A stretch of 64,000 bases of DNA. Origin: Promethearchaeota archaeon. GTDB lineage: Archaea; Asgardarchaeota; Lokiarchaeia; Sigyniarchaeales; SOKP01. A program made the position numbers and the translations under genes. Below the pieces are notes generated by a model. That model did no database searches. It was not told where the DNA came from and saw only the letters and a list, made by a program, of their open reading frames with translations. Each line of letters starts with the position of its first letter. Position 1 is the stretch's first letter. Shown here one piece after another: positions 1-64,000 of the stretch. The DNA lies in contig JBHLNF010000005.1 in the NCBI GenBank assembly GCA_048937405.1, forward strand, positions 205,227 to 269,226, in the 5' to 3' direction.

Positions 1-41
1 GCTGCCCCTGTTAATAATACTTTTAACTTAAAACTTGACAT
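1..41 (-). CDS. Small Ras-superfamily GTPase, 5' end only (runs off window)
   Basis: Manual translation MSSFKLKVLLTGAA..., the beta1 strand plus start of the P-loop typical of Asgard Rab-like GTPases. Confidence 0.6.
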   Translation of the reverse strand, partial: MSSFKLKVLLTGA

Positions 42-245
42 AAAGCTCCACTCATGTCGATTTTTACTAACTTTTTTTAATATTTTAATTTTGTAAATAA
101 ATTAAAGATAACTAAATTAAAGAAAAAATAAATTATAAATTTAAATATTTTTACATAAACTCAAATTGGTTTTTATTAATTTCTATTCATATTAAATAGA
201 ATATTAATACTTAAAAGTTAGTATATAAGTTTTAGATTTATATAA

Positions 246-2201
246 CTATCTCTTCGGTATTTCGTTATATTCTTTCAAATTTTTAAATAGATCGAGTTTT
301 AGGTGAGGAAAGTACATTGCTTCAGCATATTCTTTTTGAAAATTCTTATCTATAGCAATTTCAACATATTTAATTTTGTTTAAAAGCTCTTGCGCCTTGT
401 TTCTTAAATCTTGATTTAATAAACAGTGTTGTGCTCCTACTCCAGCAGCATTTCCTATTTGAAAAATACACTCATCATTAATATCTGGAATCATTCCTAT
501 AAATTTTGCATTTTGAGCGTTTATATAGTTACCAAAAGCACCTGCTAAGAAAATTTGTTTGATAATTTGATAACTTTTCAAATTATTCATAATAATCCGG
601 GTTCCAGAATAAAAGGCTGCCTTTGCCATTTGAATTTGTCTTATATCGTTTTGATTAATTGAAATCTCCTTATTTATAGAAGTATCATCTTTATCTGCTA
701 TAATGAAATCTATTTTCTTATCTTCTTTTATGAATCTTTCATGATTAATATAATCTTGATTAAAATTTCCGCTCCTAGTAATAATCTTAGATTTTAACAT
801 CTCTGCTATAACATCAACTAGACCAGAACCACATATTCCAATTGGTTTTTTGTTTTTAATTGTAGTATAAGATACATCAAAATCCTTAGAGTCAATTTGA
901 ACTGTGTCTATTGCTCCTGCTGCTGCTCTCATCCCATTGCTAATATGAGCTCCTTCTAAAGCAGACCCTGCTGCACAAGATCCCACAAATAAATTCTTTC
1001 GATTACCAATGATAATTTCACCATTAGTACCAATATCAATTGCTAAAGTAAGAGATTTTTCATTATAAATTTGTGAAGAAAGTATTACACCAATAGTATC
1101 AGCCCCAACAAAACCCGCAATAATAGGTGCTGTATATACATTCCCAAATTTAGAAATATTAAGATTTAGTCTATTTGCTTTTATATTAAAATTTTTTTGA
1201 ATAACAGGGATAAACGGACTTATTCCTATATTGATAGGATCAAGTCCCAAAAAAATATGATGCATAACAGAATTTCCTACAACAGTAGCTTCATAGATCT
1301 GAGAAGGATCGATTTTTGCTATTTGACATGTATTTGAGATAATTTCATTCAAGTCTTTAATTACAATAGAACTTAATTTTTGAAGATATTCTTTACTATC
1401 CTTTATAAGTGTTAATCTTGTTATTAGATCTTCTCCATAGGCTGTTTGGCTGTTCATTTTTGAACTGACAGCATAAGTCTTACCATTATTTAAATTGATT
1501 AAATAACCTACTATAGTTGTTGTTCCAATATCAAAAGCAATTCCATAATTGTCTTTGATGGTATTACCTGGCTCACAAGCAATGATATTAGTATTATCCC
1601 ATAAAACTAGTGTTATCTTATGATCATTTTCCCTTAAGATTTTAGGTAATTTTTTCAAAACATTAAAATCGATATTAAGATTGTTATATTTCTTTATTTT
1701 TGGAATAGAACTTTTTATTGATGCTTCAATTCTTTCAAAATCAGCATCAGGTTCCTCTAATGATGGACTTCTTACTTCAATGTAAACTTTTTGAATAGTT
1801 GGATTTATTTTCACTCCTTCACTTTTTCCTGCAATTAAGATGTTAAAATCTTCCAACAATATATCATTTGGGAGAAATATTCGGAATTGAGGATGGGGAA
1901 GTGTTTGTAGATATTCTGATTGTTCCGTATTAAGCTTTGTTTGACAAGCAAGTCGCCATCCATTTCTTAGTTCTTCCTCATTTACATATCTCTTTTCATT
2001 ATTAGTTGGAGGATTTAAAAATTCTTTTCCTTTTTGTACTGAAATTTTGCATTTTCCACACGTTCCTAATCCACCACAAATTGATCTAATTGGTATGTCT
2101 AAATCTAAAAGGATTTCATAGAGAGAGAGATCACTTGGAAAATGCACCCTTCTGGAAATTGGTTCAAAATCAATAATTATATTTCTTTTCTTTATATCCA
2201 T
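246..2201 (-). CDS. ASKHA-family reductive activator of corrinoid proteins (RACo/RamA-like, DUF4445) with N-terminal 2Fe-2S domain
   Basis: CGGLGTCGKC...RLACQ ferredoxin motif; DIGTTT, DIGTNGE, GICGSG, LAGAFG, GNAA motifs. Confidence 0.9.
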   Translation of the reverse strand: MDIKKRNIIIDFEPISRRVHFPSDLSLYEILLDLDIPIRSICGGLGTCGKCKISVQKGKEFLNPPTNNEKRYVNEEELRNGWRLACQTKLNTEQSEYLQTLPHPQFRIFLPNDILLEDFNILIAGKSEGVKINPTIQKVYIEVRSPSLEEPDADFERIEASIKSSIPKIKKYNNLNIDFNVLKKLPKILRENDHKITLVLWDNTNIIACEPGNTIKDNYGIAFDIGTTTIVGYLINLNNGKTYAVSSKMNSQTAYGEDLITRLTLIKDSKEYLQKLSSIVIKDLNEIISNTCQIAKIDPSQIYEATVVGNSVMHHIFLGLDPINIGISPFIPVIQKNFNIKANRLNLNISKFGNVYTAPIIAGFVGADTIGVILSSQIYNEKSLTLAIDIGTNGEIIIGNRKNLFVGSCAAGSALEGAHISNGMRAAAGAIDTVQIDSKDFDVSYTTIKNKKPIGICGSGLVDVIAEMLKSKIITRSGNFNQDYINHERFIKEDKKIDFIIADKDDTSINKEISINQNDIRQIQMAKAAFYSGTRIIMNNLKSYQIIKQIFLAGAFGNYINAQNAKFIGMIPDINDECIFQIGNAAGVGAQHCLLNQDLRNKAQELLNKIKYVEIAIDKNFQKEYAEAMYFPHLKLDLFKNLKEYNEIPKR

Positions 2202-2406
2202 AACTATATTTTAATAATAAATAGGGTTTAGATTTTAAATTTGAATTCAAAATTCTTGAAAATTCAAAATTCTTTGTCGATTTTAATAATTTAGTTAAGA
2301 TAGTTATCACAATATAAAAAGTTTAATTACTTAGCGTGGATAAATTAAAATAAGAACAAGGAAAGAATTTTTAATTTTAATTTAGGATTAAAGAGGTTCA
2401 ATTTAA

Positions 2407-5400
2407 TTGCAAAATCCAGAGGAATTAGCTCAGGAAGCTTTAAAATATTTAGATATCGCACAAAAACTTGAAGAAGAAAAAGAATTTGAAAATGCAATTT
2501 CGCAATATCAACAAGCTGCTGATTTTCTTAAGCAAAGTGGATTTTTAATGCATAGAGTTCAGGAAATTTACGATAGAGTAAGTGAATTGAAAGATTTTCT
2601 ACAGAAAGAAAAGCTTTATCAACAAATAGAACATAAAACTCAAAGTGTACAATTGCAAGAACGAGGATTCGCTTTATTAGACAGAGCTAAAAAATTAGAA
2701 TTTGATGGTCTCTTTGAAGATGCTATTCAACAGTATTCATCTGCAATTCAATTACTAAGTCAAGCTGGTTGGTCTGAAACCCAACTATTTGAATTAAAAA
2801 CAAAAATTAACCGTCTTTCTCAAGAATTTGATAAAAGAAAAACAACCCTAGAACCACAAAAACAAATACCTGAATCACAGAGTCCCCCCATACAATTAAT
2901 TCAGGATGAAAAACCTCAAATTGTTGGAATGTTTGGCCAGAAAAGTAGTATAGAAAAGGAAGAAGTTATAAAACGTTTTAGAGAAAAAAGAAAATATGAA
3001 GAAAATATTCAAAATCAAGCGTTTGAACATATTGATGCGGCAAAATTATTTGAAAAAGATAAGAAATTTGATGATGCGATATTGAATTATGAGAAAGCCA
3101 TTGGTTTATTAACTTCCATTGGTTGGACCATTCAAATCCAAAATATCCAATCCATAATTGAAAAACTCAAAAAAGATAAAATAAATTTCGAATCTTTTCA
3201 AGTTAAACCTTCTACAACTTTAGAAACTACTGACATTGAAGAGGAGAAAGTTATATTAGAGAAAAGAGCAAAATTAGCCAAAGAGAAATTAAACAAATTT
3301 GAACTGAAGAAAAAACATGAGGAACAAGTACAAAATGAAGCCTTCAATTTGATAGATATTGGCAATAGATTTGAAAGAGAAAATAAGTTTGATGAAGCAA
3401 TTGAAAAATTTGAACAGGCAATTCAATATTTTAAATCTATAGAATGGGATTCTTATGTACATCCCATTAAAGGCTTTATTAATCAAATAAAAGAGAAGCA
3501 GGAGAGAGAGAAAAAAGCGGAAAAATTAATTGAAAAGAGACAAAAAGATTTAACCATTCTTCAAGATTCGATATATTTAAAGCAAAGAGAGCAAATTTTC
3601 AAATCAGCAAAAGAATTAGACAAGAAAAGAAGAGAATTTGAAGAAAAAACAAAAGTTGATGCAAAGAAAGAAAAAGATCTCTTTGGAATATTAGATAAGG
3701 CGGATAAAATTTTAAAAGAGAAAAATTTTGATGATGCTATAAATGAATATCAAAAAGCTTTTTCTATTTTAAGCGATTTGGGTTCTGGATGGGAAACTTA
3801 TACATCCATGATAAAAAATACTATTTCTAATGTTGAGAAATTAAAAAATTCTTACCTTACTAAAAAACTTGATGAGCAAAAGAAATTAGAAGAAAAAGAA
3901 CGTGAAGAAATTGAATTTCAAAAGCAAATTTTAACTCAATTAGATAAGGAGCGAAGCCAATTAAAAGAGAAAGAAATTATTATCAAAGATCATGAAGAGG
4001 AAATTAAGCATTTTGAACAACGTAAAAAAGTTGGATTTGAGTACTTAGATTCTGCCATGGATTTCCTGATACAAGGTAAATATGAAGAAGCTATATTAGC
4101 ATATCAAAATGCTGCCAATATTTTTGCCGAAATACAATGGACGGAGGAGATTCCTTTAATTGAAGTATCAATACAAGAAGTTGAAGAATTGCAGAGAACT
4201 CAAAATATCATCGAGCAGAGGAAACTAAAAGATGCTATTGAACGTCAAAAGAAAGAGGAAGAGTTTCAAAAACAAGTTAATAAATATTTAAGGCAAGAAA
4301 GGGAAAAATTAAAGAAAAAAGAAGTTGAATTAATGGAACGGGAAAAGATGGTAAAATATCAAGAAGAAAGGAGCATTGCAGGATTCAAATTACTAGATCA
4401 AGCTCAAGACAATTTAGAACAGGGAAATTTTGATGATGCCATTGAGATTCTAAAATATGCCATAAATTTTTTCGCTGATATTAATTGGCAGAATGAAATT
4501 AATCTAATACAGAATTCCATTATAGAAATTGAAAATAAAAAACGAGAAGCTGTAATTCAAGATCAAATTAAAATACAAGCAGAAATTGAACGAGAAAAGC
4601 AAGAAAGACTATTTCGGGATTATGTTACAGGGGAAATGAAAGCACAACAAGAGAAATTTGAAAAAAGAGAAATTATTTTAAGAGAAAGAGAAAAAGAAAT
4701 TGCTTTTCGGGAAAATAGAAAACAAGAAGCTTTTAACTTACTAGAGACAGCACAAGATCTTCTTTTAAATGGGAAGTTTGATGATGCTCTTGAAATTTAT
4801 TATAATATAGCGAATATCTTTGCACAAATTCAATGGAATGAAGAAATTTCAATAATTCAAGAAGCAATTCAGAATATAGAAGAAAGAAAGAGAGAGAATG
4901 AAATAAATAAACAAAAATTAATGCAAAAGTCAATAGAAAAAGAAACTGCTGATAAAGCTTTTATTGAGCAACTTAGGTATCAAAGAGGGAAGAAACGAGC
5001 TGAAATTTTGAAAGAGAAAGAACAAATTGAAAAACAAAAACAGCTTTCTGCTCAAAATTTGGTAAAACAACAAAAAGCATTTAAATTGATAGAAGATGGA
5101 GAAAATCTTATCGAAAAAGGAATTTTTGATGATGCAATAAGTAATTATAATGAAGTTATAGAAATTCTGAAAGAAATTGGTTGGGAAGAAGGATATCTCT
5201 CCCTATTACGTGACAATATACGATCTTTTAAAGCAAAGAAAAGGGATTATGAAAAAGAAAAACAAAATGAATTTGAAATTAAATTAAAGCAACAAAAAGA
5301 AGAAGAATTATTTCAAAAAAGAATAACTGAATATATGAAAAAAGAGCAGGAAAAAATTCAAGCTAAAAAAATTGAGATTCATCAAAAAGAAGATTTGTTA

Positions 5401-8400
5401 AAAAAAATGGAAAGCCGAAAATTAGAAGCATTTAAGGCAATGGAAGTTGCAGATAAGTTATTAAATGAAAGTGATTATGATGGAGCTATCGAGAATTATA
5501 TTCAAGCAGAGTTGATATTAAATGAAATTAATTTTCCAACTAATGTTATTAGAGATATAATTCAAACCATTCAAGAGAAAAAAAGAGAAGAAAACCTAAA
5601 CAAGATGAAAGAATTAGAACAAAAATATAGAAAACAACGTGAAGATGAACTCTTTCAAAAACAAATCTTGGAAAGAATAAAATTAGAAGAACAAGAAATG
5701 AGGGAAAAGCAAGAAAATCTATTGAAACAAGAGCAATTGAGGATCATAGAAGAACAAAAAAAACAAGAGGCATTCAATATATTAGATGACGCTAAAATAG
5801 GAATTAAAGAAATGAAGTTTGATGAAGCAATTGATTTATATAATAATGCCAAAAAGATATTTCTAGAAATTCAATGGGAAGATCAAGTTAATTTAATTGA
5901 TAAAGCTATTCTTACGATTGAGAATAAAAAAAGAGATACAGAAGTACAAAAACAAAAGAATCTAGAAAATAAAATTCAGCAAGAGCAACTAGAAGTTACT
6001 TTCCAAAGAAATCTTGTTAAGGAAATGGAAATTGAACGTAAAGAATTAAAGAAAAGACAAATAAGTCTTAGAGAAAGAGAAAAAGAACTCATTTATAGAG
6101 AAAAAAAGAAAGAAGATTCATTTAAACTATTAGATCAAGCACAGGATTATCTTTCACAAGGCAAATTTGATGAAGCAATAGAACTTTATGAAAATGTGGC
6201 AAATATATTTGCTCAAATTCAATGGACTGATGAAATTCCAATCATAAATAAAGCTATACAGGATATTGAAAATAAAAAGAGAGAAAGAGATTTAATAAAA
6301 CAAGAAAATTTTCAAGAGATAATAAAAAAGGAAAAATCTGAACAAGAGTTTATGGAAAAAATAAGGGATCTGAAGGAAAAGGAAAAATTAAAAGCTCTTG
6401 AAGAAAAAGATTCAATACAAAAGCGAGAATTGAGTATTTCTCAAAATTTAATCAAGCAAGAAGAAGCATTTAATTTGATAAATCAAGGATATGATTTACT
6501 TAATCAAAAGAATTATGATAAAGCATTAGAAAATTATCAAAATGCAATAACTATCCTTACTAAAATAGGATGGACCCATGATTATTTAAAACTTCTTAAA
6601 GATGCTGTAAAAGCCATTGAAATAAGAAAGATTGATGTTGAAAAAGAGAAAGTGCTTGAAAAAGAATTATTTATGAAACATCAACAAGAAGAAGAACAGT
6701 TCCAAAAGAAAATAACAGATAGTATGAAAATTGAACAGAAAAGATTACAAGCAAAAAAAATTGAAATTCAGAAAAAAGAACAATTAAAACACGTAATGGA
6801 GAGTCGTAAAGAGGAAACCTTTAAAACTATGGAATTGGCTGAAAATTATTTTAATCAAAAACAATATGATAAAGCAATTGAACAATACCGCCAAGCAGAG
6901 TTAATTTTGAATGAAGTTGGCTTTCCAACTAAAGTAATTAGAGAAATGATAAATAAAATTCAAAATAAAGAGAGAGAAGAATGGCTAAATAGTCAGAAAG
7001 ATCTAGAAAATAAACATCAGAAGGAGAAAGAAAATTATGAATTTCAATATAAAATCACAGAAAGCATTAGATTAGATGAAATTAAGTTAAAAGAAAGAGA
7101 AAATAAAATTCAGAGACAAAGAGAACTCCAAAAATACATGGAAAAAAGAAGGGAAGACGCCTTTAATCTTCTCGAAGAAGCAGAAGGATTCATGAAACAA
7201 TCTCAATATGATAAATCACTTGAATATTATCATGCCGCTGAATTAATATTAAATGAAATTGCTTTTCCAACAGATTCGATAAGGGATTTGATTTTAAAAG
7301 TTCAAAAGAAGAAACGAGAGTACCAACTGCAAAAACAGAAGGAATTAGAGCAAACTATTAAAAGGGAAAGAGAGGAATGGAATTATCAACAAAAGATAGT
7401 TAAGGAATTACAAAATGAAAAAGAACGATTGAAAGTAAAAGAAATAGAGGTATTAAAAAGAGAAGAATTGAAATCAAAATTAGAGAAAAGAAGAGAGCAA
7501 GCATTTAAGATATTAGAGCAAGGAGAGGGCTTCTTAAAAGAACAAAATTATGATAATGCGATAGTCTGTTATAGAAGGGCAATGCAATTTTTAAAAGAAC
7601 TCCAGTTTCCAACAGATTCTATAAATAATATGATAATTAAAGTTAATAAATTGAAAAAGCAAAAAGAAAAAGCAGAACGTTTAAAATTTGAAAAAGAACT
7701 TGATAGAATCGAAGAAGAAAAAGCCTTAGAAGTTTTAGTAGAAGAAAGAAAGAGACAAGAAAGGGAAAAAATGGAAGCGCAACAAATAGCACTAAAAGAA
7801 CGAGAGAAAATTATCCAAGAAAAAATGAGTGTAAGAGAATCGGCATATTCTCTTTTGGAAGAAGCTGGGACTTATTTAAAACGTCGAATTCCAAACTACA
7901 ATGAGGCTATTTCATTATATATTCAAGCACGGCATATTTTAGCGGATAATATAGGATGGGAACCTGAAATTAATAATTTGAATATATTAATTAAAGATTT
8001 ACAGCAAGAACAAGCTAATTTCCTCAATAAAAAGCAATTAGAGGAACAAGCTCGTTTACAACGTCAAAATGAATATGCCTTATTTCAAGAAGAAGTTAGA
8101 AAAAGAAGGTTAGAAAAAGAAAAATTAAAACGGGAACAAGAAAAACAATATCGCGAGTTACTATATAAAAGAAAACATATTGAACAAATTAAAAGTGAAG
8201 GATTAAGACTCATTGATGAAGGGAAAAAAAATGCAAGGTATCATGAATTCGAAAAAGCCTATGATAATTTTGAAGATGCAACTAAAAAGTTTAGAGAGAT
8301 TGATTGGAAAGAAGAGATAAAATATATTGAGACTGAAATTAAAAATACAAAAATATTAGAAGAAAAAGTAAGAAAAGAAGAAAAGAGAATTCAACTAATA

Positions 8401-8769
8401 CAGGAACAGTTAGAAAAACAAAGAATTTTGGAAGAAGAGCGTAAAAAGGCTGAGGAATTAAAACTGAGAGAAACCGTTATTGAAGTTGGTGAATTAACTG
8501 AGGAAGTATCAGACATAATCGAAGAAATTAAGCAACAACAAAAACTAGATGCTGAAATTCAAAAAAAGAAGATTAAATCTAAAGCCAAAGACTTTCGTAA
8601 GGAAATGAGTAATTTAATAAAATTTAAACAAGAACTTTCTGAAGAAATAGCAAAGAAAGAAGCAGAAAAAAGAAAATTTGAAGAAAAATTACAGATGTCA
8701 AAAGAAAGAGAAGAAATTGATAACCTTAAAAGAATGATTAAAGAAACTTCTAAAAAGAAAAAAAGGTAG
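2407..8769 (+). CDS. Giant 2120-aa repeat protein: 18 MIT/TPR-like helical units separated by E/K/Q/R-rich helices
   Basis: Recurring AFxLLDxA...FDEAIxxYxxAxxIFxxIxW motif about every 115 aa; TTG start preceded by GAGGT. Confidence 0.85.
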   Translation: MQNPEELAQEALKYLDIAQKLEEEKEFENAISQYQQAADFLKQSGFLMHRVQEIYDRVSELKDFLQKEKLYQQIEHKTQSVQLQERGFALLDRAKKLEFDGLFEDAIQQYSSAIQLLSQAGWSETQLFELKTKINRLSQEFDKRKTTLEPQKQIPESQSPPIQLIQDEKPQIVGMFGQKSSIEKEEVIKRFREKRKYEENIQNQAFEHIDAAKLFEKDKKFDDAILNYEKAIGLLTSIGWTIQIQNIQSIIEKLKKDKINFESFQVKPSTTLETTDIEEEKVILEKRAKLAKEKLNKFELKKKHEEQVQNEAFNLIDIGNRFERENKFDEAIEKFEQAIQYFKSIEWDSYVHPIKGFINQIKEKQEREKKAEKLIEKRQKDLTILQDSIYLKQREQIFKSAKELDKKRREFEEKTKVDAKKEKDLFGILDKADKILKEKNFDDAINEYQKAFSILSDLGSGWETYTSMIKNTISNVEKLKNSYLTKKLDEQKKLEEKEREEIEFQKQILTQLDKERSQLKEKEIIIKDHEEEIKHFEQRKKVGFEYLDSAMDFLIQGKYEEAILAYQNAANIFAEIQWTEEIPLIEVSIQEVEELQRTQNIIEQRKLKDAIERQKKEEEFQKQVNKYLRQEREKLKKKEVELMEREKMVKYQEERSIAGFKLLDQAQDNLEQGNFDDAIEILKYAINFFADINWQNEINLIQNSIIEIENKKREAVIQDQIKIQAEIEREKQERLFRDYVTGEMKAQQEKFEKREIILREREKEIAFRENRKQEAFNLLETAQDLLLNGKFDDALEIYYNIANIFAQIQWNEEISIIQEAIQNIEERKRENEINKQKLMQKSIEKETADKAFIEQLRYQRGKKRAEILKEKEQIEKQKQLSAQNLVKQQKAFKLIEDGENLIEKGIFDDAISNYNEVIEILKEIGWEEGYLSLLRDNIRSFKAKKRDYEKEKQNEFEIKLKQQKEEELFQKRITEYMKKEQEKIQAKKIEIHQKEDLLKKMESRKLEAFKAMEVADKLLNESDYDGAIENYIQAELILNEINFPTNVIRDIIQTIQEKKREENLNKMKELEQKYRKQREDELFQKQILERIKLEEQEMREKQENLLKQEQLRIIEEQKKQEAFNILDDAKIGIKEMKFDEAIDLYNNAKKIFLEIQWEDQVNLIDKAILTIENKKRDTEVQKQKNLENKIQQEQLEVTFQRNLVKEMEIERKELKKRQISLREREKELIYREKKKEDSFKLLDQAQDYLSQGKFDEAIELYENVANIFAQIQWTDEIPIINKAIQDIENKKRERDLIKQENFQEIIKKEKSEQEFMEKIRDLKEKEKLKALEEKDSIQKRELSISQNLIKQEEAFNLINQGYDLLNQKNYDKALENYQNAITILTKIGWTHDYLKLLKDAVKAIEIRKIDVEKEKVLEKELFMKHQQEEEQFQKKITDSMKIEQKRLQAKKIEIQKKEQLKHVMESRKEETFKTMELAENYFNQKQYDKAIEQYRQAELILNEVGFPTKVIREMINKIQNKEREEWLNSQKDLENKHQKEKENYEFQYKITESIRLDEIKLKERENKIQRQRELQKYMEKRREDAFNLLEEAEGFMKQSQYDKSLEYYHAAELILNEIAFPTDSIRDLILKVQKKKREYQLQKQKELEQTIKREREEWNYQQKIVKELQNEKERLKVKEIEVLKREELKSKLEKRREQAFKILEQGEGFLKEQNYDNAIVCYRRAMQFLKELQFPTDSINNMIIKVNKLKKQKEKAERLKFEKELDRIEEEKALEVLVEERKRQEREKMEAQQIALKEREKIIQEKMSVRESAYSLLEEAGTYLKRRIPNYNEAISLYIQARHILADNIGWEPEINNLNILIKDLQQEQANFLNKKQLEEQARLQRQNEYALFQEEVRKRRLEKEKLKREQEKQYRELLYKRKHIEQIKSEGLRLIDEGKKNARYHEFEKAYDNFEDATKKFREIDWKEEIKYIETEIKNTKILEEKVRKEEKRIQLIQEQLEKQRILEEERKKAEELKLRETVIEVGELTEEVSDIIEEIKQQQKLDAEIQKKKIKSKAKDFRKEMSNLIKFKQELSEEIAKKEAEKRKFEEKLQMSKEREEIDNLKRMIKETSKKKKR

Positions 8770-8916
8770 AAATTAATATTTATCTTTAAATTCTTTAAAT
8801 TTAAAAAGAAATTCTAACTATTTGTCTTAATTATTATTTTTTGAATTATTTGGAAACATATCATTAAAAGAGTTTAAATTAAGATCTTGAAATAATAATT
8901 ATAACAACAAAAAGAA

Positions 8917-10512
8917 GTGTTTTATAAAATGATTGAAAAACCAGAGGATATTGTTAAGTCACGTATGTATGCTAGACAACAGCTAATTGATGGATGGGAT
9001 CAAACTATAATTGATAATGGTGTTATTATGATAATTGGTGTTGGAGCTTTGGGTTGTGAAATTGCTAAAGATTTTGCTTTGATGGGAATTGGTAAATTGA
9101 TCCTTGTTGATCTTGATACTATTGAAACCTCTAATTTATCACGTCAAATGCTCTTTAGACCAGGAGATGAAGGACGAGCAAAAGCAGAAGTGGCAGCAGA
9201 AAGATTGAAGGAGATGAATCCTTATCTAAAGGTTGATTTCTACTTTGAAAAACTCCAAAAATTACCAATAGCGGTTTATGAAGAATCTGATGTAATAGTG
9301 GCAGCTTTAGATAATTTTAATGCTAGATTAGATCTAAATAAGATATGTTTAAGATTAAAAAAGCCAATGGTCGAAGCGGGGACAGTAGGATTTGAAGGAC
9401 ATTGCCAAATAGTAATTCCTGAGGGATCTGGATTGCAATACAAGAATAAGGAAAGCGAAATCGAGAATTTGGTTCAAACAAGGCTTTGGGAGATAACCGA
9501 AATGGAATATCCCGAATATTTCGAAGCACAGAAAAGAATTGAAGAACTTGAAGAAGAAATTGAAAATATTAGAGCTGAAAAAATTATTCCTTTAGAAGAA
9601 AAATTTAGAAAGGAAATTGAGATGGTTTTTGATTGGAAGTATGCTCCGGAATTATTAGACCAAACTCCTTGTTATAGATGTTTAGTACCAATACCCCCTG
9701 CTGATGATAAACTTGTGGCAGCATGTACTTTAAAAGGTCTACCACGCAATAGAAATCATTGTGTAATTAAAGCTGAAGTAGAGTTTGAAAAGAAATATGG
9801 TCATAAACCTGACCTAAATTTAAATGATGAAGTAATAAAATTAAAAGAATTAGCACAAATTGAATTAGAAAAATTAAGAGAACGGGTTCTTGATGAAAAC
9901 CTTCCACCAGAAACAAGAGATTCTTTATCTGAAGAGGAAATTAAGGAATGGAAAAAAAATATTGAAGAAACATTTGGACCAAATTATAAGTTTGAAGAAA
10001 TGGAGAATATACTTGGGAATAAAATTGCTGCAATACAAACTGTTAGCTCAGTTATAGCTAGTATTCAATCTCAAGAAGCATTAAAACTTCTTTTTAGAGT
10101 AAATGGGAGAAATATTGGTACTCCAATGGATCCTCCTTACATTAATTACAATGGAATTTATGGCCAATTCGATCATCTAAATATAATAAAAAGAGAGGAT
10201 TGTCTTGCTTGTGGAAAAATTGAAGGGGAAGAAAATGTACAAATTGTAGTTCCTTTTGATGCGGATGTCGGGTATGTTTTTAAAGCCTTGAAAATAACAG
10301 GATATGAATTAAATCCAGAATTATGGATGATTACTAACCCAATGACAAAAGAAATATACTGGAATCCATATATGCCTTCATTAAAAAATCCAAAGATTAA
10401 ATTAACTTCCTTAAAGGTTAAAAGCAACGACATAATTTCGATGACTCCTTTAGGTAAAGCATTAGTAGAATCAGAAATTAAAAAGTATAATGTCATAGTT
10501 GCATTTATGTAA
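8917..10512 (+). CDS. Ubiquitin-like activating enzyme E1 (ThiF/UBA; UBA3/UBA2-like); likely ATG at 8929
   Basis: GVGALG, DLDTIETSNLSRQ, LDNFNAR; Zn sites CYRC and CLAC; catalytic-Cys segment ACTLKGLPRNRNHC; about 90-aa C-terminal extension. Confidence 0.9.
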   Translation: MFYKMIEKPEDIVKSRMYARQQLIDGWDQTIIDNGVIMIIGVGALGCEIAKDFALMGIGKLILVDLDTIETSNLSRQMLFRPGDEGRAKAEVAAERLKEMNPYLKVDFYFEKLQKLPIAVYEESDVIVAALDNFNARLDLNKICLRLKKPMVEAGTVGFEGHCQIVIPEGSGLQYKNKESEIENLVQTRLWEITEMEYPEYFEAQKRIEELEEEIENIRAEKIIPLEEKFRKEIEMVFDWKYAPELLDQTPCYRCLVPIPPADDKLVAACTLKGLPRNRNHCVIKAEVEFEKKYGHKPDLNLNDEVIKLKELAQIELEKLRERVLDENLPPETRDSLSEEEIKEWKKNIEETFGPNYKFEEMENILGNKIAAIQTVSSVIASIQSQEALKLLFRVNGRNIGTPMDPPYINYNGIYGQFDHLNIIKREDCLACGKIEGEENVQIVVPFDADVGYVFKALKITGYELNPELWMITNPMTKEIYWNPYMPSLKNPKIKLTSLKVKSNDIISMTPLGKALVESEIKKYNVIVAFM

Positions 10513-10655
10513 GATTTTAACGATTAATTTACATCAAGAAATATTGAAATATCAGCCAATAAATTACTCATTATAAATTTTAATATTTCATAATATTATT
10601 AATATATAAAATAGAGGCGGTAATTTTTCCAAAAAATAAACCAAGAGATACACCA

Positions 10656-11177
10656 ATGAGCAATACGCATTTTAAATTTATGGTAAAGCATTTTAAAAAG
10701 CGTGATCAAAAATATCCTCCTCATCAAAAAATTGAGAAAACGAAAATAAAAGAAGGAAATATTGTATTAGATTATGGTTGTGGGCCTGGTAGTTATGCAA
10801 TTGCGGCAGCAAAAGTAGTTGGAGATAGAGGAAAAGTCTATGCCGCCGATATTCATCCCTTAGCACTTGAAGAGGTAAAAAAAAGAGCGGCTGAAAATAA
10901 GTTAAAAAATATTGAAACCATCTTAACTGATTGTGAAACTCAGTTAGAAGATAACTCAGTTGATGTTGCTTTATTATTAGATATTTACCATGATCTATCA
11001 AATCCAGAGTATATTTTAAAAGAATTACACCGTGTTTTAAAAAGAAATGGATGGTTATCAGTAGATGATCATCATTTTAAAGATGATGAAATAAAAGAGA
11101 AAATAATTGGTAAGGGATTATTTAAATTTGCAGAAAGGAAAGAGGAACTCTTTAATTTTACAAAAATCTTAGAATAG
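10656..11177 (+). CDS. Class I SAM-dependent methyltransferase
   Basis: VLDYGCGPG motif I; ELHRVLKRNG. Confidence 0.9.
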   Translation: MSNTHFKFMVKHFKKRDQKYPPHQKIEKTKIKEGNIVLDYGCGPGSYAIAAAKVVGDRGKVYAADIHPLALEEVKKRAAENKLKNIETILTDCETQLEDNSVDVALLLDIYHDLSNPEYILKELHRVLKRNGWLSVDDHHFKDDEIKEKIIGKGLFKFAERKEELFNFTKILE

Positions 11178-11202
11178 TGAAAAATTTGTTTTGTTTATAT
11201 TT

Positions 11203-11811
11203 TCATCTATTTTTAATTTTATTAACTAATTCTATTAAATCTCCTATAAAATGAGCTTCAATACCTGCATTTTTCCCTGTTAAAAGATCATTTTCTAAAT
11301 CTCCAAAAAAGATCATCTCGTCTTTTTTAACTTTAAAATATTTTTGAATCTTTATTAGTCCATCTGGAGCTGGTTTCCATCTCCTCACATCTTCCCTACC
11401 GATTATTAAATCTATTTTTTCCTGAATATTAACAATTTTTAAGGATGTTATTATTGTATTTCTTGTATTGAGAGATAAAACAGCAAATTTTGTATCTTTT
11501 TTAGCACCAAAAAATTCATAATTATTGATAAAAAATATTGTTTCTTCAATAGGTGTGAGATCTTGAATATTTTTAAGTTCAAATTGTCTGATAATATCAA
11601 AAAAAAAATTCAAAATCCCTTCATCTTTTTTTTCTACAACCATATTAAGACAGTTTGAAACTCTTTCAACGTTACAATTTTCTTTATATAGTTCATTGTA
11701 CTTTTTAATTAAAATATCTTTCAAGACAGTCCAATTAGCTGTAAGTTTAACTATGGTACCATCTAAATCAAAAATTATAATTCTTTTTCCTTCTAGTGCT
11801 AAAGTTGTCAT
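11203..11811 (-). CDS. HAD-superfamily hydrolase (phosphoglycolate phosphatase-like)
   Basis: FDLDGT, KPAPDG, GDLEND motifs. Confidence 0.9.
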   Translation of the reverse strand: MTTLALEGKRIIIFDLDGTIVKLTANWTVLKDILIKKYNELYKENCNVERVSNCLNMVVEKKDEGILNFFFDIIRQFELKNIQDLTPIEETIFFINNYEFFGAKKDTKFAVLSLNTRNTIITSLKIVNIQEKIDLIIGREDVRRWKPAPDGLIKIQKYFKVKKDEMIFFGDLENDLLTGKNAGIEAHFIGDLIELVNKIKNR

Positions 11812-11906
11812 TTATAATAACTGAAACTGTTTTAATTGCACTTGTTATTTATCAAACTATATTTAGAATAAATAAAATTAAGAGAAAAAATTAAGTTTTT
11901 TGGACC

Positions 11907-12425
11907 TTAATCTATTGCATATTTCTTAGTCCAGGCACTTGCTTTTGCCTCAAACTTCTTTTGAGCACGAAAATATTGTTCACCTGCTTCATGATTTAAT
12001 GGATCTCCTGGATTAAAAAAGGGAGGTTCTACATGCATCATGCCTTTTAAAGCTTCTATTATATTTGTGAGAGTTTTACTTGGAGTCCATCCAGAAGCTC
12101 CAGTGCTAGCATCAACCTTTCCTACCAAATCGGGATTGATTAAATCTAAACAAATATTTAATTTTCCAGGTGGAATTGAAGAATCAATATTAGGATGCCA
12201 CATTAAAGTTACTGCATAAGCATAAGGAGGTGCAAATGGATAATTCTCTGGGAATTTGATTTCGAAAATAAACTTACCATCCGCATAGGGAGTTCCTTTC
12301 TTTCCGATGATAGTAAGTCTTAAATGATCGATACTTCTTCCCCATGGTTCTAAAATAACATTAGCATCATTCTTGTATGCTTCGATTGCTTCAGTATAAT
12401 CTGTTTCTTCTCTGATAATTATCAC
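11907..12425 (-). CDS. Ubiquitin-conjugating enzyme E2 (UBC fold)
   Basis: GTPYADGKF, FPENYPFAPP, WHPNI...NICLDL, WTP, PLNHEA, WTKKYA. Confidence 0.93.
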   Translation of the reverse strand: MIIIREETDYTEAIEAYKNDANVILEPWGRSIDHLRLTIIGKKGTPYADGKFIFEIKFPENYPFAPPYAYAVTLMWHPNIDSSIPPGKLNICLDLINPDLVGKVDASTGASGWTPSKTLTNIIEALKGMMHVEPPFFNPGDPLNHEAGEQYFRAQKKFEAKASAWTKKYAID

Positions 12426-12718
12426 CTATCATTTGAATTTGCTTTTAAATTGTAATTGATATATTACTTTAATTTTATAAAAATATTGTTCAATTGATAA
12501 AAAATTTTTCACAACAAAACTAAATTATATTTTTAAGGTTGAAAATTTTTAGTTTAATATCTTAATAAAGTAAATATATTTGAAGTTTTCTTAATCAAAA
12601 AATAAAAAAAATTGCATACAAAAAAATGTAGAAATCATATTTTTGTGTTATTCAATTTTATCAGTAAAAAACAAAAAAAATATATTAATTCTATAATTAT
12701 TTATTTTTAACTTAACAA

Positions 12719-12898
12719 CCCCTCTTAACTCAGACTGGTAGAGTACTCGGCTGTAGATATTATCGCGTAATAAAGCTTATTGCTAATGAAATTACGTCAG
12801 CTGAGACCGAGTGTATTGGAAAAAACCATACCGGTAAAGGTCGCCGGATCGAGGTGAATCCCTCAAAGAAATTCACGATACGCCGGCAGAGGGGACCA
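12719..12898 (+). tRNA. tRNA-Tyr(GUA) with three introns (12757-12805, 12812-12837, about 12853-12880), CCA encoded
   Basis: Acceptor CCCCTCT/AGAGGGG-A-CCA (C1:G72, A73); D stem ACTC/GAGT; anticodon stem CTCGG/CCGAG with CT-GTA-G; T stem GCCGG/CCGGC. Confidence 0.88.
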
Positions 12899-13271
12899 TT
12901 AATCTCATTTTTTTACAAGAATTTTAAAATAACACTTCACAATTATTTACAAAAATATTCTTAATCTCTCTATAGATCATTTTTAACAATTTTACTGAGT
13001 AATTTTCTTAATCTAAACCATTTAAATACATCTTTTTTAAAAGAATTATTATATTCAATGTTTTCCCAAATGCCTTTATAAGTGAGAAAGAGATATTTTT
13101 AAAATAACGCAAATTGAAAAAAAACTATAGATTCCTCTTATAGTATTATCTAATAATAGGGGAAAAAGAAAAGAAGTATAGTATTTCTGAAGTGCATAAT
13201 TTCTTTACATCATTAGACAGATTTCCAGGTTTTAAATTAAAATTAATTTAATTCTAATTTTTTAATTTTTT

Positions 13272-15215
13272 CTAATATTTGTTGTTATTTTTTTTGTAAG
13301 TATGAAATTTGAAAATTAGATAGAAGAGGGATAAAGAATATGAGAGTAAAAAGAATATTATTTCATATCCATTAATTCTTTTTCGTGGTTCTAATAATAT
13401 CTCTAAGTAGGTGTTAAAGTTTGAATCTAACTGAACTAGTACTTCATCCCCATATTCCAATCTTACCTTAGTTGGTTTATTACTTAATGAAATATCTAGC
13501 GTTGTTGTTCCATTTATCCATATCCATTCATTATAAGTTATTCCATTAGAATTATATACTATTAGTTGAACTTGCTGAGAGTAATGATAATCATTTAAGT
13601 GTTCATTGAGATCATTAATTGTGAGTTCTAGGATTTGAAGGTTTGCATCATAATGACATTCAAGGAAATTATATTTTGGAAGAAAAAGATTATCAAACCA
13701 AGGAAAGAAAAACCAATCCAATGAGGAACCATACACACTTTCCATAGCTTGTTGTAAATCGGATAAGAGAGCAATTTTATATATCTTTTGAGTAAAAAAA
13801 AGTCTCAATCCCGTTAAAAATAATGTAGTGCCAAGAGTTCTACGTAGTTTCTCAAATATTAAAGGTGCTTTAGTATATGCAGTAAAATAATAATTATCTT
13901 CATTGACCACCTCGTATACAGAAACATTTATTTTTGACGATATTCCTTCACGAACATAATATGTTCTTACGCTATCGATATAAGGTGTTTCTTGAAAATA
14001 TTCCCAATTATTATACTTTATTTCCCCATAATAACTTGTTGACCAGCAAACTAACCCTTCATCTAAGAAACCCCAGTCAACTTCATCATTTCCAACTAAA
14101 TTATACCACCACTGATGCCCTGTTTCATGAACAATAATAGCTTCTAACCAAGTTAGAGGATATGACCATTCATCTATAGATTCTGTTATATAAACCTGAC
14201 ATGGGTATTCCATTCCTCCATAATATGTATATTCTTCCACAACATTAAAAGTTGGATATGGATATTCACCAAAGGTTTCATTAAAAAGTGTTAATGCTTG
14301 TTTTGCAAAATTTATTGCATTATTTTCCCATATTGTTTTAGATTTTGGTAAGTAATAGCTAGTTATATTCACACCATTTATTACTTCAGATTCCTGATAG
14401 AAATATCTTGAGGTTGAAAAACTTACTTCTCTAACTGGATGAATTGGATCGAAGTGATATGTTGTAATTGATCCATAGTCTATTTTATCGACTATTTCCC
14501 CAGTTGCCGCAACAATCATTCCTATTGGTACAGTAATGTAAAAATCATAATAAGCCATATCATAATAGAAAGGATCACCAACCCCAAGATAAGGATCTGT
14601 ATTCCAACCATCATAGCTATCATACACACAAGGCATAGGGTAGAATCCTGCACATTTATAGATTCGAGATTTATTAATATCTCCACCATGAGAATTAGAG
14701 CGGTCAATCCCCCCATCAGGTAACGTAGCATTGAAGTATATCTCAAACTGAACTCGTTGAAATGGTTCCAATATATTTTCCAAATAAATCCACATTATTT
14801 GGTTTGCTGGATATTCATCATAAATTAAAGGTGATTTAGAAACATCAGATTTATTTACACTAATTATATCAACTAACCCTGGTCTTGAATCGTAGTTCAT
14901 GCCGGATAAATAAATATGAAATGGAACTTTAGTAAAATTCACTGGATCGTTATTATAGAAATCAACTTTTAAAATCCCTGTTAATTTCGAACTACCTTCA
15001 TCTAATTGAACAGATAAATTATAGTAAGAATATTCTCCACCGTTTGATGATAATATAGGGGTTTTATTGTATTTTAACTTGGGATTACCTGGACGTGTAA
15101 TAGTTTCATTTGAATTTTTTTTACCCTGAACAATATTTAGGAATCCACCAAAACACAGGCAAAAGAGGATTATGAAACAATAACGTTGAGTGTTCGATTT
15201 GATTATTATCATCAT
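13272..15215 (-). CDS. Secreted, membrane-anchored M1-family zinc aminopeptidase with C-terminal sorting signal
   Basis: Signal-like N-terminus; GGMEY; HETGH-x18-E; C-terminal INGY + transmembrane helix + basic tail. Confidence 0.88.
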   Translation of the reverse strand: MMIIIKSNTQRYCFIILFCLCFGGFLNIVQGKKNSNETITRPGNPKLKYNKTPILSSNGGEYSYYNLSVQLDEGSSKLTGILKVDFYNNDPVNFTKVPFHIYLSGMNYDSRPGLVDIISVNKSDVSKSPLIYDEYPANQIMWIYLENILEPFQRVQFEIYFNATLPDGGIDRSNSHGGDINKSRIYKCAGFYPMPCVYDSYDGWNTDPYLGVGDPFYYDMAYYDFYITVPIGMIVAATGEIVDKIDYGSITTYHFDPIHPVREVSFSTSRYFYQESEVINGVNITSYYLPKSKTIWENNAINFAKQALTLFNETFGEYPYPTFNVVEEYTYYGGMEYPCQVYITESIDEWSYPLTWLEAIIVHETGHQWWYNLVGNDEVDWGFLDEGLVCWSTSYYGEIKYNNWEYFQETPYIDSVRTYYVREGISSKINVSVYEVVNEDNYYFTAYTKAPLIFEKLRRTLGTTLFLTGLRLFFTQKIYKIALLSDLQQAMESVYGSSLDWFFFPWFDNLFLPKYNFLECHYDANLQILELTINDLNEHLNDYHYSQQVQLIVYNSNGITYNEWIWINGTTTLDISLSNKPTKVRLEYGDEVLVQLDSNFNTYLEILLEPRKRINGYEIIFFLLSYSLSLFYLIFKFHTYKKNNNKY

Positions 15216-15514
15216 TACTTATTAGATTAACTTTAAATTACAATTCAACTATTCATATTTAAAGTTTAAAATCATATTATTAATTTGTTTGGTTATTCTA
15301 ACAGTTTAATAGTAATAGACCTGAGTCTTTTTTTTATTTGAATTAAACAATTAGGATATATAATTAAATCTCTTTAAAATGAAAATCCTTCTTGATCAAA
15401 CTTCACAAACTTCTTATTTGGAACCTCATTAGTTGAATTATAAATAGCATTAATGAATTATTTTAAAAAATGGTAATATGGGCAATAAGGTAAGAAAACC
15501 AAAGGAGATTATTA

Positions 15515-15943
15515 ATGAGTGAAAACAATCAAAATTTTGATCAACATGAATTAGAAAAAATTCGGATGAAAAAAATGAGAGCATTGATGGAAGCAAAAAA
15601 AAGAGAAGAAAACATTCAAGAAAGAAGTGTATCAATTTATGAAAAGGTTGATTATGTTTTGAAAGTTGTTTTAGCTCCAGATGCATACGCACATCTAAAT
15701 AAACTAAAAAATGATGAACCACCTGTATATAAATATATTTATAATGAGTTAATTAGCCTAGATGTGGTACAAAGTATTGATTACTTAATAGCCCTAATAC
15801 AGCAGAGAGGTGGAATTCCAAGAAAAATCCCTCTTGATGCTATTATATTCTTAGAACGAAAAGCAAAAGGTATTAAATCTAAGATTCAAGTAAAACGCGG
15901 AGATGATATGATGGATTTGAGTTCTTTTCTTAGTAAAGATTGA
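15515..15943 (+). CDS. PDCD5/TFAR19-like DNA-binding protein
   Basis: ELEKIRMKKM, LKVVLAPDAYAHLNKLK and KIQVKR match the family pattern. Confidence 0.75.
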   Translation: MSENNQNFDQHELEKIRMKKMRALMEAKKREENIQERSVSIYEKVDYVLKVVLAPDAYAHLNKLKNDEPPVYKYIYNELISLDVVQSIDYLIALIQQRGGIPRKIPLDAIIFLERKAKGIKSKIQVKRGDDMMDLSSFLSKD

Positions 15944-15973
15944 TACTTCTAAATAACTATATATTAAAAGAAG

Positions 15974-16528
15974 CTATTGTTCTCTTCCTGAAATTATTGC
16001 TATTACTTCCCATTCATTATTTGGAAGAGGATTTGCAGATATATCGAAAAATTGAAAAGCAAAAGGTCTACCAAAAATCTGTTCTACAATAAAACCAAAG
16101 GAACTTACTGTAAATATAAAAATTCTCTTTAGAATTGACTCTGTACTTCCACTAATATTTAATTGTTTCATGACTTCTTCTATTATCTCAATTTCTTTAT
16201 CATTGTAATGATACTTAAAGACAAGTTTAAAGTCAACTGGTGTTGGTGCTTCAGGATCTGAAAAGGTCAATCCTCTTTTTCGGAAATGAAAAAATGAATT
16301 TAAATAAAAAGAAAATATTTCTTCATGATGGTCTATTAAGAGATGAGAAATACGAGAGCGTTCACTATATTCAGGCCAATAATTTTTCATTAATTCTAAA
16401 AGCCTAGGATAATTCTTATATTTATTTTCGCTTTCTTTCTTTAAATAATTAAGTAATTGATTCTTAAGTGGTTTAAACTCTGATTCTCGACCCACCCGTG
16501 TTATAAATTTTCGAAATTTAACACTCAT
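15974..16528 (-). CDS. Hypothetical protein
   Basis: 184-aa ORF, no motif recognised. Confidence 0.6.
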   Translation of the reverse strand: MSVKFRKFITRVGRESEFKPLKNQLLNYLKKESENKYKNYPRLLELMKNYWPEYSERSRISHLLIDHHEEIFSFYLNSFFHFRKRGLTFSDPEAPTPVDFKLVFKYHYNDKEIEIIEEVMKQLNISGSTESILKRIFIFTVSSFGFIVEQIFGRPFAFQFFDISANPLPNNEWEVIAIISGREQ

Positions 16529-16714
16529 TCTCTTAAGATGAAATATTATTCTATATGAACTATTTATTATTTATTTATTTTTTTCTATGATATTTTGATA
16601 ATACAAGTCCTAATATTTATTACTAATTTTTTTTTGGCATTTATCAATTATTACCTAGAACAATAAAAGAAAAATGTAATTTACTTTATTATAATTATTA
16701 GGATTTATACTATT

Positions 16715-17908
16715 ATGATTGAGAAAGTAGGATTAATCTATACTGAAGAATATCAAAAATACAATTTTGGTAAAGATCATCCCCTAAGACCTTTAAGGCT
16801 TAAACTGACCTATAGTCTTATGGAAAAGTTGAATCTCTTAAAAAATCAACGACTTTTAATCATCAACCCTCGATTAGCTACACAGCAAGAAATTGAAAGT
16901 ATTCATTCCCCAAAATATGTTGAAGCTGTCAAAAAGCTAAGTGAAAATCCTAATGATAAAAGTGTTATTCCATATCAGTACGGCTTAGGTCCTGGAGATA
17001 ATCCTATTTTTGAAGGGATGTATGAAGCATCTGCATTAGTATGTGGAGCTTCAATAGAAGCTGCTGATACCGTCTGGAATGACGAGGAGATTACGATAGC
17101 TTTTAACCCAGCGGGTGGTTTGCACCATGCAATGAAAAATAAAGCTTCAGGATTTTGTATTTTCAATGATATCGGTGTCGCTATAAATCACCTAAAGAAA
17201 TTGAAAAAAGACATCAAAATTGCCTATTTAGATATTGATTGTCATCATGGAGATGGCGTTCAATGGTTATTTTATGATGATCCAAATGTACTTACGATTT
17301 CCTATCATCAAGATGGCAAGTTTCTCTTTCCTGGGACAGGCCATATTACTGAGACGGGAGAAGGAAAAGGAAAAGGCTTCTCTGTAAATTTTCCATTATT
17401 ACCTGGAACAAATAATAAGTCCTTTATAAATCTTTTTAGGAAGACTGCTCCAAAAATAATAGAAACATATTCGCCAGATATTTTAATTACTCAGCTTGGG
17501 GTGGATACCTATTTTGATGATCCTCTCACTCAAATGGGTCTTTCTCTATCAGTATATAAAGATATTGCTCAAACGATGAAAACAATCGCACGTGAGTTTT
17601 GTCAAAACAAATGGGTCGCACTAGGGGGAGGTGGTTATTTGATGACTGTAGTTCCTAGGGCATGGACCATTTTTTTAGCGAGAATGCTGGATGTGGAAAT
17701 AGAAAATGAATTACCAGATAGCTGGATTAAGGAAGTAAAGGAAAGTGCCCCTTATGAGGATACACCTTATTTATTATGGGATCGAGGTGAAAAGGTGGAA
17801 GTTCAAATGCTCTCTCATCCTGAAATTGCTAAAAAAATAATCGATTATACAAAATCTCTAATTGAAGTCGCAAATGAAAAATATATTCCTTATTTAAATA
17901 AAACTTAA
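16715..17908 (+). CDS. Histone deacetylase family protein (class I-like/AcuC)
   Basis: HPLRPLR, GGLHHA, ASGFCIFND, DIDCHHGDG, FPGTG, GGGGY. Confidence 0.93.
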   Translation: MIEKVGLIYTEEYQKYNFGKDHPLRPLRLKLTYSLMEKLNLLKNQRLLIINPRLATQQEIESIHSPKYVEAVKKLSENPNDKSVIPYQYGLGPGDNPIFEGMYEASALVCGASIEAADTVWNDEEITIAFNPAGGLHHAMKNKASGFCIFNDIGVAINHLKKLKKDIKIAYLDIDCHHGDGVQWLFYDDPNVLTISYHQDGKFLFPGTGHITETGEGKGKGFSVNFPLLPGTNNKSFINLFRKTAPKIIETYSPDILITQLGVDTYFDDPLTQMGLSLSVYKDIAQTMKTIAREFCQNKWVALGGGGYLMTVVPRAWTIFLARMLDVEIENELPDSWIKEVKESAPYEDTPYLLWDRGEKVEVQMLSHPEIAKKIIDYTKSLIEVANEKYIPYLNKT

Positions 17909-18064
17909 GATTTTTAAGTACTAAAAGTCCTATGTTCTTGAGATCTTTTGATACAAGTTGAGTATAAAAACAGTAAAATTATCTTTTTATAACTTACCAA
18001 GTTTTTTCTTTAAATAAATCCCAATTATATTTCAGTATAGAGAAAATATATAATATGAATAATC

Positions 18065-18220
18065 ATGGCAGGAATACACCCGAGTTCTCCCTTAGAGTTT
18101 TGGGAAGATAGAATAAAACATCTTATCAACAAAAATAAAACGGTACAAAAAAGAAGACTTAGTATTATTAAAGACCGAGCAAAATATGCACAAAATGAAA
18201 AAAGACAGAATAACAGATAA
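18065..18220 (+). CDS. Small basic hypothetical protein (51 aa), not in ORF track
   Basis: ATG...TAA: MAGIHPSSPLEFWEDRIKHLINKNKTVQKRRLSIIKDRAKYAQNEKRQNNR. Confidence 0.45.
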   Translation: MAGIHPSSPLEFWEDRIKHLINKNKTVQKRRLSIIKDRAKYAQNEKRQNNR

Positions 18221-18237
18221 TTCTAATCATATTTTTT

Positions 18238-18486
18238 TTATTTTATATATTTTTCTAAGAATTCCTTAATTCTTTTGAGAAGGAGATTATGGGTCTTTAG
18301 ATTGTCATATTCTTTTCTATTTAACAGGTCTTCTTCTTTCACTATCATGTGAAGCCCTAAAGTTGCGAAGATGTGAAATGTAAAACGGTAAAATCCTACA
18401 GTATGTACAAACTCTTTTACTTCCTCAAAAATTTGCTGAATGAATTCTTTTTGAGCTTGTTTTACCTCATCGCTTAACGCAGTCAT
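18238..18486 (-). CDS. Small hypothetical protein
   Basis: 82-aa ORF, no motif recognised. Confidence 0.6.
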   Translation of the reverse strand: MTALSDEVKQAQKEFIQQIFEEVKEFVHTVGFYRFTFHIFATLGLHMIVKEEDLLNRKEYDNLKTHNLLLKRIKEFLEKYIK

Positions 18487-18702
18487 AATTATATATTAGT
18501 TATGAACTCTAAAGCTTAAATAAAAAAAAGAGAGCAGGTTAAGTAATAGAAAGGAATTTCAGAATAAGGTCTCTAAAAATAGATAAATTACGTTTCAACT
18601 CAAACTAATATGAATTGCAAAACTTTAAATTACTTTTCTATTATTTAAAATAATATCAATTGTTTCAAAAATCTACAAGAATAAAAGTAGAACTTAATCC
18701 GA

Positions 18703-19176
18703 GTGAGGGTACACATGTTCTCTTTTCTAACTAATTTATTTAGATTTAAAAAAATATATTGGATTATTCAAGAAGGAAGTGGAATACTCCTTTATAAAAA
18801 AAATGGGCAGAATTCCATACAGGATAATTATGTTGGAGAGCTTCTTAGTGCATTTTATTCCCTTTCACATTTTATTTTCAGAACCGCCCTACAATCCATA
18901 AAAATTGATAATTTTAAACTTAACATTATTAGAAGAAGAAAATTATTTTTTGTTTCTATATGCCCAGGCAGAATGAAGAGACAAAAAATTGTTCGACGTT
19001 TATTCACAATTGCTACCTATTTTTGCTCTTTATATTCAGAAGAGGAAATAGAAAATTGGGACCATAATATAATGAAATTCCATAATTTCGATAAGGAAGT
19101 GAAGATTCATAAAGCTCAAATCATCGGAGATTTTATAAATAAATTATGGACTCATGATGTCGTGACAGTAAATTAA
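18703..19176 (+). CDS. Longin-like domain protein
   Basis: WIIxxxSGILLY, LLSAFYSLS, LQSIKI, C-terminal WDxNIxxFxxF pattern seen in Asgard longins. Confidence 0.65.
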   Translation: MRVHMFSFLTNLFRFKKIYWIIQEGSGILLYKKNGQNSIQDNYVGELLSAFYSLSHFIFRTALQSIKIDNFKLNIIRRRKLFFVSICPGRMKRQKIVRRLFTIATYFCSLYSEEEIENWDHNIMKFHNFDKEVKIHKAQIIGDFINKLWTHDVVTVN

Positions 19177-19840
19177 ATTCTCTAATTTCATTAATTATTA
19201 TTATAGATTTTCAGTGATTGTATCTTATATTCTCATAAAATATTCAAAACCCCTTTTGAATATTTTTATCTTCTTTTACTTTCTTCTGTAAAAGTTTCAG
19301 AATATTATCTATTATAACATTGAATTGCTGCTATATCTTTTAAAGCTACTAAAATTTTACTGATAAATATGGAAAATAATATTTAATTCATTATTTGAAC
19401 TTAATAAAGACAAACGACTGGAGATTAACAACAAAATTTTTCAAAATTATTTGTCATTTTTTTCATGTGAAAAAAAAGGAAATTTTTAAATACTAGTTTT
19501 TGATGAACATCTAGTGTAAATAAAAGATCGGAATATCATGATACTAAAATATATTCTTATACCTAATGCCGTTGAATCGGCTAAATACCTCAACCCTTAA
19601 CCCTGTTATTAGATAAATACGTCTCCTCTTTTTGCAATTTTGAATATCATGTTTTCCGACTCTTTCTTTTCCTTATTATAATCTATTTCGAGTTCCAATT
19701 TTTTTCTTAAACTAAATAATTCATATTAAAATTATTATCCAAGATATTTGAGAAAAAAGAAAAAAATTTATTTTTTTTAACAGTTAAACCTAAGCAAAAA
19801 TGGTTATTGTTGATTTTTAAGCCTATTTCATCCAAAATCA

Positions 19841-21382
19841 TTATCTCAAAATTATTTTTTGAAGCTTAATATTTTTTCGAACAATTTCATCCTCAAATAA
19901 AGGATCAGTAAAGGAGATCTGACAAGTAAAGGTAATTGATCCTTCCGATTTAATTGAATAGTGATAAGCTGTTTCTAATCTTTCATGTAAATCGGAAGAT
20001 TTAACTTTTTTTTCTTTAAAAATTTGCTCGAGTCTTTTTTTTGGTTTCCATACTAATTCAAATTCAAAATCTTGGAGCACAAAATTACTTTGATTCTCGA
20101 TCTCTAATATGAAATCTAACACTTGATTTTCTATTTCATAAATAGTATTAAATTTCAGATATTTGAGTATATACTCAGAGATCATATCTGAGACAAAATC
20201 ATCAAGCCTTAGAATCCCCTCATATATCTCTGGATCTTTAATTAGATTTCCGATGTTTTTTATAACTTCCGTTAAAGTATAAGGTGTTTCATTAATTTCC
20301 TCTGGTTTTAGAATATGGAGTCCAAAGATATATGACAGTAAATAAGTTTTAAATTCTAAAAGTTCCAATTTAAGCTCTTTTGATAGGTCGTGAGCTCGTG
20401 AAAAGATTCGAAAATAGAAGTAATAGTTTCTATCAGATATTCCTTCTGTATAAAATGCAGAAATATCACTTTTTATATTAAATATTTCACAGGAGACAAT
20501 GAATAGCTGAATAACTTCAAGTAAAGATAAAGAAATCCGATATCGATTAAGTAATTTCAGTATATTGCAATAATTTTTCAGTAAAACCAATAATTTTTTT
20601 TTTTTAGTTATATGAGAAAGGGATGAAAGTGATAACTCTAAGTGTTTTTTTACATTAAATTTTTTATCCTGAATCGAAATATCATAAGATTGGAGTTTCA
20701 AATTTTTTATTTTTTCTATGAATTTTATATTAAATATGGTACTAAGTAGTAAAGCTAAACCAATTAAAATGTCTTGGTTATTACTTATTTTTGATATGGT
20801 AATTGAAGATGTAAGATAGGAATAAAACCACTCTACAGTTGCTAGATATTCAAGATAATTGTTATTGATTAGTTCAAGTGGGATATGAAACTCTTTTCTG
20901 ACTCTCTCACACCCTAATCTTTCAGTTAAATTGAATGAAAGCTCTTTCTTTATTAAAATAGTATAGGGATATTTGTGATATATTCCTAATGTATTGCTAA
21001 TATGTTGCTGTATTTTACTGAACTCTCTCTGAATTCTTACTGTATCATCCAGCATATCAGTTCGTTCTTTTTTGGGAAGTTGATATTTTACAGTGGTTGA
21101 TTTATCCAGTTTTTTTAGAAATTTCGGAGTTGGTTCATAGTTTCTACCACCTTCTCGTTCTCCATTTCGATTAAAAAAGTAGATCATCAATGTATCTCCA
21201 TGGTCAGAGACAACTAAATATACAATTGGTCCAATGGTTCGCATTTGAAACTCAGGAAGTATACCTAAAGAAAAGACACTTTTACTTTTTATACGTAAGA
21301 CCTTCACAGATTTAGGTCTCTTTTCTTTATATTCCCAATTGGCAAAATGCACTACTTTTTTAAAGGTGTCTCGCAGTTCCAT
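19841..21382 (-). CDS. Hypothetical protein, helical core with predicted C-terminal Ig-like beta-sandwich
   Basis: 513-aa ORF; C-terminal LEIENQSNFVLQDFEFELVW...CQISFTDP alternating beta pattern. Confidence 0.6.
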   Translation of the reverse strand: MELRDTFKKVVHFANWEYKEKRPKSVKVLRIKSKSVFSLGILPEFQMRTIGPIVYLVVSDHGDTLMIYFFNRNGEREGGRNYEPTPKFLKKLDKSTTVKYQLPKKERTDMLDDTVRIQREFSKIQQHISNTLGIYHKYPYTILIKKELSFNLTERLGCERVRKEFHIPLELINNNYLEYLATVEWFYSYLTSSITISKISNNQDILIGLALLLSTIFNIKFIEKIKNLKLQSYDISIQDKKFNVKKHLELSLSSLSHITKKKKLLVLLKNYCNILKLLNRYRISLSLLEVIQLFIVSCEIFNIKSDISAFYTEGISDRNYYFYFRIFSRAHDLSKELKLELLEFKTYLLSYIFGLHILKPEEINETPYTLTEVIKNIGNLIKDPEIYEGILRLDDFVSDMISEYILKYLKFNTIYEIENQVLDFILEIENQSNFVLQDFEFELVWKPKKRLEQIFKEKKVKSSDLHERLETAYHYSIKSEGSITFTCQISFTDPLFEDEIVRKNIKLQKIILR

Positions 21383-21400
21383 GAGTATTTGTTAAATAAA

Positions 21401-22540
21401 TTAAATAATGAGTGGATCTTTAGGAACATAGGTAACTTGTTCACATTTTTCTTTCCCAATGATGATATCATCTTCTAATCTGATACCCCATTTCCCAATC
21501 CAATATAGTCCTGGTTCATTTGTATATACCATATTCTCCTTGAGTTTAGTATGTTCGGGAGCTGAGGAACTTACTCGAGGACCAACACCATGAGCTTCAA
21601 AATCCAGTGCGTGTCCTAATCCATGGAAGAACAACTTTTCATGATCATAACCTTTACTAGCAAGATATTCACGACATTTTATTGCAGGTAATCGACTGGG
21701 AGTATCGTCAGTATAATACTTATTTGCAATTTCTTTCGATTCATACAGAGTTTTATATGCTTTTATGAATTCTTCTGAGGGATTATTGCCTACCCAATAT
21801 GTCCAAGTAATATCAGAACACATCTCATCTATTTGCATACCAGTATCAATAAGAAGTGGTCCAGGAATTATTTTTTTGTTAGAAGAATTATGATGTGGAT
21901 CAGCAGAATGCTCTCCAGTACCTATAATTGCCGGAAAAGCGGATCTACCAACTCTTGCGTATTCATATTCTAATTTTGCCATTAGTTCTCGTTCTGTCAT
22001 ACCCACTTTTGCAAAATCTGGAACTTTTTCCAATAATTCAATGGTAGCTTTGCATACATTCCGTAAATCCTTCAATTCTTCTTGAGATTTAATACATCTA
22101 AGTTCATATATGATAGGAGCTGCTGAAATAAATTCGGTTTGAGAAGCTATCTTTTTTATTGCTAAATATGTTCCATAAGGTATGTAATCTGCATATGAAG
22201 TAGTATTAACTTTAAAAATATTCTCCCCAAAATTAAGTGCTATTTTAGGTGTGTTTATTAAAGGTGATAATTTGTCAATAAAATCCTTCGTCGAATTAAA
22301 GGGGATTACTTCTGCGTTGATTTCCTTTTTTTTAAGGGAATTTCTTACCATATTTGATTCCATAACTATTGTAAGAACTTTATGGTTCCCATCAGCAGCA
22401 ATAAAAATCGCATGAAGGGCGTGAGAATCAACTCCTAATAAATATCGAGAATGAATATCATTATCTTCATTACATACTATTAACCAACCATTTGCATTTA
22501 ATTTTTGAAGTACTTGTTGAGCTTTTTCAAATTTATTCAT
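21401..22540 (-). CDS. M24 Xaa-Pro aminopeptidase/prolidase
   Basis: IDTG, SDIT, HGLGH, EPGLY, GIRLEDD. Confidence 0.92.
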   Translation of the reverse strand: MNKFEKAQQVLQKLNANGWLIVCNEDNDIHSRYLLGVDSHALHAIFIAADGNHKVLTIVMESNMVRNSLKKKEINAEVIPFNSTKDFIDKLSPLINTPKIALNFGENIFKVNTTSYADYIPYGTYLAIKKIASQTEFISAAPIIYELRCIKSQEELKDLRNVCKATIELLEKVPDFAKVGMTERELMAKLEYEYARVGRSAFPAIIGTGEHSADPHHNSSNKKIIPGPLLIDTGMQIDEMCSDITWTYWVGNNPSEEFIKAYKTLYESKEIANKYYTDDTPSRLPAIKCREYLASKGYDHEKLFFHGLGHALDFEAHGVGPRVSSSAPEHTKLKENMVYTNEPGLYWIGKWGIRLEDDIIIGKEKCEQVTYVPKDPLII

Positions 22541-22778
22541 AATTCATATCATTTAATTGATTTTAGTTAAGTAAGGCATAATTTAATAAAAATTATTATT
22601 CAAATAAAGTGATATATCCTGATTTATGAATTTAATATTTGCGATGTATCACTAAAACTAAAAAAATATTATCATTAATTTTTTTCTTAAAGAAGATAGA
22701 ATAATAAAAATATTTATTTTAGCGACGTTCATTAATTATTAAAAAGAAACAAAATTTTTCAAAAGGATAAGATTTGAA

Positions 22779-23231
22779 ATGACGGATGTAAAAAAGCTCC
22801 AATTAAGAACCGGTGCAGAAGTAGATTTTGATAAAAAAGCACCAAATACTCTTTTTGAGATGATTATTAGTGAGATTTTAATTCCTAAATATAAGGAAAA
22901 TGCTGATTGGAATTTAAGTTTAAATATTATTATTGAAGAGATGAATTATCTTATAAAAAAATATGACTTAAATCCCAAATTGAAAATTGGTCTACTAAAT
23001 GATGTTGAAGAACATTTAGATAAAGATATTGAGGAATTAACAGGTGTAGATAAGATTGAGATTTTGTTTTTAGGTATGGATGATTATGTTGAAGATATAA
23101 GAAAATTAATATTAGCAGGTAAAGATAAAGAAGAACTCCGAACAAGCATGGCTCAATTGATTATGCCATTGACAATTTTTGAATTATCAGAGCTTTTTAT
23201 TTATTTAGGAAAAAGAACTTTTTTAAAATAA
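22779..23231 (+). CDS. Hypothetical protein
   Basis: 150-aa ORF, no motif recognised. Confidence 0.65.
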   Translation: MTDVKKLQLRTGAEVDFDKKAPNTLFEMIISEILIPKYKENADWNLSLNIIIEEMNYLIKKYDLNPKLKIGLLNDVEEHLDKDIEELTGVDKIEILFLGMDDYVEDIRKLILAGKDKEELRTSMAQLIMPLTIFELSELFIYLGKRTFLK

Positions 23232-23287
23232 ATATTTTTTATCTTTTTTTAGCCCCCTTCAATCTTTCATTCTCATATAGTTATATA

Positions 23288-24088
23288 CTAATCAATATTT
23301 GCTTCTTTCGCAGTTTTATAAAGGTAATCAAAATAATACAATGATGCAGGTCCAAAAGCTACATGATCTGTTAAAATACCAAAATAGGACATTTTTTGGG
23401 GAAAGAAACTCTCTGAAAGTACAATAAACGCATCTTCTCCCTCATCGATAATTACTGCACTACCAAATACTTGATCTCTCCATCGTATTTCACATAGCGA
23501 ATCATATTTTTTAATCAAGGGTTGGAATTCTTTATCTTCCAATGCTTCAGCTTCAAGTAAAAGTCTTAAATCAGTCACCCCACGAGCTCTAGCTTTTTTT
23601 ATATCATCATAAAAAACTTCTAAAAATTCATATTTATTTGAAACAATATAAATAGATGTTTTTGCCAAATTAATTAAGGATAAGGCTTTATTGATACATA
23701 CATCCCTACCACGATGAATATATAGTGCGATCTTAATTGGTGTATCATGTGATTGATAAATAGGTGATAATGTATGGATGATTTTATTTGAGTGTTCATA
23801 AAAACTGTCACTATATTGTTTTTTAGCAATAACTAAGGCCTCATCCGGTGATTTAGCAAAGTATCGAGATGGACGACTCTCTTCTTCCTTGATTATCCAC
23901 ATTTTCTCTTTTTCGAGTTGAGTTAGAATATTATATATTCTTGAATATGGTACTCCAGAAGCTTCAGAAAGTTCTCTAGCATCCATAGGTCCTTTACTTA
24001 TTAGTGTAAGATATATTGAAATCTCATAATCGGTAAGACCAATAGACCTTAAAGACTCTTTTACATTTTCTGGAATTTCATTTGACAT
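23288..24088 (-). CDS. TrmB-family transcriptional regulator
   Basis: GLTDYE, ELSEASGVPYSRIYNIL HTH; PLD-like effector domain. Confidence 0.9.
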   Translation of the reverse strand: MSNEIPENVKESLRSIGLTDYEISIYLTLISKGPMDARELSEASGVPYSRIYNILTQLEKEKMWIIKEEESRPSRYFAKSPDEALVIAKKQYSDSFYEHSNKIIHTLSPIYQSHDTPIKIALYIHRGRDVCINKALSLINLAKTSIYIVSNKYEFLEVFYDDIKKARARGVTDLRLLLEAEALEDKEFQPLIKKYDSLCEIRWRDQVFGSAVIIDEGEDAFIVLSESFFPQKMSYFGILTDHVAFGPASLYYFDYLYKTAKEANID

Positions 24089-24483
24089 AATATTTCTATT
24101 TTGATTATTTTTATATTGTAATTAATGAATTTATGAATTAATAAGAATGTTAATATTATTTTTCTTTAAGAAAATTAAAATGATCTTACAAAATTAAGGA
24201 AAATAATGATAATTCTATTACTTACAATTAATTATTAAACTCTTATCTTTATGTATGTTTTTAAAAATTATTGAAAAAAGTAAAATAATAACAAATTATT
24301 AATAGATTGATAAGACTCAATACGGATTTTTCAACATTGGATTTAAAATTATATACACATTATTACTAAAAGAGAATAAAATTATAGATTTAATTAAAAG
24401 AAATTTAATAAATTATAAATCATATTTAATAATTAAGAAATATTTTTTTTTAAAAAGAATCAAAAAACGTAATTTGTGATTAA

Positions 24484-24903
24484 ATGGATATTGTCGATCT
24501 TAAAATATTAGAATTATTAAAAGAAAATAGTAGGATGTCATTTAATGATATTTCTCAAAATGTAGGTAAAACAGAAGCAACTATTAGAAGAAGAGTAAAA
24601 AGACTAACAGAAGAAGGAATTATTAAAAAATTTACTATAGATTTTAATATTGATAATAAACCACGAACGAGAGCTACTGTAAAAGTTGAACCCGATTTTA
24701 AGGAGATTAAAAGAATTTTGAAAGAATTATTAGATATTGAAGAGATTACGGATATTTGGAGACTTTCAGGTGATTGTGGATTATTCATGAAAGTTGAGAT
24801 ACCTTCTATTGAGCAATTTAATCCTTTAATTGAAGAAAAGATTTCTCAAATAAAAGGAGTAAAGATTGTGGAAACTTGCTTTATCACAGATGTGATAAAA
24901 TAA
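24484..24903 (+). CDS. Lrp/AsnC-family transcriptional regulator
   Basis: DLKILELLKENSR...TIRRRVKRLxEEGII HTH and RAM domain. Confidence 0.92.
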   Translation: MDIVDLKILELLKENSRMSFNDISQNVGKTEATIRRRVKRLTEEGIIKKFTIDFNIDNKPRTRATVKVEPDFKEIKRILKELLDIEEITDIWRLSGDCGLFMKVEIPSIEQFNPLIEEKISQIKGVKIVETCFITDVIK

Positions 24904-24992
24904 TTTTTTTGGGATGTTTCATAATTGTAATCATTAAATCAAGGTCTAAACCACATGATTTGAGTATTTAGAATATTGATTTTTATTCTCAC

Positions 24993-26378
24993 TTATTTAT
25001 CTAAGAGTTTATCAATGATGTTTATTCTTTTCTTTGTTTTCTTTAAATCACTTTGAAGTTTTTTTGAGCGTTTAGCATATTCCTCATCATTTAGTTTTCC
25101 GGAAGAGTGTTTTTTGTCGATAAATTCCATTAAATCCTGAACAGAAGTCAGTTTTGTTTCTAATCCCTCTTTTTCAGATTCTAAATCATTTTTAGACTTG
25201 TCCTTCTTTTTAAATTTAGGAGAAGATTCTATAGCTTTTTCTAAATCAGTTTCGTCCTTTTTAAGGCTTTTTGGTTTTGGTGGTAAATCGGTTAAAGTCG
25301 TATCATCTAATCCTTCAAAGATATCTGTTTTCCCTTTATCTTTTTTTTCAATAACAGATATTTTTTCCTGTTCTAGCGAAGATGCAGCTTGAATCGAATC
25401 AGACCTAATAGAAGTTTCTAATTCTTCAACATGAGAAGTCATTTCTTCTGATTCTATTGTTTTAGCTACTAATTTATCAATAGTTGATTTTATTGAATTA
25501 ATTTGAGTTTGAAGGATTTTTAATAGTTTTGCTAATTCACTATTATTAGAGATTTTCATTGAAATATCAACATCGATAGAAGCTGTTCCGGAAGAGATAA
25601 TTGATGGGATTATGTTTTGTTGAACAGATGCTTGTGTTGAATCTATACGGGTTTGAGTAGTAGGGATCGGAATATCCGAATTTGTTCTTAATTCCATTCG
25701 AAAATCGGAAATTAACCATTTAAATAAATTTAAAGCTAATTGGGGGTTATCATTACATTGAAATCCACCACCTACTTTATCTCTAAACATTTCATAACTC
25801 CCAATACAACAGACTCTTCCATTTTCTGGTTCTGAGACACAGATAAGAGGACAAGAGAATGGTTCTGATGTTTCATTTGAATCTGCTATTGAAAAAGCAC
25901 CAGTTCCAATAATAGAAAGAGAAGATCCTGATCTATAGCATAATGTAGCTATTCCTGCTGTAATTGGGTGGGGTATATTAAATGAAGAAATTAAAGGAAT
26001 ATTCTCTAATCCTAAATTTAACCGATCATCTAAAACCTGGTCGTTTTCAAAGGCAATACCAAATTGATCCGAAATTTCTGAGAGATTACTCCCACGTCCT
26101 CTATCTCCCCCAGCATGAGATAATAATAATAATCCTCCCCCGGAATTTTTAACCCAATTTGCAATAGCATTTATTTCTAGGGAGGAAATTCTGGAGAAAT
26201 CAGGGCAAACAAAAACAAGAATGTCATATGGCATTAAACTCTCTTCTGTAATTGGAACTTCCAGAAAATTATAACACATAAAATCATTAGAATTTAAATA
26301 ATCTCGAAGTTCAGTAAGATTTTCATCAATCTTGCCTCTTGGCTTATGAGAAATATCAAAAGCAATATGATATGGCAT
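24993..26378 (-). CDS. GIFT (GldG/IFT52-like) domain protein with C-terminal coiled coil
   Basis: IAFDISH, GGGLLLLSHAGG, NLxxIxxQFGIAFENDQV, GRVCCIGSYEMFRD, NxQLALNLFKWL; C-terminal GKLNDEEY hairpin. Confidence 0.75.
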   Translation of the reverse strand: MPYHIAFDISHKPRGKIDENLTELRDYLNSNDFMCYNFLEVPITEESLMPYDILVFVCPDFSRISSLEINAIANWVKNSGGGLLLLSHAGGDRGRGSNLSEISDQFGIAFENDQVLDDRLNLGLENIPLISSFNIPHPITAGIATLCYRSGSSLSIIGTGAFSIADSNETSEPFSCPLICVSEPENGRVCCIGSYEMFRDKVGGGFQCNDNPQLALNLFKWLISDFRMELRTNSDIPIPTTQTRIDSTQASVQQNIIPSIISSGTASIDVDISMKISNNSELAKLLKILQTQINSIKSTIDKLVAKTIESEEMTSHVEELETSIRSDSIQAASSLEQEKISVIEKKDKGKTDIFEGLDDTTLTDLPPKPKSLKKDETDLEKAIESSPKFKKKDKSKNDLESEKEGLETKLTSVQDLMEFIDKKHSSGKLNDEEYAKRSKKLQSDLKKTKKRINIIDKLLDK

Positions 26379-26542
26379 TTTAAATCAATATTATATTATT
26401 TAATATTTTTATTTCTTCAAATTCTTGTAATTACTGAGTAGTATTTTAATATTTCTATAATTAATATTTAACTATATTACATAGAAGTTATAAATCACTA
26501 TTCTCTAATCTAGTCTTGAATCTGAAAAGATAACAGAATCAT

Positions 26543-27640
26543 TCAATATACGCTTTTATCTCCAATAACCAAATTATCTTTACTAATATTCTCAACTTTT
26601 ACATTATTTCCAATTATAGAATTTTTTGAAATTATATTACTAAGATGAGCATTTGATTCAATTACGCTATTTTCTATAATACAATTTTCTAAATATGAAT
26701 TTTTTCCAATTGAAATATAAGGTCCGATAACAGAATTAATTATTTTTGTATTTTTTCCAATATGAACAGGATTTTTTAAGAATGATCTCCCTACAGTAAT
26801 GTTTAAATCCTTAAATTCTTCAGATTTGATAGAAAATTGTTCTAAAAGATATTTGTTACCGTTTAGAAGTTCTGAAGGACGCCCAAGGTCTAAATTGCCC
26901 TTCTTTAATTCAACCGCAGCTATTTTATACCCTTGATCTACTAAATCCTGTAAACTTTGTGTCATATAAACTTCCCCAGAATTATTGGTTCTTTGATCTA
27001 AATATTTTTTCAGATTTCTGAATAATGCGCATGTTGCACTATTTGAAAATGCATATGGTCCAGCAATAGCGAGATCGGATATAAATTCTTTTGGTTTTTC
27101 AACTAATTCTTGAATTAAATTATTTCCATCTACAGTAACAATTCCATAAGAACTTGCATTTTCCTTTGGTACTTTCATGACTGTTATTATCCCATCTACA
27201 TCAGATTCCCAATACTTATACATTAAATATGAATACTCATCAATAGGAATCATATCACTTAAGAAAATAAGTGATCCTTCTTTTTTATCATCTTTAAGAC
27301 TTTTCGAAGGAGATTCCGTAAATCTTGTATGTGCTAAATAGATAGCTTCTCCTAAGCCCCAATAATATGGAATACCTTCTTTATAACCTCTAGGGACTTG
27401 TTCAATGAATGTCAATTTAAACTTATCATCATAGTGTTTTCGAATATATTCCATTATTTGTCTTTTCTTATAACCAACTATTAAAATTAGTTCTGTATCT
27501 GAATCAAATGTGTTAATAAATTTTGTTAGAATATGATCTAAGACAGTTTTTCCTGCAACTCTTAAGAATGCTTTTGGTTTACTTAATGTAAATGGTCGTA
27601 ACCGTGATCCGATACCTGCAATGGGTCCTATTATTTTCAT
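26543..27640 (-). CDS. Sugar-1-phosphate nucleotidylyltransferase (glucose-1-P thymidylyltransferase-like)
   Basis: AGIGSRLRPFT..KPK, VEKP, C-terminal hexapeptide repeats. Confidence 0.9.
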   Translation of the reverse strand: MKIIGPIAGIGSRLRPFTLSKPKAFLRVAGKTVLDHILTKFINTFDSDTELILIVGYKKRQIMEYIRKHYDDKFKLTFIEQVPRGYKEGIPYYWGLGEAIYLAHTRFTESPSKSLKDDKKEGSLIFLSDMIPIDEYSYLMYKYWESDVDGIITVMKVPKENASSYGIVTVDGNNLIQELVEKPKEFISDLAIAGPYAFSNSATCALFRNLKKYLDQRTNNSGEVYMTQSLQDLVDQGYKIAAVELKKGNLDLGRPSELLNGNKYLLEQFSIKSEEFKDLNITVGRSFLKNPVHIGKNTKIINSVIGPYISIGKNSYLENCIIENSVIESNAHLSNIISKNSIIGNNVKVENISKDNLVIGDKSVY

Positions 27641-27664
27641 TGTTATTTGATTAGAAGAATTTTA

Positions 27665-28441
27665 TTAATAGAATTTAGATTTATCAGAATCAAACACTCT
27701 TTGTAAATGTCCAAATAAATAATCTAAACCGCTTTCTTCTTTAATTGAACAAGGAATTAATTCACTTGTTGATCCCATTTGAATAAAAACTTCTGAAATT
27801 AACATTGATAACTCACGAATTAATCCTTTTTCTCTTTCATTTGTGGAATCTTCTAATGCCTGAAAATCTTGACTCCAATTAATTATCATATCGATTTGAT
27901 CATCATCAATAAGATCTGTTTTTGAGAGGATGTTTATTAAAGGAATTTTTTGAAATCTAAATTGTACGGAAGCAGCAAGAAGTAATGTTGAAATGAACCC
28001 ATTAGGACGAAGTACAAAATTAGAGTCAAATAAAAAACTCACAGATCTTTGAATATCTCCAAATCCAAGAGTACTAGCTATTAATGGACCCGTTTCTCTA
28101 AACGCAAAAAGCTCAAGTTGCCCAGCTGTATCCACAAATATCCAATCTGGATTATAATCATCGATTTCTTCCTTTAAATCATCTAAATAATTAACCATTA
28201 AATCTGAGGCTAAAATTAGACCTCCATTTGGACCAAGTGTATATTGTTCCATAATTTCCTCTAAAATGATATAGTCTCTAATATCAATATCTGGTGTGTA
28301 AGGCATAGTTTTTACTCCGGGATCCAGATTTAATGTAATTGCTGAGATTTCTGGATCTCGATTTATTACATAGTTTTTAATCTCTCCTGTAAGAGTGCTT
28401 TTCCCACTTCCTGCTGTACCTATAAAATAATTTAATAGAAT
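27665..28441 (-). CDS. GPN-loop GTPase, extended 45 codons upstream of the ORF-track ATG; non-canonical start
   Basis: Upstream in-frame ILLNYFIGTAGSGKST (Walker A) and NLDPG; LGPNGG, DTAGQLE, SKTD. Confidence 0.9.
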   Translation of the reverse strand: MLLNYFIGTAGSGKSTLTGEIKNYVINRDPEISAITLNLDPGVKTMPYTPDIDIRDYIILEEIMEQYTLGPNGGLILASDLMVNYLDDLKEEIDDYNPDWIFVDTAGQLELFAFRETGPLIASTLGFGDIQRSVSFLFDSNFVLRPNGFISTLLLAASVQFRFQKIPLINILSKTDLIDDDQIDMIINWSQDFQALEDSTNEREKGLIRELSMLISEVFIQMGSTSELIPCSIKEESGLDYLFGHLQRVFDSDKSKFY

Positions 28442-28582
28442 TCTGAAAAACCTCAGTTATAAGATTATATTGATATATACAGATTTTTTAGGTCATTAAA
28501 GATCATTCATTAAGTAAGTGATTTCAAATCTTCAGAATTTGATAGGAAATATAATCTTGAGGATTAATTAAAATTTTATTAA

Positions 28583-29551
28583 TCACTTTGGTGGATTTAA
28601 TTTTTCTAATTGAATTTCTTTATTTTGTTGTTTCTTCAATCGTTTAATTTGATTTTTTATAGCCTCTTCTTCTTTTTTCATTAATTCGTCTTCACTAAGC
28701 ATAATTGAATTTAATTCTTCTTCAGATAATGGCTTTAAGATATTTTTAATATTGAATTCATTATTTTCATTGACATTTATTGTAAAAATTGATTTCATTT
28801 CTTTAATTACCATTAATTTATCCGCTGACATCTGTCCTTGTATTAAAGCTGGTTTTGTAGAGACTTTAATTCTCTCAATTGCTAGTCCAGATCCTCCTCT
28901 ATTAGGTATAGAAGGAACATATTGAATATTGGTTGGAGGAATATTTTGAAATGATAGAGATAAATTTTGTAAGGCTTGTTCTATCCTTTTTAAAGTCTTA
29001 TTACCTTCACTTATCAAGTGTGATAATGAATTCTCTTCAAATGAGCCCTCAATTTTACTTTTCTGATAGATGAGAGTCCTCTCTTCCTTATTTTCATGTA
29101 CATTTTTCTTTATTTCCTGAAATATTTTCTCTTGTGATATTTTGCCTGAAAAATTTCTTTTGTTCTGTAATTCTTCAAATTCGAAGCCATCATAGCACTC
29201 ATCATTAACCCATATATCCAATATATTGTAGCTTTCTTCAAAATAATATTGAAATTTTTGACCAGAGAATAAAAAAATTGATACTCTCAATATTTTAATT
29301 TGTAACTCATCAACGTTAATCAACTCATCTAATTCAATGGAGAAGGATAGAGATTCCGAAGAGTGATATAACTTTTTAATTGCAATAAGATAGGGAGGTT
29401 GATGAGGATGTATTGCTTGTCTTGAAATCTCAAATTGTAATGTTAATCGTTTTATTTTTTCTGGAAGAAATAAAATTTGTTCTTCTTCATTTTTTTTGAA
29501 TTCCAAAAATAATTTGTGTTGATCGTCCCAAAAAATATGGAACAATTCCAT
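28583..29551 (-). CDS. Hypothetical protein (globular N-terminus, low-complexity/coiled-coil C-terminus)
   Basis: 322-aa ORF. Confidence 0.65.
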   Translation of the reverse strand: MELFHIFWDDQHKLFLEFKKNEEEQILFLPEKIKRLTLQFEISRQAIHPHQPPYLIAIKKLYHSSESLSFSIELDELINVDELQIKILRVSIFLFSGQKFQYYFEESYNILDIWVNDECYDGFEFEELQNKRNFSGKISQEKIFQEIKKNVHENKEERTLIYQKSKIEGSFEENSLSHLISEGNKTLKRIEQALQNLSLSFQNIPPTNIQYVPSIPNRGGSGLAIERIKVSTKPALIQGQMSADKLMVIKEMKSIFTINVNENNEFNIKNILKPLSEEELNSIMLSEDELMKKEEEAIKNQIKRLKKQQNKEIQLEKLNPPK

Positions 29552-29706
29552 ACTAAATTTTTCCCTTTTTATTTTTGATTAAAGCATACAATTCGATATA
29601 TCTACCACTTTAATTCACGCATTAATAAAAAATATAGCCGGATAAGTAATTTAATGATTTACAATAATTAACCTATTAAAATAATGGAATAAAATTAGAA
29701 CAAATT

Positions 29707-30093
29707 CTAATTAGCTTTTTTTAATTTTGATAAATAGTAAATTGGTCTTTTTATCTGGGTTTTAAAATACTCAATCTCTTCTTTTGTATGATCTCCAATA
29801 TAATCATTAACATCCAAGACTAGTATAGCTTCTTGATCTTCTAATTTTTTTAAGGCAATTTCCTGCAATTTTTCCCATTCTGTAGAAGAAAAGTCGTTTT
29901 TATTTAATAGCCCATCAACTGAACAAATTGAGACAATTTTTTTATAAATTATTTGTAAAATGGACTCGATTTTAATAAAATATTCTTTGAACTTTATAGA
30001 ACCAACCAAAAAGATTTTATCTTCTTTTATTTTTGAAAAATCATACACACTGAATTCATGCAAGAAATTCTTATTTAATCGTTCTTTTACCAT
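29707..30093 (-). CDS. Hypothetical protein, nucleoside 2-deoxyribosyltransferase-like fold
   Basis: IFLVGSIKF and AILVLDVNDYIGDHTKEEIEY pattern. Confidence 0.6.
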   Translation of the reverse strand: MVKERLNKNFLHEFSVYDFSKIKEDKIFLVGSIKFKEYFIKIESILQIIYKKIVSICSVDGLLNKNDFSSTEWEKLQEIALKKLEDQEAILVLDVNDYIGDHTKEEIEYFKTQIKRPIYYLSKLKKAN

Positions 30094-30129
30094 AATATAA
30101 TTTATTCTGAATTAATTTTTAAGTTTCAC

Positions 30130-30930
30130 ATGGAATTAAACAAGGTTTACTTAGCAGAAAATCTAGAATTTTTAAAAAAATTAGATTCAAATTTAATTGA
30201 TTTGATTTATATAGATCCTCCTTTTTTTAGTGGAGTAGATTATAAAGAATTTTCTGACTTATGGAAATCCTTAGATGACTATTTAAGCTTTATGATGATA
30301 AGGATTAAAGAAATGTATAGAGTACTTAAAGAAACTGGAAGTTTTTATTGCCATTGTGACAATAATGCTTCATTTGAATTAAAGACTATATGTGATAAGG
30401 TTTTTGGGCGAAAATTTTTCAGAAGAGAAATCATTTGGAATGTAGGAAGTGTCTCAGGATTTAAAAGTCAAGTAAAAGGTTGGATAAGACAACATGATAA
30501 AATTTTATATTATACAAAATCAGAGAATTTTATATTTAATAAGCAATATACGCCCTACAAGGATGAATATATTAAAAAAATGTTCCGTTATAAAGATGAA
30601 AATGGTCGACTATATAGGAAAAGACGAGGTGGGAAACAATACTTGGATGATAAACCCGGTAATGCCATAGGTGATGTATGGAATGATATATATTCATTTC
30701 AAACAACTACTAGATCAAAAGAATACCTTGGATATCCTACCCAGAAACCAGAAAAGTTAATAGAACGTATTATTTTAGCATCTTCAAATGAAGAAGATCT
30801 TGTAGCGGACTTTTTTTGTGGTACAGGTACAACATTAGCTGCTGCTAAAAGACTAAATAGAAACTGGATTGGAGTAGATAATAATTCCAAAGCTATTGAA
30901 TTATGTAAAAAAAGATTAAATATTAAATAA
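30130..30930 (+). CDS. Beta-class N6-adenine/N4-cytosine DNA methyltransferase
   Basis: IYIDPPF, YPTQKPE, DFFCGTGTT. Confidence 0.92.
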   Translation: MELNKVYLAENLEFLKKLDSNLIDLIYIDPPFFSGVDYKEFSDLWKSLDDYLSFMMIRIKEMYRVLKETGSFYCHCDNNASFELKTICDKVFGRKFFRREIIWNVGSVSGFKSQVKGWIRQHDKILYYTKSENFIFNKQYTPYKDEYIKKMFRYKDENGRLYRKRRGGKQYLDDKPGNAIGDVWNDIYSFQTTTRSKEYLGYPTQKPEKLIERIILASSNEEDLVADFFCGTGTTLAAAKRLNRNWIGVDNNSKAIELCKKRLNIK

Positions 30931-30982
30931 AATAATACTAACCAATTTAATTTATGCTAAGTATTTCTTAAAAATAAGATAA

Positions 30983-31342
30983 ATGATTATTATGAAGGAT
31001 AAGTATGCTTTATTTGCTTTTAATGGAGAACCAATGTGTTTTATTCATGTAATATTAAACGCATTAGAAATGGATAAAAAAGGTTATGAAGTAAAGGTAA
31101 TTATAGAAGGATCTGCTACTAAATTGGCAGATCAATTTGAAGATAAGAAGAATCCTTTTTATGAAAAATATCAAGAGTTAAAAAAATCTGGATTAATTGA
31201 TTGTTTCTGTAAAGCTTGTAGTAATAAAATGGGAACTTTAAAAAAAGTTGAGGATCTTGGATTTCCTACTTGTACCGAACTGATGGGACATCCAAGTATG
31301 GAAAAATATATTGAACAAGGTTATTCAATAATAACTTTCTAA
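30983..31342 (+). CDS. DsrE-family protein
   Basis: EPMCFIHVILNALEM, IIEGSAT, CKACS, GHPSM. Confidence 0.75.
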   Translation: MIIMKDKYALFAFNGEPMCFIHVILNALEMDKKGYEVKVIIEGSATKLADQFEDKKNPFYEKYQELKKSGLIDCFCKACSNKMGTLKKVEDLGFPTCTELMGHPSMEKYIEQGYSIITF

Positions 31343-31353
31343 TTGAACTAAAA

Positions 31354-31731
31354 TTAATCTCTTTCTATAATTACAGCAGGAATTCCAAGCCATTCTCTTG
31401 CCTCTTCAAGGTTTTCTACTATTTTTCTTTTGGGTGAATCTGCTCTTTCGAATAAAATCTCCGCTTCCTTTTTTAGGACAAGGTTTTTTGAAATAATATA
31501 GGCAGATTTAACTAATCTATCATTATTTCTTTTAAGAAGATCCAAAATCATTTCAAAAGATTTAAGATTTAACAAGATAAGATCTAAACCATCGACTATT
31601 ACTGAAATACTTTTAAAATCTTTTGTTCTTTCCTCAAATTCTTCAATAAACCTTTCGGCAACTGAAGGAGGAAACGTTCCAAGTGCTTTTACATAAAGGT
31701 GAGTTTCTCCTATCTTCTCGATTTTATACAT
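31354..31731 (-). CDS. STAS/SEC14 (SpoIIAA-like) domain protein
   Basis: Size, VIVDG strand, terminal NLEEAREWL motif. Confidence 0.55.
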   Translation of the reverse strand: MYKIEKIGETHLYVKALGTFPPSVAERFIEEFEERTKDFKSISVIVDGLDLILLNLKSFEMILDLLKRNNDRLVKSAYIISKNLVLKKEAEILFERADSPKRKIVENLEEAREWLGIPAVIIERD

Positions 31732-31903
31732 ATTCTAAAACTCAATAGTACAATTAATATAATTAATATTTATCAAATCTAAATATTTATTTTATTGTCC
31801 AATAAATTCTAAAAAAGTTATATTTATTTATAAATGAGATTCTGAATTTAGATGCAATGAAAGAATTTCACGTGAAGATATTAATTTCTTTTTTGAATTA
31901 TCT

Positions 31904-32098
31904 TTAACCTGATTTACTTTTAACTTGTGCTGTTCCAATCAAATTATATTTTTTCCAGTCTTTCTTAGAGGTTGATCTGATTGTATTCACATTTCCACAC
32001 CCCTCACAACTTGATTTTCTTTCCCAATGCAAATACCCACATTCATTACAAATATATGGATATGTTTTCTTAAATAATTTCCAATCTATTTTTATAAT
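31904..32098 (-). CDS. Small zinc-ribbon protein (64 aa), non-canonical start, not in ORF track
   Basis: IIKIDWKLFKKTYPYICNECGYLHWERKSSCEGCGNVNTIR...; CxxC-x10-CxxC; GGGGTGA upstream. Confidence 0.7.
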   Translation of the reverse strand: MIKIDWKLFKKTYPYICNECGYLHWERKSSCEGCGNVNTIRSTSKKDWKKYNLIGTAQVKSKSG

Positions 32099-32316
32099 CC
32101 ATCACCCCTAATAACAAATTTCCGTGAATAATAAAATAATTCACTCTAATTAATTGATTTATTTACTTTTATAGAAAAATTCAGCTATTTAATTACAAAA
32201 GTAAAAGATTCGAGAGAAATAACTTAATTTTATAAAGTTAGTCTAAGAGAAAGATATGTTAAAATGATTGTGAAATCGAGCTTTCACGAATAAATATCAT
32301 AATTTAATAAGAAAAG

Positions 32317-32450
32317 TGGGGACTGAGGGATTTGAACCCCCGACCGACAGGTGTCCGCTATACAGCTTTTGCTTGTAGGATCTGGAGCCTGCTGTGCTAC
32401 CGGATTGTGCTTACTAAGCGATTTTGCTTGGAAAACTACACCAAGTCCCC
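32317..32450 (-). tRNA. tRNA-Trp(CCA) with two introns (D-loop 32405-32435; anticodon loop 32353-32381)
   Basis: Acceptor GGGGACT/AGTCCCC-A; anticodon stem GCAGG/CCTGT with CT-CCA-G; T arm GGGGG-TTCAAAT-CCCTC. Confidence 0.9.
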
Positions 32451-32524
32451 AATCTCAAGTTAATTTACTAAAGAATGTATGAAATAAATATTTTTTTCTA
32501 ATCATGACAAATGAATATGAAAAA

Positions 32525-33514
32525 TTAGTAAAAGCAATTAGATTTGATATTAACTGTTTTTATTGTCGTTTTCTTTTTTGATGGTGAATCGCTTTTAATG
32601 AAATTCCATTTTAATTTGCCAATTAGCCATTTTCCTTCATTATTTGTGCCAATCTCCGTTTTTATAATTAATCCGTACTGCATCACAGGACACTTCTTAC
32701 TTTCTGTGCCAATACAAAAATCTCCTAAAGAATAAGCAATTATTTTGTTGATGTTATTAATGGGAAAAAATGATATTGGTTGTGGACAATGTGAATGGTG
32801 CCCAATTAATGCATCAAATTTGTCTAACATTATCCTCCCGTGGTTAATGGTTCCTATACGGGGAAATAATTCCAGTTCATAACCCCAGTGTGGAAAAAGA
32901 ATGTTAAATGCGCTTTTTTTAAGATAATGGTAAGAGTCCTCTAACTCAACTAAGTAATTACAGGGGCGGTTAGACCATCGAGTGCTACCTACAACTCTTA
33001 TTTTTTCAGATAAATCTATATATGGATTTTTTTCTGTCCCAAACACATTAAAACCTCGCTGAACCAATTGCTTTATTGAAATCGTAAAACCATATATCCC
33101 AAAATCACCACTATGATTATTTGCAACTGATAAAAATGTCTTTTTTGGAGGGAATAAGGCTTCAAGAGTATCCATTATCCAAGGTTTATGTCTTTTATCC
33201 ATCAACTTTTTTTTCTCTGAAGTTATCGTTCCTTCAAAATTTCCAATAAGAAAATCGGATCCATCAATAAATTGATGAACGCTATTATCAATTGTTAATT
33301 TCTTAGTGTTCAGAGCCATTATATCCCCTATGAATGAGACTCTATATTTAGGAGTGATTTTGTTTAATTGATATTTTTTAGGAATGTAGTCTATTTTGCT
33401 ATTATTATTTTTCTTTGGTCCAAAAAAAGTCCGTCGAAGCCTCCCAAAACTCTCTATTATTGAATAAGGAGTAGTAATATGACCATTATTAAAGAGTCGT
33501 CCAGACTTAATCAT
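32525..33514 (-). CDS. CapA/PGA_cap metallophosphoesterase family protein
   Basis: GDIM, GNFEG, VANNHSGDFG, PHWGYE, GHHSH, YSLGDF. Confidence 0.88.
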   Translation of the reverse strand: MIKSGRLFNNGHITTPYSIIESFGRLRRTFFGPKKNNNSKIDYIPKKYQLNKITPKYRVSFIGDIMALNTKKLTIDNSVHQFIDGSDFLIGNFEGTITSEKKKLMDKRHKPWIMDTLEALFPPKKTFLSVANNHSGDFGIYGFTISIKQLVQRGFNVFGTEKNPYIDLSEKIRVVGSTRWSNRPCNYLVELEDSYHYLKKSAFNILFPHWGYELELFPRIGTINHGRIMLDKFDALIGHHSHCPQPISFFPINNINKIIAYSLGDFCIGTESKKCPVMQYGLIIKTEIGTNNEGKWLIGKLKWNFIKSDSPSKKKTTIKTVNIKSNCFY

Positions 33515-33962
33515 AAACTAAAATAGATTTAGATTATAATTTTTAGTTTTTGAAACAAAACTTGTAATGGATTTTTGGATAGTTACTGGATTTACGTATT
33601 AATTGCAATTGAAATAAAGAAAAAAATACATTGAATCCTTAGCTATTTATCTTAGTTTTTCACTACATTCCTTAACAATACTAGATATTTTCCTTGTTTT
33701 TTAATTTGTATTGTATTATGGATTTTTGTAATCTTCTATGAAAAGATATAGAAAAAAATTTAATTCAATCCAAATCCTAAACTCCCAAATAAAAGAAAAT
33801 TTGTGATTACTGTATTTTCAATTTAGTACCGAAAATTTATAAATTCTTATGAAATTACATAAAATAATTTCTAAAAAGAATTAATTAGTTCTCTCAGAAA
33901 AAGCAAATTTTAAAAATTCAATTTGAAAAAACTCAAATTTAAATTTAAGGTGTAAAAATTAA

Positions 33963-34520
33963 ATGAAAATTATAGGTATTGTAGGTAGTCCAAGAGTAGA
34001 TGGGAATACCCAAAAATTAGTAGATATCATTTTGTCAAGTAGCGCGGAAAATGGTGCAGAGACAAAAATATTTAATTTAAATAAAATGGATATAAAAGGA
34101 TGTCAAAGTTGTTATCACTGTAGGACTACTGATGATGGTTGTGCAATAAAGGATGATATGCCACAATTATTTGAAGAAATAATACAATCAGATGCATTGA
34201 TAATTGGGTCACCTATCTATTTTGGACAAATGTCCGCTCAGTTAAAAATATTTATTGATCGTCATTATTCCCAAATGAAACCAGATTTTAGAAATGAGAT
34301 TGGCAAAAAGGATTTGGTCTTAGTTTATACTCAAGGTAATTCTGATATTGATCGATTTAAACAATATATTGATTCTACTTTAAGATTATACGGTTTTATG
34401 GGGTATAAAGTCAAAGATATAATGATTGCACCTGGGCTCCGTAAAATTGGTGCTATTTATCAAGAAAATGAGTTGGTGGAAAAAGCAAAAGAAATTGGAA
34501 AACAGTTATTACAAAATTAA
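33963..34520 (+). CDS. Iron-sulfur flavoprotein / NADPH-dependent FMN reductase family
   Basis: GSPRxxGNT, CQSCYHC...C, GSPIYFG. Confidence 0.9.
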   Translation: MKIIGIVGSPRVDGNTQKLVDIILSSSAENGAETKIFNLNKMDIKGCQSCYHCRTTDDGCAIKDDMPQLFEEIIQSDALIIGSPIYFGQMSAQLKIFIDRHYSQMKPDFRNEIGKKDLVLVYTQGNSDIDRFKQYIDSTLRLYGFMGYKVKDIMIAPGLRKIGAIYQENELVEKAKEIGKQLLQN

Positions 34521-34601
34521 ACATTAGTACAGCGAAATAAAAGCATTTTAAAACAATAAAAAGAGTATTATCGTATATAATTTATAAGAGATTAATTATA
34601 G

Positions 34602-35156
34602 CTAAAAATCTAAAACAAATTGATAGTAGATTTCTTCTTCTGAGCTTTTTATTTTTGTAGTTTTCTTAACTGTAACTCCAATCAGTTCTAATGCTTTTTT
34701 TATATAACCCATAGTGACAAATTCAAAGAAGGGGTGATATTTTATAAAATCTATTAACTGAACATGTAATGTATCTCCTTTAATTTCAACTTTTTCTACC
34801 CCTGCATCAAAATAATGAGTCCAGATATGAGCTAGAAACGTATTAATAAAATCATCAGATGTTCTTTTCTGTTTAATATATGCTTTGAGATAGCCTTGTT
34901 CATTTAGAGCAATTTGTGCTGCTTGTTCCCCAAAACTCCATAATACTTTCTGATTACCATTATGAAATTCTTTAATCAATTTATCTATGAATGACAAATA
35001 TGAATCTAGAGGAATTAGAGACGTCATAGTAACAATATTCGGAAACCCCGAATAATCCTTTTTAAATTTCTGGAAGAAGGTGTTCCAACGTTGTTCTCCA
35101 AAAGCTGAAATATGAGCATTTTTTATTGGAATAAAAGATATCCCTTTTGCATTTAT
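34602..35156 (-). CDS. Hypothetical V4R/HNOB-like protein, extended 43 codons to a putative ATA start
   Basis: In-frame extension INAKGISF...AFGEQRWNTF; FGEQAA, IWTHYFDAG, GYIKKALELIG. Confidence 0.65.
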   Translation of the reverse strand: MNAKGISFIPIKNAHISAFGEQRWNTFFQKFKKDYSGFPNIVTMTSLIPLDSYLSFIDKLIKEFHNGNQKVLWSFGEQAAQIALNEQGYLKAYIKQKRTSDDFINTFLAHIWTHYFDAGVEKVEIKGDTLHVQLIDFIKYHPFFEFVTMGYIKKALELIGVTVKKTTKIKSSEEEIYYQFVLDF

Positions 35157-35365
35157 TTTAAACCACCACCATCATTAGAATCACAATTCTTATTTTCTCT
35201 ATTTAGTTCTATATAACATTTTAACTACTTAATAAATCATTTTTTTGTTTGATAGTTTTACGTTATATAAGAACGAAAAGAGATTTTTTTTTTTATAAAC
35301 CTTTTTAATCCTATCATTCACTTTTAAGACTAAGAGAAGAAATATATTAAATACATAGCAATTTA

Positions 35366-35875
35366 TTATAATTTTTCTCCACATTCTTCACAAAATTTAA
35401 TATTTTCCTTGTTTTTCAATTTAGCACCGCAATTAGAGCAAAAATTATTCATTTTGGGTAAAGTGGTACTCTCTTCTAATATTTCATAGTCAAAAGTTTC
35501 TTTCTCTTCTTCAGTATGTTCAAGTTCAATATTACAATTATCGCAAAATTTACTTTTTGAGGATATATATTTCCCACATGAAATGCATTTGTACCAGAGT
35601 TTTAAACCACAATTTCTGCAAAAATCACTATATTTAGTTATAGGAGCATTACAACGGGGGCAAGTTTTTTTTTCTAACCAAAAATAATGAGAAGTCATTT
35701 GAAATACAATTAATAATAATAAAGTTAGGGGGAGTAGCACCCACCATATAGGACTTATTAGAAGGGATAATATAAAAGATAAAGCTGTAATTATAATAAA
35801 GATTAATACAAATACTCCTATAGATCCTCTTTTCTTTATATTCTTGCCACTAATGTTCACGGAAATAACTTTCAC
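35366..35875 (-). CDS. Membrane protein with tandem zinc ribbons (DZR)
   Basis: Two hydrophobic helices followed by six CxxC motifs. Confidence 0.8.
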   Translation of the reverse strand: MKVISVNISGKNIKKRGSIGVFVLIFIIITALSFILSLLISPIWWVLLPLTLLLLIVFQMTSHYFWLEKKTCPRCNAPITKYSDFCRNCGLKLWYKCISCGKYISSKSKFCDNCNIELEHTEEEKETFDYEILEESTTLPKMNNFCSNCGAKLKNKENIKFCEECGEKL

Positions 35876-36275
35876 TAAAATGAATCATTTCTTATGAATC
35901 ATAATATTTCTTTAACTTTAAGATATATGATTAAAAAAGCTAAGTGATGGTTGTTTTACAATAAGGACAAATTATGGTATCTTTATCTATTTTTTCTCCA
36001 CACGCAAAACAAAATATTTTTTCAAGACTGTATAAGATTTTTTCATTATTTTTATTCAATTTTTCTAATATATCATTGTTATTTTTTTCATCAAACATAG
36101 ATTAATCTCATTATTATTGATATAAAATTTAGTATAATTAAAATTAGAACAAATAGCTTTAATAAAAAATTGTAGACCAATATTTAAGTGAATTATTTTA
36201 AGATGACAAAATTTAAGAGTAATAAATTTCTTAAATTATTATAGAAAATTCATAAGATTATTGGTTAAAATAAAA

Positions 36276-36482
36276 ATGCCTGGTTCTCATGGTTCTTTAA
36301 CAAAAGCAGGAAAAGTAAAAATGCAAACTCCAAAAATTGAGAGGACTGGAGTAAATGCTATTAAAAAAAAGGCTCCTAGAATGAGATTTCGCGAATTATA
36401 TATCCAGAGAATATTAAAGGGTGGTTTCGGGGGTCAAAAAGATAGTCTTGGAGCGAAAAGATCTCAATTTTCAAGAAGATAA
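36276..36482 (+). CDS. rps30e: 30S ribosomal protein S30e
   Basis: MPGSHGSLTKAGKVKMQTPKI signature. Confidence 0.93.
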   Translation: MPGSHGSLTKAGKVKMQTPKIERTGVNAIKKKAPRMRFRELYIQRILKGGFGGQKDSLGAKRSQFSRR

Positions 36483-36495
36483 AAAAAAATTTTTT

Positions 36496-38385
36496 CTATT
36501 CAATTATTCCTATTGTATGCAATTGAGTTTTTAGTTTTTGACTTTGTTTAAGATAAAACTGTGATTTTTCACGATTTTCACTATATCTATTATAAAAATC
36601 ACTCATCAAGAGATTCCATCTTATTGCTCTCTTCATATTACTTATCTCCTTTAAGGTTATGCGATTCTCAATATTCGCTAATAAAGAATGTGCTTTTTTA
36701 ACATCTTTTTTGTAATGAATATAGAATTCACACATTTCAAGAATTAAATCTATTAGAAGTTTTAGGATTTCCTTATTTTCAAAATCAAATTCAATTGTTT
36801 CAAACCCAGTTTTTAAAAATTTATGAGTCAGAGTTAGATTACCCTTATTTTTATAATAAATCGCACGAAGAAGACAATATTTTAGTTTTACTTTTAAATT
36901 ACTATTTCCAATTTGAAAAGCGTTTTTGAAATATACTTTCGATTCTTCAATTTTTTCCTGTTCTCGGAGTATTAGTCCAATATATACATATGCTACACCG
37001 AGAAATACTTCTTTATCTATGGAAATTTTTTCATTTTCTAAAAAATTGACTATAACTTTAAAATGATTAAATGCGTTCTCAATTTCCTTTCTTTTATAAT
37101 ACATAACTCCTAATCTATAATGGATTTGAATAATGAATTCAACGGGAATTTCTCCTGATTTTGCGATACCTAATGCATTCTGTAAATAATTAAGAGCCAT
37201 ATCTTCGTGATTTAATAGTTTTGCAATTTTAGCCAATTTAAGTAAAATAGATACAATTATTTTTTTTTGTTGGTTTTTGTTAAATACGATTAATAAATCA
37301 TTTAGGAGTTTAGCTGCTTCTTCAAATCTATAGTTGTTAATTAGTTCTTCTGCCTCAATATATTTATCTATAGACTCAATTACTTCAAAATTAGAAGGAG
37401 GTTTGTTAAATAGATGATTATGTATATAAAATAATTCTTTTGAAATCGAACTTTCATAACTTAATGCTGAAAAAGGAAAATTATTTTTATTTTCAATAAA
37501 ATCTGGATTATTATATTTGAGTTCTTTATCAGCACGAAATCTTATCAATGCAGTTTGGCTAATTTTTCTTGTTTCAATAATTTCTTTTACTGAATTCAAA
37601 ATTAAACGTGCAAAGGTAATCCAATTTTCCAAAAATAAATCTAATTTAAATTCTGGAACCTTAGAGAATACTTCATTTAAAATATATGGAGAATAACTAT
37701 CAATGAGTCCCCTTAGATAAAATTTATCATATTTTATGTCATTGATATAGGTAAAATATCCTTTCTCCAAAATAAAAAATTCATAATGATATTTATCATC
37801 TGAGAAAAATACAGTTTCAGAAGTTCTAATCTTAGGAATTCCATCTTTTAACTCCCAAGGAATTTCAAATGTTGGATTTAATCCCACTTTTTGAAGTGTT
37901 TCTTGAATAATTTTTAATTCTTGGTTTGAAAACTCTGTTAATTTATCTCTCTTATTCATCAGTGAAATTCTTATTCGATTTAACCATGAACTTTCATTTT
38001 CATTATTAATTAACTCTGGCATTATTAAATTTAATAGTTCATTTAGTTGTTGTTTTCTTCCATCTAAAGGAAAGTTATGTTCAAGATTAAGAGATAGTGC
38101 TAAATTTCTAAATGATTTCATAAAATAAAGAATATTAGTATATATATGCTTATTCAAATTCCAAAATTGAAAAGCCATTGAAATTTGAAAACTTACAATT
38201 TCGAATGGAATATTGATTCTAATTGGAAGCGTTATAGGAAATTTGAAAGTGAATAAAACTAATTTATTCTTCTTTAAACTGTATCGAAAATAGTTTTCAA
38301 TCTGTTTATCGATCTTCCATCCATTTTTTTCAATAAATTCTCTTAAATTTTTTATCTCATTTGAAGAAAATGGGTTAATTGACAT
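36496..38385 (-). CDS. TPR-repeat protein
   Basis: C-terminal TPR-like units (ALNYLQNAL, HYRLGVMYY, AYVYIGLI). Confidence 0.75.
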   Translation of the reverse strand: MSINPFSSNEIKNLREFIEKNGWKIDKQIENYFRYSLKKNKLVLFTFKFPITLPIRINIPFEIVSFQISMAFQFWNLNKHIYTNILYFMKSFRNLALSLNLEHNFPLDGRKQQLNELLNLIMPELINNENESSWLNRIRISLMNKRDKLTEFSNQELKIIQETLQKVGLNPTFEIPWELKDGIPKIRTSETVFFSDDKYHYEFFILEKGYFTYINDIKYDKFYLRGLIDSYSPYILNEVFSKVPEFKLDLFLENWITFARLILNSVKEIIETRKISQTALIRFRADKELKYNNPDFIENKNNFPFSALSYESSISKELFYIHNHLFNKPPSNFEVIESIDKYIEAEELINNYRFEEAAKLLNDLLIVFNKNQQKKIIVSILLKLAKIAKLLNHEDMALNYLQNALGIAKSGEIPVEFIIQIHYRLGVMYYKRKEIENAFNHFKVIVNFLENEKISIDKEVFLGVAYVYIGLILREQEKIEESKVYFKNAFQIGNSNLKVKLKYCLLRAIYYKNKGNLTLTHKFLKTGFETIEFDFENKEILKLLIDLILEMCEFYIHYKKDVKKAHSLLANIENRITLKEISNMKRAIRWNLLMSDFYNRYSENREKSQFYLKQSQKLKTQLHTIGIIE

Positions 38386-38545
38386 GTGCGTATTGCTCTT
38401 GAGTAATTAATGTTCTTAGAGACCGAAAAAGTTCTTATATAACTATTAGTGATTACAAATATTAAATTTTATATCAACATCAGATTTAATAGGATGAATT
38501 TATTTGTAAAAATTGTATTTTAAAGAAGAATTTATTGATTTCATC

Positions 38546-39235
38546 ATGGATATCACACAATTTAATAAAGAACTTGGAAAGAAGATTGTAATCGCCCAAA
38601 GATTTGAAAAAAAGGGTGATATTCAGGCTGCAATCCAAGAATGGGTAGATATCTCCCAAATGGCTTTAAATTTTTCAAAATCTCCAAAAATCAGTGCTTC
38701 TTTCAAAAATATGATTATTAATAGAACAAAAGGTATTTTTGCTCATATTAAAAACTTAAAAGCAAGTCAATTTAAAGAAGAAATATCAATGGTTGATTTA
38801 CAACCATCAGAAGAAGTTATAGTAGAGAAAATTCATCCTCAAATATCTCAAAAAGAGAAATTTCCTTCACAAGAGAAAGAAATAGATAATCATCAAGTTA
38901 TTAATTCGACCAATAATAGTAAACCTAACATTATTGAAGACTCTAACTTAAAAAACTTACCAAAAGGATTTAAGGAAATTGAGACAACAAAAGAATTTAA
39001 AATAATTACACCTCATGATGAAGATTTTATCAAAAAACAACATGCTAAAGCAAAAGAGGTTGATATGTTTAAAACCAAAAAACTAGAAATCTCAGATGAA
39101 ACCCCCCAACCTACTAACAATATTGATTTTGGAGTGCTTCAAAGTGGTAAAAATCTAATTTGTTTTGCATGTGGTTATGATAAAAATACATTAAAAGATA
39201 AAAAATGTAAGAATTGTGGAACAGATCTTATTTAA
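38546..39235 (+). CDS. MIT-like helical domain protein with C-terminal zinc ribbon
   Basis: AQRFEKKGDIQAAIQEW helix pair, disordered linker, CFAC/CKNC. Confidence 0.6.
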   Translation: MDITQFNKELGKKIVIAQRFEKKGDIQAAIQEWVDISQMALNFSKSPKISASFKNMIINRTKGIFAHIKNLKASQFKEEISMVDLQPSEEVIVEKIHPQISQKEKFPSQEKEIDNHQVINSTNNSKPNIIEDSNLKNLPKGFKEIETTKEFKIITPHDEDFIKKQHAKAKEVDMFKTKKLEISDETPQPTNNIDFGVLQSGKNLICFACGYDKNTLKDKKCKNCGTDLI

Positions 39236-39245
39236 TTTTAACCTA

Positions 39246-39803
39246 TTAATAGCGAGGTTGCCTTTTTGATTTTTGAATTTTATTGAATTTTTTAATTGCA
39301 CGATCTCGCCATACAGTATTCCATTTTTTAAAACCAGACTTAACGTATTTTTCTCTTTTGTAAAAATCATAACAAACCCAATTAAACAATACAAAAAAGC
39401 GTTTAGCTCCGCTTTTTTTCGTTAAGTTTTTTGATATTACATTTAAATCATTACGAAAATGAGAAATTAATTTTCCTTCAACTGCATCTTGTAATTTTCC
39501 CTCAATTATGGCATCTTCATAGTTGATTCCTTCTTCTATAAAATAAGCTCTTACATCATCAAAAATATTTCCTCGACAGAGATGGATAGTTTCAGAATTC
39601 TGTTGAAAGTCTAATTCTCTTAATCCGTCCTTAACTAATTCTACGGATTTTTTTAGTGGCATTTTATTTTTCCAATTTTCTCCTTTAAATAATTCTACTG
39701 AGAGTGTTCGAAATACTAATTCTCCAGTTTCTTTTCTCAAAAAACCGATGAATGCATCACCCACTAAGTCTCCTGTACCACTATCATCAATTTCAATCGT
39801 CAT
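39246..39803 (-). CDS. Conserved hypothetical protein, RNase H-like N-terminus
   Basis: IEIDDSGTGDLVG resembles the RNase HII DExGxG motif. Confidence 0.55.
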   Translation of the reverse strand: MTIEIDDSGTGDLVGDAFIGFLRKETGELVFRTLSVELFKGENWKNKMPLKKSVELVKDGLRELDFQQNSETIHLCRGNIFDDVRAYFIEEGINYEDAIIEGKLQDAVEGKLISHFRNDLNVISKNLTKKSGAKRFFVLFNWVCYDFYKREKYVKSGFKKWNTVWRDRAIKKFNKIQKSKRQPRY

Positions 39804-39908
39804 TGTTAATAAAGTGTTTTTTCATTGTTATGTTAATTGAGTAAATTAATTAAAAAATATCAAGTTTTATAAAATTAAATATAATGATAATTTCTTGAGA
39901 AATTACTT

Positions 39909-40703
39909 ATGAATATTGAACTCTTAATGATAGGAAATGAGATTCTTATTGGAAAGACTCAAGATACTAATTCAAATTGGATGGCAAAAAGAATTACAAA
40001 GTATGGACATCATGTTAAAAGGATTACCACTATTGGTGATGATCTTGAAATAATTTCAACTACAATACAGCAAATTTTATTACGCAATCCGGATCTGATT
40101 ATAACATCAGGAGGAATTGGACCTACGTTCGATGATATGACTTTGCAAGGAATAGCTAATGGTTTAAATAGGAATTTAGAAATGGATCATCGTGCCTATG
40201 AAACAATTAAAAAAACTTATGAACGAGCACATAAAAAGGGTCTCCTACAAATCAAAGAGATGACTAAGGAACGAGAAAAAATGGCATATCTTCCAAAGGG
40301 TTCTATTCCTTTAACTAATACGGTTGGAACTGCACCTGGAGTTAAGATTATTGAAAAAAATACTCTAATTTTTATATTACCTGGTGTACCTGTTGAGATG
40401 AAAGCTATGTTTCGAAATATAATTTTATCAATATTGAAAGAAAAACAAGGTAATTTCATAGAAAAAGGCTTCCTTTTTTCAGGTATAGGAGAAAGTCAGA
40501 TTGCAGCTTATACTAATGAATTAGAAAAAAAATATCCTCAATTATGGATTAAAACTCATCCTAAAATTGGGTTATCTGTCGAAGTTGAGGTCTCTATAAC
40601 TGCTTTTAATGTAGAAAATGGTGAAGAATTAATAGATGAAGTTTTAGATCAGATTAAAAAAATTGTAATAAAACTCAATGGTAAAATAAAAGAAAGAAAA
40701 TAA
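39909..40703 (+). CDS. CinA-like molybdopterin-binding domain protein
   Basis: IGNEILIG..QDTN, GGIGPTFDDMT, GTAPG, LPGVPVEM. Confidence 0.9.
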   Translation: MNIELLMIGNEILIGKTQDTNSNWMAKRITKYGHHVKRITTIGDDLEIISTTIQQILLRNPDLIITSGGIGPTFDDMTLQGIANGLNRNLEMDHRAYETIKKTYERAHKKGLLQIKEMTKEREKMAYLPKGSIPLTNTVGTAPGVKIIEKNTLIFILPGVPVEMKAMFRNIILSILKEKQGNFIEKGFLFSGIGESQIAAYTNELEKKYPQLWIKTHPKIGLSVEVEVSITAFNVENGEELIDEVLDQIKKIVIKLNGKIKERK

Positions 40704-40714
40704 TTCCAATTTTG

Positions 40715-40735
40715 ATGCCACTTCGCAAGTGGTAT
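40715..40735. terminator. Hairpin between convergent cinA-like and selD genes
   Basis: ATGCCACT-TCGCA-AGTGGTAT inverted repeat. Confidence 0.4.
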
Positions 40736-40784
40736 TTTCAACAAGCCACCATTATAAATGTTTAAGCTCATTTCATTAACATCT
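40731..40784 (-). promoter_or_regulatory. Eukaryote-type (type II) SECIS element in selD 3' UTR
   Basis: AUGAA-augagcu-u-AAA-cauu(uau)aaug-gu-ggcuugu-UGAA: GA/GA core, helix II, unpaired AAA, apical mini-stem. Confidence 0.85.
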
Positions 40785-41810
40785 TTAGAGGTTTTTAATT
40801 TCAAGATTTTGAGCATCTTCAGCAACTCTAACTAGCCCCGGTTGTACATTATCTATTGACCCAACAATCCAATTAGTTATTTTATTACTTGTTAGAGTAT
40901 TCGTGAATTCTTCCACTTTAGTGGGATCAACAGCAAGTAACATACCTCCAGCAGTTTCATGACTATAACAATCATCAAAAGCATATCCTAATTCGTTTGA
41001 TAACTCCTTAGAAAACTTTATTGAGGGAGTAGTATCTATGATAGCAGACAAATCAGAATTTTGAAGCATTTCAGTAGTATGACCAGCCAATCCAAATCCC
41101 GTAATATCACTTAATGCATGAACAAAGGAAAAATCCTTATAGGAATGGATTGTTTTAATAACGTCTTGATTTGGAGTTGTCATAATTTCTACGGCAAGAT
41201 CTATAGATTTTTGGAGTTCTACCTGAGAATAATGTTCTAACATTTCTGGAAAATCCTTAAGAAGTCTATAAGCTGCCATAATTGCTTGTAATCCAATCGG
41301 TTTAGTTAAAATTAATTTATCCCCTTCTTTTACTCCTTGTTTTTGTATAATAGCATCTTTATGTACATATCCAGAAGCTTCTCCACCCATTAATGGCCAT
41401 TCACTATAAATGGTGTGCCCTCCAACTATTCTAGAATTTATCTTTTCTTCCATAAAGTATTTGATCCCCTTTAGAATCCCCTCCGCAATTTTCATTGGAG
41501 TTCTTGTACTTATAGCTAGAAATACAAGCATTCCTGATATCTCAGGTACATTCATTGCAAAAATATCATTTGTTACATTACACGCAGCAATTTCGCCAGC
41601 AATTTCCGGTTCATCAATAATTGGTGTGAAAATATCGATATTTTTGACAAGAACTAAGTCACTATTTGGAATTGGAAGAATTGCAGCATCTTCTATATCT
41701 CCCGCTAATCCTACTTTGGCTAATAGATCGTTCAAATCGCTTTGTCCGAGTTTACAACTTCATCCATGTATTTTTACATCTTTGGTTAACCGATATTCTG
41801 AGTTTTCCAT
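40785..41810 (-). CDS. selD: Selenophosphate synthetase, selenocysteine-containing (UGA at 41760-41762, codon 17)
   Basis: GAGGTGA SD, then ATG MENSEYRLTKDVKIHG-U-SCKL in frame with EDAA, DIFTPI, GGHT, LTKPIG, DITGFGLAGH, ETAGG. Confidence 0.95.
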
Positions 41811-41949
41811 TTTCACCTCACACTAATAATTTTATCTAATTTAATTAAAATTTTAAATATAAAAAACTATTCAATTCTTATTTATTAAGTTCAATAAATT
41901 TAATTAAAAATATATTAAAAAAAATAAAATATTTATACTGCTTGTTTAT

Positions 41950-43248
41950 TTATTTTATCATTTCTAGGAATGCTTCAATTCTTGTTAATAGATTACCTTC
42001 ATCTTCAGAGGAATAATCTGTAGAAATTGAAAGTATTGGTATCCCTTCTTTTTTAAGTTCCCTTTCTAGTCCAATAGCTTCTACCTCATAAGGTTGACAA
42101 AAGTTTAAAGTATACAGAATAACTCCATCAACATTATAATTTTTCACAAGTTCTATTATATCCTCTTTTCGACCTTCATTTGGAGTAAAACATGCGCAAT
42201 TTATTCCTAAATATCTTTCAGCAATGATTTTGAGAAGTTCATCTATTGTATCTCCATTTATTTCATATTCAGAGTCAAAATATCTAGTTCCTGTGCAAGT
42301 CTCTTCCGCTACTATAATAGCTCCTTTAGATTCTACTAAATGATGTATTTTCCAGTTTGGGATTGCCATAGGAGTTCCAGTTATTAAAATCCTTTTTGCT
42401 CCTTTTTCTGTAACGCCTACATGTTTTTTCATACGTTCTTCTAACTCATTAGCGAGTTTTCCTATCATTTGAATTTGGCGATCAGGATCATCGTAAAAAG
42501 CAATTTGTGAAACTAATAAAGCGTCTTTTCCAGAAATTGGAACCGGATCTGCTTTCCTTGTTTCGTATATTCTTCGTAACTGTTTCCTCTTTGTTTTAAT
42601 TTTTTCCATGGACATTTTTAATTTTTCAGCATTAAGTTTATTTCCTGTTAATTTTTCAAGTTTTACAATTAGTCCTTTTAATTCCTCAATAAAATGAGCT
42701 TTAGCTTGTAGTCGATTTTTACATTGAGGGGTTTCCACAATATATATTGGTTTATATTCACTTATTACTTCCCAAGCCTTTTTTTTTCCATCACATGTTG
42801 TTTCACCAATTAAAAGATCTGTAATAGCGTAATAAGGACATATATTCCCAATACCAAAACCTAAAGCAGATTTAATTAATGCACATATGTTTGTGGGCAA
42901 TAATTCCTCTGAAGCATAATTGGAAAAATTTGTTCCACCACATAAACCAACACTAATAGCATCCAAAGCTAATATAATCTCATCTGGAATATATAAGCAA
43001 AAAGTTCCAATAATTTTTTTACCTTCTTCTTTTGCCTTCTTTAGTTCACTGACTCGAATACCGTGTATATCACCTACGACAAAGTCAAAAAATTCCATTC
43101 CTTCTGGTCGATTTTTCTGTGAATCTATATAAATCGTTTTGAATATTTCTGGTAATACAGCTAAAAGTTGATCATGTTTTTCAATATTTAAACCCAATTC
43201 TTTCCACATTGGGTACCAGTTTGTTTTTTCTGTCGTCATATATATCAA
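41950..43248 (-). CDS. 2-hydroxyacyl-CoA dehydratase family / double-cubane cluster reductase
   Basis: GTFCLYIPDE, LCGG, NICALIK, ETTCDGKKK, EETCTG, CACFTPN, TDYS...TRIEAFLEM. Confidence 0.88.
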   Translation of the reverse strand: MIYMTTEKTNWYPMWKELGLNIEKHDQLLAVLPEIFKTIYIDSQKNRPEGMEFFDFVVGDIHGIRVSELKKAKEEGKKIIGTFCLYIPDEIILALDAISVGLCGGTNFSNYASEELLPTNICALIKSALGFGIGNICPYYAITDLLIGETTCDGKKKAWEVISEYKPIYIVETPQCKNRLQAKAHFIEELKGLIVKLEKLTGNKLNAEKLKMSMEKIKTKRKQLRRIYETRKADPVPISGKDALLVSQIAFYDDPDRQIQMIGKLANELEERMKKHVGVTEKGAKRILITGTPMAIPNWKIHHLVESKGAIIVAEETCTGTRYFDSEYEINGDTIDELLKIIAERYLGINCACFTPNEGRKEDIIELVKNYNVDGVILYTLNFCQPYEVEAIGLERELKKEGIPILSISTDYSSEDEGNLLTRIEAFLEMIK

Positions 43249-43444
43249 TCCAATTTGTTTTCAATTAAATTATATTTGATCAAAGTTCATTTTATTTATT
43301 AATCTTTTCGATATTGTTTATCGAGAATTTCGATAAGTAATATAATAAGATTTCACTAATATTGTTAAAAAAAAAAATTTAGTAAAAATTAGAGTATTAT
43401 AACATTATGAGTATTTGAAAAATGGTTATTTCTTTATGTAATAT

Positions 43445-46387
43445 TTACTGTATAAATAAATCAATATGTTTAGTTGTTTTTCTCGGTATTTCAAATTGGT
43501 CTTTATAGTATAAATCCAATTTTATTTCATCAGCGCTAGGATCGAATAAGTTTTTTTTAAGCTCCTTTCTTTTATCTACTTTCAACACATAGTTGAACTT
43601 GAAATTTTTCCCTGGTTTCAATTCATTAATTTGGAGAAACTTTGGAAAACTTTCTTTTCGTTGGAAATTAAGATAAGTAGGTACTTTAAGTGAAATTTGT
43701 AAATCTTTAAAGTCAAAATTAGAAGGATTAGATAATTTAAAGTTTAGATAAATTTCGTTTCCAATAGTCTTGATGTTTTTAAAGAAAAGAATTTCTTTAG
43801 AATCTGGAATATCAGATTCAATTTGTTGATAATACAGTCTTTCATTAATAATTTTTACATTTAGTTTACCCTTGCTTATAAATTTAACAATTAAGTCTTT
43901 TAATTTTTCAATATTTAACCTAATATAATTAGCCAGCAAATCTAGTTTAATTGGATTTATAATTTTTAGATAATACTTAATTTGGTTTAGATAAAGCTTA
44001 TTATTAGATTTTCTGATAAAATTATTTAATCTATTTATCAATAATTCTTTTGAGTTACTAAATTTATTGAGAAATGGTCTTATATATAAATTAAAAATGT
44101 TATTATCATTGAAGACTTTTTCTTTACCAAGAATTAGATCTATCTCTTTCTCAGTTTCTTCAATAAAGGTTTGAATTTGTATTGAATTTAATTCTATTAA
44201 CTTCTTTATCTCTGAGAATTCATTCTTTTTTATCAAGAGATCTATTTTGTCTCTTAATTTATCAAAATCATCATTAAACTTTTTCATTCCTTCAATTCTC
44301 TCTGAAAAGATAGTTTGGATATGTCCTTGAAGGAGGTGAAAATTTAAGTCATTACTAATCGCATTAATTGATGTAGGAATTTTTGTATCAAACAATTCAT
44401 CTTTCATTAATTGAATTTGGCGATCCAAATCATTCAAATATTCTTGAATCTCAATCTTTACTGTTACCCACTTTTCCAAAAGATTTTCAAATATTTCGTT
44501 AAATTCTACATTATCAATTAGCAAATCTCTTATATTATTGTCCAAATTAAACGTTTTTTTTCTTATTTGAGTGATATAACTTAAAATATCATCATCAATA
44601 TTAGTGGGAAAAATATCTGGTTTTTCTTTATTTAAATTTGGCCCATATCTGTCTTCTTTCACATATTCAAACTCAACTTTTAGAACATCGATACGATTAC
44701 TTATAGTGGTAATTTTTTCCTTTAATTTTAAAATAAATTCCGCTTTTTTCTCTTCACAGATCTCTGAAATAAATGCTTTAATAATACTTAATTCTTCAAT
44801 TATCTGTACTCGAGTTTCTTCCCATTCTTCGATTAAATCAAAAGCCAACCTTTTATATTCAAATTGTTTGATAATATGATTGAATTTTTTAATTTTCTTC
44901 AAGATTTTATTATATTTTTCATTTAATTGAAGATCAGATTCATTAAATTTGAAATTTTGAATGTATGAATTCATTTTTTCTCGAAAATCAGCAGGGATCT
45001 TTTGAAATTCAATAATTTTTTTATGAAATAATGATAATTCATTTTTGATTCTACTAATAGATTCATTGATATCTGCAAATTTGTTGTGGATATTTTGTAA
45101 TGTATAGGTAATTTCATTTTTAACTTCAGGATCTTTTTCAATTTTCAAAGCTTTGTTCAATTCAATGGTAATCCAAATAGCCATCTTTTTACTTTCTAAA
45201 ATAAAACAGATATTCTGCAATAGGATTATGGTTTTCTTTCTCTCTCGCCAGAAACGTGATTCTAATTGATATAAAATTTTTGTAATTTCATTTTCAATTT
45301 CAATCTGGTATTCTTCAAATAACCGTTTAAATACTAAGGCAATAGTCTCTCTAATATTTTCAGAAGGATTTTCTAATTCTTCAAATAAATATGGAAATAT
45401 TTCAGTAATATTTTGGTGACTTAGATGGTATATAGCATTAATTAGTGAATTACTAAAATTTGAGTTATTTGCTTCTGAGATAGAATTTAATAAATTTGCC
45501 CAGATTTGATCAAAGTTATTTTCAGCAATATTCACAAGAGCATCTATTACTTTTAATTGAATTCGATAATCGTTTTCTTTCAATAAATTAATTAATTTTG
45601 GGATAATAGAAATTATTTCTGGAGACTTTTCTTTACCTATCTCTCCAAATAGCCAAATTATAAGTTCTTTTACTCTATTTTCTTCGTTATAGAGAAGGTT
45701 TAAAAGAATATAAAGTATATTTTCTTTTGTCAAGAAATAAGTACCATGAATCTTTAAGAGTTCTGCGGCAGCTCTCGCAACATCATCATCTTCATCTCTG
45801 AGATTTATTATCACCATTGATAATAATGGTTCTAAATTACGAATTTTAGTGTAATCCTGATTTAAAATCTTCTGAATTGTTTTAATTACATTTAGTTTTA
45901 CTTTCCAATCATTATCCATCAATTTTTCTGTATATTCTTCAATTATCTCCCGCAATTCATCTAAATCTATATGTAGAGATAAAATTAAATTGCCTATGAT
46001 TTTTACAGTTAATCTCCTTACAGAAGGATCCTGATCATATAACCGTCCTCGAATCTTGCCTAATAATTCAATTAATAAATTCGGTCTAAATAAACTAATT
46101 TGATATGAAATCTCTAACGATACCAATCTAATCCAGGAATCAGAATCATTAACAAAAGGAATAATACCTTTTATTACTCTCTCTGAGATTTGAGGAGATT
46201 TATCACAGATTAGATTTAATAGACTGAGACTTCGATATATTAACTCTTTATTTGATTGGTTTTCATACTGTTCAATAATGTTAAATATTTCATCTGATGC
46301 TTTTTTATTATACCCTTTTAGAATTAAACTCTCAATTTTTTCAGTGTCTAACGATTCAAGGGAGTCTAAGGGATCTTGGGATTTCAA
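43445..46387 (-). CDS. HEAT-repeat protein with coiled coil, PCI-like winged helix and C-terminal appendage-like Ig domain
   Basis: HEAT motifs (LYDQDPSVR, LMDNDWKVK, LRDEDDDVAR); IKLDLLANYIRL...LIVKFISKGKLNVKI; FKLSNPSNFDFKDLQISL. Confidence 0.75.
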   Translation of the reverse strand: MKSQDPLDSLESLDTEKIESLILKGYNKKASDEIFNIIEQYENQSNKELIYRSLSLLNLICDKSPQISERVIKGIIPFVNDSDSWIRLVSLEISYQISLFRPNLLIELLGKIRGRLYDQDPSVRRLTVKIIGNLILSLHIDLDELREIIEEYTEKLMDNDWKVKLNVIKTIQKILNQDYTKIRNLEPLLSMVIINLRDEDDDVARAAAELLKIHGTYFLTKENILYILLNLLYNEENRVKELIIWLFGEIGKEKSPEIISIIPKLINLLKENDYRIQLKVIDALVNIAENNFDQIWANLLNSISEANNSNFSNSLINAIYHLSHQNITEIFPYLFEELENPSENIRETIALVFKRLFEEYQIEIENEITKILYQLESRFWRERKKTIILLQNICFILESKKMAIWITIELNKALKIEKDPEVKNEITYTLQNIHNKFADINESISRIKNELSLFHKKIIEFQKIPADFREKMNSYIQNFKFNESDLQLNEKYNKILKKIKKFNHIIKQFEYKRLAFDLIEEWEETRVQIIEELSIIKAFISEICEEKKAEFILKLKEKITTISNRIDVLKVEFEYVKEDRYGPNLNKEKPDIFPTNIDDDILSYITQIRKKTFNLDNNIRDLLIDNVEFNEIFENLLEKWVTVKIEIQEYLNDLDRQIQLMKDELFDTKIPTSINAISNDLNFHLLQGHIQTIFSERIEGMKKFNDDFDKLRDKIDLLIKKNEFSEIKKLIELNSIQIQTFIEETEKEIDLILGKEKVFNDNNIFNLYIRPFLNKFSNSKELLINRLNNFIRKSNNKLYLNQIKYYLKIINPIKLDLLANYIRLNIEKLKDLIVKFISKGKLNVKIINERLYYQQIESDIPDSKEILFFKNIKTIGNEIYLNFKLSNPSNFDFKDLQISLKVPTYLNFQRKESFPKFLQINELKPGKNFKFNYVLKVDKRKELKKNLFDPSADEIKLDLYYKDQFEIPRKTTKHIDLFIQ

Positions 46388-46549
46388 TGCGATAGGTAAA
46401 ATTGTTTTTTATTATTTATACTTCAATTATCACTTCTATCTAAACTAGTATAAATATATTATAAAATAGTTATGTGAAGAAGAAAAAAAAATTCTACTCT
46501 ACACAAAATTGTTTAAAAAAAGTAATAAAATCATGAAACATTTTTGGCT

Positions 46550-47098
46550 TTATTCAAAAAGTTCAATAATTGCTTGCCCAGGGGTAGCGATTCGTTCTCG
46601 ATAAGTAAGTATCCCATTTTCAACTTCTTTTTCATGTATGAGTCCTAATGTTATATCTTTCTCAGATACATATCCCCGCTCTCCAGCTTCAAATAACTTG
46701 ATGATATTTCCTTGTTTGTCTTTGATATCAATTTTAGTTATCGTAGTCTGACTCACGTCAAAATATACTCGATTACCCTCTATCTTGTTCAACTTTGCTT
46801 CAGTAATAAGTAAATCTCTACACCTCACCATACCTCTCATTTGTACTTCAATTTCTATAATGGTTCCATATTTCCCATGTTCGAGAAAATCTTCGAATAG
46901 TTTTGTAATAAAACCAAAACTTAACAATCCATGAGCAATAACGCCTTTAAGCCCTGCTCTTTCGGCTATAACATCATTAGTATGAATAGGGTTTGTATCT
47001 CCTGATGCTTTTGCATATTGTTTTAGTAAATCTCTTGTAATATCCTTAAATTCATTTTTTAATACTTGTCCAACTTTTAAATCAGAAACTTTAACCAT
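46550..47098 (-). CDS. MaoC-family (R)-hydratase/dehydratase, catalytic subunit
   Basis: YAKASGDTNPIH, IAHGLL; likely ATG at 47098 after GGAGG. Confidence 0.88.
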   Translation of the reverse strand: MVKVSDLKVGQVLKNEFKDITRDLLKQYAKASGDTNPIHTNDVIAERAGLKGVIAHGLLSFGFITKLFEDFLEHGKYGTIIEIEVQMRGMVRCRDLLITEAKLNKIEGNRVYFDVSQTTITKIDIKDKQGNIIKLFEAGERGYVSEKDITLGLIHEKEVENGILTYRERIATPGQAIIELFE

Positions 47099-47099
47099 T

Positions 47100-47624
47100 T
47101 TAATACCCTCCTTTGCGAAATCCAGCAGAGATAGTAATATTACAAACAGGTTCATTATTTTGATTTTTTACATGAATTAAAAAGTCAGCAAATAACATCA
47201 TATTTTTTTCAACTAATTTTATATCAACACACCTACCTGAGACTTTTAGTTTATCCCCAGGTTTCACATCAACACAACCTTCCCAATTATATCTATTACC
47301 TGCATGTAGGAGTTTACCCGGATCAAGCATAATACCCCGTTCTTTTCCATCTTGATTCAATTTTATTCCTAAAAGCAATTTATATATAGCTTTAATAGTA
47401 TAATAATTTGCAAACGCATGACATGCAATTACACCTTGTTCCTCTGTACCGACGTATTTGGGATTAGTTATACCATATATTTTAGCAAAATTAACCATAT
47501 TTCTATATCTAATATTTACTGTTGTAGATCCAGGAATATCCTTTCCTTTCATATTGTCAATTAAAAATTCAGCATTCTTTTTCATTTCTTTAATATCCAA
47601 ATTGACATCACTCTTTTTGCTCAA
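47100..47624 (-). CDS. MaoC N-terminal-type hot-dog protein (partner subunit)
   Basis: FAKIYGITNPKY, LLHAGNRY, VKPGDKL, NQNNEPV. Confidence 0.75.
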   Translation of the reverse strand: MSKKSDVNLDIKEMKKNAEFLIDNMKGKDIPGSTTVNIRYRNMVNFAKIYGITNPKYVGTEEQGVIACHAFANYYTIKAIYKLLLGIKLNQDGKERGIMLDPGKLLHAGNRYNWEGCVDVKPGDKLKVSGRCVDIKLVEKNMMLFADFLIHVKNQNNEPVCNITISAGFRKGGY

Positions 47625-47738
47625 AATTAAAAATTATAACAAATAAAAATTCAATTCATTTTACTTAAAGTTTTAATTTAAATTATAACTTTTGAGAAGA
47701 ACTTCATTAAAATCAGCTAATTATCCTATAAAAATTCA

Positions 47739-48461
47739 TTAATTTATTTTTGTATATAATTTTTCTTCATTACTGGTAGATTTGAAGTAATTCAAGATTC
47801 TTTCTTTTTCTTTAGATCCATTTAAAAAAATACAAGAGATTTTATATTGTTCTATAAGAGTTAATGCATAAGCATCTATAGGACGAGTTCTTTCTTTTAA
47901 TTCATCAGCATTGGATTTAACTTTTAAAAATTTTCCTAATTCCTTCATCTCTTTAAATTTTGATACAGAAATTTCTTTTATTATTTCATTCTTATCATTT
48001 AAAATACCTTCAACATCTTTAATTAAATAACATTCACTCAACTCTAGTTCTTTTGCTAGATGTATAGCTATAGAATCCGAAGTTACATCCCAACTATGTG
48101 GGAGGTTATCATGTTCTTTAAAATACTCATAGGGTAAGAAAATCGAGATTGTATTGCTTATTTTCTTTAATTTACTAAAATTTTCAATTACTTCTATATC
48201 AGGAAAGTTTCTACTCAATTCTAATCCATTATAATTCATAGAGATAATTCCCATAAAATGCGCAATTTCTTCAGTAAATTTTAATTCAGTGTATACTTTT
48301 CTAATAAAATTTGCAAATGTCCCCCCACCTGGAATTATAATTATTTTTTGAATTATTTTCTCTTCAAATAGCGATTTCAACTGGGATATTGTAGATTTTA
48401 AATTTTCAAATTCTCCTAAAATTTTACCTCCAATTTTAAATAACGCTGTTGTATAATTCAT
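47739..48461 (-). CDS. mfnE: Amino-acid-kinase-fold methanofuran biosynthesis kinase
   Basis: KIGG, PGGGTFANFIR, LPHSWDVTSDSIA; adjacent to mfnF. Confidence 0.8.
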   Translation of the reverse strand: MNYTTALFKIGGKILGEFENLKSTISQLKSLFEEKIIQKIIIIPGGGTFANFIRKVYTELKFTEEIAHFMGIISMNYNGLELSRNFPDIEVIENFSKLKKISNTISIFLPYEYFKEHDNLPHSWDVTSDSIAIHLAKELELSECYLIKDVEGILNDKNEIIKEISVSKFKEMKELGKFLKVKSNADELKERTRPIDAYALTLIEQYKISCIFLNGSKEKERILNYFKSTSNEEKLYTKIN

Positions 48462-48476
48462 TTTCCTATAAATATA

Positions 48477-49550
48477 CTATAATTGATAGAAGAATGCCCC
48501 TGCTACTGCAAAAGCAGATGAATTGATAGAATTTGGTATATGAGTAATTTCTTCGTAAGTAACTATATCATCAAAGCCTAATTTTTTTAAAGATTTTCTG
48601 ATTAAGAAATCTGCTGATAAACCAGTTATTACATATTTTGGGTTAATTTCAAATTCAATAAATCTATTTTTAAGATTTTGCATGAATAATCCTATTTCTC
48701 TTATAATAATATCTAATTGCTTCTTATAAATGTATTTTGCAATTCTCTTTAAATCTTCTTTTGAAATTGTTTCAAGATCCATGCATATTACTCTAGAAAG
48801 CCGAGCATAACAATTTTCTAATGATTTTGAACGATTATCAGCAGTATCATTAATATATTCTTCTTCTGAAATATTTTTTAAAATTCTATGAATATCTGAG
48901 ATTAAAGCAAACTTCTCAAATGATATACGAATATTTTTATCTTTATAAGGGACATGATGAGTAATAGAGGGAATTGTAGCTCTCAAACCTCCTGTGTAAA
49001 TTAACTCATGATTTTCTAAACGAGAAATATCATCTCTTCCTTTTGGTATGGGTAAAGAATTAATAATTGGTATTATATCAATTGTTGTCGATCCTGCATC
49101 AATTAAAATACACTTAGGAATGAATTGACCTAAGAATAAAGCTGTAGAAGCCCAATTGGCTGCTGAAATTAAGGAATACTCCGCTTTAGCTATATCAAAA
49201 TTAACAAATGTACTCTTGTTGGTGATAAATTTTAATTTATTTCTATCAAAGATTTGATCAAGGGCATTTAAAATAGTTAGAATCCCTTCTCTTTTGGTTT
49301 GAAAAGCATCAGAGAGTTCAGCAGTAATAGCTACAGCGATGTAATTAATACTTTCAAGTTTAACATTATTCTTAATGACTAAATTTTCAGTGACTCTTTT
49401 AAATAATTTTGGAATTTCAATTATTGTTTTTTCCCAGAATGGAAAATATTCTATATATGAATAAGATTCAATAATTTCTTTATTTTTTATTTTAAGAAAA
49501 GCTGCTTTTGTATTAGCTCCACCAATATCTAATCCAAGTATGAGAATTAT
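48477..49550 (-). CDS. mfnF: Hydantoinase A-family methanofuran biosynthesis protein, about 357 aa, putative ATA/ATT start
   Basis: 188 stop-free codons upstream of the ORF-track start: GLDIGGANTK, YFPFW, TAELSDAFQTKREG, AANW, DAGSTT. Confidence 0.85.
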   Translation of the reverse strand: MILILGLDIGGANTKAAFLKIKNKEIIESYSYIEYFPFWEKTIIEIPKLFKRVTENLVIKNNVKLESINYIAVAITAELSDAFQTKREGILTILNALDQIFDRNKLKFITNKSTFVNFDIAKAEYSLISAANWASTALFLGQFIPKCILIDAGSTTIDIIPIINSLPIPKGRDDISRLENHELIYTGGLRATIPSITHHVPYKDKNIRISFEKFALISDIHRILKNISEEEYINDTADNRSKSLENCYARLSRVICMDLETISKEDLKRIAKYIYKKQLDIIIREIGLFMQNLKNRFIEFEINPKYVITGLSADFLIRKSLKKLGFDDIVTYEEITHIPNSINSSAFAVAGAFFYQL

Positions 49551-50587
49551 TCATCACTTTCATATCGTAATTTTAAAGCATTGATTAGCTTATCTAAGTT
49601 CTCTCCTGTAAGAGCATTAGTTAAATAAAATTCATTGTCTTTTAGATTTAGTTTATCTCTTAAAAATTGAATTTCTGAATCCTTGGCTAAATCTATTTTA
49701 TTAAAGATAATAATAATCTTTATCTGTCCCTCTTTAGAAAAATTACGTTTTATTTCATTAAATAATTCAATTTGAGACTCAACATTATATCCAGAGGCAG
49801 GTGTAGGATCAAATATAAAGAGAATTATATCAGATATTAATCTTAGAGCTAAAATTGCTTGTAATTCTATATTATTCCTCTTCATCATAGGTCGGTCTAA
49901 TATGCCTGGGGTATCTAGACACTGAATATTAATTGAATCGAATTTTCTTTTAATTTCCAAATGTCCCATATTCAACTTTTTAGTTGTAAATGGGTATTCT
50001 TTAACTTCAATCCTTTTATTTGTGGAGATTTTTTTGACAATACTACTCTTTCCAACATTGGGATAACCTGCAACAACTATGCATGGCATTGTATAATCGA
50101 TTGAAGGTATTTCTCTCAATCTACCTCTAATATCATTAAGATATTCAAGATTATTTTTCTGCTTATTTATTATTGAAGAGATTCTCCCAAAAGCAGCTCT
50201 GCGCAACCGGTCCCCTTCTTTTGGAGCTTCTATCTTCTTTAATTTGGAAAGATATTCTCTTTCAATTTGATTGAGAATAGGCAAAATTCCATTTAATTTA
50301 CCCAATGTTAATTTCAAATTATCAATATTTACGAGTATAGATGCTAGTTCTTTGTAAAAGTCTGGAAGATCATTAATAATGGGAACCATTTTTATAATTT
50401 TTATAATTCTATTTATGATTTCTTCAATAGCAACAATAATACGCTTGGATTCTTTTTTTTTAGCCTTAATTAGGATTGGAGCGTTTTTTGAAACTTGAGC
50501 TGAACTTCTCATGCTTCTTTTAAATGCAATGTCTAATAATTCACTTGAACTTGGTACATGATAGAATTTATCAAAAGGGTTTTTCAT
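49547..50587 (-). CDS. NOG1-family GTPase
   Basis: AGYPNVGKSS, YPFTTK, DTPGILDRP, RNNIELQA, NKID. Confidence 0.93.
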   Translation of the reverse strand: MKNPFDKFYHVPSSSELLDIAFKRSMRSSAQVSKNAPILIKAKKKESKRIIVAIEEIINRIIKIIKMVPIINDLPDFYKELASILVNIDNLKLTLGKLNGILPILNQIEREYLSKLKKIEAPKEGDRLRRAAFGRISSIINKQKNNLEYLNDIRGRLREIPSIDYTMPCIVVAGYPNVGKSSIVKKISTNKRIEVKEYPFTTKKLNMGHLEIKRKFDSINIQCLDTPGILDRPMMKRNNIELQAILALRLISDIILFIFDPTPASGYNVESQIELFNEIKRNFSKEGQIKIIIIFNKIDLAKDSEIQFLRDKLNLKDNEFYLTNALTGENLDKLINALKLRYESDE

Positions 50588-50635
50588 TAAAAATCATATA
50601 AAATGTTTGTTTTAGGATAAAGAGATAATAATTAT

Positions 50636-51175
50636 TTATATTTTTTGGCGAATTTCGATAAGTTTTCTCTCAGTTTCATCTATTTCTTTAGAGAAGTTCA
50701 TTATATCTTTCGGGATTGATTTATACAATTCTAAAAGATATTCATATCTTCCTATTAATCGAGGATATTTCCTTAATTTTTCTTCTTTTTCAGCTTTTTT
50801 GATAATTAAATCGATCATTTCAATTTTTTGTTTTATTTCAGGTGATAAAGCTTTCTGTTCTGAAATTTTTTTATAACTTAATCTTTCTTTTTCTTCTAAC
50901 ACTTTATCAACATGTTTTTGGAACTCAACTTCACCCTTGGTTTTTACCATTGTGTCTTGTTTCTGAAATTTAACTAAATTTTTTAATTGGAATACTCTCT
51001 TTTCAATCATCCCAATTTTTCCTTGATATCCTAATTTAGAATAAATCTCTTTTGATTCCTCCAGTAAAGAAATTGCTGATACATAATTTTTCTTTTGAAA
51101 TTCTTCTTTTGATTTTTTTTCTAGTCTTTCTGCTTCTCTTTCTAACTCATCAAAAGGTCCCGGCATAAATATCAT
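50636..51175 (-). CDS. Small MIT/TPR-like repeat protein
   Basis: Two helical units (NYVSAISLLEESKEIYSKLGY) separated by a charged helix. Confidence 0.6.
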   Translation of the reverse strand: MIFMPGPFDELEREAERLEKKSKEEFQKKNYVSAISLLEESKEIYSKLGYQGKIGMIEKRVFQLKNLVKFQKQDTMVKTKGEVEFQKHVDKVLEEKERLSYKKISEQKALSPEIKQKIEMIDLIIKKAEKEEKLRKYPRLIGRYEYLLELYKSIPKDIMNFSKEIDETERKLIEIRQKI

Positions 51176-51373
51176 ATAATGTTAATAATTTTTAATACTA
51201 TTTTTGATCGTATAAGTTCATGATTTCTATTTATTTAAAGATTTTAGAAAATAAAAATGTAACAAATATGGTATTGCTTTCCAGAAAAACTTTTAATGTG
51301 ATTTTAATTATTATCTAAGACTTTAACATTATTTTCTACATCAAAAATAAAATTAATTAATATAAAACATCTA

Positions 51374-52462
51374 ATGAAAAAATTTAATGTTGGTATTCTT
51401 GGAGCTACCGGGATTGTTGGACAAAATTATATCAAGCTTTTACAAGATCATCCTTGGTTTGAAATAATAGATGTTGCTGCTTCTCCAAGATCAGCTGGTA
51501 AATCCTATACTGAAGCAGTTAAAGAAAAGTGGCAGATACCAATTTCAATTCCTGAAAAAATAAAAGATTTAACAGTAAGAGATGTTCAAGATTTTGAAAA
51601 TATTTCGGATAATCTTGACTTTCTTTTTTCTGCTATTAATATGCCCACAAAAGAGCAAATAAAAGAATTAGAGATTACCTATGCGAAAAAAGGTTTTCCT
51701 ATAATAAGTAATAATTCAGCTCATCGTTGGACTCCTGATGTACCTATGATTATTGGTGAAATTAACCACAATCATGTAAATGTCATACCTATTCAACAAA
51801 AAAATAGGAATTTTACTAAAGGTTTTATAATTGTAAAACCTAACTGTTCACTCCAAAGTTATTTAACACCAATTTATGCTTTAGAACAAGCAGGATATAA
51901 AGTAAAGAAATTAATTATTACCACATTGCAAGCTATTTCTGGTGCGGGGTATCCGGGTGTTTCATCTTTAGATATGCTTGACAATATTGTTCCATATATT
52001 GGTGGAGAGGAAGAGAAGACAGAGACAGAACCGCTAAAAATATTTGGTACAATTGGAAAAACTGGAATTGAGAATTATAATGATATTCAAATTAGTGCAA
52101 CCTGCACAAGAGTAGCAGTATCCGATGGTCATACTGCAAGTGTAAATATGAAATTTCAAGATAATGTCCCTTCAAGCGATAAAATTATCGAAATTTGGGA
52201 TAATTTTAGTTCTGTTCCTCAAGAGTTAGAACTACCTTTTGCTCCTAAACAACCAATAATTTATTTAAAGAATATTGATAGACCTCAACCAAACAAGGAC
52301 AGAGATAATGATAAAGGAATGGCCGTTACAGTAGGTAGACTTAGAGAGGATAATGTATTCGACTATAAATTTGTTTCATTAAGTCATAATACAATAAGAG
52401 GCGCTGCAGGCGGAGCTATTTTAAATGCGGAATTATTAGTTTCTAAAGGATTTATAAAATGA
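51374..52462 (+). CDS. asd: Aspartate-semialdehyde dehydrogenase
   Basis: GATGIVGQ, KPNCS, QAISGAG, CTRV..DGH, HNTIRGAAG. Confidence 0.95.
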   Translation: MKKFNVGILGATGIVGQNYIKLLQDHPWFEIIDVAASPRSAGKSYTEAVKEKWQIPISIPEKIKDLTVRDVQDFENISDNLDFLFSAINMPTKEQIKELEITYAKKGFPIISNNSAHRWTPDVPMIIGEINHNHVNVIPIQQKNRNFTKGFIIVKPNCSLQSYLTPIYALEQAGYKVKKLIITTLQAISGAGYPGVSSLDMLDNIVPYIGGEEEKTETEPLKIFGTIGKTGIENYNDIQISATCTRVAVSDGHTASVNMKFQDNVPSSDKIIEIWDNFSSVPQELELPFAPKQPIIYLKNIDRPQPNKDRDNDKGMAVTVGRLREDNVFDYKFVSLSHNTIRGAAGGAILNAELLVSKGFIK

Positions 52463-52512
52463 TATATATTTTTCAGTTTTAAGTTATCTCGATACATTTT
52501 TTAATCCTATCT

Positions 52513-54093
52513 TTAAAACTCATGTTTATCAATTAGAATGGGTAAAAGTATTGTCATCAATGACATTGATCTCTTTTTCTTTATTAATTTGAAAAAAGGA
52601 AATTCAGGGTACATCATGAAATATCGTTCATTCTTTAATAAACTTAGAGTTTTAAATCGAGGGAAAAAAGAAAATTTCGAATGGTTGAAAATGTAATTTT
52701 TAAGTATATTTTCAAGCAAAATCTTATCAATAATAATTATTGCTGAAAGTTTACCAAATTTTTGAGCAATTTCAGAACTAATTGAATTCAATGAAAGACT
52801 GTTATTTGAAAATATTTCTCCTATACCAATTGCTTCTAAACTTGTCAAAGTACTCGCTTCAATTTCTGCTAAAATCATCTTTTTGCAAGCATTTTTTGAT
52901 ATGCTTTGCCGAGAGATTTTCAAGTTTTTAGCTCCCTTTACATCTGTGATGATGAATAATATTCGAGAGTTTAAACCAAAATAAAAATCGAGATAATTAA
53001 AAATTACCTCAGGTATTGCCCAATGTGAAAGTTTTCTGAAATTTATATTAAATCCTAAAATTCTTATCAAAAATCTTATTAGAGTATTGTAAATTCTAGG
53101 GTGTGGAACCATATTCCAGTGCTTTTCAAAACTGCGATATCCAAAAAGAAATTTTTGTATTAATAATTTTAAGCTTTCTTTCTTTAATGGAATAAATAAC
53201 TCGAAAAAATTAGAAAGAAATGAAATAATATCATTTTGATTTAAATAATAGACCTTTTCAGTATCTAATTTATTTTTAATTATACTTAGACTATCAATTA
53301 CATCCAAATCAATAGTATTGAAATCCAATTCATTAGGTGTAAAGAATTCTACTTCTAACTCGGATTTTCCAGACTTTAAATTGGTATGTTGAAGATGAAT
53401 TACTATTTTTGTTTTATTTCCTTCTATTAAAAAAGAGATATTGAATTCAGGTAGAATTTCATTAATGAATTTAAAAATATTTTTAAATCGTATTTTTCCC
53501 AATAATTTGATTACATTTTTAAAAAATTCAGAGACAATAGGGGCAGGATAAATTAAAATTAAGTCATGAACAAATAATTTTTGAATCAAATCAAAAAATT
53601 GCTCAAAAAAATCATGAGTGGAGATTTCCTCAATTTTTTCGCAATATTTGTTTATCATTTCAAGAGCTTCATTTTTAAATAATCGAATTGATGATATTCT
53701 AATACCTTTTTCTTTTAATATATTCGCTTGAATCTTATTAAAGATTTCATCTATTTTTCTAATTTCTAGACTCTTTATTTTAATTAATCCTTTGGGTAAT
53801 ACTTCTATAGATTGATGGATTCCAGCTTTCTTAGTCTTATATAGATATAAACCCAATACTTTATTCTTTTTTTCCTTTTCAGATATTATAACATCAAGTA
53901 TGTTCTGTTGATCATTTATAAATTTCGGATAAAGAACCTCAAAAAAATAATATAATAAATTAGCATTTAAAGTAATTGGGGTCAATGGAATTCGCACAGT
54001 TTTCTGTATTTTTTTAGGATCTTCAATTATTTCTCTGTTTTCATTGAAATTCAATATTTTTAACCAGTTTATCCTGAATCTTTCATTTATCAA
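52513..54093 (-). CDS. Hypothetical protein
   Basis: 526-aa ORF, no motif recognised. Confidence 0.65.
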   Translation of the reverse strand: MINERFRINWLKILNFNENREIIEDPKKIQKTVRIPLTPITLNANLLYYFFEVLYPKFINDQQNILDVIISEKEKKNKVLGLYLYKTKKAGIHQSIEVLPKGLIKIKSLEIRKIDEIFNKIQANILKEKGIRISSIRLFKNEALEMINKYCEKIEEISTHDFFEQFFDLIQKLFVHDLILIYPAPIVSEFFKNVIKLLGKIRFKNIFKFINEILPEFNISFLIEGNKTKIVIHLQHTNLKSGKSELEVEFFTPNELDFNTIDLDVIDSLSIIKNKLDTEKVYYLNQNDIISFLSNFFELFIPLKKESLKLLIQKFLFGYRSFEKHWNMVPHPRIYNTLIRFLIRILGFNINFRKLSHWAIPEVIFNYLDFYFGLNSRILFIITDVKGAKNLKISRQSISKNACKKMILAEIEASTLTSLEAIGIGEIFSNNSLSLNSISSEIAQKFGKLSAIIIIDKILLENILKNYIFNHSKFSFFPRFKTLSLLKNERYFMMYPEFPFFKLIKKKRSMSLMTILLPILIDKHEF

Positions 54094-54097
54094 CTAG

Positions 54098-55567
54098 CTA
54101 AAGCGCCTCCCAAATTTTTAATTTATCAAATAGTTGGTCTGAAATCCAAAGTTTGTTTATATTCATTAGTAGGTTTAAATTAGGAAGATTTTTTTTCTTA
54201 TAATATTTAAATATTGATTCCAAACATTTGAAAAAATCAGGAGGACATCCAGATAAATTTAAAATATTTTTATTTTGTTTTTTCTTAACTTTTTTCTTCT
54301 TTTTGGATTTCGATTCCTTTTTTGGTTTTAGTTGATTATCAGTTATTAAATCTGTCTTGTATCCAACAATTTTCTTTCTAAAATTGTAATCTTTAGTACT
54401 GTTAATAGCACAATCTCCAAATAAAATAACATGCCCCCCTTCTTCCGGTTCAGCTGGAGTTTCACCAATTAAAAAAGAATTTTTATTGTTGTATTTTAGA
54501 TCTTTATCCATAAATGTTTTAATAAAATTTAATAAATGATAAGCATATTTAAAACATCCTGAGCATATTTTACCTGAATTAATTGATATGTTTCTTATCC
54601 TGATATCTTCGAGCTTTGAAGCACATAATTTTATGTTTGTTCGGATATCTTCAAGTTTTTCACCCAAAATTTTAATATCTGAGATTTTAGGAACTGGAAA
54701 GTTTCTATTTTGTGCTTCTTGGATTAATTCACTCTTATTAATATCCACATTTAAAGCATTAAGAGTTACTAAATCAACAGAAATCGCTTCTTCTCCAAGT
54801 ATAATTATACCTGTCTTCTTTAAATTAGAATCTTCATAAGGATAGGGTCCTGCTCCTTCTATTACATAAAAGAGATCGTTGATTATTAAGTTTGGTTGTT
54901 TAATTTCAAAGACATCAAATATATTTGAAATTAAAGCTTTTTTGTATAGATCACGAGTAAGGTAATCATTTTTATTTCTATTTTTTTTTCCAAATTCTTG
55001 AAAATTTGCTGGAATAATTGAATAATGATTTAATAGAGATAAGTTGAGTTTAAATAAAGGATTTACATTAATCTGATTTACAGATATAAATTTATTTGAA
55101 TTTAGAATGGTGTTTGAGATAAGGAATTCATTATCTTTTATTTCTACTTTTGTGTGTGAATTATATTTGATTTTTTTTAAATTGTCTTGATCAATTTTTT
55201 TTCCATAATTATTACTATTATCTAAAAATGCTAAATCTGCTCCAAGAGTTTGAAAATATTCATTTAAATGTAATATATCTGATATTAATTTGATAGAAAT
55301 TCCCTTATAAGGAAAACTTCCTAATGAAACGTGCTTCGCTCCAGCTTTTTTACAGGATAGAATTAGGGCTTGAAGAATATCAAAATTAGTATTAATAGGG
55401 AAGCCTCCTGGCAAACAAAGATTAAATTTAATAAAGACCTGATCACCATCATCAATAAATTTAGAAATTCCTCCAAGGATATCAATTCCTTTTGATAAAC
55501 ATTCTTTTGGAGTATTGCCTTTAGTAATAGCTACTTCGATTTTCTTCGATTTTAATTGAGTAAACAT
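54098..55567 (-). CDS. DUF362-family Fe-S protein
   Basis: GDQVFIKFNL, EGAGP, CSGC, FGDCA, GCPP. Confidence 0.8.
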   Translation of the reverse strand: MFTQLKSKKIEVAITKGNTPKECLSKGIDILGGISKFIDDGDQVFIKFNLCLPGGFPINTNFDILQALILSCKKAGAKHVSLGSFPYKGISIKLISDILHLNEYFQTLGADLAFLDNSNNYGKKIDQDNLKKIKYNSHTKVEIKDNEFLISNTILNSNKFISVNQINVNPLFKLNLSLLNHYSIIPANFQEFGKKNRNKNDYLTRDLYKKALISNIFDVFEIKQPNLIINDLFYVIEGAGPYPYEDSNLKKTGIIILGEEAISVDLVTLNALNVDINKSELIQEAQNRNFPVPKISDIKILGEKLEDIRTNIKLCASKLEDIRIRNISINSGKICSGCFKYAYHLLNFIKTFMDKDLKYNNKNSFLIGETPAEPEEGGHVILFGDCAINSTKDYNFRKKIVGYKTDLITDNQLKPKKESKSKKKKKVKKKQNKNILNLSGCPPDFFKCLESIFKYYKKKNLPNLNLLMNINKLWISDQLFDKLKIWEAL

Positions 55568-55634
55568 AAATGTGTTCGGAAAAATTCATTTATTAAAATG
55601 ATATTATTAAATAATGAAAGGATTAAATTTTAAT

Positions 55635-55830
55635 TTAAGTGATAGGAATAATGGAAAAAATAAATTTAAACGATAATATAATCGAAATTCCATCAGATAA
55701 AAGTGGAATCGATATGGGGCAAACTATTTCGAAAACTGCGTATTTAAACAATAGTAAATTATCCTTATCTTATTTTCTAATTCATACTGGTTTTCCAGAT
55801 ATTAAAAGTAATAATAACAATAAAAAAATA
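55635..55830 (+). pseudogene. Degenerate 5' fragment of the pantothenate kinase gene (copy of about 57456-57650)
   Basis: EIPSDKSGIDMGQTISK vs EIPPDKIGIDMGQTLSK; collinear nucleotide similarity that breaks down near 55810-55830. Confidence 0.8.
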
Positions 55831-55856
55831 TTAATTATCAAAAAAGAGGATTTAAA

Positions 55857-57401
55857 ATGTCTAAAAAAATATTAAATGATTACGATGTTGTAATCATAGG
55901 ATGTGGTATAGCCGGATCAGTTGTTGGTGCGATTTTATCCAAAATGGAACATAAAAAGGTACTCATCCTTGAACAATCATCCCAGATAGGGGGACGTGCT
56001 ACATCATTCCGAGGGGAAAGTATAAAGGATGCAGATGAATTTCGTAAAACCTTAATGCAATCTGCTCACTCTTGGGTAGTTGATAGAACAGACCCTGATC
56101 TCAACACACTCATCAAAAACAAGATGCTTAATGGTTATGTGTTTGAAGCGGGTGGTAGAGGTGCTTGGTATACCAATCGAGGAAGGGTCAGCCACGCATT
56201 GGCCCTATTTAACAAACCTTCGATTTTCTATCCTAATGTAGGTTTCGTATGGTATGATCATGATTGGAAACCTCACATAATAAGCAGAAGATCTAAGTTA
56301 GGTTGGATGAGCAATGAAGATTACTCTGAAATGGTTAAAGTTCATAAAAAAAAGCTTCAAATTCAATCAATAACTGAAGCTGAAAAATTAGACCATGTAA
56401 CTTTAAAGGATTGGGTAAACAGTATAACTGAAAATGAGCTCGCTCAAGAATTCCATTATGCAATGGGGACCTTCCAGACGATTATCAACGATCCAGCTCT
56501 GAACTCTGCAGGAGAGAATCTAAAAGTTTTTCTACAGGTAGAAAAAATGGGAGTACATATAACTGATGGTTCTTGGGCATTTGCAGGTGCACCAGGGCAT
56601 CGCTTTATTGTTGAAGGTTTTGCTAGTGTCGTTAAAGATAATCAAGGTGATATAATTACTAATGCTCAAGTCAGTGAAATTATCATCGAAAATGGAAGGG
56701 TTATAGGTGTAAAAGCTAATATTGATGATGAAATAGTAGAGATAAAGGTTCCGTTGATAGTTTGTACTACTCCCCCACGAGTATTGCTAAAGCTAATATC
56801 TGAGAATTTATTACCCAATGATTTTATTAAATTAGCTAAAAAAGTAATTCATACTGCCATGGTTGCGGCGAACATAGGTTTGACTAAACCATTGAGTACT
56901 TTTTGTGAACTGGAGGTTGACCCTAGATCTTTTTACCATACATCTATGTTGATCTCAGAGAAGGAAGGATTGTTTAGAGGCAATGTTCCTCTCGATATAA
57001 TAAGTTTATCTACTATTGCACCTACAACCGCTCCTGAAGGGAAACATCTAATGGGTATGGCTAGCAGTATTTTAGATAGTGAAGTACATGATAAGAATAA
57101 AGTGAATATAGTGATAGACAGGATGTTGAAATTCTTAGATACCGCATTCCAAGGCTGGAGAGATGCCGTGGAATTCATGTTATTCACTGTAGGAGATACA
57201 TGTATATTGTGGCGACATCCAGAAGATGAATGGGTGGATATAGAATGTCCAACTATAAAAGGATTATATTTTGCTGGAGATACTTATGGAAAACGCATTA
57301 ATGAAGGAGGAATTGAAGCTGCTACCCATTCTGGATTTATATGTGCTGGTAAAATAATGGGTAAGGACTATTTACAACTTTTACCACCGCTCTTCCGCTA
57401 A
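55857..57401 (+). CDS. FAD-dependent oxidoreductase (phytoene desaturase/amine oxidase-like)
   Basis: IGCGIAG, LEQ..QIGGR, APEGKHL, GLYFAGD, GIEAATHSG. Confidence 0.85.
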   Translation: MSKKILNDYDVVIIGCGIAGSVVGAILSKMEHKKVLILEQSSQIGGRATSFRGESIKDADEFRKTLMQSAHSWVVDRTDPDLNTLIKNKMLNGYVFEAGGRGAWYTNRGRVSHALALFNKPSIFYPNVGFVWYDHDWKPHIISRRSKLGWMSNEDYSEMVKVHKKKLQIQSITEAEKLDHVTLKDWVNSITENELAQEFHYAMGTFQTIINDPALNSAGENLKVFLQVEKMGVHITDGSWAFAGAPGHRFIVEGFASVVKDNQGDIITNAQVSEIIIENGRVIGVKANIDDEIVEIKVPLIVCTTPPRVLLKLISENLLPNDFIKLAKKVIHTAMVAANIGLTKPLSTFCELEVDPRSFYHTSMLISEKEGLFRGNVPLDIISLSTIAPTTAPEGKHLMGMASSILDSEVHDKNKVNIVIDRMLKFLDTAFQGWRDAVEFMLFTVGDTCILWRHPEDEWVDIECPTIKGLYFAGDTYGKRINEGGIEAATHSGFICAGKIMGKDYLQLLPPLFR

Positions 57402-57459
57402 TAAAAGGAATTATTTTTAATATTTATTGACAATTGGAGTTAATTGAATTCTAACCTAA

Positions 57460-58341
57460 GTGATAAGACTGATAACAAAAATAATTTTAAGCGATATTAA
57501 TTTCGAAATTCCACCAGATAAAATTGGAATTGATATGGGACAAACTCTTTCGAAAATAACTTACTTAGAAAATAATGAATTAAATTTATCTTCTTTTCCT
57601 ACTTATACTGATGTTTCAGAGATTAAAGCATTTCTCAATAATAAAAAAGATCAATTAAAAGTAATTAATTTTACGGGTGGAAAAAGTTTTGAATTATATG
57701 AAGCATATTCAAAAAATTTTATATCAAATCTGATAAATGAATTTGAAGCAAGTGTGAAAGGCATCGAATTTCTTTATAATCTAGAAAAAAAGCAGGAATT
57801 ACCACGTTCATTAATAGTGACTATAGGAACTGGAACCTCAATTGTTTTGAAAAACGATCATATTGTTCATTTAGGGGGTTCCGCACTTGGGGGAGGTTTT
57901 TTTATGGGATTAATAAAAACTATATTCAATTTATATAATTTCCAAGAAGCACTAAACTTAGCACAAAAAGGAAATCGGTATAATGTTGATTTAAAGGTTT
58001 CAGATATATACCATCCAGGGGATAAGAGAATTGATTTAATCTTTAGGGAATTTACCGCAGCATCATTGGGTAAAATTAATGAAAATTATGAAGTAAACTC
58101 TTTAAACCAAGGAGATTTTATTAATTCTATCATTTGTATGATTGGTGAAAATTTAGGAATTATTGCTAATACTATGGCTAGTAATAATGATGTTACTGAA
58201 ATTGTTTTTTGCGGAGGTTTCCTAAAAGGAAATAAGATTTTAAAGAAAATTCTCTCCCTTTTATGTACAGTAAATAATAAAAAGTGTATTTTCTTAAAAA
58301 ATTCTGAATTTTGTGCAGCAATTGGAGCATTATTAATTTAA
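57460..58341 (+). CDS. coaW: Type II pantothenate kinase
   Basis: GIDMGQTLSK, TGG, NEFEA, IGTGTSI, GGSALGGG, VDLKVSDIY, AASLGK. Confidence 0.88.
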   Translation: MIRLITKIILSDINFEIPPDKIGIDMGQTLSKITYLENNELNLSSFPTYTDVSEIKAFLNNKKDQLKVINFTGGKSFELYEAYSKNFISNLINEFEASVKGIEFLYNLEKKQELPRSLIVTIGTGTSIVLKNDHIVHLGGSALGGGFFMGLIKTIFNLYNFQEALNLAQKGNRYNVDLKVSDIYHPGDKRIDLIFREFTAASLGKINENYEVNSLNQGDFINSIICMIGENLGIIANTMASNNDVTEIVFCGGFLKGNKILKKILSLLCTVNNKKCIFLKNSEFCAAIGALLI

Positions 58342-58343
58342 AG

Positions 58344-58413
58344 TGTGCGCCGATTTGGAGATTTTTACTCATCGAATGATAATTCTAATAAAAACACTAT
58401 AAATCGGCGCATA
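58344..58413. repeat. GC-rich inverted repeat forming a long hairpin
   Basis: TGTGCGCCGATTT (58344-58356) / AAATCGGCGCATA (58401-58413), inner TTTTTA/TAAAAA. Confidence 0.7.
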
Positions 58414-58533
58414 TTTAATGTGTTTATCTAACATTAAATATTTTATCATAGCCTTCATAAAAGTTTAAATAAAGTTTATTATTTCCTTCTTTAATTTAAG
58501 GCATAATTCAAATTAAATTTAAGCAGAATTATT

Positions 58534-59199
58534 ATGACATTGGAGTTTGGATATTTTCAATACGAACTAGAAGATTTTCTAATCAGAGCATTACCTTCTA
58601 TTATATCTTCTTTAAGCATTTTTATGTTTTACTTATTTATCTTTCTTTCACATAGAGGACGAAAGGAAGAATTACTTAAACCGATGTTTCTGAAATATTT
58701 TGCAATTATTGGGATGATAAGTGCCTTTATTCCACTTTTCGAACCAGGATATTTTTATGTAAATCTAACCGAGAATGAAAGGTCAATGATCATAGCCTTC
58801 TTAATATTTCAGGGTTTAATTAATAGTGTCCCATTATTTCTGGCTAGTGTTTTACTTTTATTCTATGGAATTAATAATCGAAATAACTTTGGAAAATATT
58901 TATTAGTAGCTGGTATATTAATGTTGATTTATTATGGATTTAGTATAATTACCTTAGACTGGGGAATTGGAAATATTTTTATGTATTTATTAAATCTTGA
59001 ACCAATTACAACTACATTTGAGAAATTAGTAATAATCCTTGGAGCCTTCTTTGGCATTTTATTAATTAGTGGTTATTGTCTTTTTATTATTCATGGTGCC
59101 AGAAACTCAGATTATAAATTTATTTATGGAGTGTTGATTATATTTATCAGTACTAGTATTATTACTCCTTTTGTACATATAGGAGTTTTATTTTTTTAG
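58534..59199 (+). CDS. Multi-pass membrane protein
   Basis: About six hydrophobic segments. Confidence 0.7.
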   Translation: MTLEFGYFQYELEDFLIRALPSIISSLSIFMFYLFIFLSHRGRKEELLKPMFLKYFAIIGMISAFIPLFEPGYFYVNLTENERSMIIAFLIFQGLINSVPLFLASVLLLFYGINNRNNFGKYLLVAGILMLIYYGFSIITLDWGIGNIFMYLLNLEPITTTFEKLVIILGAFFGILLISGYCLFIIHGARNSDYKFIYGVLIIFISTSIITPFVHIGVLFF

Positions 59200-59301
59200 T
59201 TATTTTAAAAAATATCTATAGATTCCTCCCCTAACTAATAGATTTAAAAAATTAAAATGTAGTATTTTTTAATTTATATAACATTTTCATCAGTAGAATT
59301 A

Positions 59302-59931
59302 TTAAGTACCTTGTGAATGTTGCTCAAGTAAATCTTTGTCAGTTTTACCCATTTTAATCGCTAATTCTGCTATAATGGCATCTAAATAACAAAAAGCGGC
59401 GATTTCAAACATTGTACCTTCAGGTGCAAGTACCGCTGTGTCTCCAACTGCTTTATCTCGTTTTGTTCTACCTTTAAGTTTTATAGTGATATCGCCAATT
59501 CTTCCTATCACAGTCTCTGGGTGACTTGTAATTGTAACAATCCCATATGGTTTTATTGTATTCACATAATTATTAAGCAAACTAACGACAATGCTAGTAG
59601 TACCAGAACCAGAAAGTACTATTAAAATATCTTTTTTTCGTAACGCTGGCATGCTTGCTAAGTTGGTGACTATATGTACTTCGGCCCCTAAGTGTACTAA
59701 TCGTGTCGCAAAGCATTGTAATATGAAAGCACTTCTTCCAGAGGCTAATAAGAAAAATCTACGCTTACTTACTAACCCGTCATGAACTAAATTAATAAAC
59801 TTCTTAGTATATTTAAAATTCTTATCTAAATGGTCAATATTAGCCTTAATGTTATTCATAATTAGTTCCATGGATTGAAATAAAATTCGTTTTGTCTCCC
59901 CATTAAGAGCTAAATCATTAGTTTCAGTCAT
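59302..59931 (-). CDS. hxlB: 6-phospho-3-hexuloisomerase (SIS domain)
   Basis: SGRS, FATRLVHLG, SGSGTT, LAPEGTMFE, C-terminal His. Confidence 0.85.
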   Translation of the reverse strand: MTETNDLALNGETKRILFQSMELIMNNIKANIDHLDKNFKYTKKFINLVHDGLVSKRRFFLLASGRSAFILQCFATRLVHLGAEVHIVTNLASMPALRKKDILIVLSGSGTTSIVVSLLNNYVNTIKPYGIVTITSHPETVIGRIGDITIKLKGRTKRDKAVGDTAVLAPEGTMFEIAAFCYLDAIIAELAIKMGKTDKDLLEQHSQGT

Positions 59932-60207
59932 ATTAAGTCTTTACCCAATAATTGGTAATTAATCAATATACAATATTTATAATCTTGGAATTAAAATAAT
60001 ACTTTTGTATACTATTTATTTTCTCATAAAGTTTTTAAAATCCATTATCAAACAGTTAATTTTGTCTAAAATATATGAAATTATGGATTATTTTAGAAAT
60101 TACTAAAAAAATCGATTATTCACTCAAAATTTATTCTAAATTCAAAAATTCAACCTTTTAATTTAATTAAAGCTTATTTTGTATATATATCTTAAAAGTG
60201 TGATATA

Positions 60208-60789
60208 ATGAATAAAAAAAAGATTAATTCTGGAGCTTATTTATTTCCTCTGCCACTTGCTCTTGTTGGAGCAAATGTTAATGGAAAACCAAACTTTGAA
60301 ACCATTGGATTAGTTGGAATTATTGAAATTCAACCACCATTAATTTCAGTCTCTTCTTATGAATCTCATTTTACTAATATTGGTATTAAAGAAAATGGAA
60401 CTTTCAGCGTTAATACACCTTCAGAAGATTTGGTAGAAAAAATTGATTATTGTGGTATCGTTTCAGGCAGTGAAATAGATAAATCAGAAGTATTTGATGT
60501 TTTTTATGGGGATCTTAAAACCGCACCAATGGCAAGTGATTCACCACTTAATTTGGAATGTGAAGTTATTAAAACCATCAATACAAGAGATATCGTTGAT
60601 ATTGAGAAAGGTCATGACATTTTTATCGGGAAAGTAATTAATACATATGCTAATGAGAATTGTTTAACAGAAGGGAGACCAGACATTACTAAACTTAAAA
60701 TCTATACTTATTCACAGAGATCCTATTGGAAACTTGGTGAAAAACTAGCCCCAGCTTATGAAATTGGAAAAAAATATAAAAAAAAATAA
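60208..60789 (+). CDS. Flavin reductase-like (flavoredoxin) protein
   Basis: PLPLALVGA..GKPN, FSVN.PS, CGIVSG, NLECEV, HDIFIGKV. Confidence 0.88.
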   Translation: MNKKKINSGAYLFPLPLALVGANVNGKPNFETIGLVGIIEIQPPLISVSSYESHFTNIGIKENGTFSVNTPSEDLVEKIDYCGIVSGSEIDKSEVFDVFYGDLKTAPMASDSPLNLECEVIKTINTRDIVDIEKGHDIFIGKVINTYANENCLTEGRPDITKLKIYTYSQRSYWKLGEKLAPAYEIGKKYKKK

Positions 60790-60815
60790 TATAACTTCAA
60801 ATTTTTTTAATAAAA

Positions 60816-61373
60816 ATGAATAAAAAAAAATCAGGAAAAAAGATTATTGAAGTTAATCTTTTAAGCCCTTTACCTGTAATTTTGGTAGGAGCAGATGTAC
60901 ATAATAAGCCCAATTATCTGGTAATAGGCTATAGTTGTCCATTTGATTTTGGTAAATATATTTTCTTTAGCTTATTTAAAAAACGCTATACTACAATTGG
61001 AATTCACGAAAATATGACATTTAGTGTAAATGTTCCTTCAGAAGATCTTATGGATAAAATAAAAATTTGCGGAAGTAAATCTGGACGTGATATTGATAAA
61101 AGCTTATTATTTGATAATTTTTATGGAGAATTAAAAACTGCTCCAATGATTCGTGAGTGTCCAGTAAATATTGAGTGTAAAGTTCATGAAATTCTTGACT
61201 ATGATCGCAATGAAGGAATAATTGGTGAAGTCGTTAAATCATATGTTAATCATCAATGCACCATTAAAGTAGAGGAAACAGTTAAACTTGATTGGAGGAA
61301 GATTCACCCAATTATTTGGGCTACTGGGGGTGACTTCAACTATTATAAACTTGGTGAAAGAATAAAATCCTAA
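60816..61373 (+). CDS. Flavin reductase-like (flavoredoxin) protein, tandem paralogue
   Basis: PLPVILVGA, FSVNVPS, CGSKSGRD, ECPVNIECKV. Confidence 0.88.
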   Translation: MNKKKSGKKIIEVNLLSPLPVILVGADVHNKPNYLVIGYSCPFDFGKYIFFSLFKKRYTTIGIHENMTFSVNVPSEDLMDKIKICGSKSGRDIDKSLLFDNFYGELKTAPMIRECPVNIECKVHEILDYDRNEGIIGEVVKSYVNHQCTIKVEETVKLDWRKIHPIIWATGGDFNYYKLGERIKS

Positions 61374-61452
61374 AAATTTAGAATAACGATATTTAGCTCC
61401 ACATTGATTAGTTCAAACCTAATCTTTTAAAGGATGTAATTGATTTAAGTAT

Positions 61453-62246
61453 ATGAACACTGAACTAGCTCAAATAGATAGTCTAACTTCTTATTCTTAT
61501 AATAATAACTTCTTAAATAACCAACCTATCAGTTTAGTTCCTGATCATTCTATAACTCATTTATGCAAGAAAATTCGTTTTATAGAATTGATAATTAATG
61601 AGAGAAATCAGAAGAGATTCTTTTAGCAAATACTCCTAATGATTGATATGATTATTTAAGAAAAAGTGGTGTTAAAAATCTAAAGCTCCATTTTCCTCCT
61701 ATAGGGGGTAATAGAATATCTGCACCCTTATTAGGTGGTGGAAGATGGATGATTGAAGCATTTAAGGACCCACTTTCTGATATTTGGGATGTTAAATGGA
61801 ACTTTATCCCTTTTGGTGATAAAGAGAGAATCTGGTCCGTTATTTATGGTTTAATTTCGAAAAATTATAATCAACTGAAAATAGATTATCCCCCATTAGA
61901 ATATTGGAATAAAGAATTGATAAGTGAAATTACAAAGATAAAAAAGTTTGCTGAAAAACAATCATTAATTCAATATGTTGATATTTTTCAGGATGCTCTT
62001 GATTGTATAGTATCTGATGATCCACTCAATTTAATTACCCATAATGATTTAGTCCCTCCCGAAAAATATAATCTTAAAGCAAAACAAATTTTTGCAGCTT
62101 GTAATAAAGCTTGGATAGTAGCAATGGTAGACTGGAATGAGCTACATTTTAAAGGAAAAATACAAAAAGAATATAATAAATTATCTGATGATTTATATCT
62201 TAAAATTTGTAGAGCAATAATAGTCGCAACAAATTCTTCTCTTTAG
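61453..62246 (+). pseudogene. Disrupted hypothetical gene (frameshift near 61600-61625, in-frame TGA at 61644)
   Basis: MNTELAQI... ends at TAG 61624; second frame EEILLANTPND*YDYLRKSG...GGGRW continues into ORF 61749-62246. Confidence 0.6.
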
Positions 62247-62676
62247 AAAAAAAAACTAACTAATTTTCTTTGATTAATTTTAAAGGGGATTAATAACGAG
62301 TGATTTTTTTCTTGGATTAGATTGCTCAACCCAGGTTTAGACGGATATTATAATTGATTTTAATTTAAAAAAAGTTGGGATGAAATTCTGAATAATTTTA
62401 TAGATTTTCAAAAAAGTATTGAAATTGTCTCTATGAGAAATATTTCGAGTTATATGTTAACATTATTTAACTTTATAAGAAGTATGAGAAATTTATTTTG
62501 AAAAATGGAGCAAACTCAGAGCAAAATCGCTTAAAGTTTATAAAAAAATATTTCTAACTTTTTCCAAATCAATAAAATTAAAGAAATAAATTACTACACT
62601 AAAGTTTTAAGCAAAGAATAAGAAAAAAAAGAAAAAAATATTAATTTCTTTAGCCCAAAAAAGCTTCTTTATTTAT

Positions 62677-62804
62677 ATTGTTTAACAGAAGAGAGACCAG
62701 ATATTACTAAACTTAAAATTTATATTTATTCACAGAGGTCCTATTGGAAACTTGGAGAAAAAATAGCCACTGTTTATGAAATTGGAAAAAATTATAAAAA
62801 ATAA
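62677..62804 (+). repeat. Degenerate direct copy of the 3' end of the flavin reductase gene (60659-60789)
   Basis: attgtttaacagaag.gagaccaga.attactaaacttaaaat...tcctattggaaacttgg...tatgaaattggaaaaaa present at both sites. Confidence 0.88.
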
Positions 62805-62956
62805 TAAAAATACTTTTTTTTTATATAAATTTTAAATTCTTAAATGGACAGTCCATTAAACTCTTGAGTGCTCAAAAAATATTGAATTTGAAGAAAATAT
62901 TGATTCTAATAACTCCTATTACTAGACTAGGATAAATTAATTAGGGAAATTTTTAT

Positions 62957-63877
62957 ATGACAATAATTAAAGTTAGTGAGAATCTTTATAATATCATTTT
63001 AAAACTAAATTTAGATGGAAGTGATTTCTTTTTAAGTCCTTGGGTTTATAATGATAATAATCTTTCATTTATAGTGGATCCTGGACCTACATCTACTATT
63101 AAGGTTCTCAAGAAAGAGTTAAATAACTTAAATATTACGGATAAAAATCTTGATTTTATTCTATTAACACATATTCACATGGATCATGCTGGAGGGGCAG
63201 GTTCTCTTCTTAATTATTATTCGAAAGCAAAGGTTATATGTCATCCTAAAGGTATAAAACATCTTATAAATCCTGAAGCGTTATGGAAAGGAAGTAAAAA
63301 AGTTCTTGGTAAGGTTGCGAATTTATATGGAGAAATAAGATCAATTCCCCCAGATCGAATTTTATATCAAGAAAAGATTGCAGATAATAAGATTAAAGCT
63401 ATTGAAACATTAGGTCATGCTCCGCATCATCTCTCGTTTTTATTCCAGAAATATCTATTTGCTGGAGAAGCAGCCGGAGTAAGTTATCCTTTGCCTAACC
63501 AGATATATATCCGTCCAGCAACTCCACCTATTTTTAATTATAACATTTCTATTAACACCCTTGATAACTTAATTTCTTTAAAATTATTAGATTATATGAT
63601 TTGCTATGCACATCATGGAGTTAGAGAAAATGCAGATTTGATGCTTAGGTTAGCAAGAGAACAAATAATATTGTGGACAAAGGTAATTCAAAGCAATATA
63701 CAGAAGAGAAATAAAAGTGAATCTATTTCGTATATAATAGATAAATTAAAGAAAAAAGACCAATATTTCTCTAATATAAGCTTTCTTAAGGATGATGTAA
63801 GAAAGAGAGAGATTTTTTTTGTTAATAACAGTATTAAAGGAATTACTGAATATATTTTAAATTCAACAATAAATTAA
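62957..63877 (+). CDS. Metallo-beta-lactamase fold hydrolase
   Basis: THIHMDHAGG, GHAPHH, FAGEAAG. Confidence 0.9.
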   Translation: MTIIKVSENLYNIILKLNLDGSDFFLSPWVYNDNNLSFIVDPGPTSTIKVLKKELNNLNITDKNLDFILLTHIHMDHAGGAGSLLNYYSKAKVICHPKGIKHLINPEALWKGSKKVLGKVANLYGEIRSIPPDRILYQEKIADNKIKAIETLGHAPHHLSFLFQKYLFAGEAAGVSYPLPNQIYIRPATPPIFNYNISINTLDNLISLKLLDYMICYAHHGVRENADLMLRLAREQIILWTKVIQSNIQKRNKSESISYIIDKLKKKDQYFSNISFLKDDVRKREIFFVNNSIKGITEYILNSTIN

Positions 63878-64000
63878 AATAAAAAAAGAAAAAAAATGAA
63901 AAAGATAAAACTTAACTCAAAAAAAAAAAAAAGTGAGATCCTGAGATCTCGAAGTTAATAAGGGGATGATTCAAGCGAAAAAATCGTACGAATCGTGTTG

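Follow-up and report, generated by a model that had tools for sequence, protein, structure and literature searches.

A second E1/E2 pair of ubiquitin type and its giant MIT-like neighbour in an order of Lokiarchaeia

Gene content of the locus

The window, the whole stretch of 64,000 nucleotides that was analysed, corresponds to positions 205227-269226 of contig C18 in the source genome (G000). Near its left end an ORF for a giant MIT-array protein of 2120 aa (2407..8769, + strand; Pfam MIT and TPR families) is followed, after a spacer sequence of 147 bp (8770..8916, + strand), by the gene for an E1, a Ubl-activating enzyme (8917..10512, + strand; Pfam ThiF, 5.1e-57). The E1 ORF encodes 531 aa when read from its GTG, and the ATG at 8929, giving 527 aa, is the probable start. 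Genes for a class I SAM-dependent methyltransferase of 173 aa (10656..11177, + strand; Pfam Methyltransf_31, 2.6e-21) and a HAD-family hydrolase of 202 aa (11203..11811, - strand; Pfam HAD_2, 2.8e-21), both absent from the initial annotation, separate the E1 from an E2, a UBC-fold conjugating enzyme of 172 aa (11907..12425, - strand; Pfam UQ_con, 4e-26). The ORF coordinates agree with the initial annotation in placing the giant gene co-oriented with the E1 and 147 bp upstream of it, and the E2 convergent on the E1, with the ends of the two ORFs 1394 bp apart.

The window had been described as lacking a ubiquitin, a JAB and a RING gene, and this holds: genome-wide searches with PF00240, PF01398 and PF13639 (zf-RING_2) gave no match inside it, and inspection of the ORFs between 8700 and 13400 found no small one resembling a Ubl. 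The locus is therefore not an archaeal ubiquitin operon, in which a Ubl, a RING E3 and a JAB/MPN gene are linked to E1/E2. The window also shows no ESCRT linkage; Vps4 and ESCRT-III genes are located on contigs C20 and C7, and the two Snf7-family genes of the genome are both distant from the window. At 12719-12898, where an intron-bearing tRNA-Tyr had been proposed, ARAGORN and Rfam (E 0.1) gave no match, and either program may overlook a tRNA with several introns.

The methyltransferase is probably a local insertion outside the conjugation system, and an orthologue at the same position occurs only in two loci of genus g1 (L018 and L020). The HAD hydrolase gene shares the strand of the E2, 95 bp downstream of it, and is, across the families of the order (f1-f4), the most persistent neighbour of the window-type E1: it adjoins the E1 in f1 loci, is near it in f3, and in the f2 genus g14 stands directly 3' of it on the same strand. 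Its best NCBIfam match is the pyrophosphatase PpaX (6.3e-18, far below the cut-off). The hydrolase may belong to the conjugation system, possibly as a pyrophosphatase.

The E1 and E2 enzymes

The E1 had been read as UBA3-like, and structure comparison bears this out, as its full-length predicted fold matches UBA3 at 2.8e-25 in Foldseek, with 2nvu_B (UBA3) as the best full-length match. Sequence matches in the PDB are to Uba1, UBA6, UBA3 and SAE2. Three parts make up the protein: the adenylation domain, the region of the catalytic Cys, which has helical inserts, and the ubiquitin-fold domain at the C-terminus. The adenylation domain is of the ThiF/MoeB type and has its nucleotide-binding motif and Arg finger intact. 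The catalytic Cys (C266) lies in the region inserted after the crossover loop, where confidence of the model is low around the Cys, and in an alignment with yeast Uba1 its CTLKGLP motif falls on the catalytic-Cys loop, PLCTLRSFP. Residues 430-527 are modelled as a strand-strand-helix-strand beta-grasp (pLDDT about 87), and the full-length UBA3 match covers the ubiquitin-fold domain of that protein; the corresponding domain of the window E1 would be the one that recruits the E2. Invariant positions in 20 aligned E1 sequences are G37/G39/G42, R72/Q73, D128, C248/C251, C266 and C425/C428.

With its one ThiF domain, the window E1 is neither fused to an inactive adenylation domain nor recognisable as half of a heterodimer with one, while its f4 orthologues have two ThiF domains. 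No NAE1/SAE1-like partner was identified; a query made of the N-terminal ThiF half of fused E1s from f4 has the window E1 itself as its best match in the genome. The E1 likely acts as a homodimer, because the extra ThiF domain fused in front of the f4 orthologues is most similar to the window-type E1.

In the E2, HPN and the catalytic Cys (ICLD) align with those of yeast Ubc1, H77, P78, N79 and C92 are invariant in 18 aligned sequences, and with these motifs retained the enzyme looks active. Alignment to yeast Ubc1 also places an inserted loop of 13 residues between this Cys and a conserved Trp.

The giant MIT-array protein

The initial description of the giant as an MIT/TPR-repeat protein was confirmed by Pfam, which matches TPR families and MIT (4.1e-28; 97.7 bits against a cut-off of 30), although the 97.7 bits are summed over many units and the best single stretches span profile positions 3-36 only. 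A motif scan with alignment resolves 18 three-helix MIT/TPR-like modules with a period of about 116 aa, linked by long charged single helices; beyond the modules no other domain was detected. In an AlphaFold model of residues 1110-1430 (pLDDT 89.8), helix 3 of a unit continues as helix 1 of the following one, over about 93 residues. The rod being extended, a Foldseek search with the whole segment gave no match at E <= 0.001, but local matches of single modules were usable. Single modules superpose on the MIT domains of NRBF2, Vps4, VPS4A/B, LIP5 and katanin over 65-73 residues with an rmsd of 2-3 A and Z of 9.4-10.2, where, for helical bundles, a Z below about 13 does not settle the matter, and the fold scores are tied between MIT domains on the one hand and TPR pieces and designed bundles on the other. 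A profile of the unit gives weak matches to MIT chains (E 0.003-0.07) and stronger ones to consensus TPR.

The giant passes the curated sequence threshold for MIT (PF04212), and its unit is modelled as an isolated antiparallel three-helix bundle, as in that family. It is not a TPR solenoid, a superhelix of contiguous 34-residue helix-turn-helix repeats; instead, a TPR-like hairpin with a third helix recurs every ~116 residues, long single helices run between, and the units are unstacked in the model. Positions on the module surface (F, A, W, Y) are conserved across the 18 paralogous units and in orthologues. The orthologues share 33-63% identity and range from 843 to 2927 aa, and the number of units varies widely between genera. 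The unit was found in all 27 genomes of the order that were searched for it and in none of 123 others.

A probable second conjugation set and its candidate modifier

A canonical RING-Ub-E1-E2-JAB operon is present elsewhere in the genome, at 333.6-337.2 kb of contig C7. The window enzymes are 32% (E1) and 41% (E2) identical to their C7 paralogues, and they are a second pair, a paralogous set separate from the C7 operon. The window-type E1 was found in 94 of 100 other sampled genomes of the order and in all four families, as full-length matches of 51-89% identity, with double-ThiF versions in f4. The window-type E2 (68-97% identity) occurs in about 88 of 100 other genomes of the order, in f1-f3 and in one f4 genome. 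Elsewhere among the sampled genomes of the phylum the canonical types alone appear, the E2 matching at 40-47% identity and the E1 over the adenylation domain only. Among the 151 genomes of the phylum that were sampled, the E1, the E2, the MIT-array unit and the Ubl described below are confined to this order.

The candidate modifier is a 75-aa ubiquitin encoded on contig C16 (G000:C16:102356-102583). Its C-terminal GG is succeeded by FL, so C-terminal trimming is required. It differs from the three Ubls encoded on C7 and C19, whose C-terminus is STAG, and it is 72-99% identical across the order, where it was found in 23 of 27 genomes searched (none of 123 others). In the window genome its gene adjoins neither the E1 nor the E2. 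Three other genomes point to a connection: a C16-type Ubl is located 1.4 kb from the f4 E1 on G004:C61; an ORF 330 bp upstream of the E1 in G013 ends in 24 residues that are 96% identical to Ubl residues 50-73; and on G020:C630 the Ubl gene comes first, then one for a protein of 379 aa whose C-terminal domain is a Ubl, then a copy of the window-type E2. From these neighbourhoods and the common distribution, the C16 ubiquitin is most likely the modifier on which the window E1 and E2 act.

Synteny and a possible E1 promoter

In family f1 the giant and the E1 are neighbours on the same strand in 16/16 loci, down to 64% E1 identity. In these loci the positions of RACo, an HDAC-type gene and two small ORFs are equally constant, and in 6/16 of the loci a subtilase (Peptidase_S8) on the opposite strand is located between the giant and the E1. 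In f3 the MIT gene is likewise followed by S8, but the E1 is inverted; the MIT-repeat orthologue is within 2.5 kb of the E1. As the subtilase intervenes in six f1 loci and adjoins the MIT protein in f3, the direct adjacency seen in genus g1 looks derived. In f2, the E1, E2 and MIT proteins are dispersed, and E1 and E2 are still retained. Three complete f2 genomes have E1 and E2 more than 1 Mb apart, with the likely orthologue of the giant 28-50 kb from the E1. The HDAC-type gene was taken as the synteny control in f2 since no RACo orthologue was found there at 1e-30; in these three genomes the orthologue of this unrelated gene is found in that region too, at a distance of 16-64 kb from the E1. 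The adjacency on which the initial annotation had built a conjugation locus is thus kept throughout f1, but with flanks that are equally conserved, S8 insertions and dispersal in f2 it does not go beyond background synteny, and the more distant relatives show no linkage of giant, E1 and E2 above that background.

The spacer between the giant and the E1 contains a run of six T (8837-8842) and then a BRE/TATA-like box, AAAAGAGTTTAAATT (about 8866-8880), some 50 nt upstream of the ATG at 8929. Four loci of genus g1 and one of g7 conserve the box while the rest of their spacer has diverged; two g1 loci whose spacer is shorter lack it. It may be the promoter of the E1, and such motifs are common in DNA of 27% GC. 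The giant probably has its own transcript.

Interpretation

We consider it probable, if some way from certain, that the E1 and E2 belong to an order-specific second system of ubiquitin type, and that the giant is their neighbour by descent, a separate MIT-like rod. What the data show is which genes are present, their catalytic motifs, the folds predicted for them, their phyletic distribution and their synteny. The E1 would adenylate the C-terminal Gly of its Ubl, most likely the trimmed C16 ubiquitin, and take it onto Cys266; the Ubl would then be handed to the E2 docked at the C-terminal ubiquitin-fold domain of the E1, and passed by the E2 to targets via an E3. The HAD hydrolase downstream of the E2 possibly contributes as a pyrophosphatase. 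The giant would be a lineage-specific beads-on-a-rod protein, its 18 MIT-like bundles held about 50 residues apart on single helices, and would most likely serve as a multivalent spacer or platform to which short motifs, helical or peptide, could bind (ESCRT-III MIM tails, for example). The choice of Ubl, the promoter, the role of the HAD hydrolase and all binding functions are what we infer from the data above.

The initial annotation had proposed the giant as a scaffold, substrate or E3-like partner of the pair, which the genome comparison does not support. A dedicated role for it as scaffold, substrate or non-RING E3-like partner, with the three genes as one functional locus, is in our view unlikely. 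Such a role would fit the co-oriented adjacency in all 16 f1 loci, the f3 MIT-repeat orthologue at 2.5 kb or less from the E1, an order-level distribution that the giant has in common with E1, E2 and Ubl, and the fact that the pair has no assigned E3. The RACo and HDAC-type flanks are, however, as syntenic as the giant, the opposite-strand subtilase separates it from the E1 in six f1 loci and in f3 adjoins the MIT protein, the E1 has a promoter-like box in front of it, and in f2 the genes are dispersed while E1 and E2 persist. Sequence change is also much more rapid in the giant, at 33-63% identity, than in the E2, which keeps 84-97% within that family. A complex prediction for giant residues 1110-1430 with the E2 (score 0.00, mark 0.32) carries no weight for or against binding. 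Because the order-restricted distribution of the MIT-array unit matches that of E1, E2 and Ubl, some functional tie is conceivable; a more specific version, in which the giant is a new non-RING platform of the second system, for example a rod that gathers E2~Ub, or else ubiquitylated or MIM-bearing clients, we regard as a long shot. If it were true, Ubl, E1, E2 and rod would have arisen together in this Lokiarchaeial order.

Within the favoured reading, in which the giant is a separate rod, its modules most likely bind short helical or peptide motifs, for example ESCRT-III MIM tails. A purely structural rod (spacer, tether or cytoskeleton-like element), whose knobs would be no more than stabilising bundles of TPR-like form that bind no ligand in the manner of MIT, seems improbable but deserves to be kept in mind: the unit profile prefers consensus TPR to MIT domains, fold scores are equal for MIT domains, TPR fragments and designed bundles, a range of 843-2927 aa with varying unit number is expected of a length-tunable spacer, and a genomic link to ESCRT genes is absent. 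Against it stand the Pfam MIT score above the curated cut-off, the surface positions conserved within the unit across 18 paralogues and orthologues, and a module that is an isolated three-helix bundle like MIT, not part of a stacked TPR solenoid. Another alternative concerns the modifier. The genome has three paralogous genes for STAG-type Ubls (112-137 aa) and only one canonical E1/E2 pair linked to them, and the C16 gene is beside neither window enzyme, so that the window E1 and E2 could act on the C7/C19-type Ubls as a back-up or differently regulated route. We think this unlikely, as it is the C16-type Ubl, not the STAG type, that stands beside the f4 E1 and the G020 copy of the E2, and the C16 Ubl has in common with the window-type E2 both the restriction to this order and the very high conservation.

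Asgard ubiquitin systems serve to reconstruct the origin of eukaryotic ubiquitin signalling. This order has the known operon and a second set, made up of an E2, a ubiquitin that hardly varies and a UBA3-like E1 that has a ubiquitin-fold domain; in one family of the order the E1 is a UBA1-like chain with two ThiF domains. The E1 series within the order is therefore testable for the diversification of E1 architecture, and of E1-E2-Ubl specificity, before eukaryotes. The 18-module MIT-like rod is itself an unusual architecture. A literature search found nothing specific on a second Lokiarchaeial E1/E2 or on MIT arrays.

Comparison with known systems

UBA3, which is the catalytic subunit in the E1 for NEDD8 (PDB 2NVU, 1TT5, 3GZN), and SAE2/UBA2 share with the window E1 one active adenylation domain and a C-terminal ubiquitin-fold domain, and in all of them the catalytic Cys comes shortly after the first of two CxxC pairs. 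Identity to UBA3 is 18-19% over the structural alignment, and the window E1, unlike UBA3, is modelled with two long charged helical inserts at about 195-242 and 299-349.

E2s of the Cdc34/Ube2G type have an insertion next to the active site, and the 13-residue insertion of the window E2 sits at the same position, between the Cys segment and the Trp. Its loop, NPDLVGKVDASTGASG, is weakly acidic, unlike that of the Cdc34/Ube2G type. As the loop also occurs, six residues shorter, in the canonical C7 E2, it is a feature of the Asgard lineage and no proof of Cdc34 orthology.

The modules of the giant, three-helix bundles of about 65-70 residues, resemble the MIT domains of proteins such as Vps4, MITD1, NRBF2, LIP5/Vta1 and calpain-7. 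Those proteins have a single MIT domain or a pair, joined to an enzyme or adaptor, whereas the giant has 18 in a row, no other domain, and single-helix spacers of about 50 residues.

The closest comparison for the set as a whole is the archaeal Ub-E1-E2-RING-JAB operon of the Caldiarchaeum subterraneum type (PMC5654768), together with the ubiquitin regions of Asgard genomes (PMC9192718). The second set resembles these in its eukaryote-like E1 and E2, enzymes of thioester chemistry, and in its small Gly-Gly ubiquitin. It differs in being scattered, with the Ubl on C16 and RING and JAB not nearby, in an E1 that is about 100 aa longer and has a ubiquitin-fold domain, and in an E2 with the 13-residue loop insertion.

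Organisation of the locus

The locus opens with a giant 2120-aa open reading frame on the forward strand (2407-8769), followed 147 bp downstream by the co-oriented 531-aa frame of a ubiquitin-like activating enzyme, E1 (8917-10512, +), for which orthologue alignments suggest a real start at the ATG at 8929. A SAM methyltransferase gene (10656-11177, +) and a HAD hydrolase gene (11203-11811, -) separate E1 from the 172-aa frame of a conjugating enzyme, E2 (11907-12425, -), which converges on E1 and ends 1394 bp past the E1 end. The ORF list and translations agree with the layout proposed in the initial annotation. By Pfam, the giant matches MIT (4.1e-28, 97.7 bits against a cut-off of 30) and several TPR families, E1 matches ThiF (5.1e-57) and E2 matches UQ_con (4e-26). 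Genome-wide family searches placed no ubiquitin, JAB or RING match within the window, as had been claimed, and a search of the gaps of the locus for a small ORF resembling a ubiquitin-like modifier (Ubl) gave none. An 850-bp gap without genes adjoins E2 (12425-13272); ARAGORN and Rfam (E up to 0.1), both of which can miss multi-intron tRNAs, returned nothing from 12719-12898 within it.

The E1 and E2 enzymes

The window E1 has sequence matches to Uba1, UBA6, UBA7, UBA3 and SAE2, and alignment with yeast Uba1 places its CTLKGLP motif at the catalytic-Cys loop of that enzyme. All of 20 aligned sequences keep the nucleotide-binding glycines, R72, C266 and both CxxC pairs. The predicted structure (pLDDT 75.7) has a C-terminal beta-grasp domain at residues 430-527, and its best full-length Foldseek match is UBA3 (2.8e-25), followed by UBA6, SAE2 and UBA1, so the earlier description of the enzyme as UBA3-like is upheld. 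E2 retains the HPN motif and the catalytic Cys, and has 13 extra residues inserted after the Cys segment, before the conserved Trp. On family matches, motifs and the E1 fold, the identification of a ubiquitin-like E1/E2 locus was correct.

In family f4 of the order the E1 orthologues are 732-980 aa long and have a second ThiF domain at the N-terminus (L038:8989-11367 and L039:1613-4555, both on the reverse strand; also L040 and L041). The window E1 itself is the protein most similar to this N-terminal domain. The similarity suggests that f4 underwent tandem duplication and fusion towards a UBA1-like single chain, and also that the single-domain window E1 acts as a homodimer. In all four genomes of genus g2 (G006:C52, G009:C178, G034:C712 and G047:C108) the match to the E1 orthologue is reported to run through in-frame TAA or TAG codons, one to three in each; possible causes include an alignment artefact and a small insertion.

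No gene accompanies window-type E1s more persistently than the HAD hydrolase, which is convergent with E1 in family f1 (that of the window genome), near it in f3, and directly after it on the same strand in genus g14 of f2 (further copies at L042:11013-11621, +, and L047:3726-4340, +). Its best NCBIfam match, pyrophosphatase PpaX, falls far below the cut-off, and removal by this enzyme of the PPi released during E1 adenylation is speculation. At the g14 locus L042, where the HAD gene lies downstream of E1, a Ras/Roc-type small GTPase gene (8781-9365, +) lies directly upstream.

A candidate modifier outside the window

Another contig of the window genome encodes a ubiquitin-family protein of 75 aa whose C-terminus reads GG and then FL (G000:C16:102356-102583, +; L001:1480-1707). 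Its identity across the order is 72-99%, and among the genomes searched it occurs in this order alone (23 of 27 order genomes against none of 123 others in the phylum). In the f4 genome G004 a Ubl of this type lies 1.4 kb from E1, and in genome G013 an ORF 330 bp upstream of E1 has its last 24 residues 96% identical to Ubl residues 50-73. A 3.6-kb contig of genome G020 (C630, L053) carries in series, all on the forward strand, a Ubl of this type (366-617), a protein of 379 aa that ends in a Ubl domain (807-1946) and a second E2 of the window type (1934-2452; 68% identity). Because of its conservation, its order-only distribution and these E1 and E2 neighbourhoods, the C16 protein is most likely the modifier of the window E1 and E2.

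The giant MIT-array protein

A motif scan and an alignment of the units identified 18 homologous units in the giant, with a period of about 116 residues. Residues 1110-1430 were modelled with AlphaFold from an alignment of orthologous and paralogous segments (mean pLDDT 89.8). In the model each unit is a three-helix bundle whose third helix extends over about 93 residues, its end forming helix 1 of the next unit, and the predicted architecture resembles beads on a rod rather than the stack of a TPR solenoid. Individually, the modules superpose on MIT domains from NRBF2, Vps4, VPS4A/B, LIP5, katanin p60 and calpain-7 (Z 9.4-10.2, rmsd 2-3 A, 65-73 residues), although designed bundles and three-helix fragments of TPR domains give equal scores, and the superposition tool cautions that Z values of this size do not settle the question for helical bundles. 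At the sequence level the unit profile matches consensus TPR more strongly than MIT chains. The label MIT-like is justified since the Pfam threshold is passed and the modelled fold is a three-helix bundle; MIM binding is only putative. Together, the Pfam matches, the 18 units and the modelled fold substantiate the MIT/TPR repeats first reported. The Vps4 and ESCRT-III genes lie far from the window, on C20 and at C7:823 kb.

The window genome encodes one paralogue of the giant, of 1700 aa (C7:622174-627276, -). Proteins of 2270-2550 aa in f2 genomes are closest to this paralogue, so the order has two or more old MIT-array lineages. The giant diverges much faster than the enzymes (33-63% identity, orthologues of 843-2927 aa). 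The extremes are L024:10133-12664 (843 aa) and open frames of 2927 aa in G012, G037 and G043, and the L025 gene is broken into two ORFs (1242 and 365 aa). Repeat units are gained and lost quickly, because orthologue length varies more than threefold between genera of one family.

Linkage of the giant to the E1/E2 pair

The initial annotation proposed that the giant is a scaffold, substrate or non-RING E3-like partner of E1 and E2. In its favour, the MIT-array unit has the same order-only distribution as E1, E2 and the Ubl (27 of 27 order genomes, 0 of 123 others), and in a comparison of f1 regions of about 19.5 kb that surround the E1 orthologue (16 loci, seven genera) the giant and E1 genes adjoin on the same strand at every locus. 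This synteny, however, extends to unrelated flanking genes (RACo, two small ORFs and a histone-deacetylase-type, HDAC-type, gene). Moreover, at six of the 16 loci (genera g3, g4 and g8) giant and E1 are kept apart by a Peptidase_S8 (subtilase) gene on the opposite strand, convergent with the giant (L026:7835-9385, -; likewise L027, L028, L029, L032 and L033). The single f3 locus has the MIT protein, then an adjoining S8 gene (L034:5904-7265, -), then an inverted E1. The window genome has no S8 orthologue, its best match being 28% identical and located elsewhere. Direct adjacency in g1, the genus of the window genome, thus looks derived, via S8 loss, because f3 shares the MIT-then-S8 pair with the S8-bearing f1 loci. 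The spacer between giant and E1 contains a T6 run and then a box, AAAGAGTTTAAATT, some 50 nt ahead of the ATG. Four loci of g1 and one of g7 keep this box; its conservation amid an otherwise diverging spacer points to a putative promoter of E1's own, though such motifs are common in the AT-rich DNA here.

Dispersal in f2 also weighs against a partnership. Neither giant nor E2 is near E1 at nine f2 loci, and in three complete f2 genomes E1 and E2 are more than 1 Mb apart. A 990-1165-aa MIT protein whose best match is the window giant lies 28-50 kb from E1 in these genomes; the orthologue of the HDAC-type control gene is some 10 kb away from that protein and 16-64 kb from E1. With this unrelated control gene in the same region, the pattern is that of a decaying ancestral block and not of selection for a module. 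With flank synteny, S8 interruption and f2 dispersal, and with the giant evolving much faster than the enzymes, the comparison lends the proposed partnership no support and we consider it improbable.

A second ubiquitin-type E1/E2 set in the order

The window E1 and E2 are a second set, because the genome also has a canonical Caldiarchaeum-type operon on C7 (333646-337137, -), with genes for RING (337006-337137), a 112-aa Ubl ending in STAG, a 423-aa E1, a 175-aa E2 and JAB. The genome has two more STAG-type Ubl paralogues, at C19:87828-88166 and C7:373482-373895, and at C7:372639-373424 a gene for a 261-aa protein that has a hydrophobic N-terminus and ends in a Ubl domain.

A literature search for an order-specific second ubiquitin system or an MIT-array rod family found no description of either in the papers covered. 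The rod represents an unusual protein family. Among 100 other sampled order genomes, 94 encode a match to the window E1, either at full length (51-89% identity) or, in f4, in the double-ThiF form, and about 88 encode a window-type E2 (68-97% identity; f1-f3 and one f4 genome). Elsewhere in the phylum, 123 genomes yielded only canonical types, with E2s at 40-47% identity and E1s matching over the adenylation domain only. The novelty is modest but real: beside the canonical operon, the order has a second ubiquitin system of its own, with scattered genes and an identified candidate modifier.

Follow-up and report, generated by a model that had tools for sequence, protein, structure and literature searches.

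Putative AUU and AUA start codons behind Shine-Dalgarno motifs in genes of a Lokiarchaeial genus

The analysed stretch of DNA, here called the window, comprises 64,000 nt of contig JBHLNF010000005.1 (assembly GCA_048937405.1, positions 205,227-269,226 of the forward strand) of a Promethearchaeota archaeon (Lokiarchaeia; Sigyniarchaeales; SOKP01). The source is an uncultured Asgard archaeon, and its genome sequence, assembled from a metagenome, includes no rRNA. A look for RNA runs containing the stretch found none. Positions are counted within the window, of which the region 27,665-58,341 was examined. The genes that were read include a GPN-loop GTPase, a small zinc-ribbon protein, an uncharacterised gene, an mfnF-like gene and a probable type II pantothenate kinase (panK); all lie on the minus strand except panK (plus). 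An earlier reading of the letters only (the sequence-only reading) had listed four frames with no canonical start before their N-terminal motifs, each with ATT or ATA behind a Shine-Dalgarno (SD)-like motif. Direct reading bears this out for the first four of these genes: ATG, GTG and TTG (NTG) are absent between the upstream in-frame stop and the conserved N-terminus, as they also are in the gene for aIF1. Orthologous loci were compared in up to 40 genomes of the same genus, and the SD register was calibrated on 1854 clean ATG genes of the same genome, with a genome-wide peak at -14. In the orthologues the start column is conserved or exchanges with ATG, and no coding-type conservation is seen on its upstream side. 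The four window genes have SD motifs at registers -11 to -17, an optimal spacing by comparison with those ATG genes. The 3' end of the 16S rRNA was looked for and is absent from the assembly, so the anti-SD is deduced from motif enrichment.

The frame of the GPN-loop GTPase (27665..28441, minus strand) opens after a TAA at 28459-57 and contains no NTG ahead of the Walker A motif GTAGSGKS. The candidate start is ATT 28441-28439, preceded by the SD GAGGT (28450..28454, minus), in which the GAGG starts at the optimal distance of 13 nt ahead of this codon. The protein matches PF03029 with 178 bits (cut-off 27), and profile positions 1-238 align with residues 6-250, over the full length and including the N-terminal P-loop. 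In all 30 same-genus species the start column holds ATT (24) or ATA (6) and GAGGT is kept; in three species the space separating the SD from the ATT contains in-frame stops. Five genomes of other Lokiarchaeial families have ATG (4) or GTG (1) as the start of this gene. The 45 codons free of NTG show a coding-type pattern of substitutions (205/77/545 by codon position), and the stretch is free of stops in every species compared.

The small zinc-ribbon protein (31904..32095, minus strand), which has a weak match to zf-ChsH2, shows a similar arrangement. After a TGA (32104-02) come ATT 32098 and ATA 32095, and the earliest NTG occurs only past the first CxxC. We place the putative start at ATA 32095, with ATT 32098 as an alternative; the SD GGGGTGAT (32101..32108, minus) ends 5 nt before the ATA. 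The start column holds ATT or ATA in 12 of 14 genus genomes, and the orthologues show GGAGGTGA, about 6 nt, and then ATT (10), ATA (2) or TTG (1) at the start column.

The uncharacterised gene at 34602..35156 (minus strand) had been labelled 'V4R'. This label finds no support, as no Pfam or NCBIfam family matches, and we keep 'V4R-like' as a name only. Its upstream in-frame stop is TGA 35174-72, and a start at the first ATG would cost 48 codons. Direct reading and orthologues place the SD-like motif GGTGGTGG at 35163..35170 (minus), ahead of the putative start ATA 35156. Homologues occur in only three other genomes, and the substitutions by codon position (28/25/42) give a weak coding signal. 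One of the three genomes has ATA behind GGTGGTGAT, another has ATA behind GGTGAT, and the third has ATG in the same column, so that the column holds ATA in three genomes and ATG in one, with the same SD.

The mfnF-like gene (48477..49550, minus strand) has an upstream TGA at 49553-51 and a candidate start at ATA 49550; ATT 49547, whose SD register is better, is a second option. The SD-like AGTGAT (49553..49558, minus) is contained in the 3'-terminal part of the preceding gene, and a start at the first NTG would cost 188 codons. The name mfnF given by the sequence-only reading holds at the level of the broader family and not at that of the specific one: the protein passes TIGR03123, 'probable H4MPT-linked C1 transfer pathway protein' (280 bits, cut-off 244, profile position 1 at residue 5), but reaches 234.7 bits where the MfnF equivalog NF040623 requires 520. 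An adjoining gene resembles MfnE, below the MfnE cut-off. Substitutions in the NTG-free stretch are distributed 265/126/462 by codon position, with no stops in any species. The upstream gene encodes a NOG1-like GTPase (49547..50587, minus; Pfam NOG1_N/NOG1/MMR_HSR1), and its stop TAA (49549-47) overlaps the ATA by 4 nt, giving ATAA at 49550-49547. Among the four window genes, this is the only one in which a same-strand upstream stop overlaps the downstream start. Orthologues have ATA or ATG in the start column, as ATAA or ATGA overlaps. The ATA probably arose by a single G-to-A change within an ATGA overlap; such a change keeps the stop (TGA to TAA), and re-initiation by the terminating ribosome therefore probably assists.

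The panK gene (57460..58341, plus strand) matches PF03630 (140 bits against 28.5) and PRK13317; its scores for the NCBIfam equivalogs lie below their cut-offs (193 against 234). At its ancestral start column stands ATA 57472, and GTG 57460 and CTG 57469 are in frame upstream. As the sequence-only reading had noted, GTG 57460 lies within an SD-like motif that the ATA follows; this motif, AAGTGAT (57458..57464, plus), is conserved. The corresponding codon is ATG in 28 of 29 other species, which makes the ATA of the window a recent change; in 6 of these 28 an in-frame stop lies between the GTG and the ATG. A 5' fragment of panK (55639..55875, plus strand) retains the ancestral upstream region, the SD and ATG 55651. 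It is 77% identical over 220 nt to 57443-57657, its upstream region matches panK of other species, and its ATG lies exactly opposite ATA 57472 (offset 1821), as claimed. GTG 57460 could be the real panK start, rescuing the ATA.

The pattern extends beyond the window. In the part of the frames that precedes the first NTG, an SD at -15 to -13 stands before 73 ATT (31 expected) and 41 ATA (25 expected). In this unbiased test over all sense codons of the genome, ATT, ATA, ATC, CTG and ACG are the most SD-enriched, which is more than chance would give. Of the near-cognates, 4.29% carry an SD, as against 1.61% of the control codons (p = 2.5e-17); the corresponding values from two further genomes of this genus are 5.02% and 1.41%. 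A scan for 5-nt SD motifs gives an excess of about 116 near-cognate starts, compared with 243 canonical ones, and the overall near-cognate excess in the genome amounts to about 90-116 genes, or roughly 3%. In 3.6-4.8% of 521 orthologue pairs, coding-periodic conservation continues for 21 codons or more ahead of the first NTG, and the credible cases of an extended N-terminus have a conserved ATT, ATA, ACG or CTG behind GGTGA. An SD of at least 5 nt is found in 8 of 12 near-cognate genes and in 11.7% of ATG genes. In a sister-family control, which is not fully clean, near-cognates make up 12% of the SD5-led starts, against 30-32% in the genus. About 3-5% of the genes in this genome and genus appear to start at ATT, ATA or similar codons. 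Orthologues, SD-register statistics and N-terminus comparisons thus agree with the proposal of the sequence-only reading that such initiation is systematic in the lineage and misleads annotation. The start swaps it had suggested looking for were found, as ATA/ATG exchanges in the mfnF-like and V4R-like genes and ATT/ATA exchanges in the GPN gene. We found no paper in the literature describing ATT or ATA start use in this lineage. One further case (case 16) has a TAA followed directly by ATC, without an SD.

The sequence-only reading had entertained altered aIF1/aIF2 fidelity as a possible background to such starts. The gene for aIF1 itself has no NTG ahead of the zinc knuckle and has ATT as its putative start. 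In five genomes, including that of the window, GGTTGTGAT is followed by 8 nt and then ATT, and the N-terminus read from this ATT matches the full-length solved aIF1 4MO0. No genus-specific change was found in the codon-contacting loop of aIF1, and the initiator tRNA was looked for and not found.

Near-cognate initiation normally reaches at most a few per cent of AUG efficiency, and its use by housekeeping genes is therefore unexpected. We consider it very probable, on the strength of these comparisons, that the window genes are translated from SD-directed near-cognate codons and that start stringency is relaxed lineage-wide. The start codons would mostly be AUU and AUA; elsewhere the genome would also use AUC, CUG and ACG. 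A strong SD, formed by part of GGAGGUGAU (which at full length would begin 14 nt ahead of the start codon), would position the 30S pre-initiation complex, and the ordinary initiator Met-tRNA would pair imperfectly with the codon, placing Met as the first residue. Low start-selection stringency in the genus would let near-cognates act as regular, heritable weak starts. Some of these have been conserved for long (GPN GTPase, zinc ribbon, aIF1), and others flip with ATG (mfnF-like, V4R-like, panK).

It is possible, if improbable, that a special mechanism is at work instead of a general relaxation: termination-reinitiation coupling, a dedicated or modified initiator tRNA reading AUA and AUU, or mRNA editing to AUG. 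The ATAA overlap of the mfnF-like gene, homologous to ATGA in other species, fits the first of these, as does the TAA-ATC case without an SD, and an initiator tRNA that was not found could be an unusual one. However, the GPN, zinc-ribbon, V4R-like and aIF1 genes each have a free-standing leader that carries its own SD, and AUU, AUA, AUC, CUG and ACG form the one-mismatch spectrum of a CAU anticodon and not that of another anticodon. We know of no U-to-G or A-to-G mRNA editing in archaea. Far less credible is N-terminal truncation or decay, by which the proteins would start at the first downstream ATG or TTG and the upstream frame would be a relic. Gene callers restricted to NTG would yield just such models, but truncation would cost the GPN GTPase its Walker A motif, the zinc ribbon its first CxxC, aIF1 its zinc knuckle and the mfnF-like protein 188 codons including an ASKHA-type N-terminal motif; moreover, the regions concerned are stop-free in all species with coding-type substitutions, and family profiles match from position 1. 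The least probable explanation is that sequencing or assembly errors (homopolymer indels, miscalls) mask an ATG and the true starts are the out-of-frame ATGs at 32102, 35152 and 49554: changing a single base of an A-run would bring 32102 or 35152 in frame, and the assembly is metagenomic and lacks rRNA, but the identical ATT or ATA recurs in as many as 30 genomes that were assembled independently, the zinc-ribbon orthologues lack the out-of-frame ATG, ATG 49554 belongs to the codons of the NOG1-like gene (..GAT GAA TAA) and is missing from two species, direct reading finds no ATG near the GPN start, the contigs of two independent studies do not differ anywhere in 49442-49937, which spans the mfnF-like start, and random indels would not be concentrated at the opening codons of genes whose remainder is intact. 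This contradicts the indel or miscall restoring ATG for which the sequence-only reading had allowed.

Near-cognate initiation under relaxed stringency, the reading we prefer, has partial precedents. The E. coli pcnB gene starts at AUU. The bacterial infC gene for IF3 has an AUU start with translational autocontrol (PMC4705826, citing Butler et al. 1987), and archaeal aIF1 discriminates against AUU in vitro (PMC4705826, PMC6237735). As in infC, the AUU of aIF1 stands behind an SD in the gene of the codon-rejecting factor itself and is conserved between species, which fits a fidelity-linked feedback loop of aIF1 on its own AUU. The differences are that only a handful of bacterial genes are involved, whereas here the class would take in some 3% of genes or more, housekeeping genes among them, and that bacteria use IF3 whereas this archaeon uses aIF1/aIF2, with aIF1 autocontrol only a candidate. 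In eukaryotes, eIF1 controls stringency and is autoregulated through the poor context of its own suboptimal start, and near-cognates show the same one-mismatch spectrum of CUG, ACG, AUU and AUA (PMC4705826). Eukaryotic initiation, however, relies on cap scanning and Kozak context in place of an SD at a fixed distance, and its near-cognates are used chiefly for uORFs and N-terminal extensions and not as the sole start of core genes. Tentatively, and with some doubt on our part, the genus may have lowered its start stringency under an AUU-initiated aIF1 loop, so that SD-placed near-cognates would be selected weak starts tuning at least about 100 genes, a prokaryote-style precursor of eIF1-controlled near-cognate initiation in eukaryotes. 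Coupling of termination and reinitiation at 4-nt ATGA overlaps reportedly occurs in archaea and bacteria. The mfnF-like gene, with its 4-nt overlap and relatives that have ATGA there, resembles this, but its overlap is ATAA, the restart codon would be AUA, and only one of the four genes is arranged in this way.

NCBI translation table 11 formally allows ATT, ATC, ATA and CTG as prokaryotic starts, as proposed here. ACG is not in this list. The non-NTG initiators of the table are treated as rare exceptions, and common gene callers, which accept ATG, GTG and TTG only, ignore them. Proteins that start at ATT, ATA or similar codons behind an SD would consequently be cut short by standard gene finders, and NTG-only callers would truncate or miss several per cent of the proteins in these genomes, with the loss of P-loops, zinc knuckles and whole N-terminal halves. 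Such models would affect comparative work on eukaryotic signature proteins from Asgard genomes. This lineage belongs with the archaea most closely related to eukaryotes, in which stringency is under eIF1, the homologue of aIF1. Regularly used and conserved AUU, AUA, AUC, CUG and ACG as sole starts of housekeeping genes including aIF1 would, if true, be unusual for any prokaryote, and in a setting near the origin of eukaryotes would open the evolution of start-codon fidelity to direct tests on defined genes and their contexts.

The sequence-only reading had also named an E2 with a GTG start inside an SD motif. The ORF at 35366-35875 was considered as an E2 (UQ_con) and rejected: it matches DZR/zinc-ribbon families, its start is the second GTG, at 35860, and UQ_con has no match among the scanned ORFs of the range. 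This only other GTG-initiated ORF encodes a double-zinc-ribbon membrane protein (35366..35860, minus strand; Pfam DZR/Zn_Ribbon_1) with a canonical, conserved start: the column at 35860 holds GTG, ATG or TTG in 17 species, several of them with upstream stops.

Direct reading of the window confirms that four core genes on the minus strand, as claimed by a sequence-only reading, lack an ATG, GTG or TTG (NTG) start and carry ATT or ATA behind a Shine-Dalgarno (SD) motif. In the GPN-loop GTPase, an in-frame TAA (28459-57) precedes ATT 28441, with GAGGT at 28454-50. The frame after the stop reads LRFFR-I-LLNYFIGTAGSGKS, and the first NTG, ATG 28306, lies 45 codons past the beginning of the Walker A region. 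Initiation at the ATT is predicted to yield an N-terminus of Met followed by LLNYFIGTAGSGK. The start column is occupied by ATT (24) or ATA (6) and never by ATG in all 30 same-genus loci, where the GAGGT 13 nt upstream of the column is also conserved. In three species an in-frame TAG or TAA separates the SD from the ATT, and in one of them this stop is a single codon ahead of the ATT, so that no alternative start is possible there. Outside the genus, five genomes from the three other families of the order have ATG (4) or GTG (1) in this column, indicating that the ATT is derived and was later retained across the genus. Substitutions in the NTG-free N-terminal stretch are distributed 205/77/545 over the three codon positions, with stops in none of the species. 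The close relatives of this GTPase all come from metagenome-assembled 'Promethearchaeota/Promethearchaeia' (Lokiarchaeia) genomes of sediment origin, and the genus comprises at least 40 species-level genomes of 2-5 Mb each.

The small zinc ribbon shows a similar arrangement, with TGA 32104-02, ATT 32098, ATA 32095 and GGGGTGAT at 32108-01; its first NTG, a TTG, is located beyond the first CxxC. Among 14 aligned orthologues the start column holds ATT in ten, ATA in one (the window copy also has ATA) and TTG in one, and the orthologues share GGAGGTGA, about 6 nt, and then the start codon. The NTG-free stretch contains 41/15/52 substitutions by codon position and no stops in any species. The third gene has TGA 35174-72 and ATA 35156, with GGTGGTGG upstream of the ATA and the first ATG 43 codons downstream. 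Homologues were found in just three other genomes, two with ATA behind GGTGGTGAT or GGTGAT and one with ATG in the same column. The coding signal is weak here (28/25/42 by codon position, stops in no species). The name 'V4R-like' given to this gene in the sequence-only reading needs correction, as a profile search returned no family match for the protein. So does the name mfnF for the fourth gene, since the ORF passes the TIGR03123 cut-off but stays below that of the MfnF equivalog.

The start region of this mfnF-like gene consists of TGA 49553-51, ATA 49550 and ATT 49547 with AGTGAT upstream, and 188 codons separate it from the first NTG. An MfnE-like kinase adjoins the gene, and the upstream neighbor is a NOG1-like GTPase according to profile search. 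Three species have gaATGAca at the junction, a classic 4-nt overlap of an ATG start with the NOG1-like stop, while the window and at least two other species have gaATAAtt. A single G-to-A change converts the ATG to ATA and preserves the NOG1-like stop (TGA to TAA). In further species the ATA is shifted one codon later, behind an in-frame TAG or TGA, without an out-of-frame ATG. Codon-position counts are 265/126/462 over the NTG-free stretch, which is free of stops in all species. Nearby, two MaoC/FAS1-type dehydratase ORFs (47100-47624 and 46550-47155, minus strand) are adjacent in different frames with a 56-nt overlap, and may represent a two-subunit hydratase or a frameshifted gene.

A fifth gene, panK (plus strand), has GTG 57460 within AAGTGAT, CTG 57469 and ATA 57472, which agrees with the proposal that its GTG lies inside an SD-like motif. 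Among 29 other species, the column of the ATA holds ATG in 28 and GTG in one, and in six of these species a stop in frame separates the conserved AAGTGATA from the ATG. The GTG therefore belongs to the SD and is not the ancestral start. Judged from this alignment, the ATA of the window is a recent lineage-specific change. Since GTG 57460 or CTG 57469 could replace the ATA as the start, the panK case is ambiguous, and the lack of a variant at 57472 among the matches listed in Logan contigs does not independently prove the ATA.

The 5' part of panK is duplicated (55622-57657). The regions 55622-55837 and 57443-57657 align with 77% identity at an offset of 1821, placing ATG 55651 of the fragment opposite ATA 57472, as had been proposed. 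Beside the neighboring gene (54098-55567, minus strand), the fragment (55639-55875) retains the divergent promoter region, SD and ATG of the ancestral arrangement, which other species share. A FAD amine-oxidase-like gene of 514 aa (55857-57401) lies between the two copies; given the identity of just 77%, the insertion is either old or arrived with foreign DNA. A further GTG start was proposed to lie inside such a motif in an 'E2' gene. The ORF in question (35366-35875), the sole other GTG-initiated ORF in the range, is instead a double-zinc-ribbon membrane protein, and no UQ_con match was found among the neighboring ORFs scanned. Its conserved start column is the second GTG (35860), occupied by GTG, ATG or TTG in 17 alignable species, and in several of them a stop interrupts the frame shortly before this column.

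The orthologues, the coding-type substitutions and identical contigs exclude sequencing error and gene decay for practical purposes. The assembly was checked against Logan contigs rather than raw reads, and the mfnF-like start is identical in contigs of two studies, one probably the source run and one independent. No RNA run was among the sequencing runs listed for this stretch. A programmed frameshift from the out-of-frame ATGs is rejected, as these ATGs are not conserved: the one near the zinc-ribbon start is absent from the aligned orthologues, and ATG 49554 at the mfnF-like gene merely spans two codons, GAT GAA, of the NOG1-like reading frame. Starts farther upstream with read-through of the stop codon are ruled out, as the stop types vary and the upstream sequence is not conserved. 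The abundance of ATA and ATT as internal Ile codons rules out a changed genetic code.

To assess the genome-wide extent, we derived the SD register from 1854 clean ATG starts of the assembly (4.47 Mb, 29 contigs; G+C of the window 27-31%). The assembly contains no rRNA, including no archaeal SSU rRNA match, and the SD was defined from motif enrichment upstream of ATG starts, the 16S rRNA 3' end being absent. It comprises part of GGAGGTGAT, and the TGAT preferentially ends 5 nt upstream of the start codon, which places the full motif start at -14. In 3603 stop-to-stop ORFs of at least 100 codons, we then analyzed the in-frame codons that precede the first NTG. A sharp SD peak at -14 is present for ATA, ATT and ATC (2.0-2.6%) and absent for AAA, AAT, TTA, TTT and TAT (0.3-0.6%). 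When all sense codons are ranked by observed versus expected SD matches, ATT (73 vs 31), ATA (41 vs 25), ATC (15 vs 8), CTG (6 vs 1.2) and CAC (5 vs 1.2) stand out, with ACG slightly lower (4 vs 1.5). With the exception of CAC and a few small counts, the SD-enriched codons are the one-mismatch set of AUG.

Near-cognate codons carry the SD in 4.29% of cases compared to 1.61% for control codons (p = 2.5e-17; excess about 87), and in 5.02% compared to 1.41% in 800 kb from two congeners (p = 2e-6), supporting the earlier claim that the phenomenon is systematic in the lineage. The corresponding values are 2.88% and 2.08% (p = 0.37) in a closed genome of another family, the phylogenetic boundary being based on this one 800-kb sample of one sister family. 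Excess starts with a 5-nt SD number 171 for ATG, 53 for TTG, 18 for GTG, 51 each for ATT and ATA, 4 for ATC, 6 for CTG and 4 for ACG. By this SD-based proxy, about 116 near-cognate starts correspond to 3.2% of ORFs and about one third of strongly SD-led starts; near-cognate codons make up 0.30 of such starts in the two congeners, compared to 0.12 for the other family.

A homology-based proxy, obtained from 521 non-shadow orthologue pairs compared with 400 kb from each of two congeners, agrees with this extent. Among the genome's own genes, 3.6% have coding-periodic conservation that extends at least 21 codons upstream of the first NTG; for the genes of the relatives the value is 4.8%. Extensions of 6-20 codons, mostly conserved leaders, have almost no codon periodicity and were not used; a first orthologue screen, inflated by shadow ORFs and conserved non-coding leaders, was set aside. 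The credible cases have a conserved ATT, ATA, ACG or CTG 5-6 nt behind GGTGA-type motifs, and one is an ATT/ATG swap. An SD of at least 5 nt precedes 8 of 12 near-cognate genes, compared to 11.7% of ATG genes. The stop-to-first-NTG length has a heavy tail (111 ORFs of at least 40 codons) but is not a clean count alone, since a smaller tail, without SD and ATH signatures, is present in the sister-family genome. At one locus of the assembly (contig C28, plus strand, ~496112-496403), coding-type conservation flanks an in-frame TGA (..KGADGVAIGA TGA YKGECDYETGN..), as it does in a congener; the TGA may encode selenocysteine or be recoded in some other way.

Three features, namely the one-mismatch codon spectrum, the tightly constrained spacing and the stronger SDs, make one reading of these sequences the best supported: SD-directed initiation at near-cognate codons by the ordinary initiator tRNA, with start-codon stringency relaxed in this lineage. 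For the mfnF-like gene, re-initiation at the ATAA overlap is probably an additional factor. The initiator tRNA was not found in the assembly by aragorn, with or without introns, or by a conserved anticodon-stem pattern; aragorn detected 7 tRNA genes without introns and 14 with introns allowed, and most tRNA genes probably either carry many introns or are missing from the assembly. Near-cognate starts are in flux in the mfnF-like gene, the 'V4R-like' gene and panK, where orthologue alignments revealed the anticipated codon swaps. In GPN, the zinc ribbon and the initiation factor aIF1, by contrast, ATT/ATA is fixed, which suggests that a weak or regulated start has been selected.

Near-cognate starts are rare exceptions, such as infC, pcnB and the alternative initiators of table 11, and regulated events in eukaryotes. 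In contrast to these exceptions, here they appear to concern about 3-5% of genes, are conserved, and include core genes and aIF1. This scale and conservation, the genes involved and the phylogenetic position are new; we found no account in the literature of near-cognate starts of this kind for Asgard archaea.

In the aIF1 ORF of this genome, no NTG precedes the N-terminal zinc knuckle. Five genomes of the genus share GGTTGTGAT, 8 nt and then ATT, and an ATG or TTG is available in frame in other families. Started at the ATT, the protein aligns to the full-length solved structure of aIF1, 4MO0, beginning with its residue 5 opposite residue 3. An alignment of aIF1 sequences contains no genus-specific change in the conserved loops and none accounting for relaxed fidelity. 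Archaeal aIF1 rejects AUU complexes in vitro (PMC4705826, PMC6237735), and in bacteria IF3 controls its own gene, which starts at AUU (PMC4705826). By analogy, the ATT start suggests that aIF1 might be part of a loop resembling IF3 autocontrol. In a genome of another family (locus L221, G024:C6, ~1480-1510), the start column of aIF1 holds ATA shortly after an in-frame TGA, and an ATG followed by an A6 run lies one base out of frame. Either this is a further near-cognate start, or that assembly contains a homopolymer error.

Two further ORFs of the window lie outside the finding. ATC 12416 (minus strand, 12414-12431) is a candidate near-cognate start with a pattern like that of panK: TAG, GTG inside AGGTGAT, AATT and then ATC. 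The ORF has 168 codons, with the first ATG 74 codons in, and no NCBIfam match. A 2120-codon ORF (2407-8769, plus strand) has a TTG start right after the upstream stop with a properly spaced 5-nt SD, and its first ATG lies 47 codons in.
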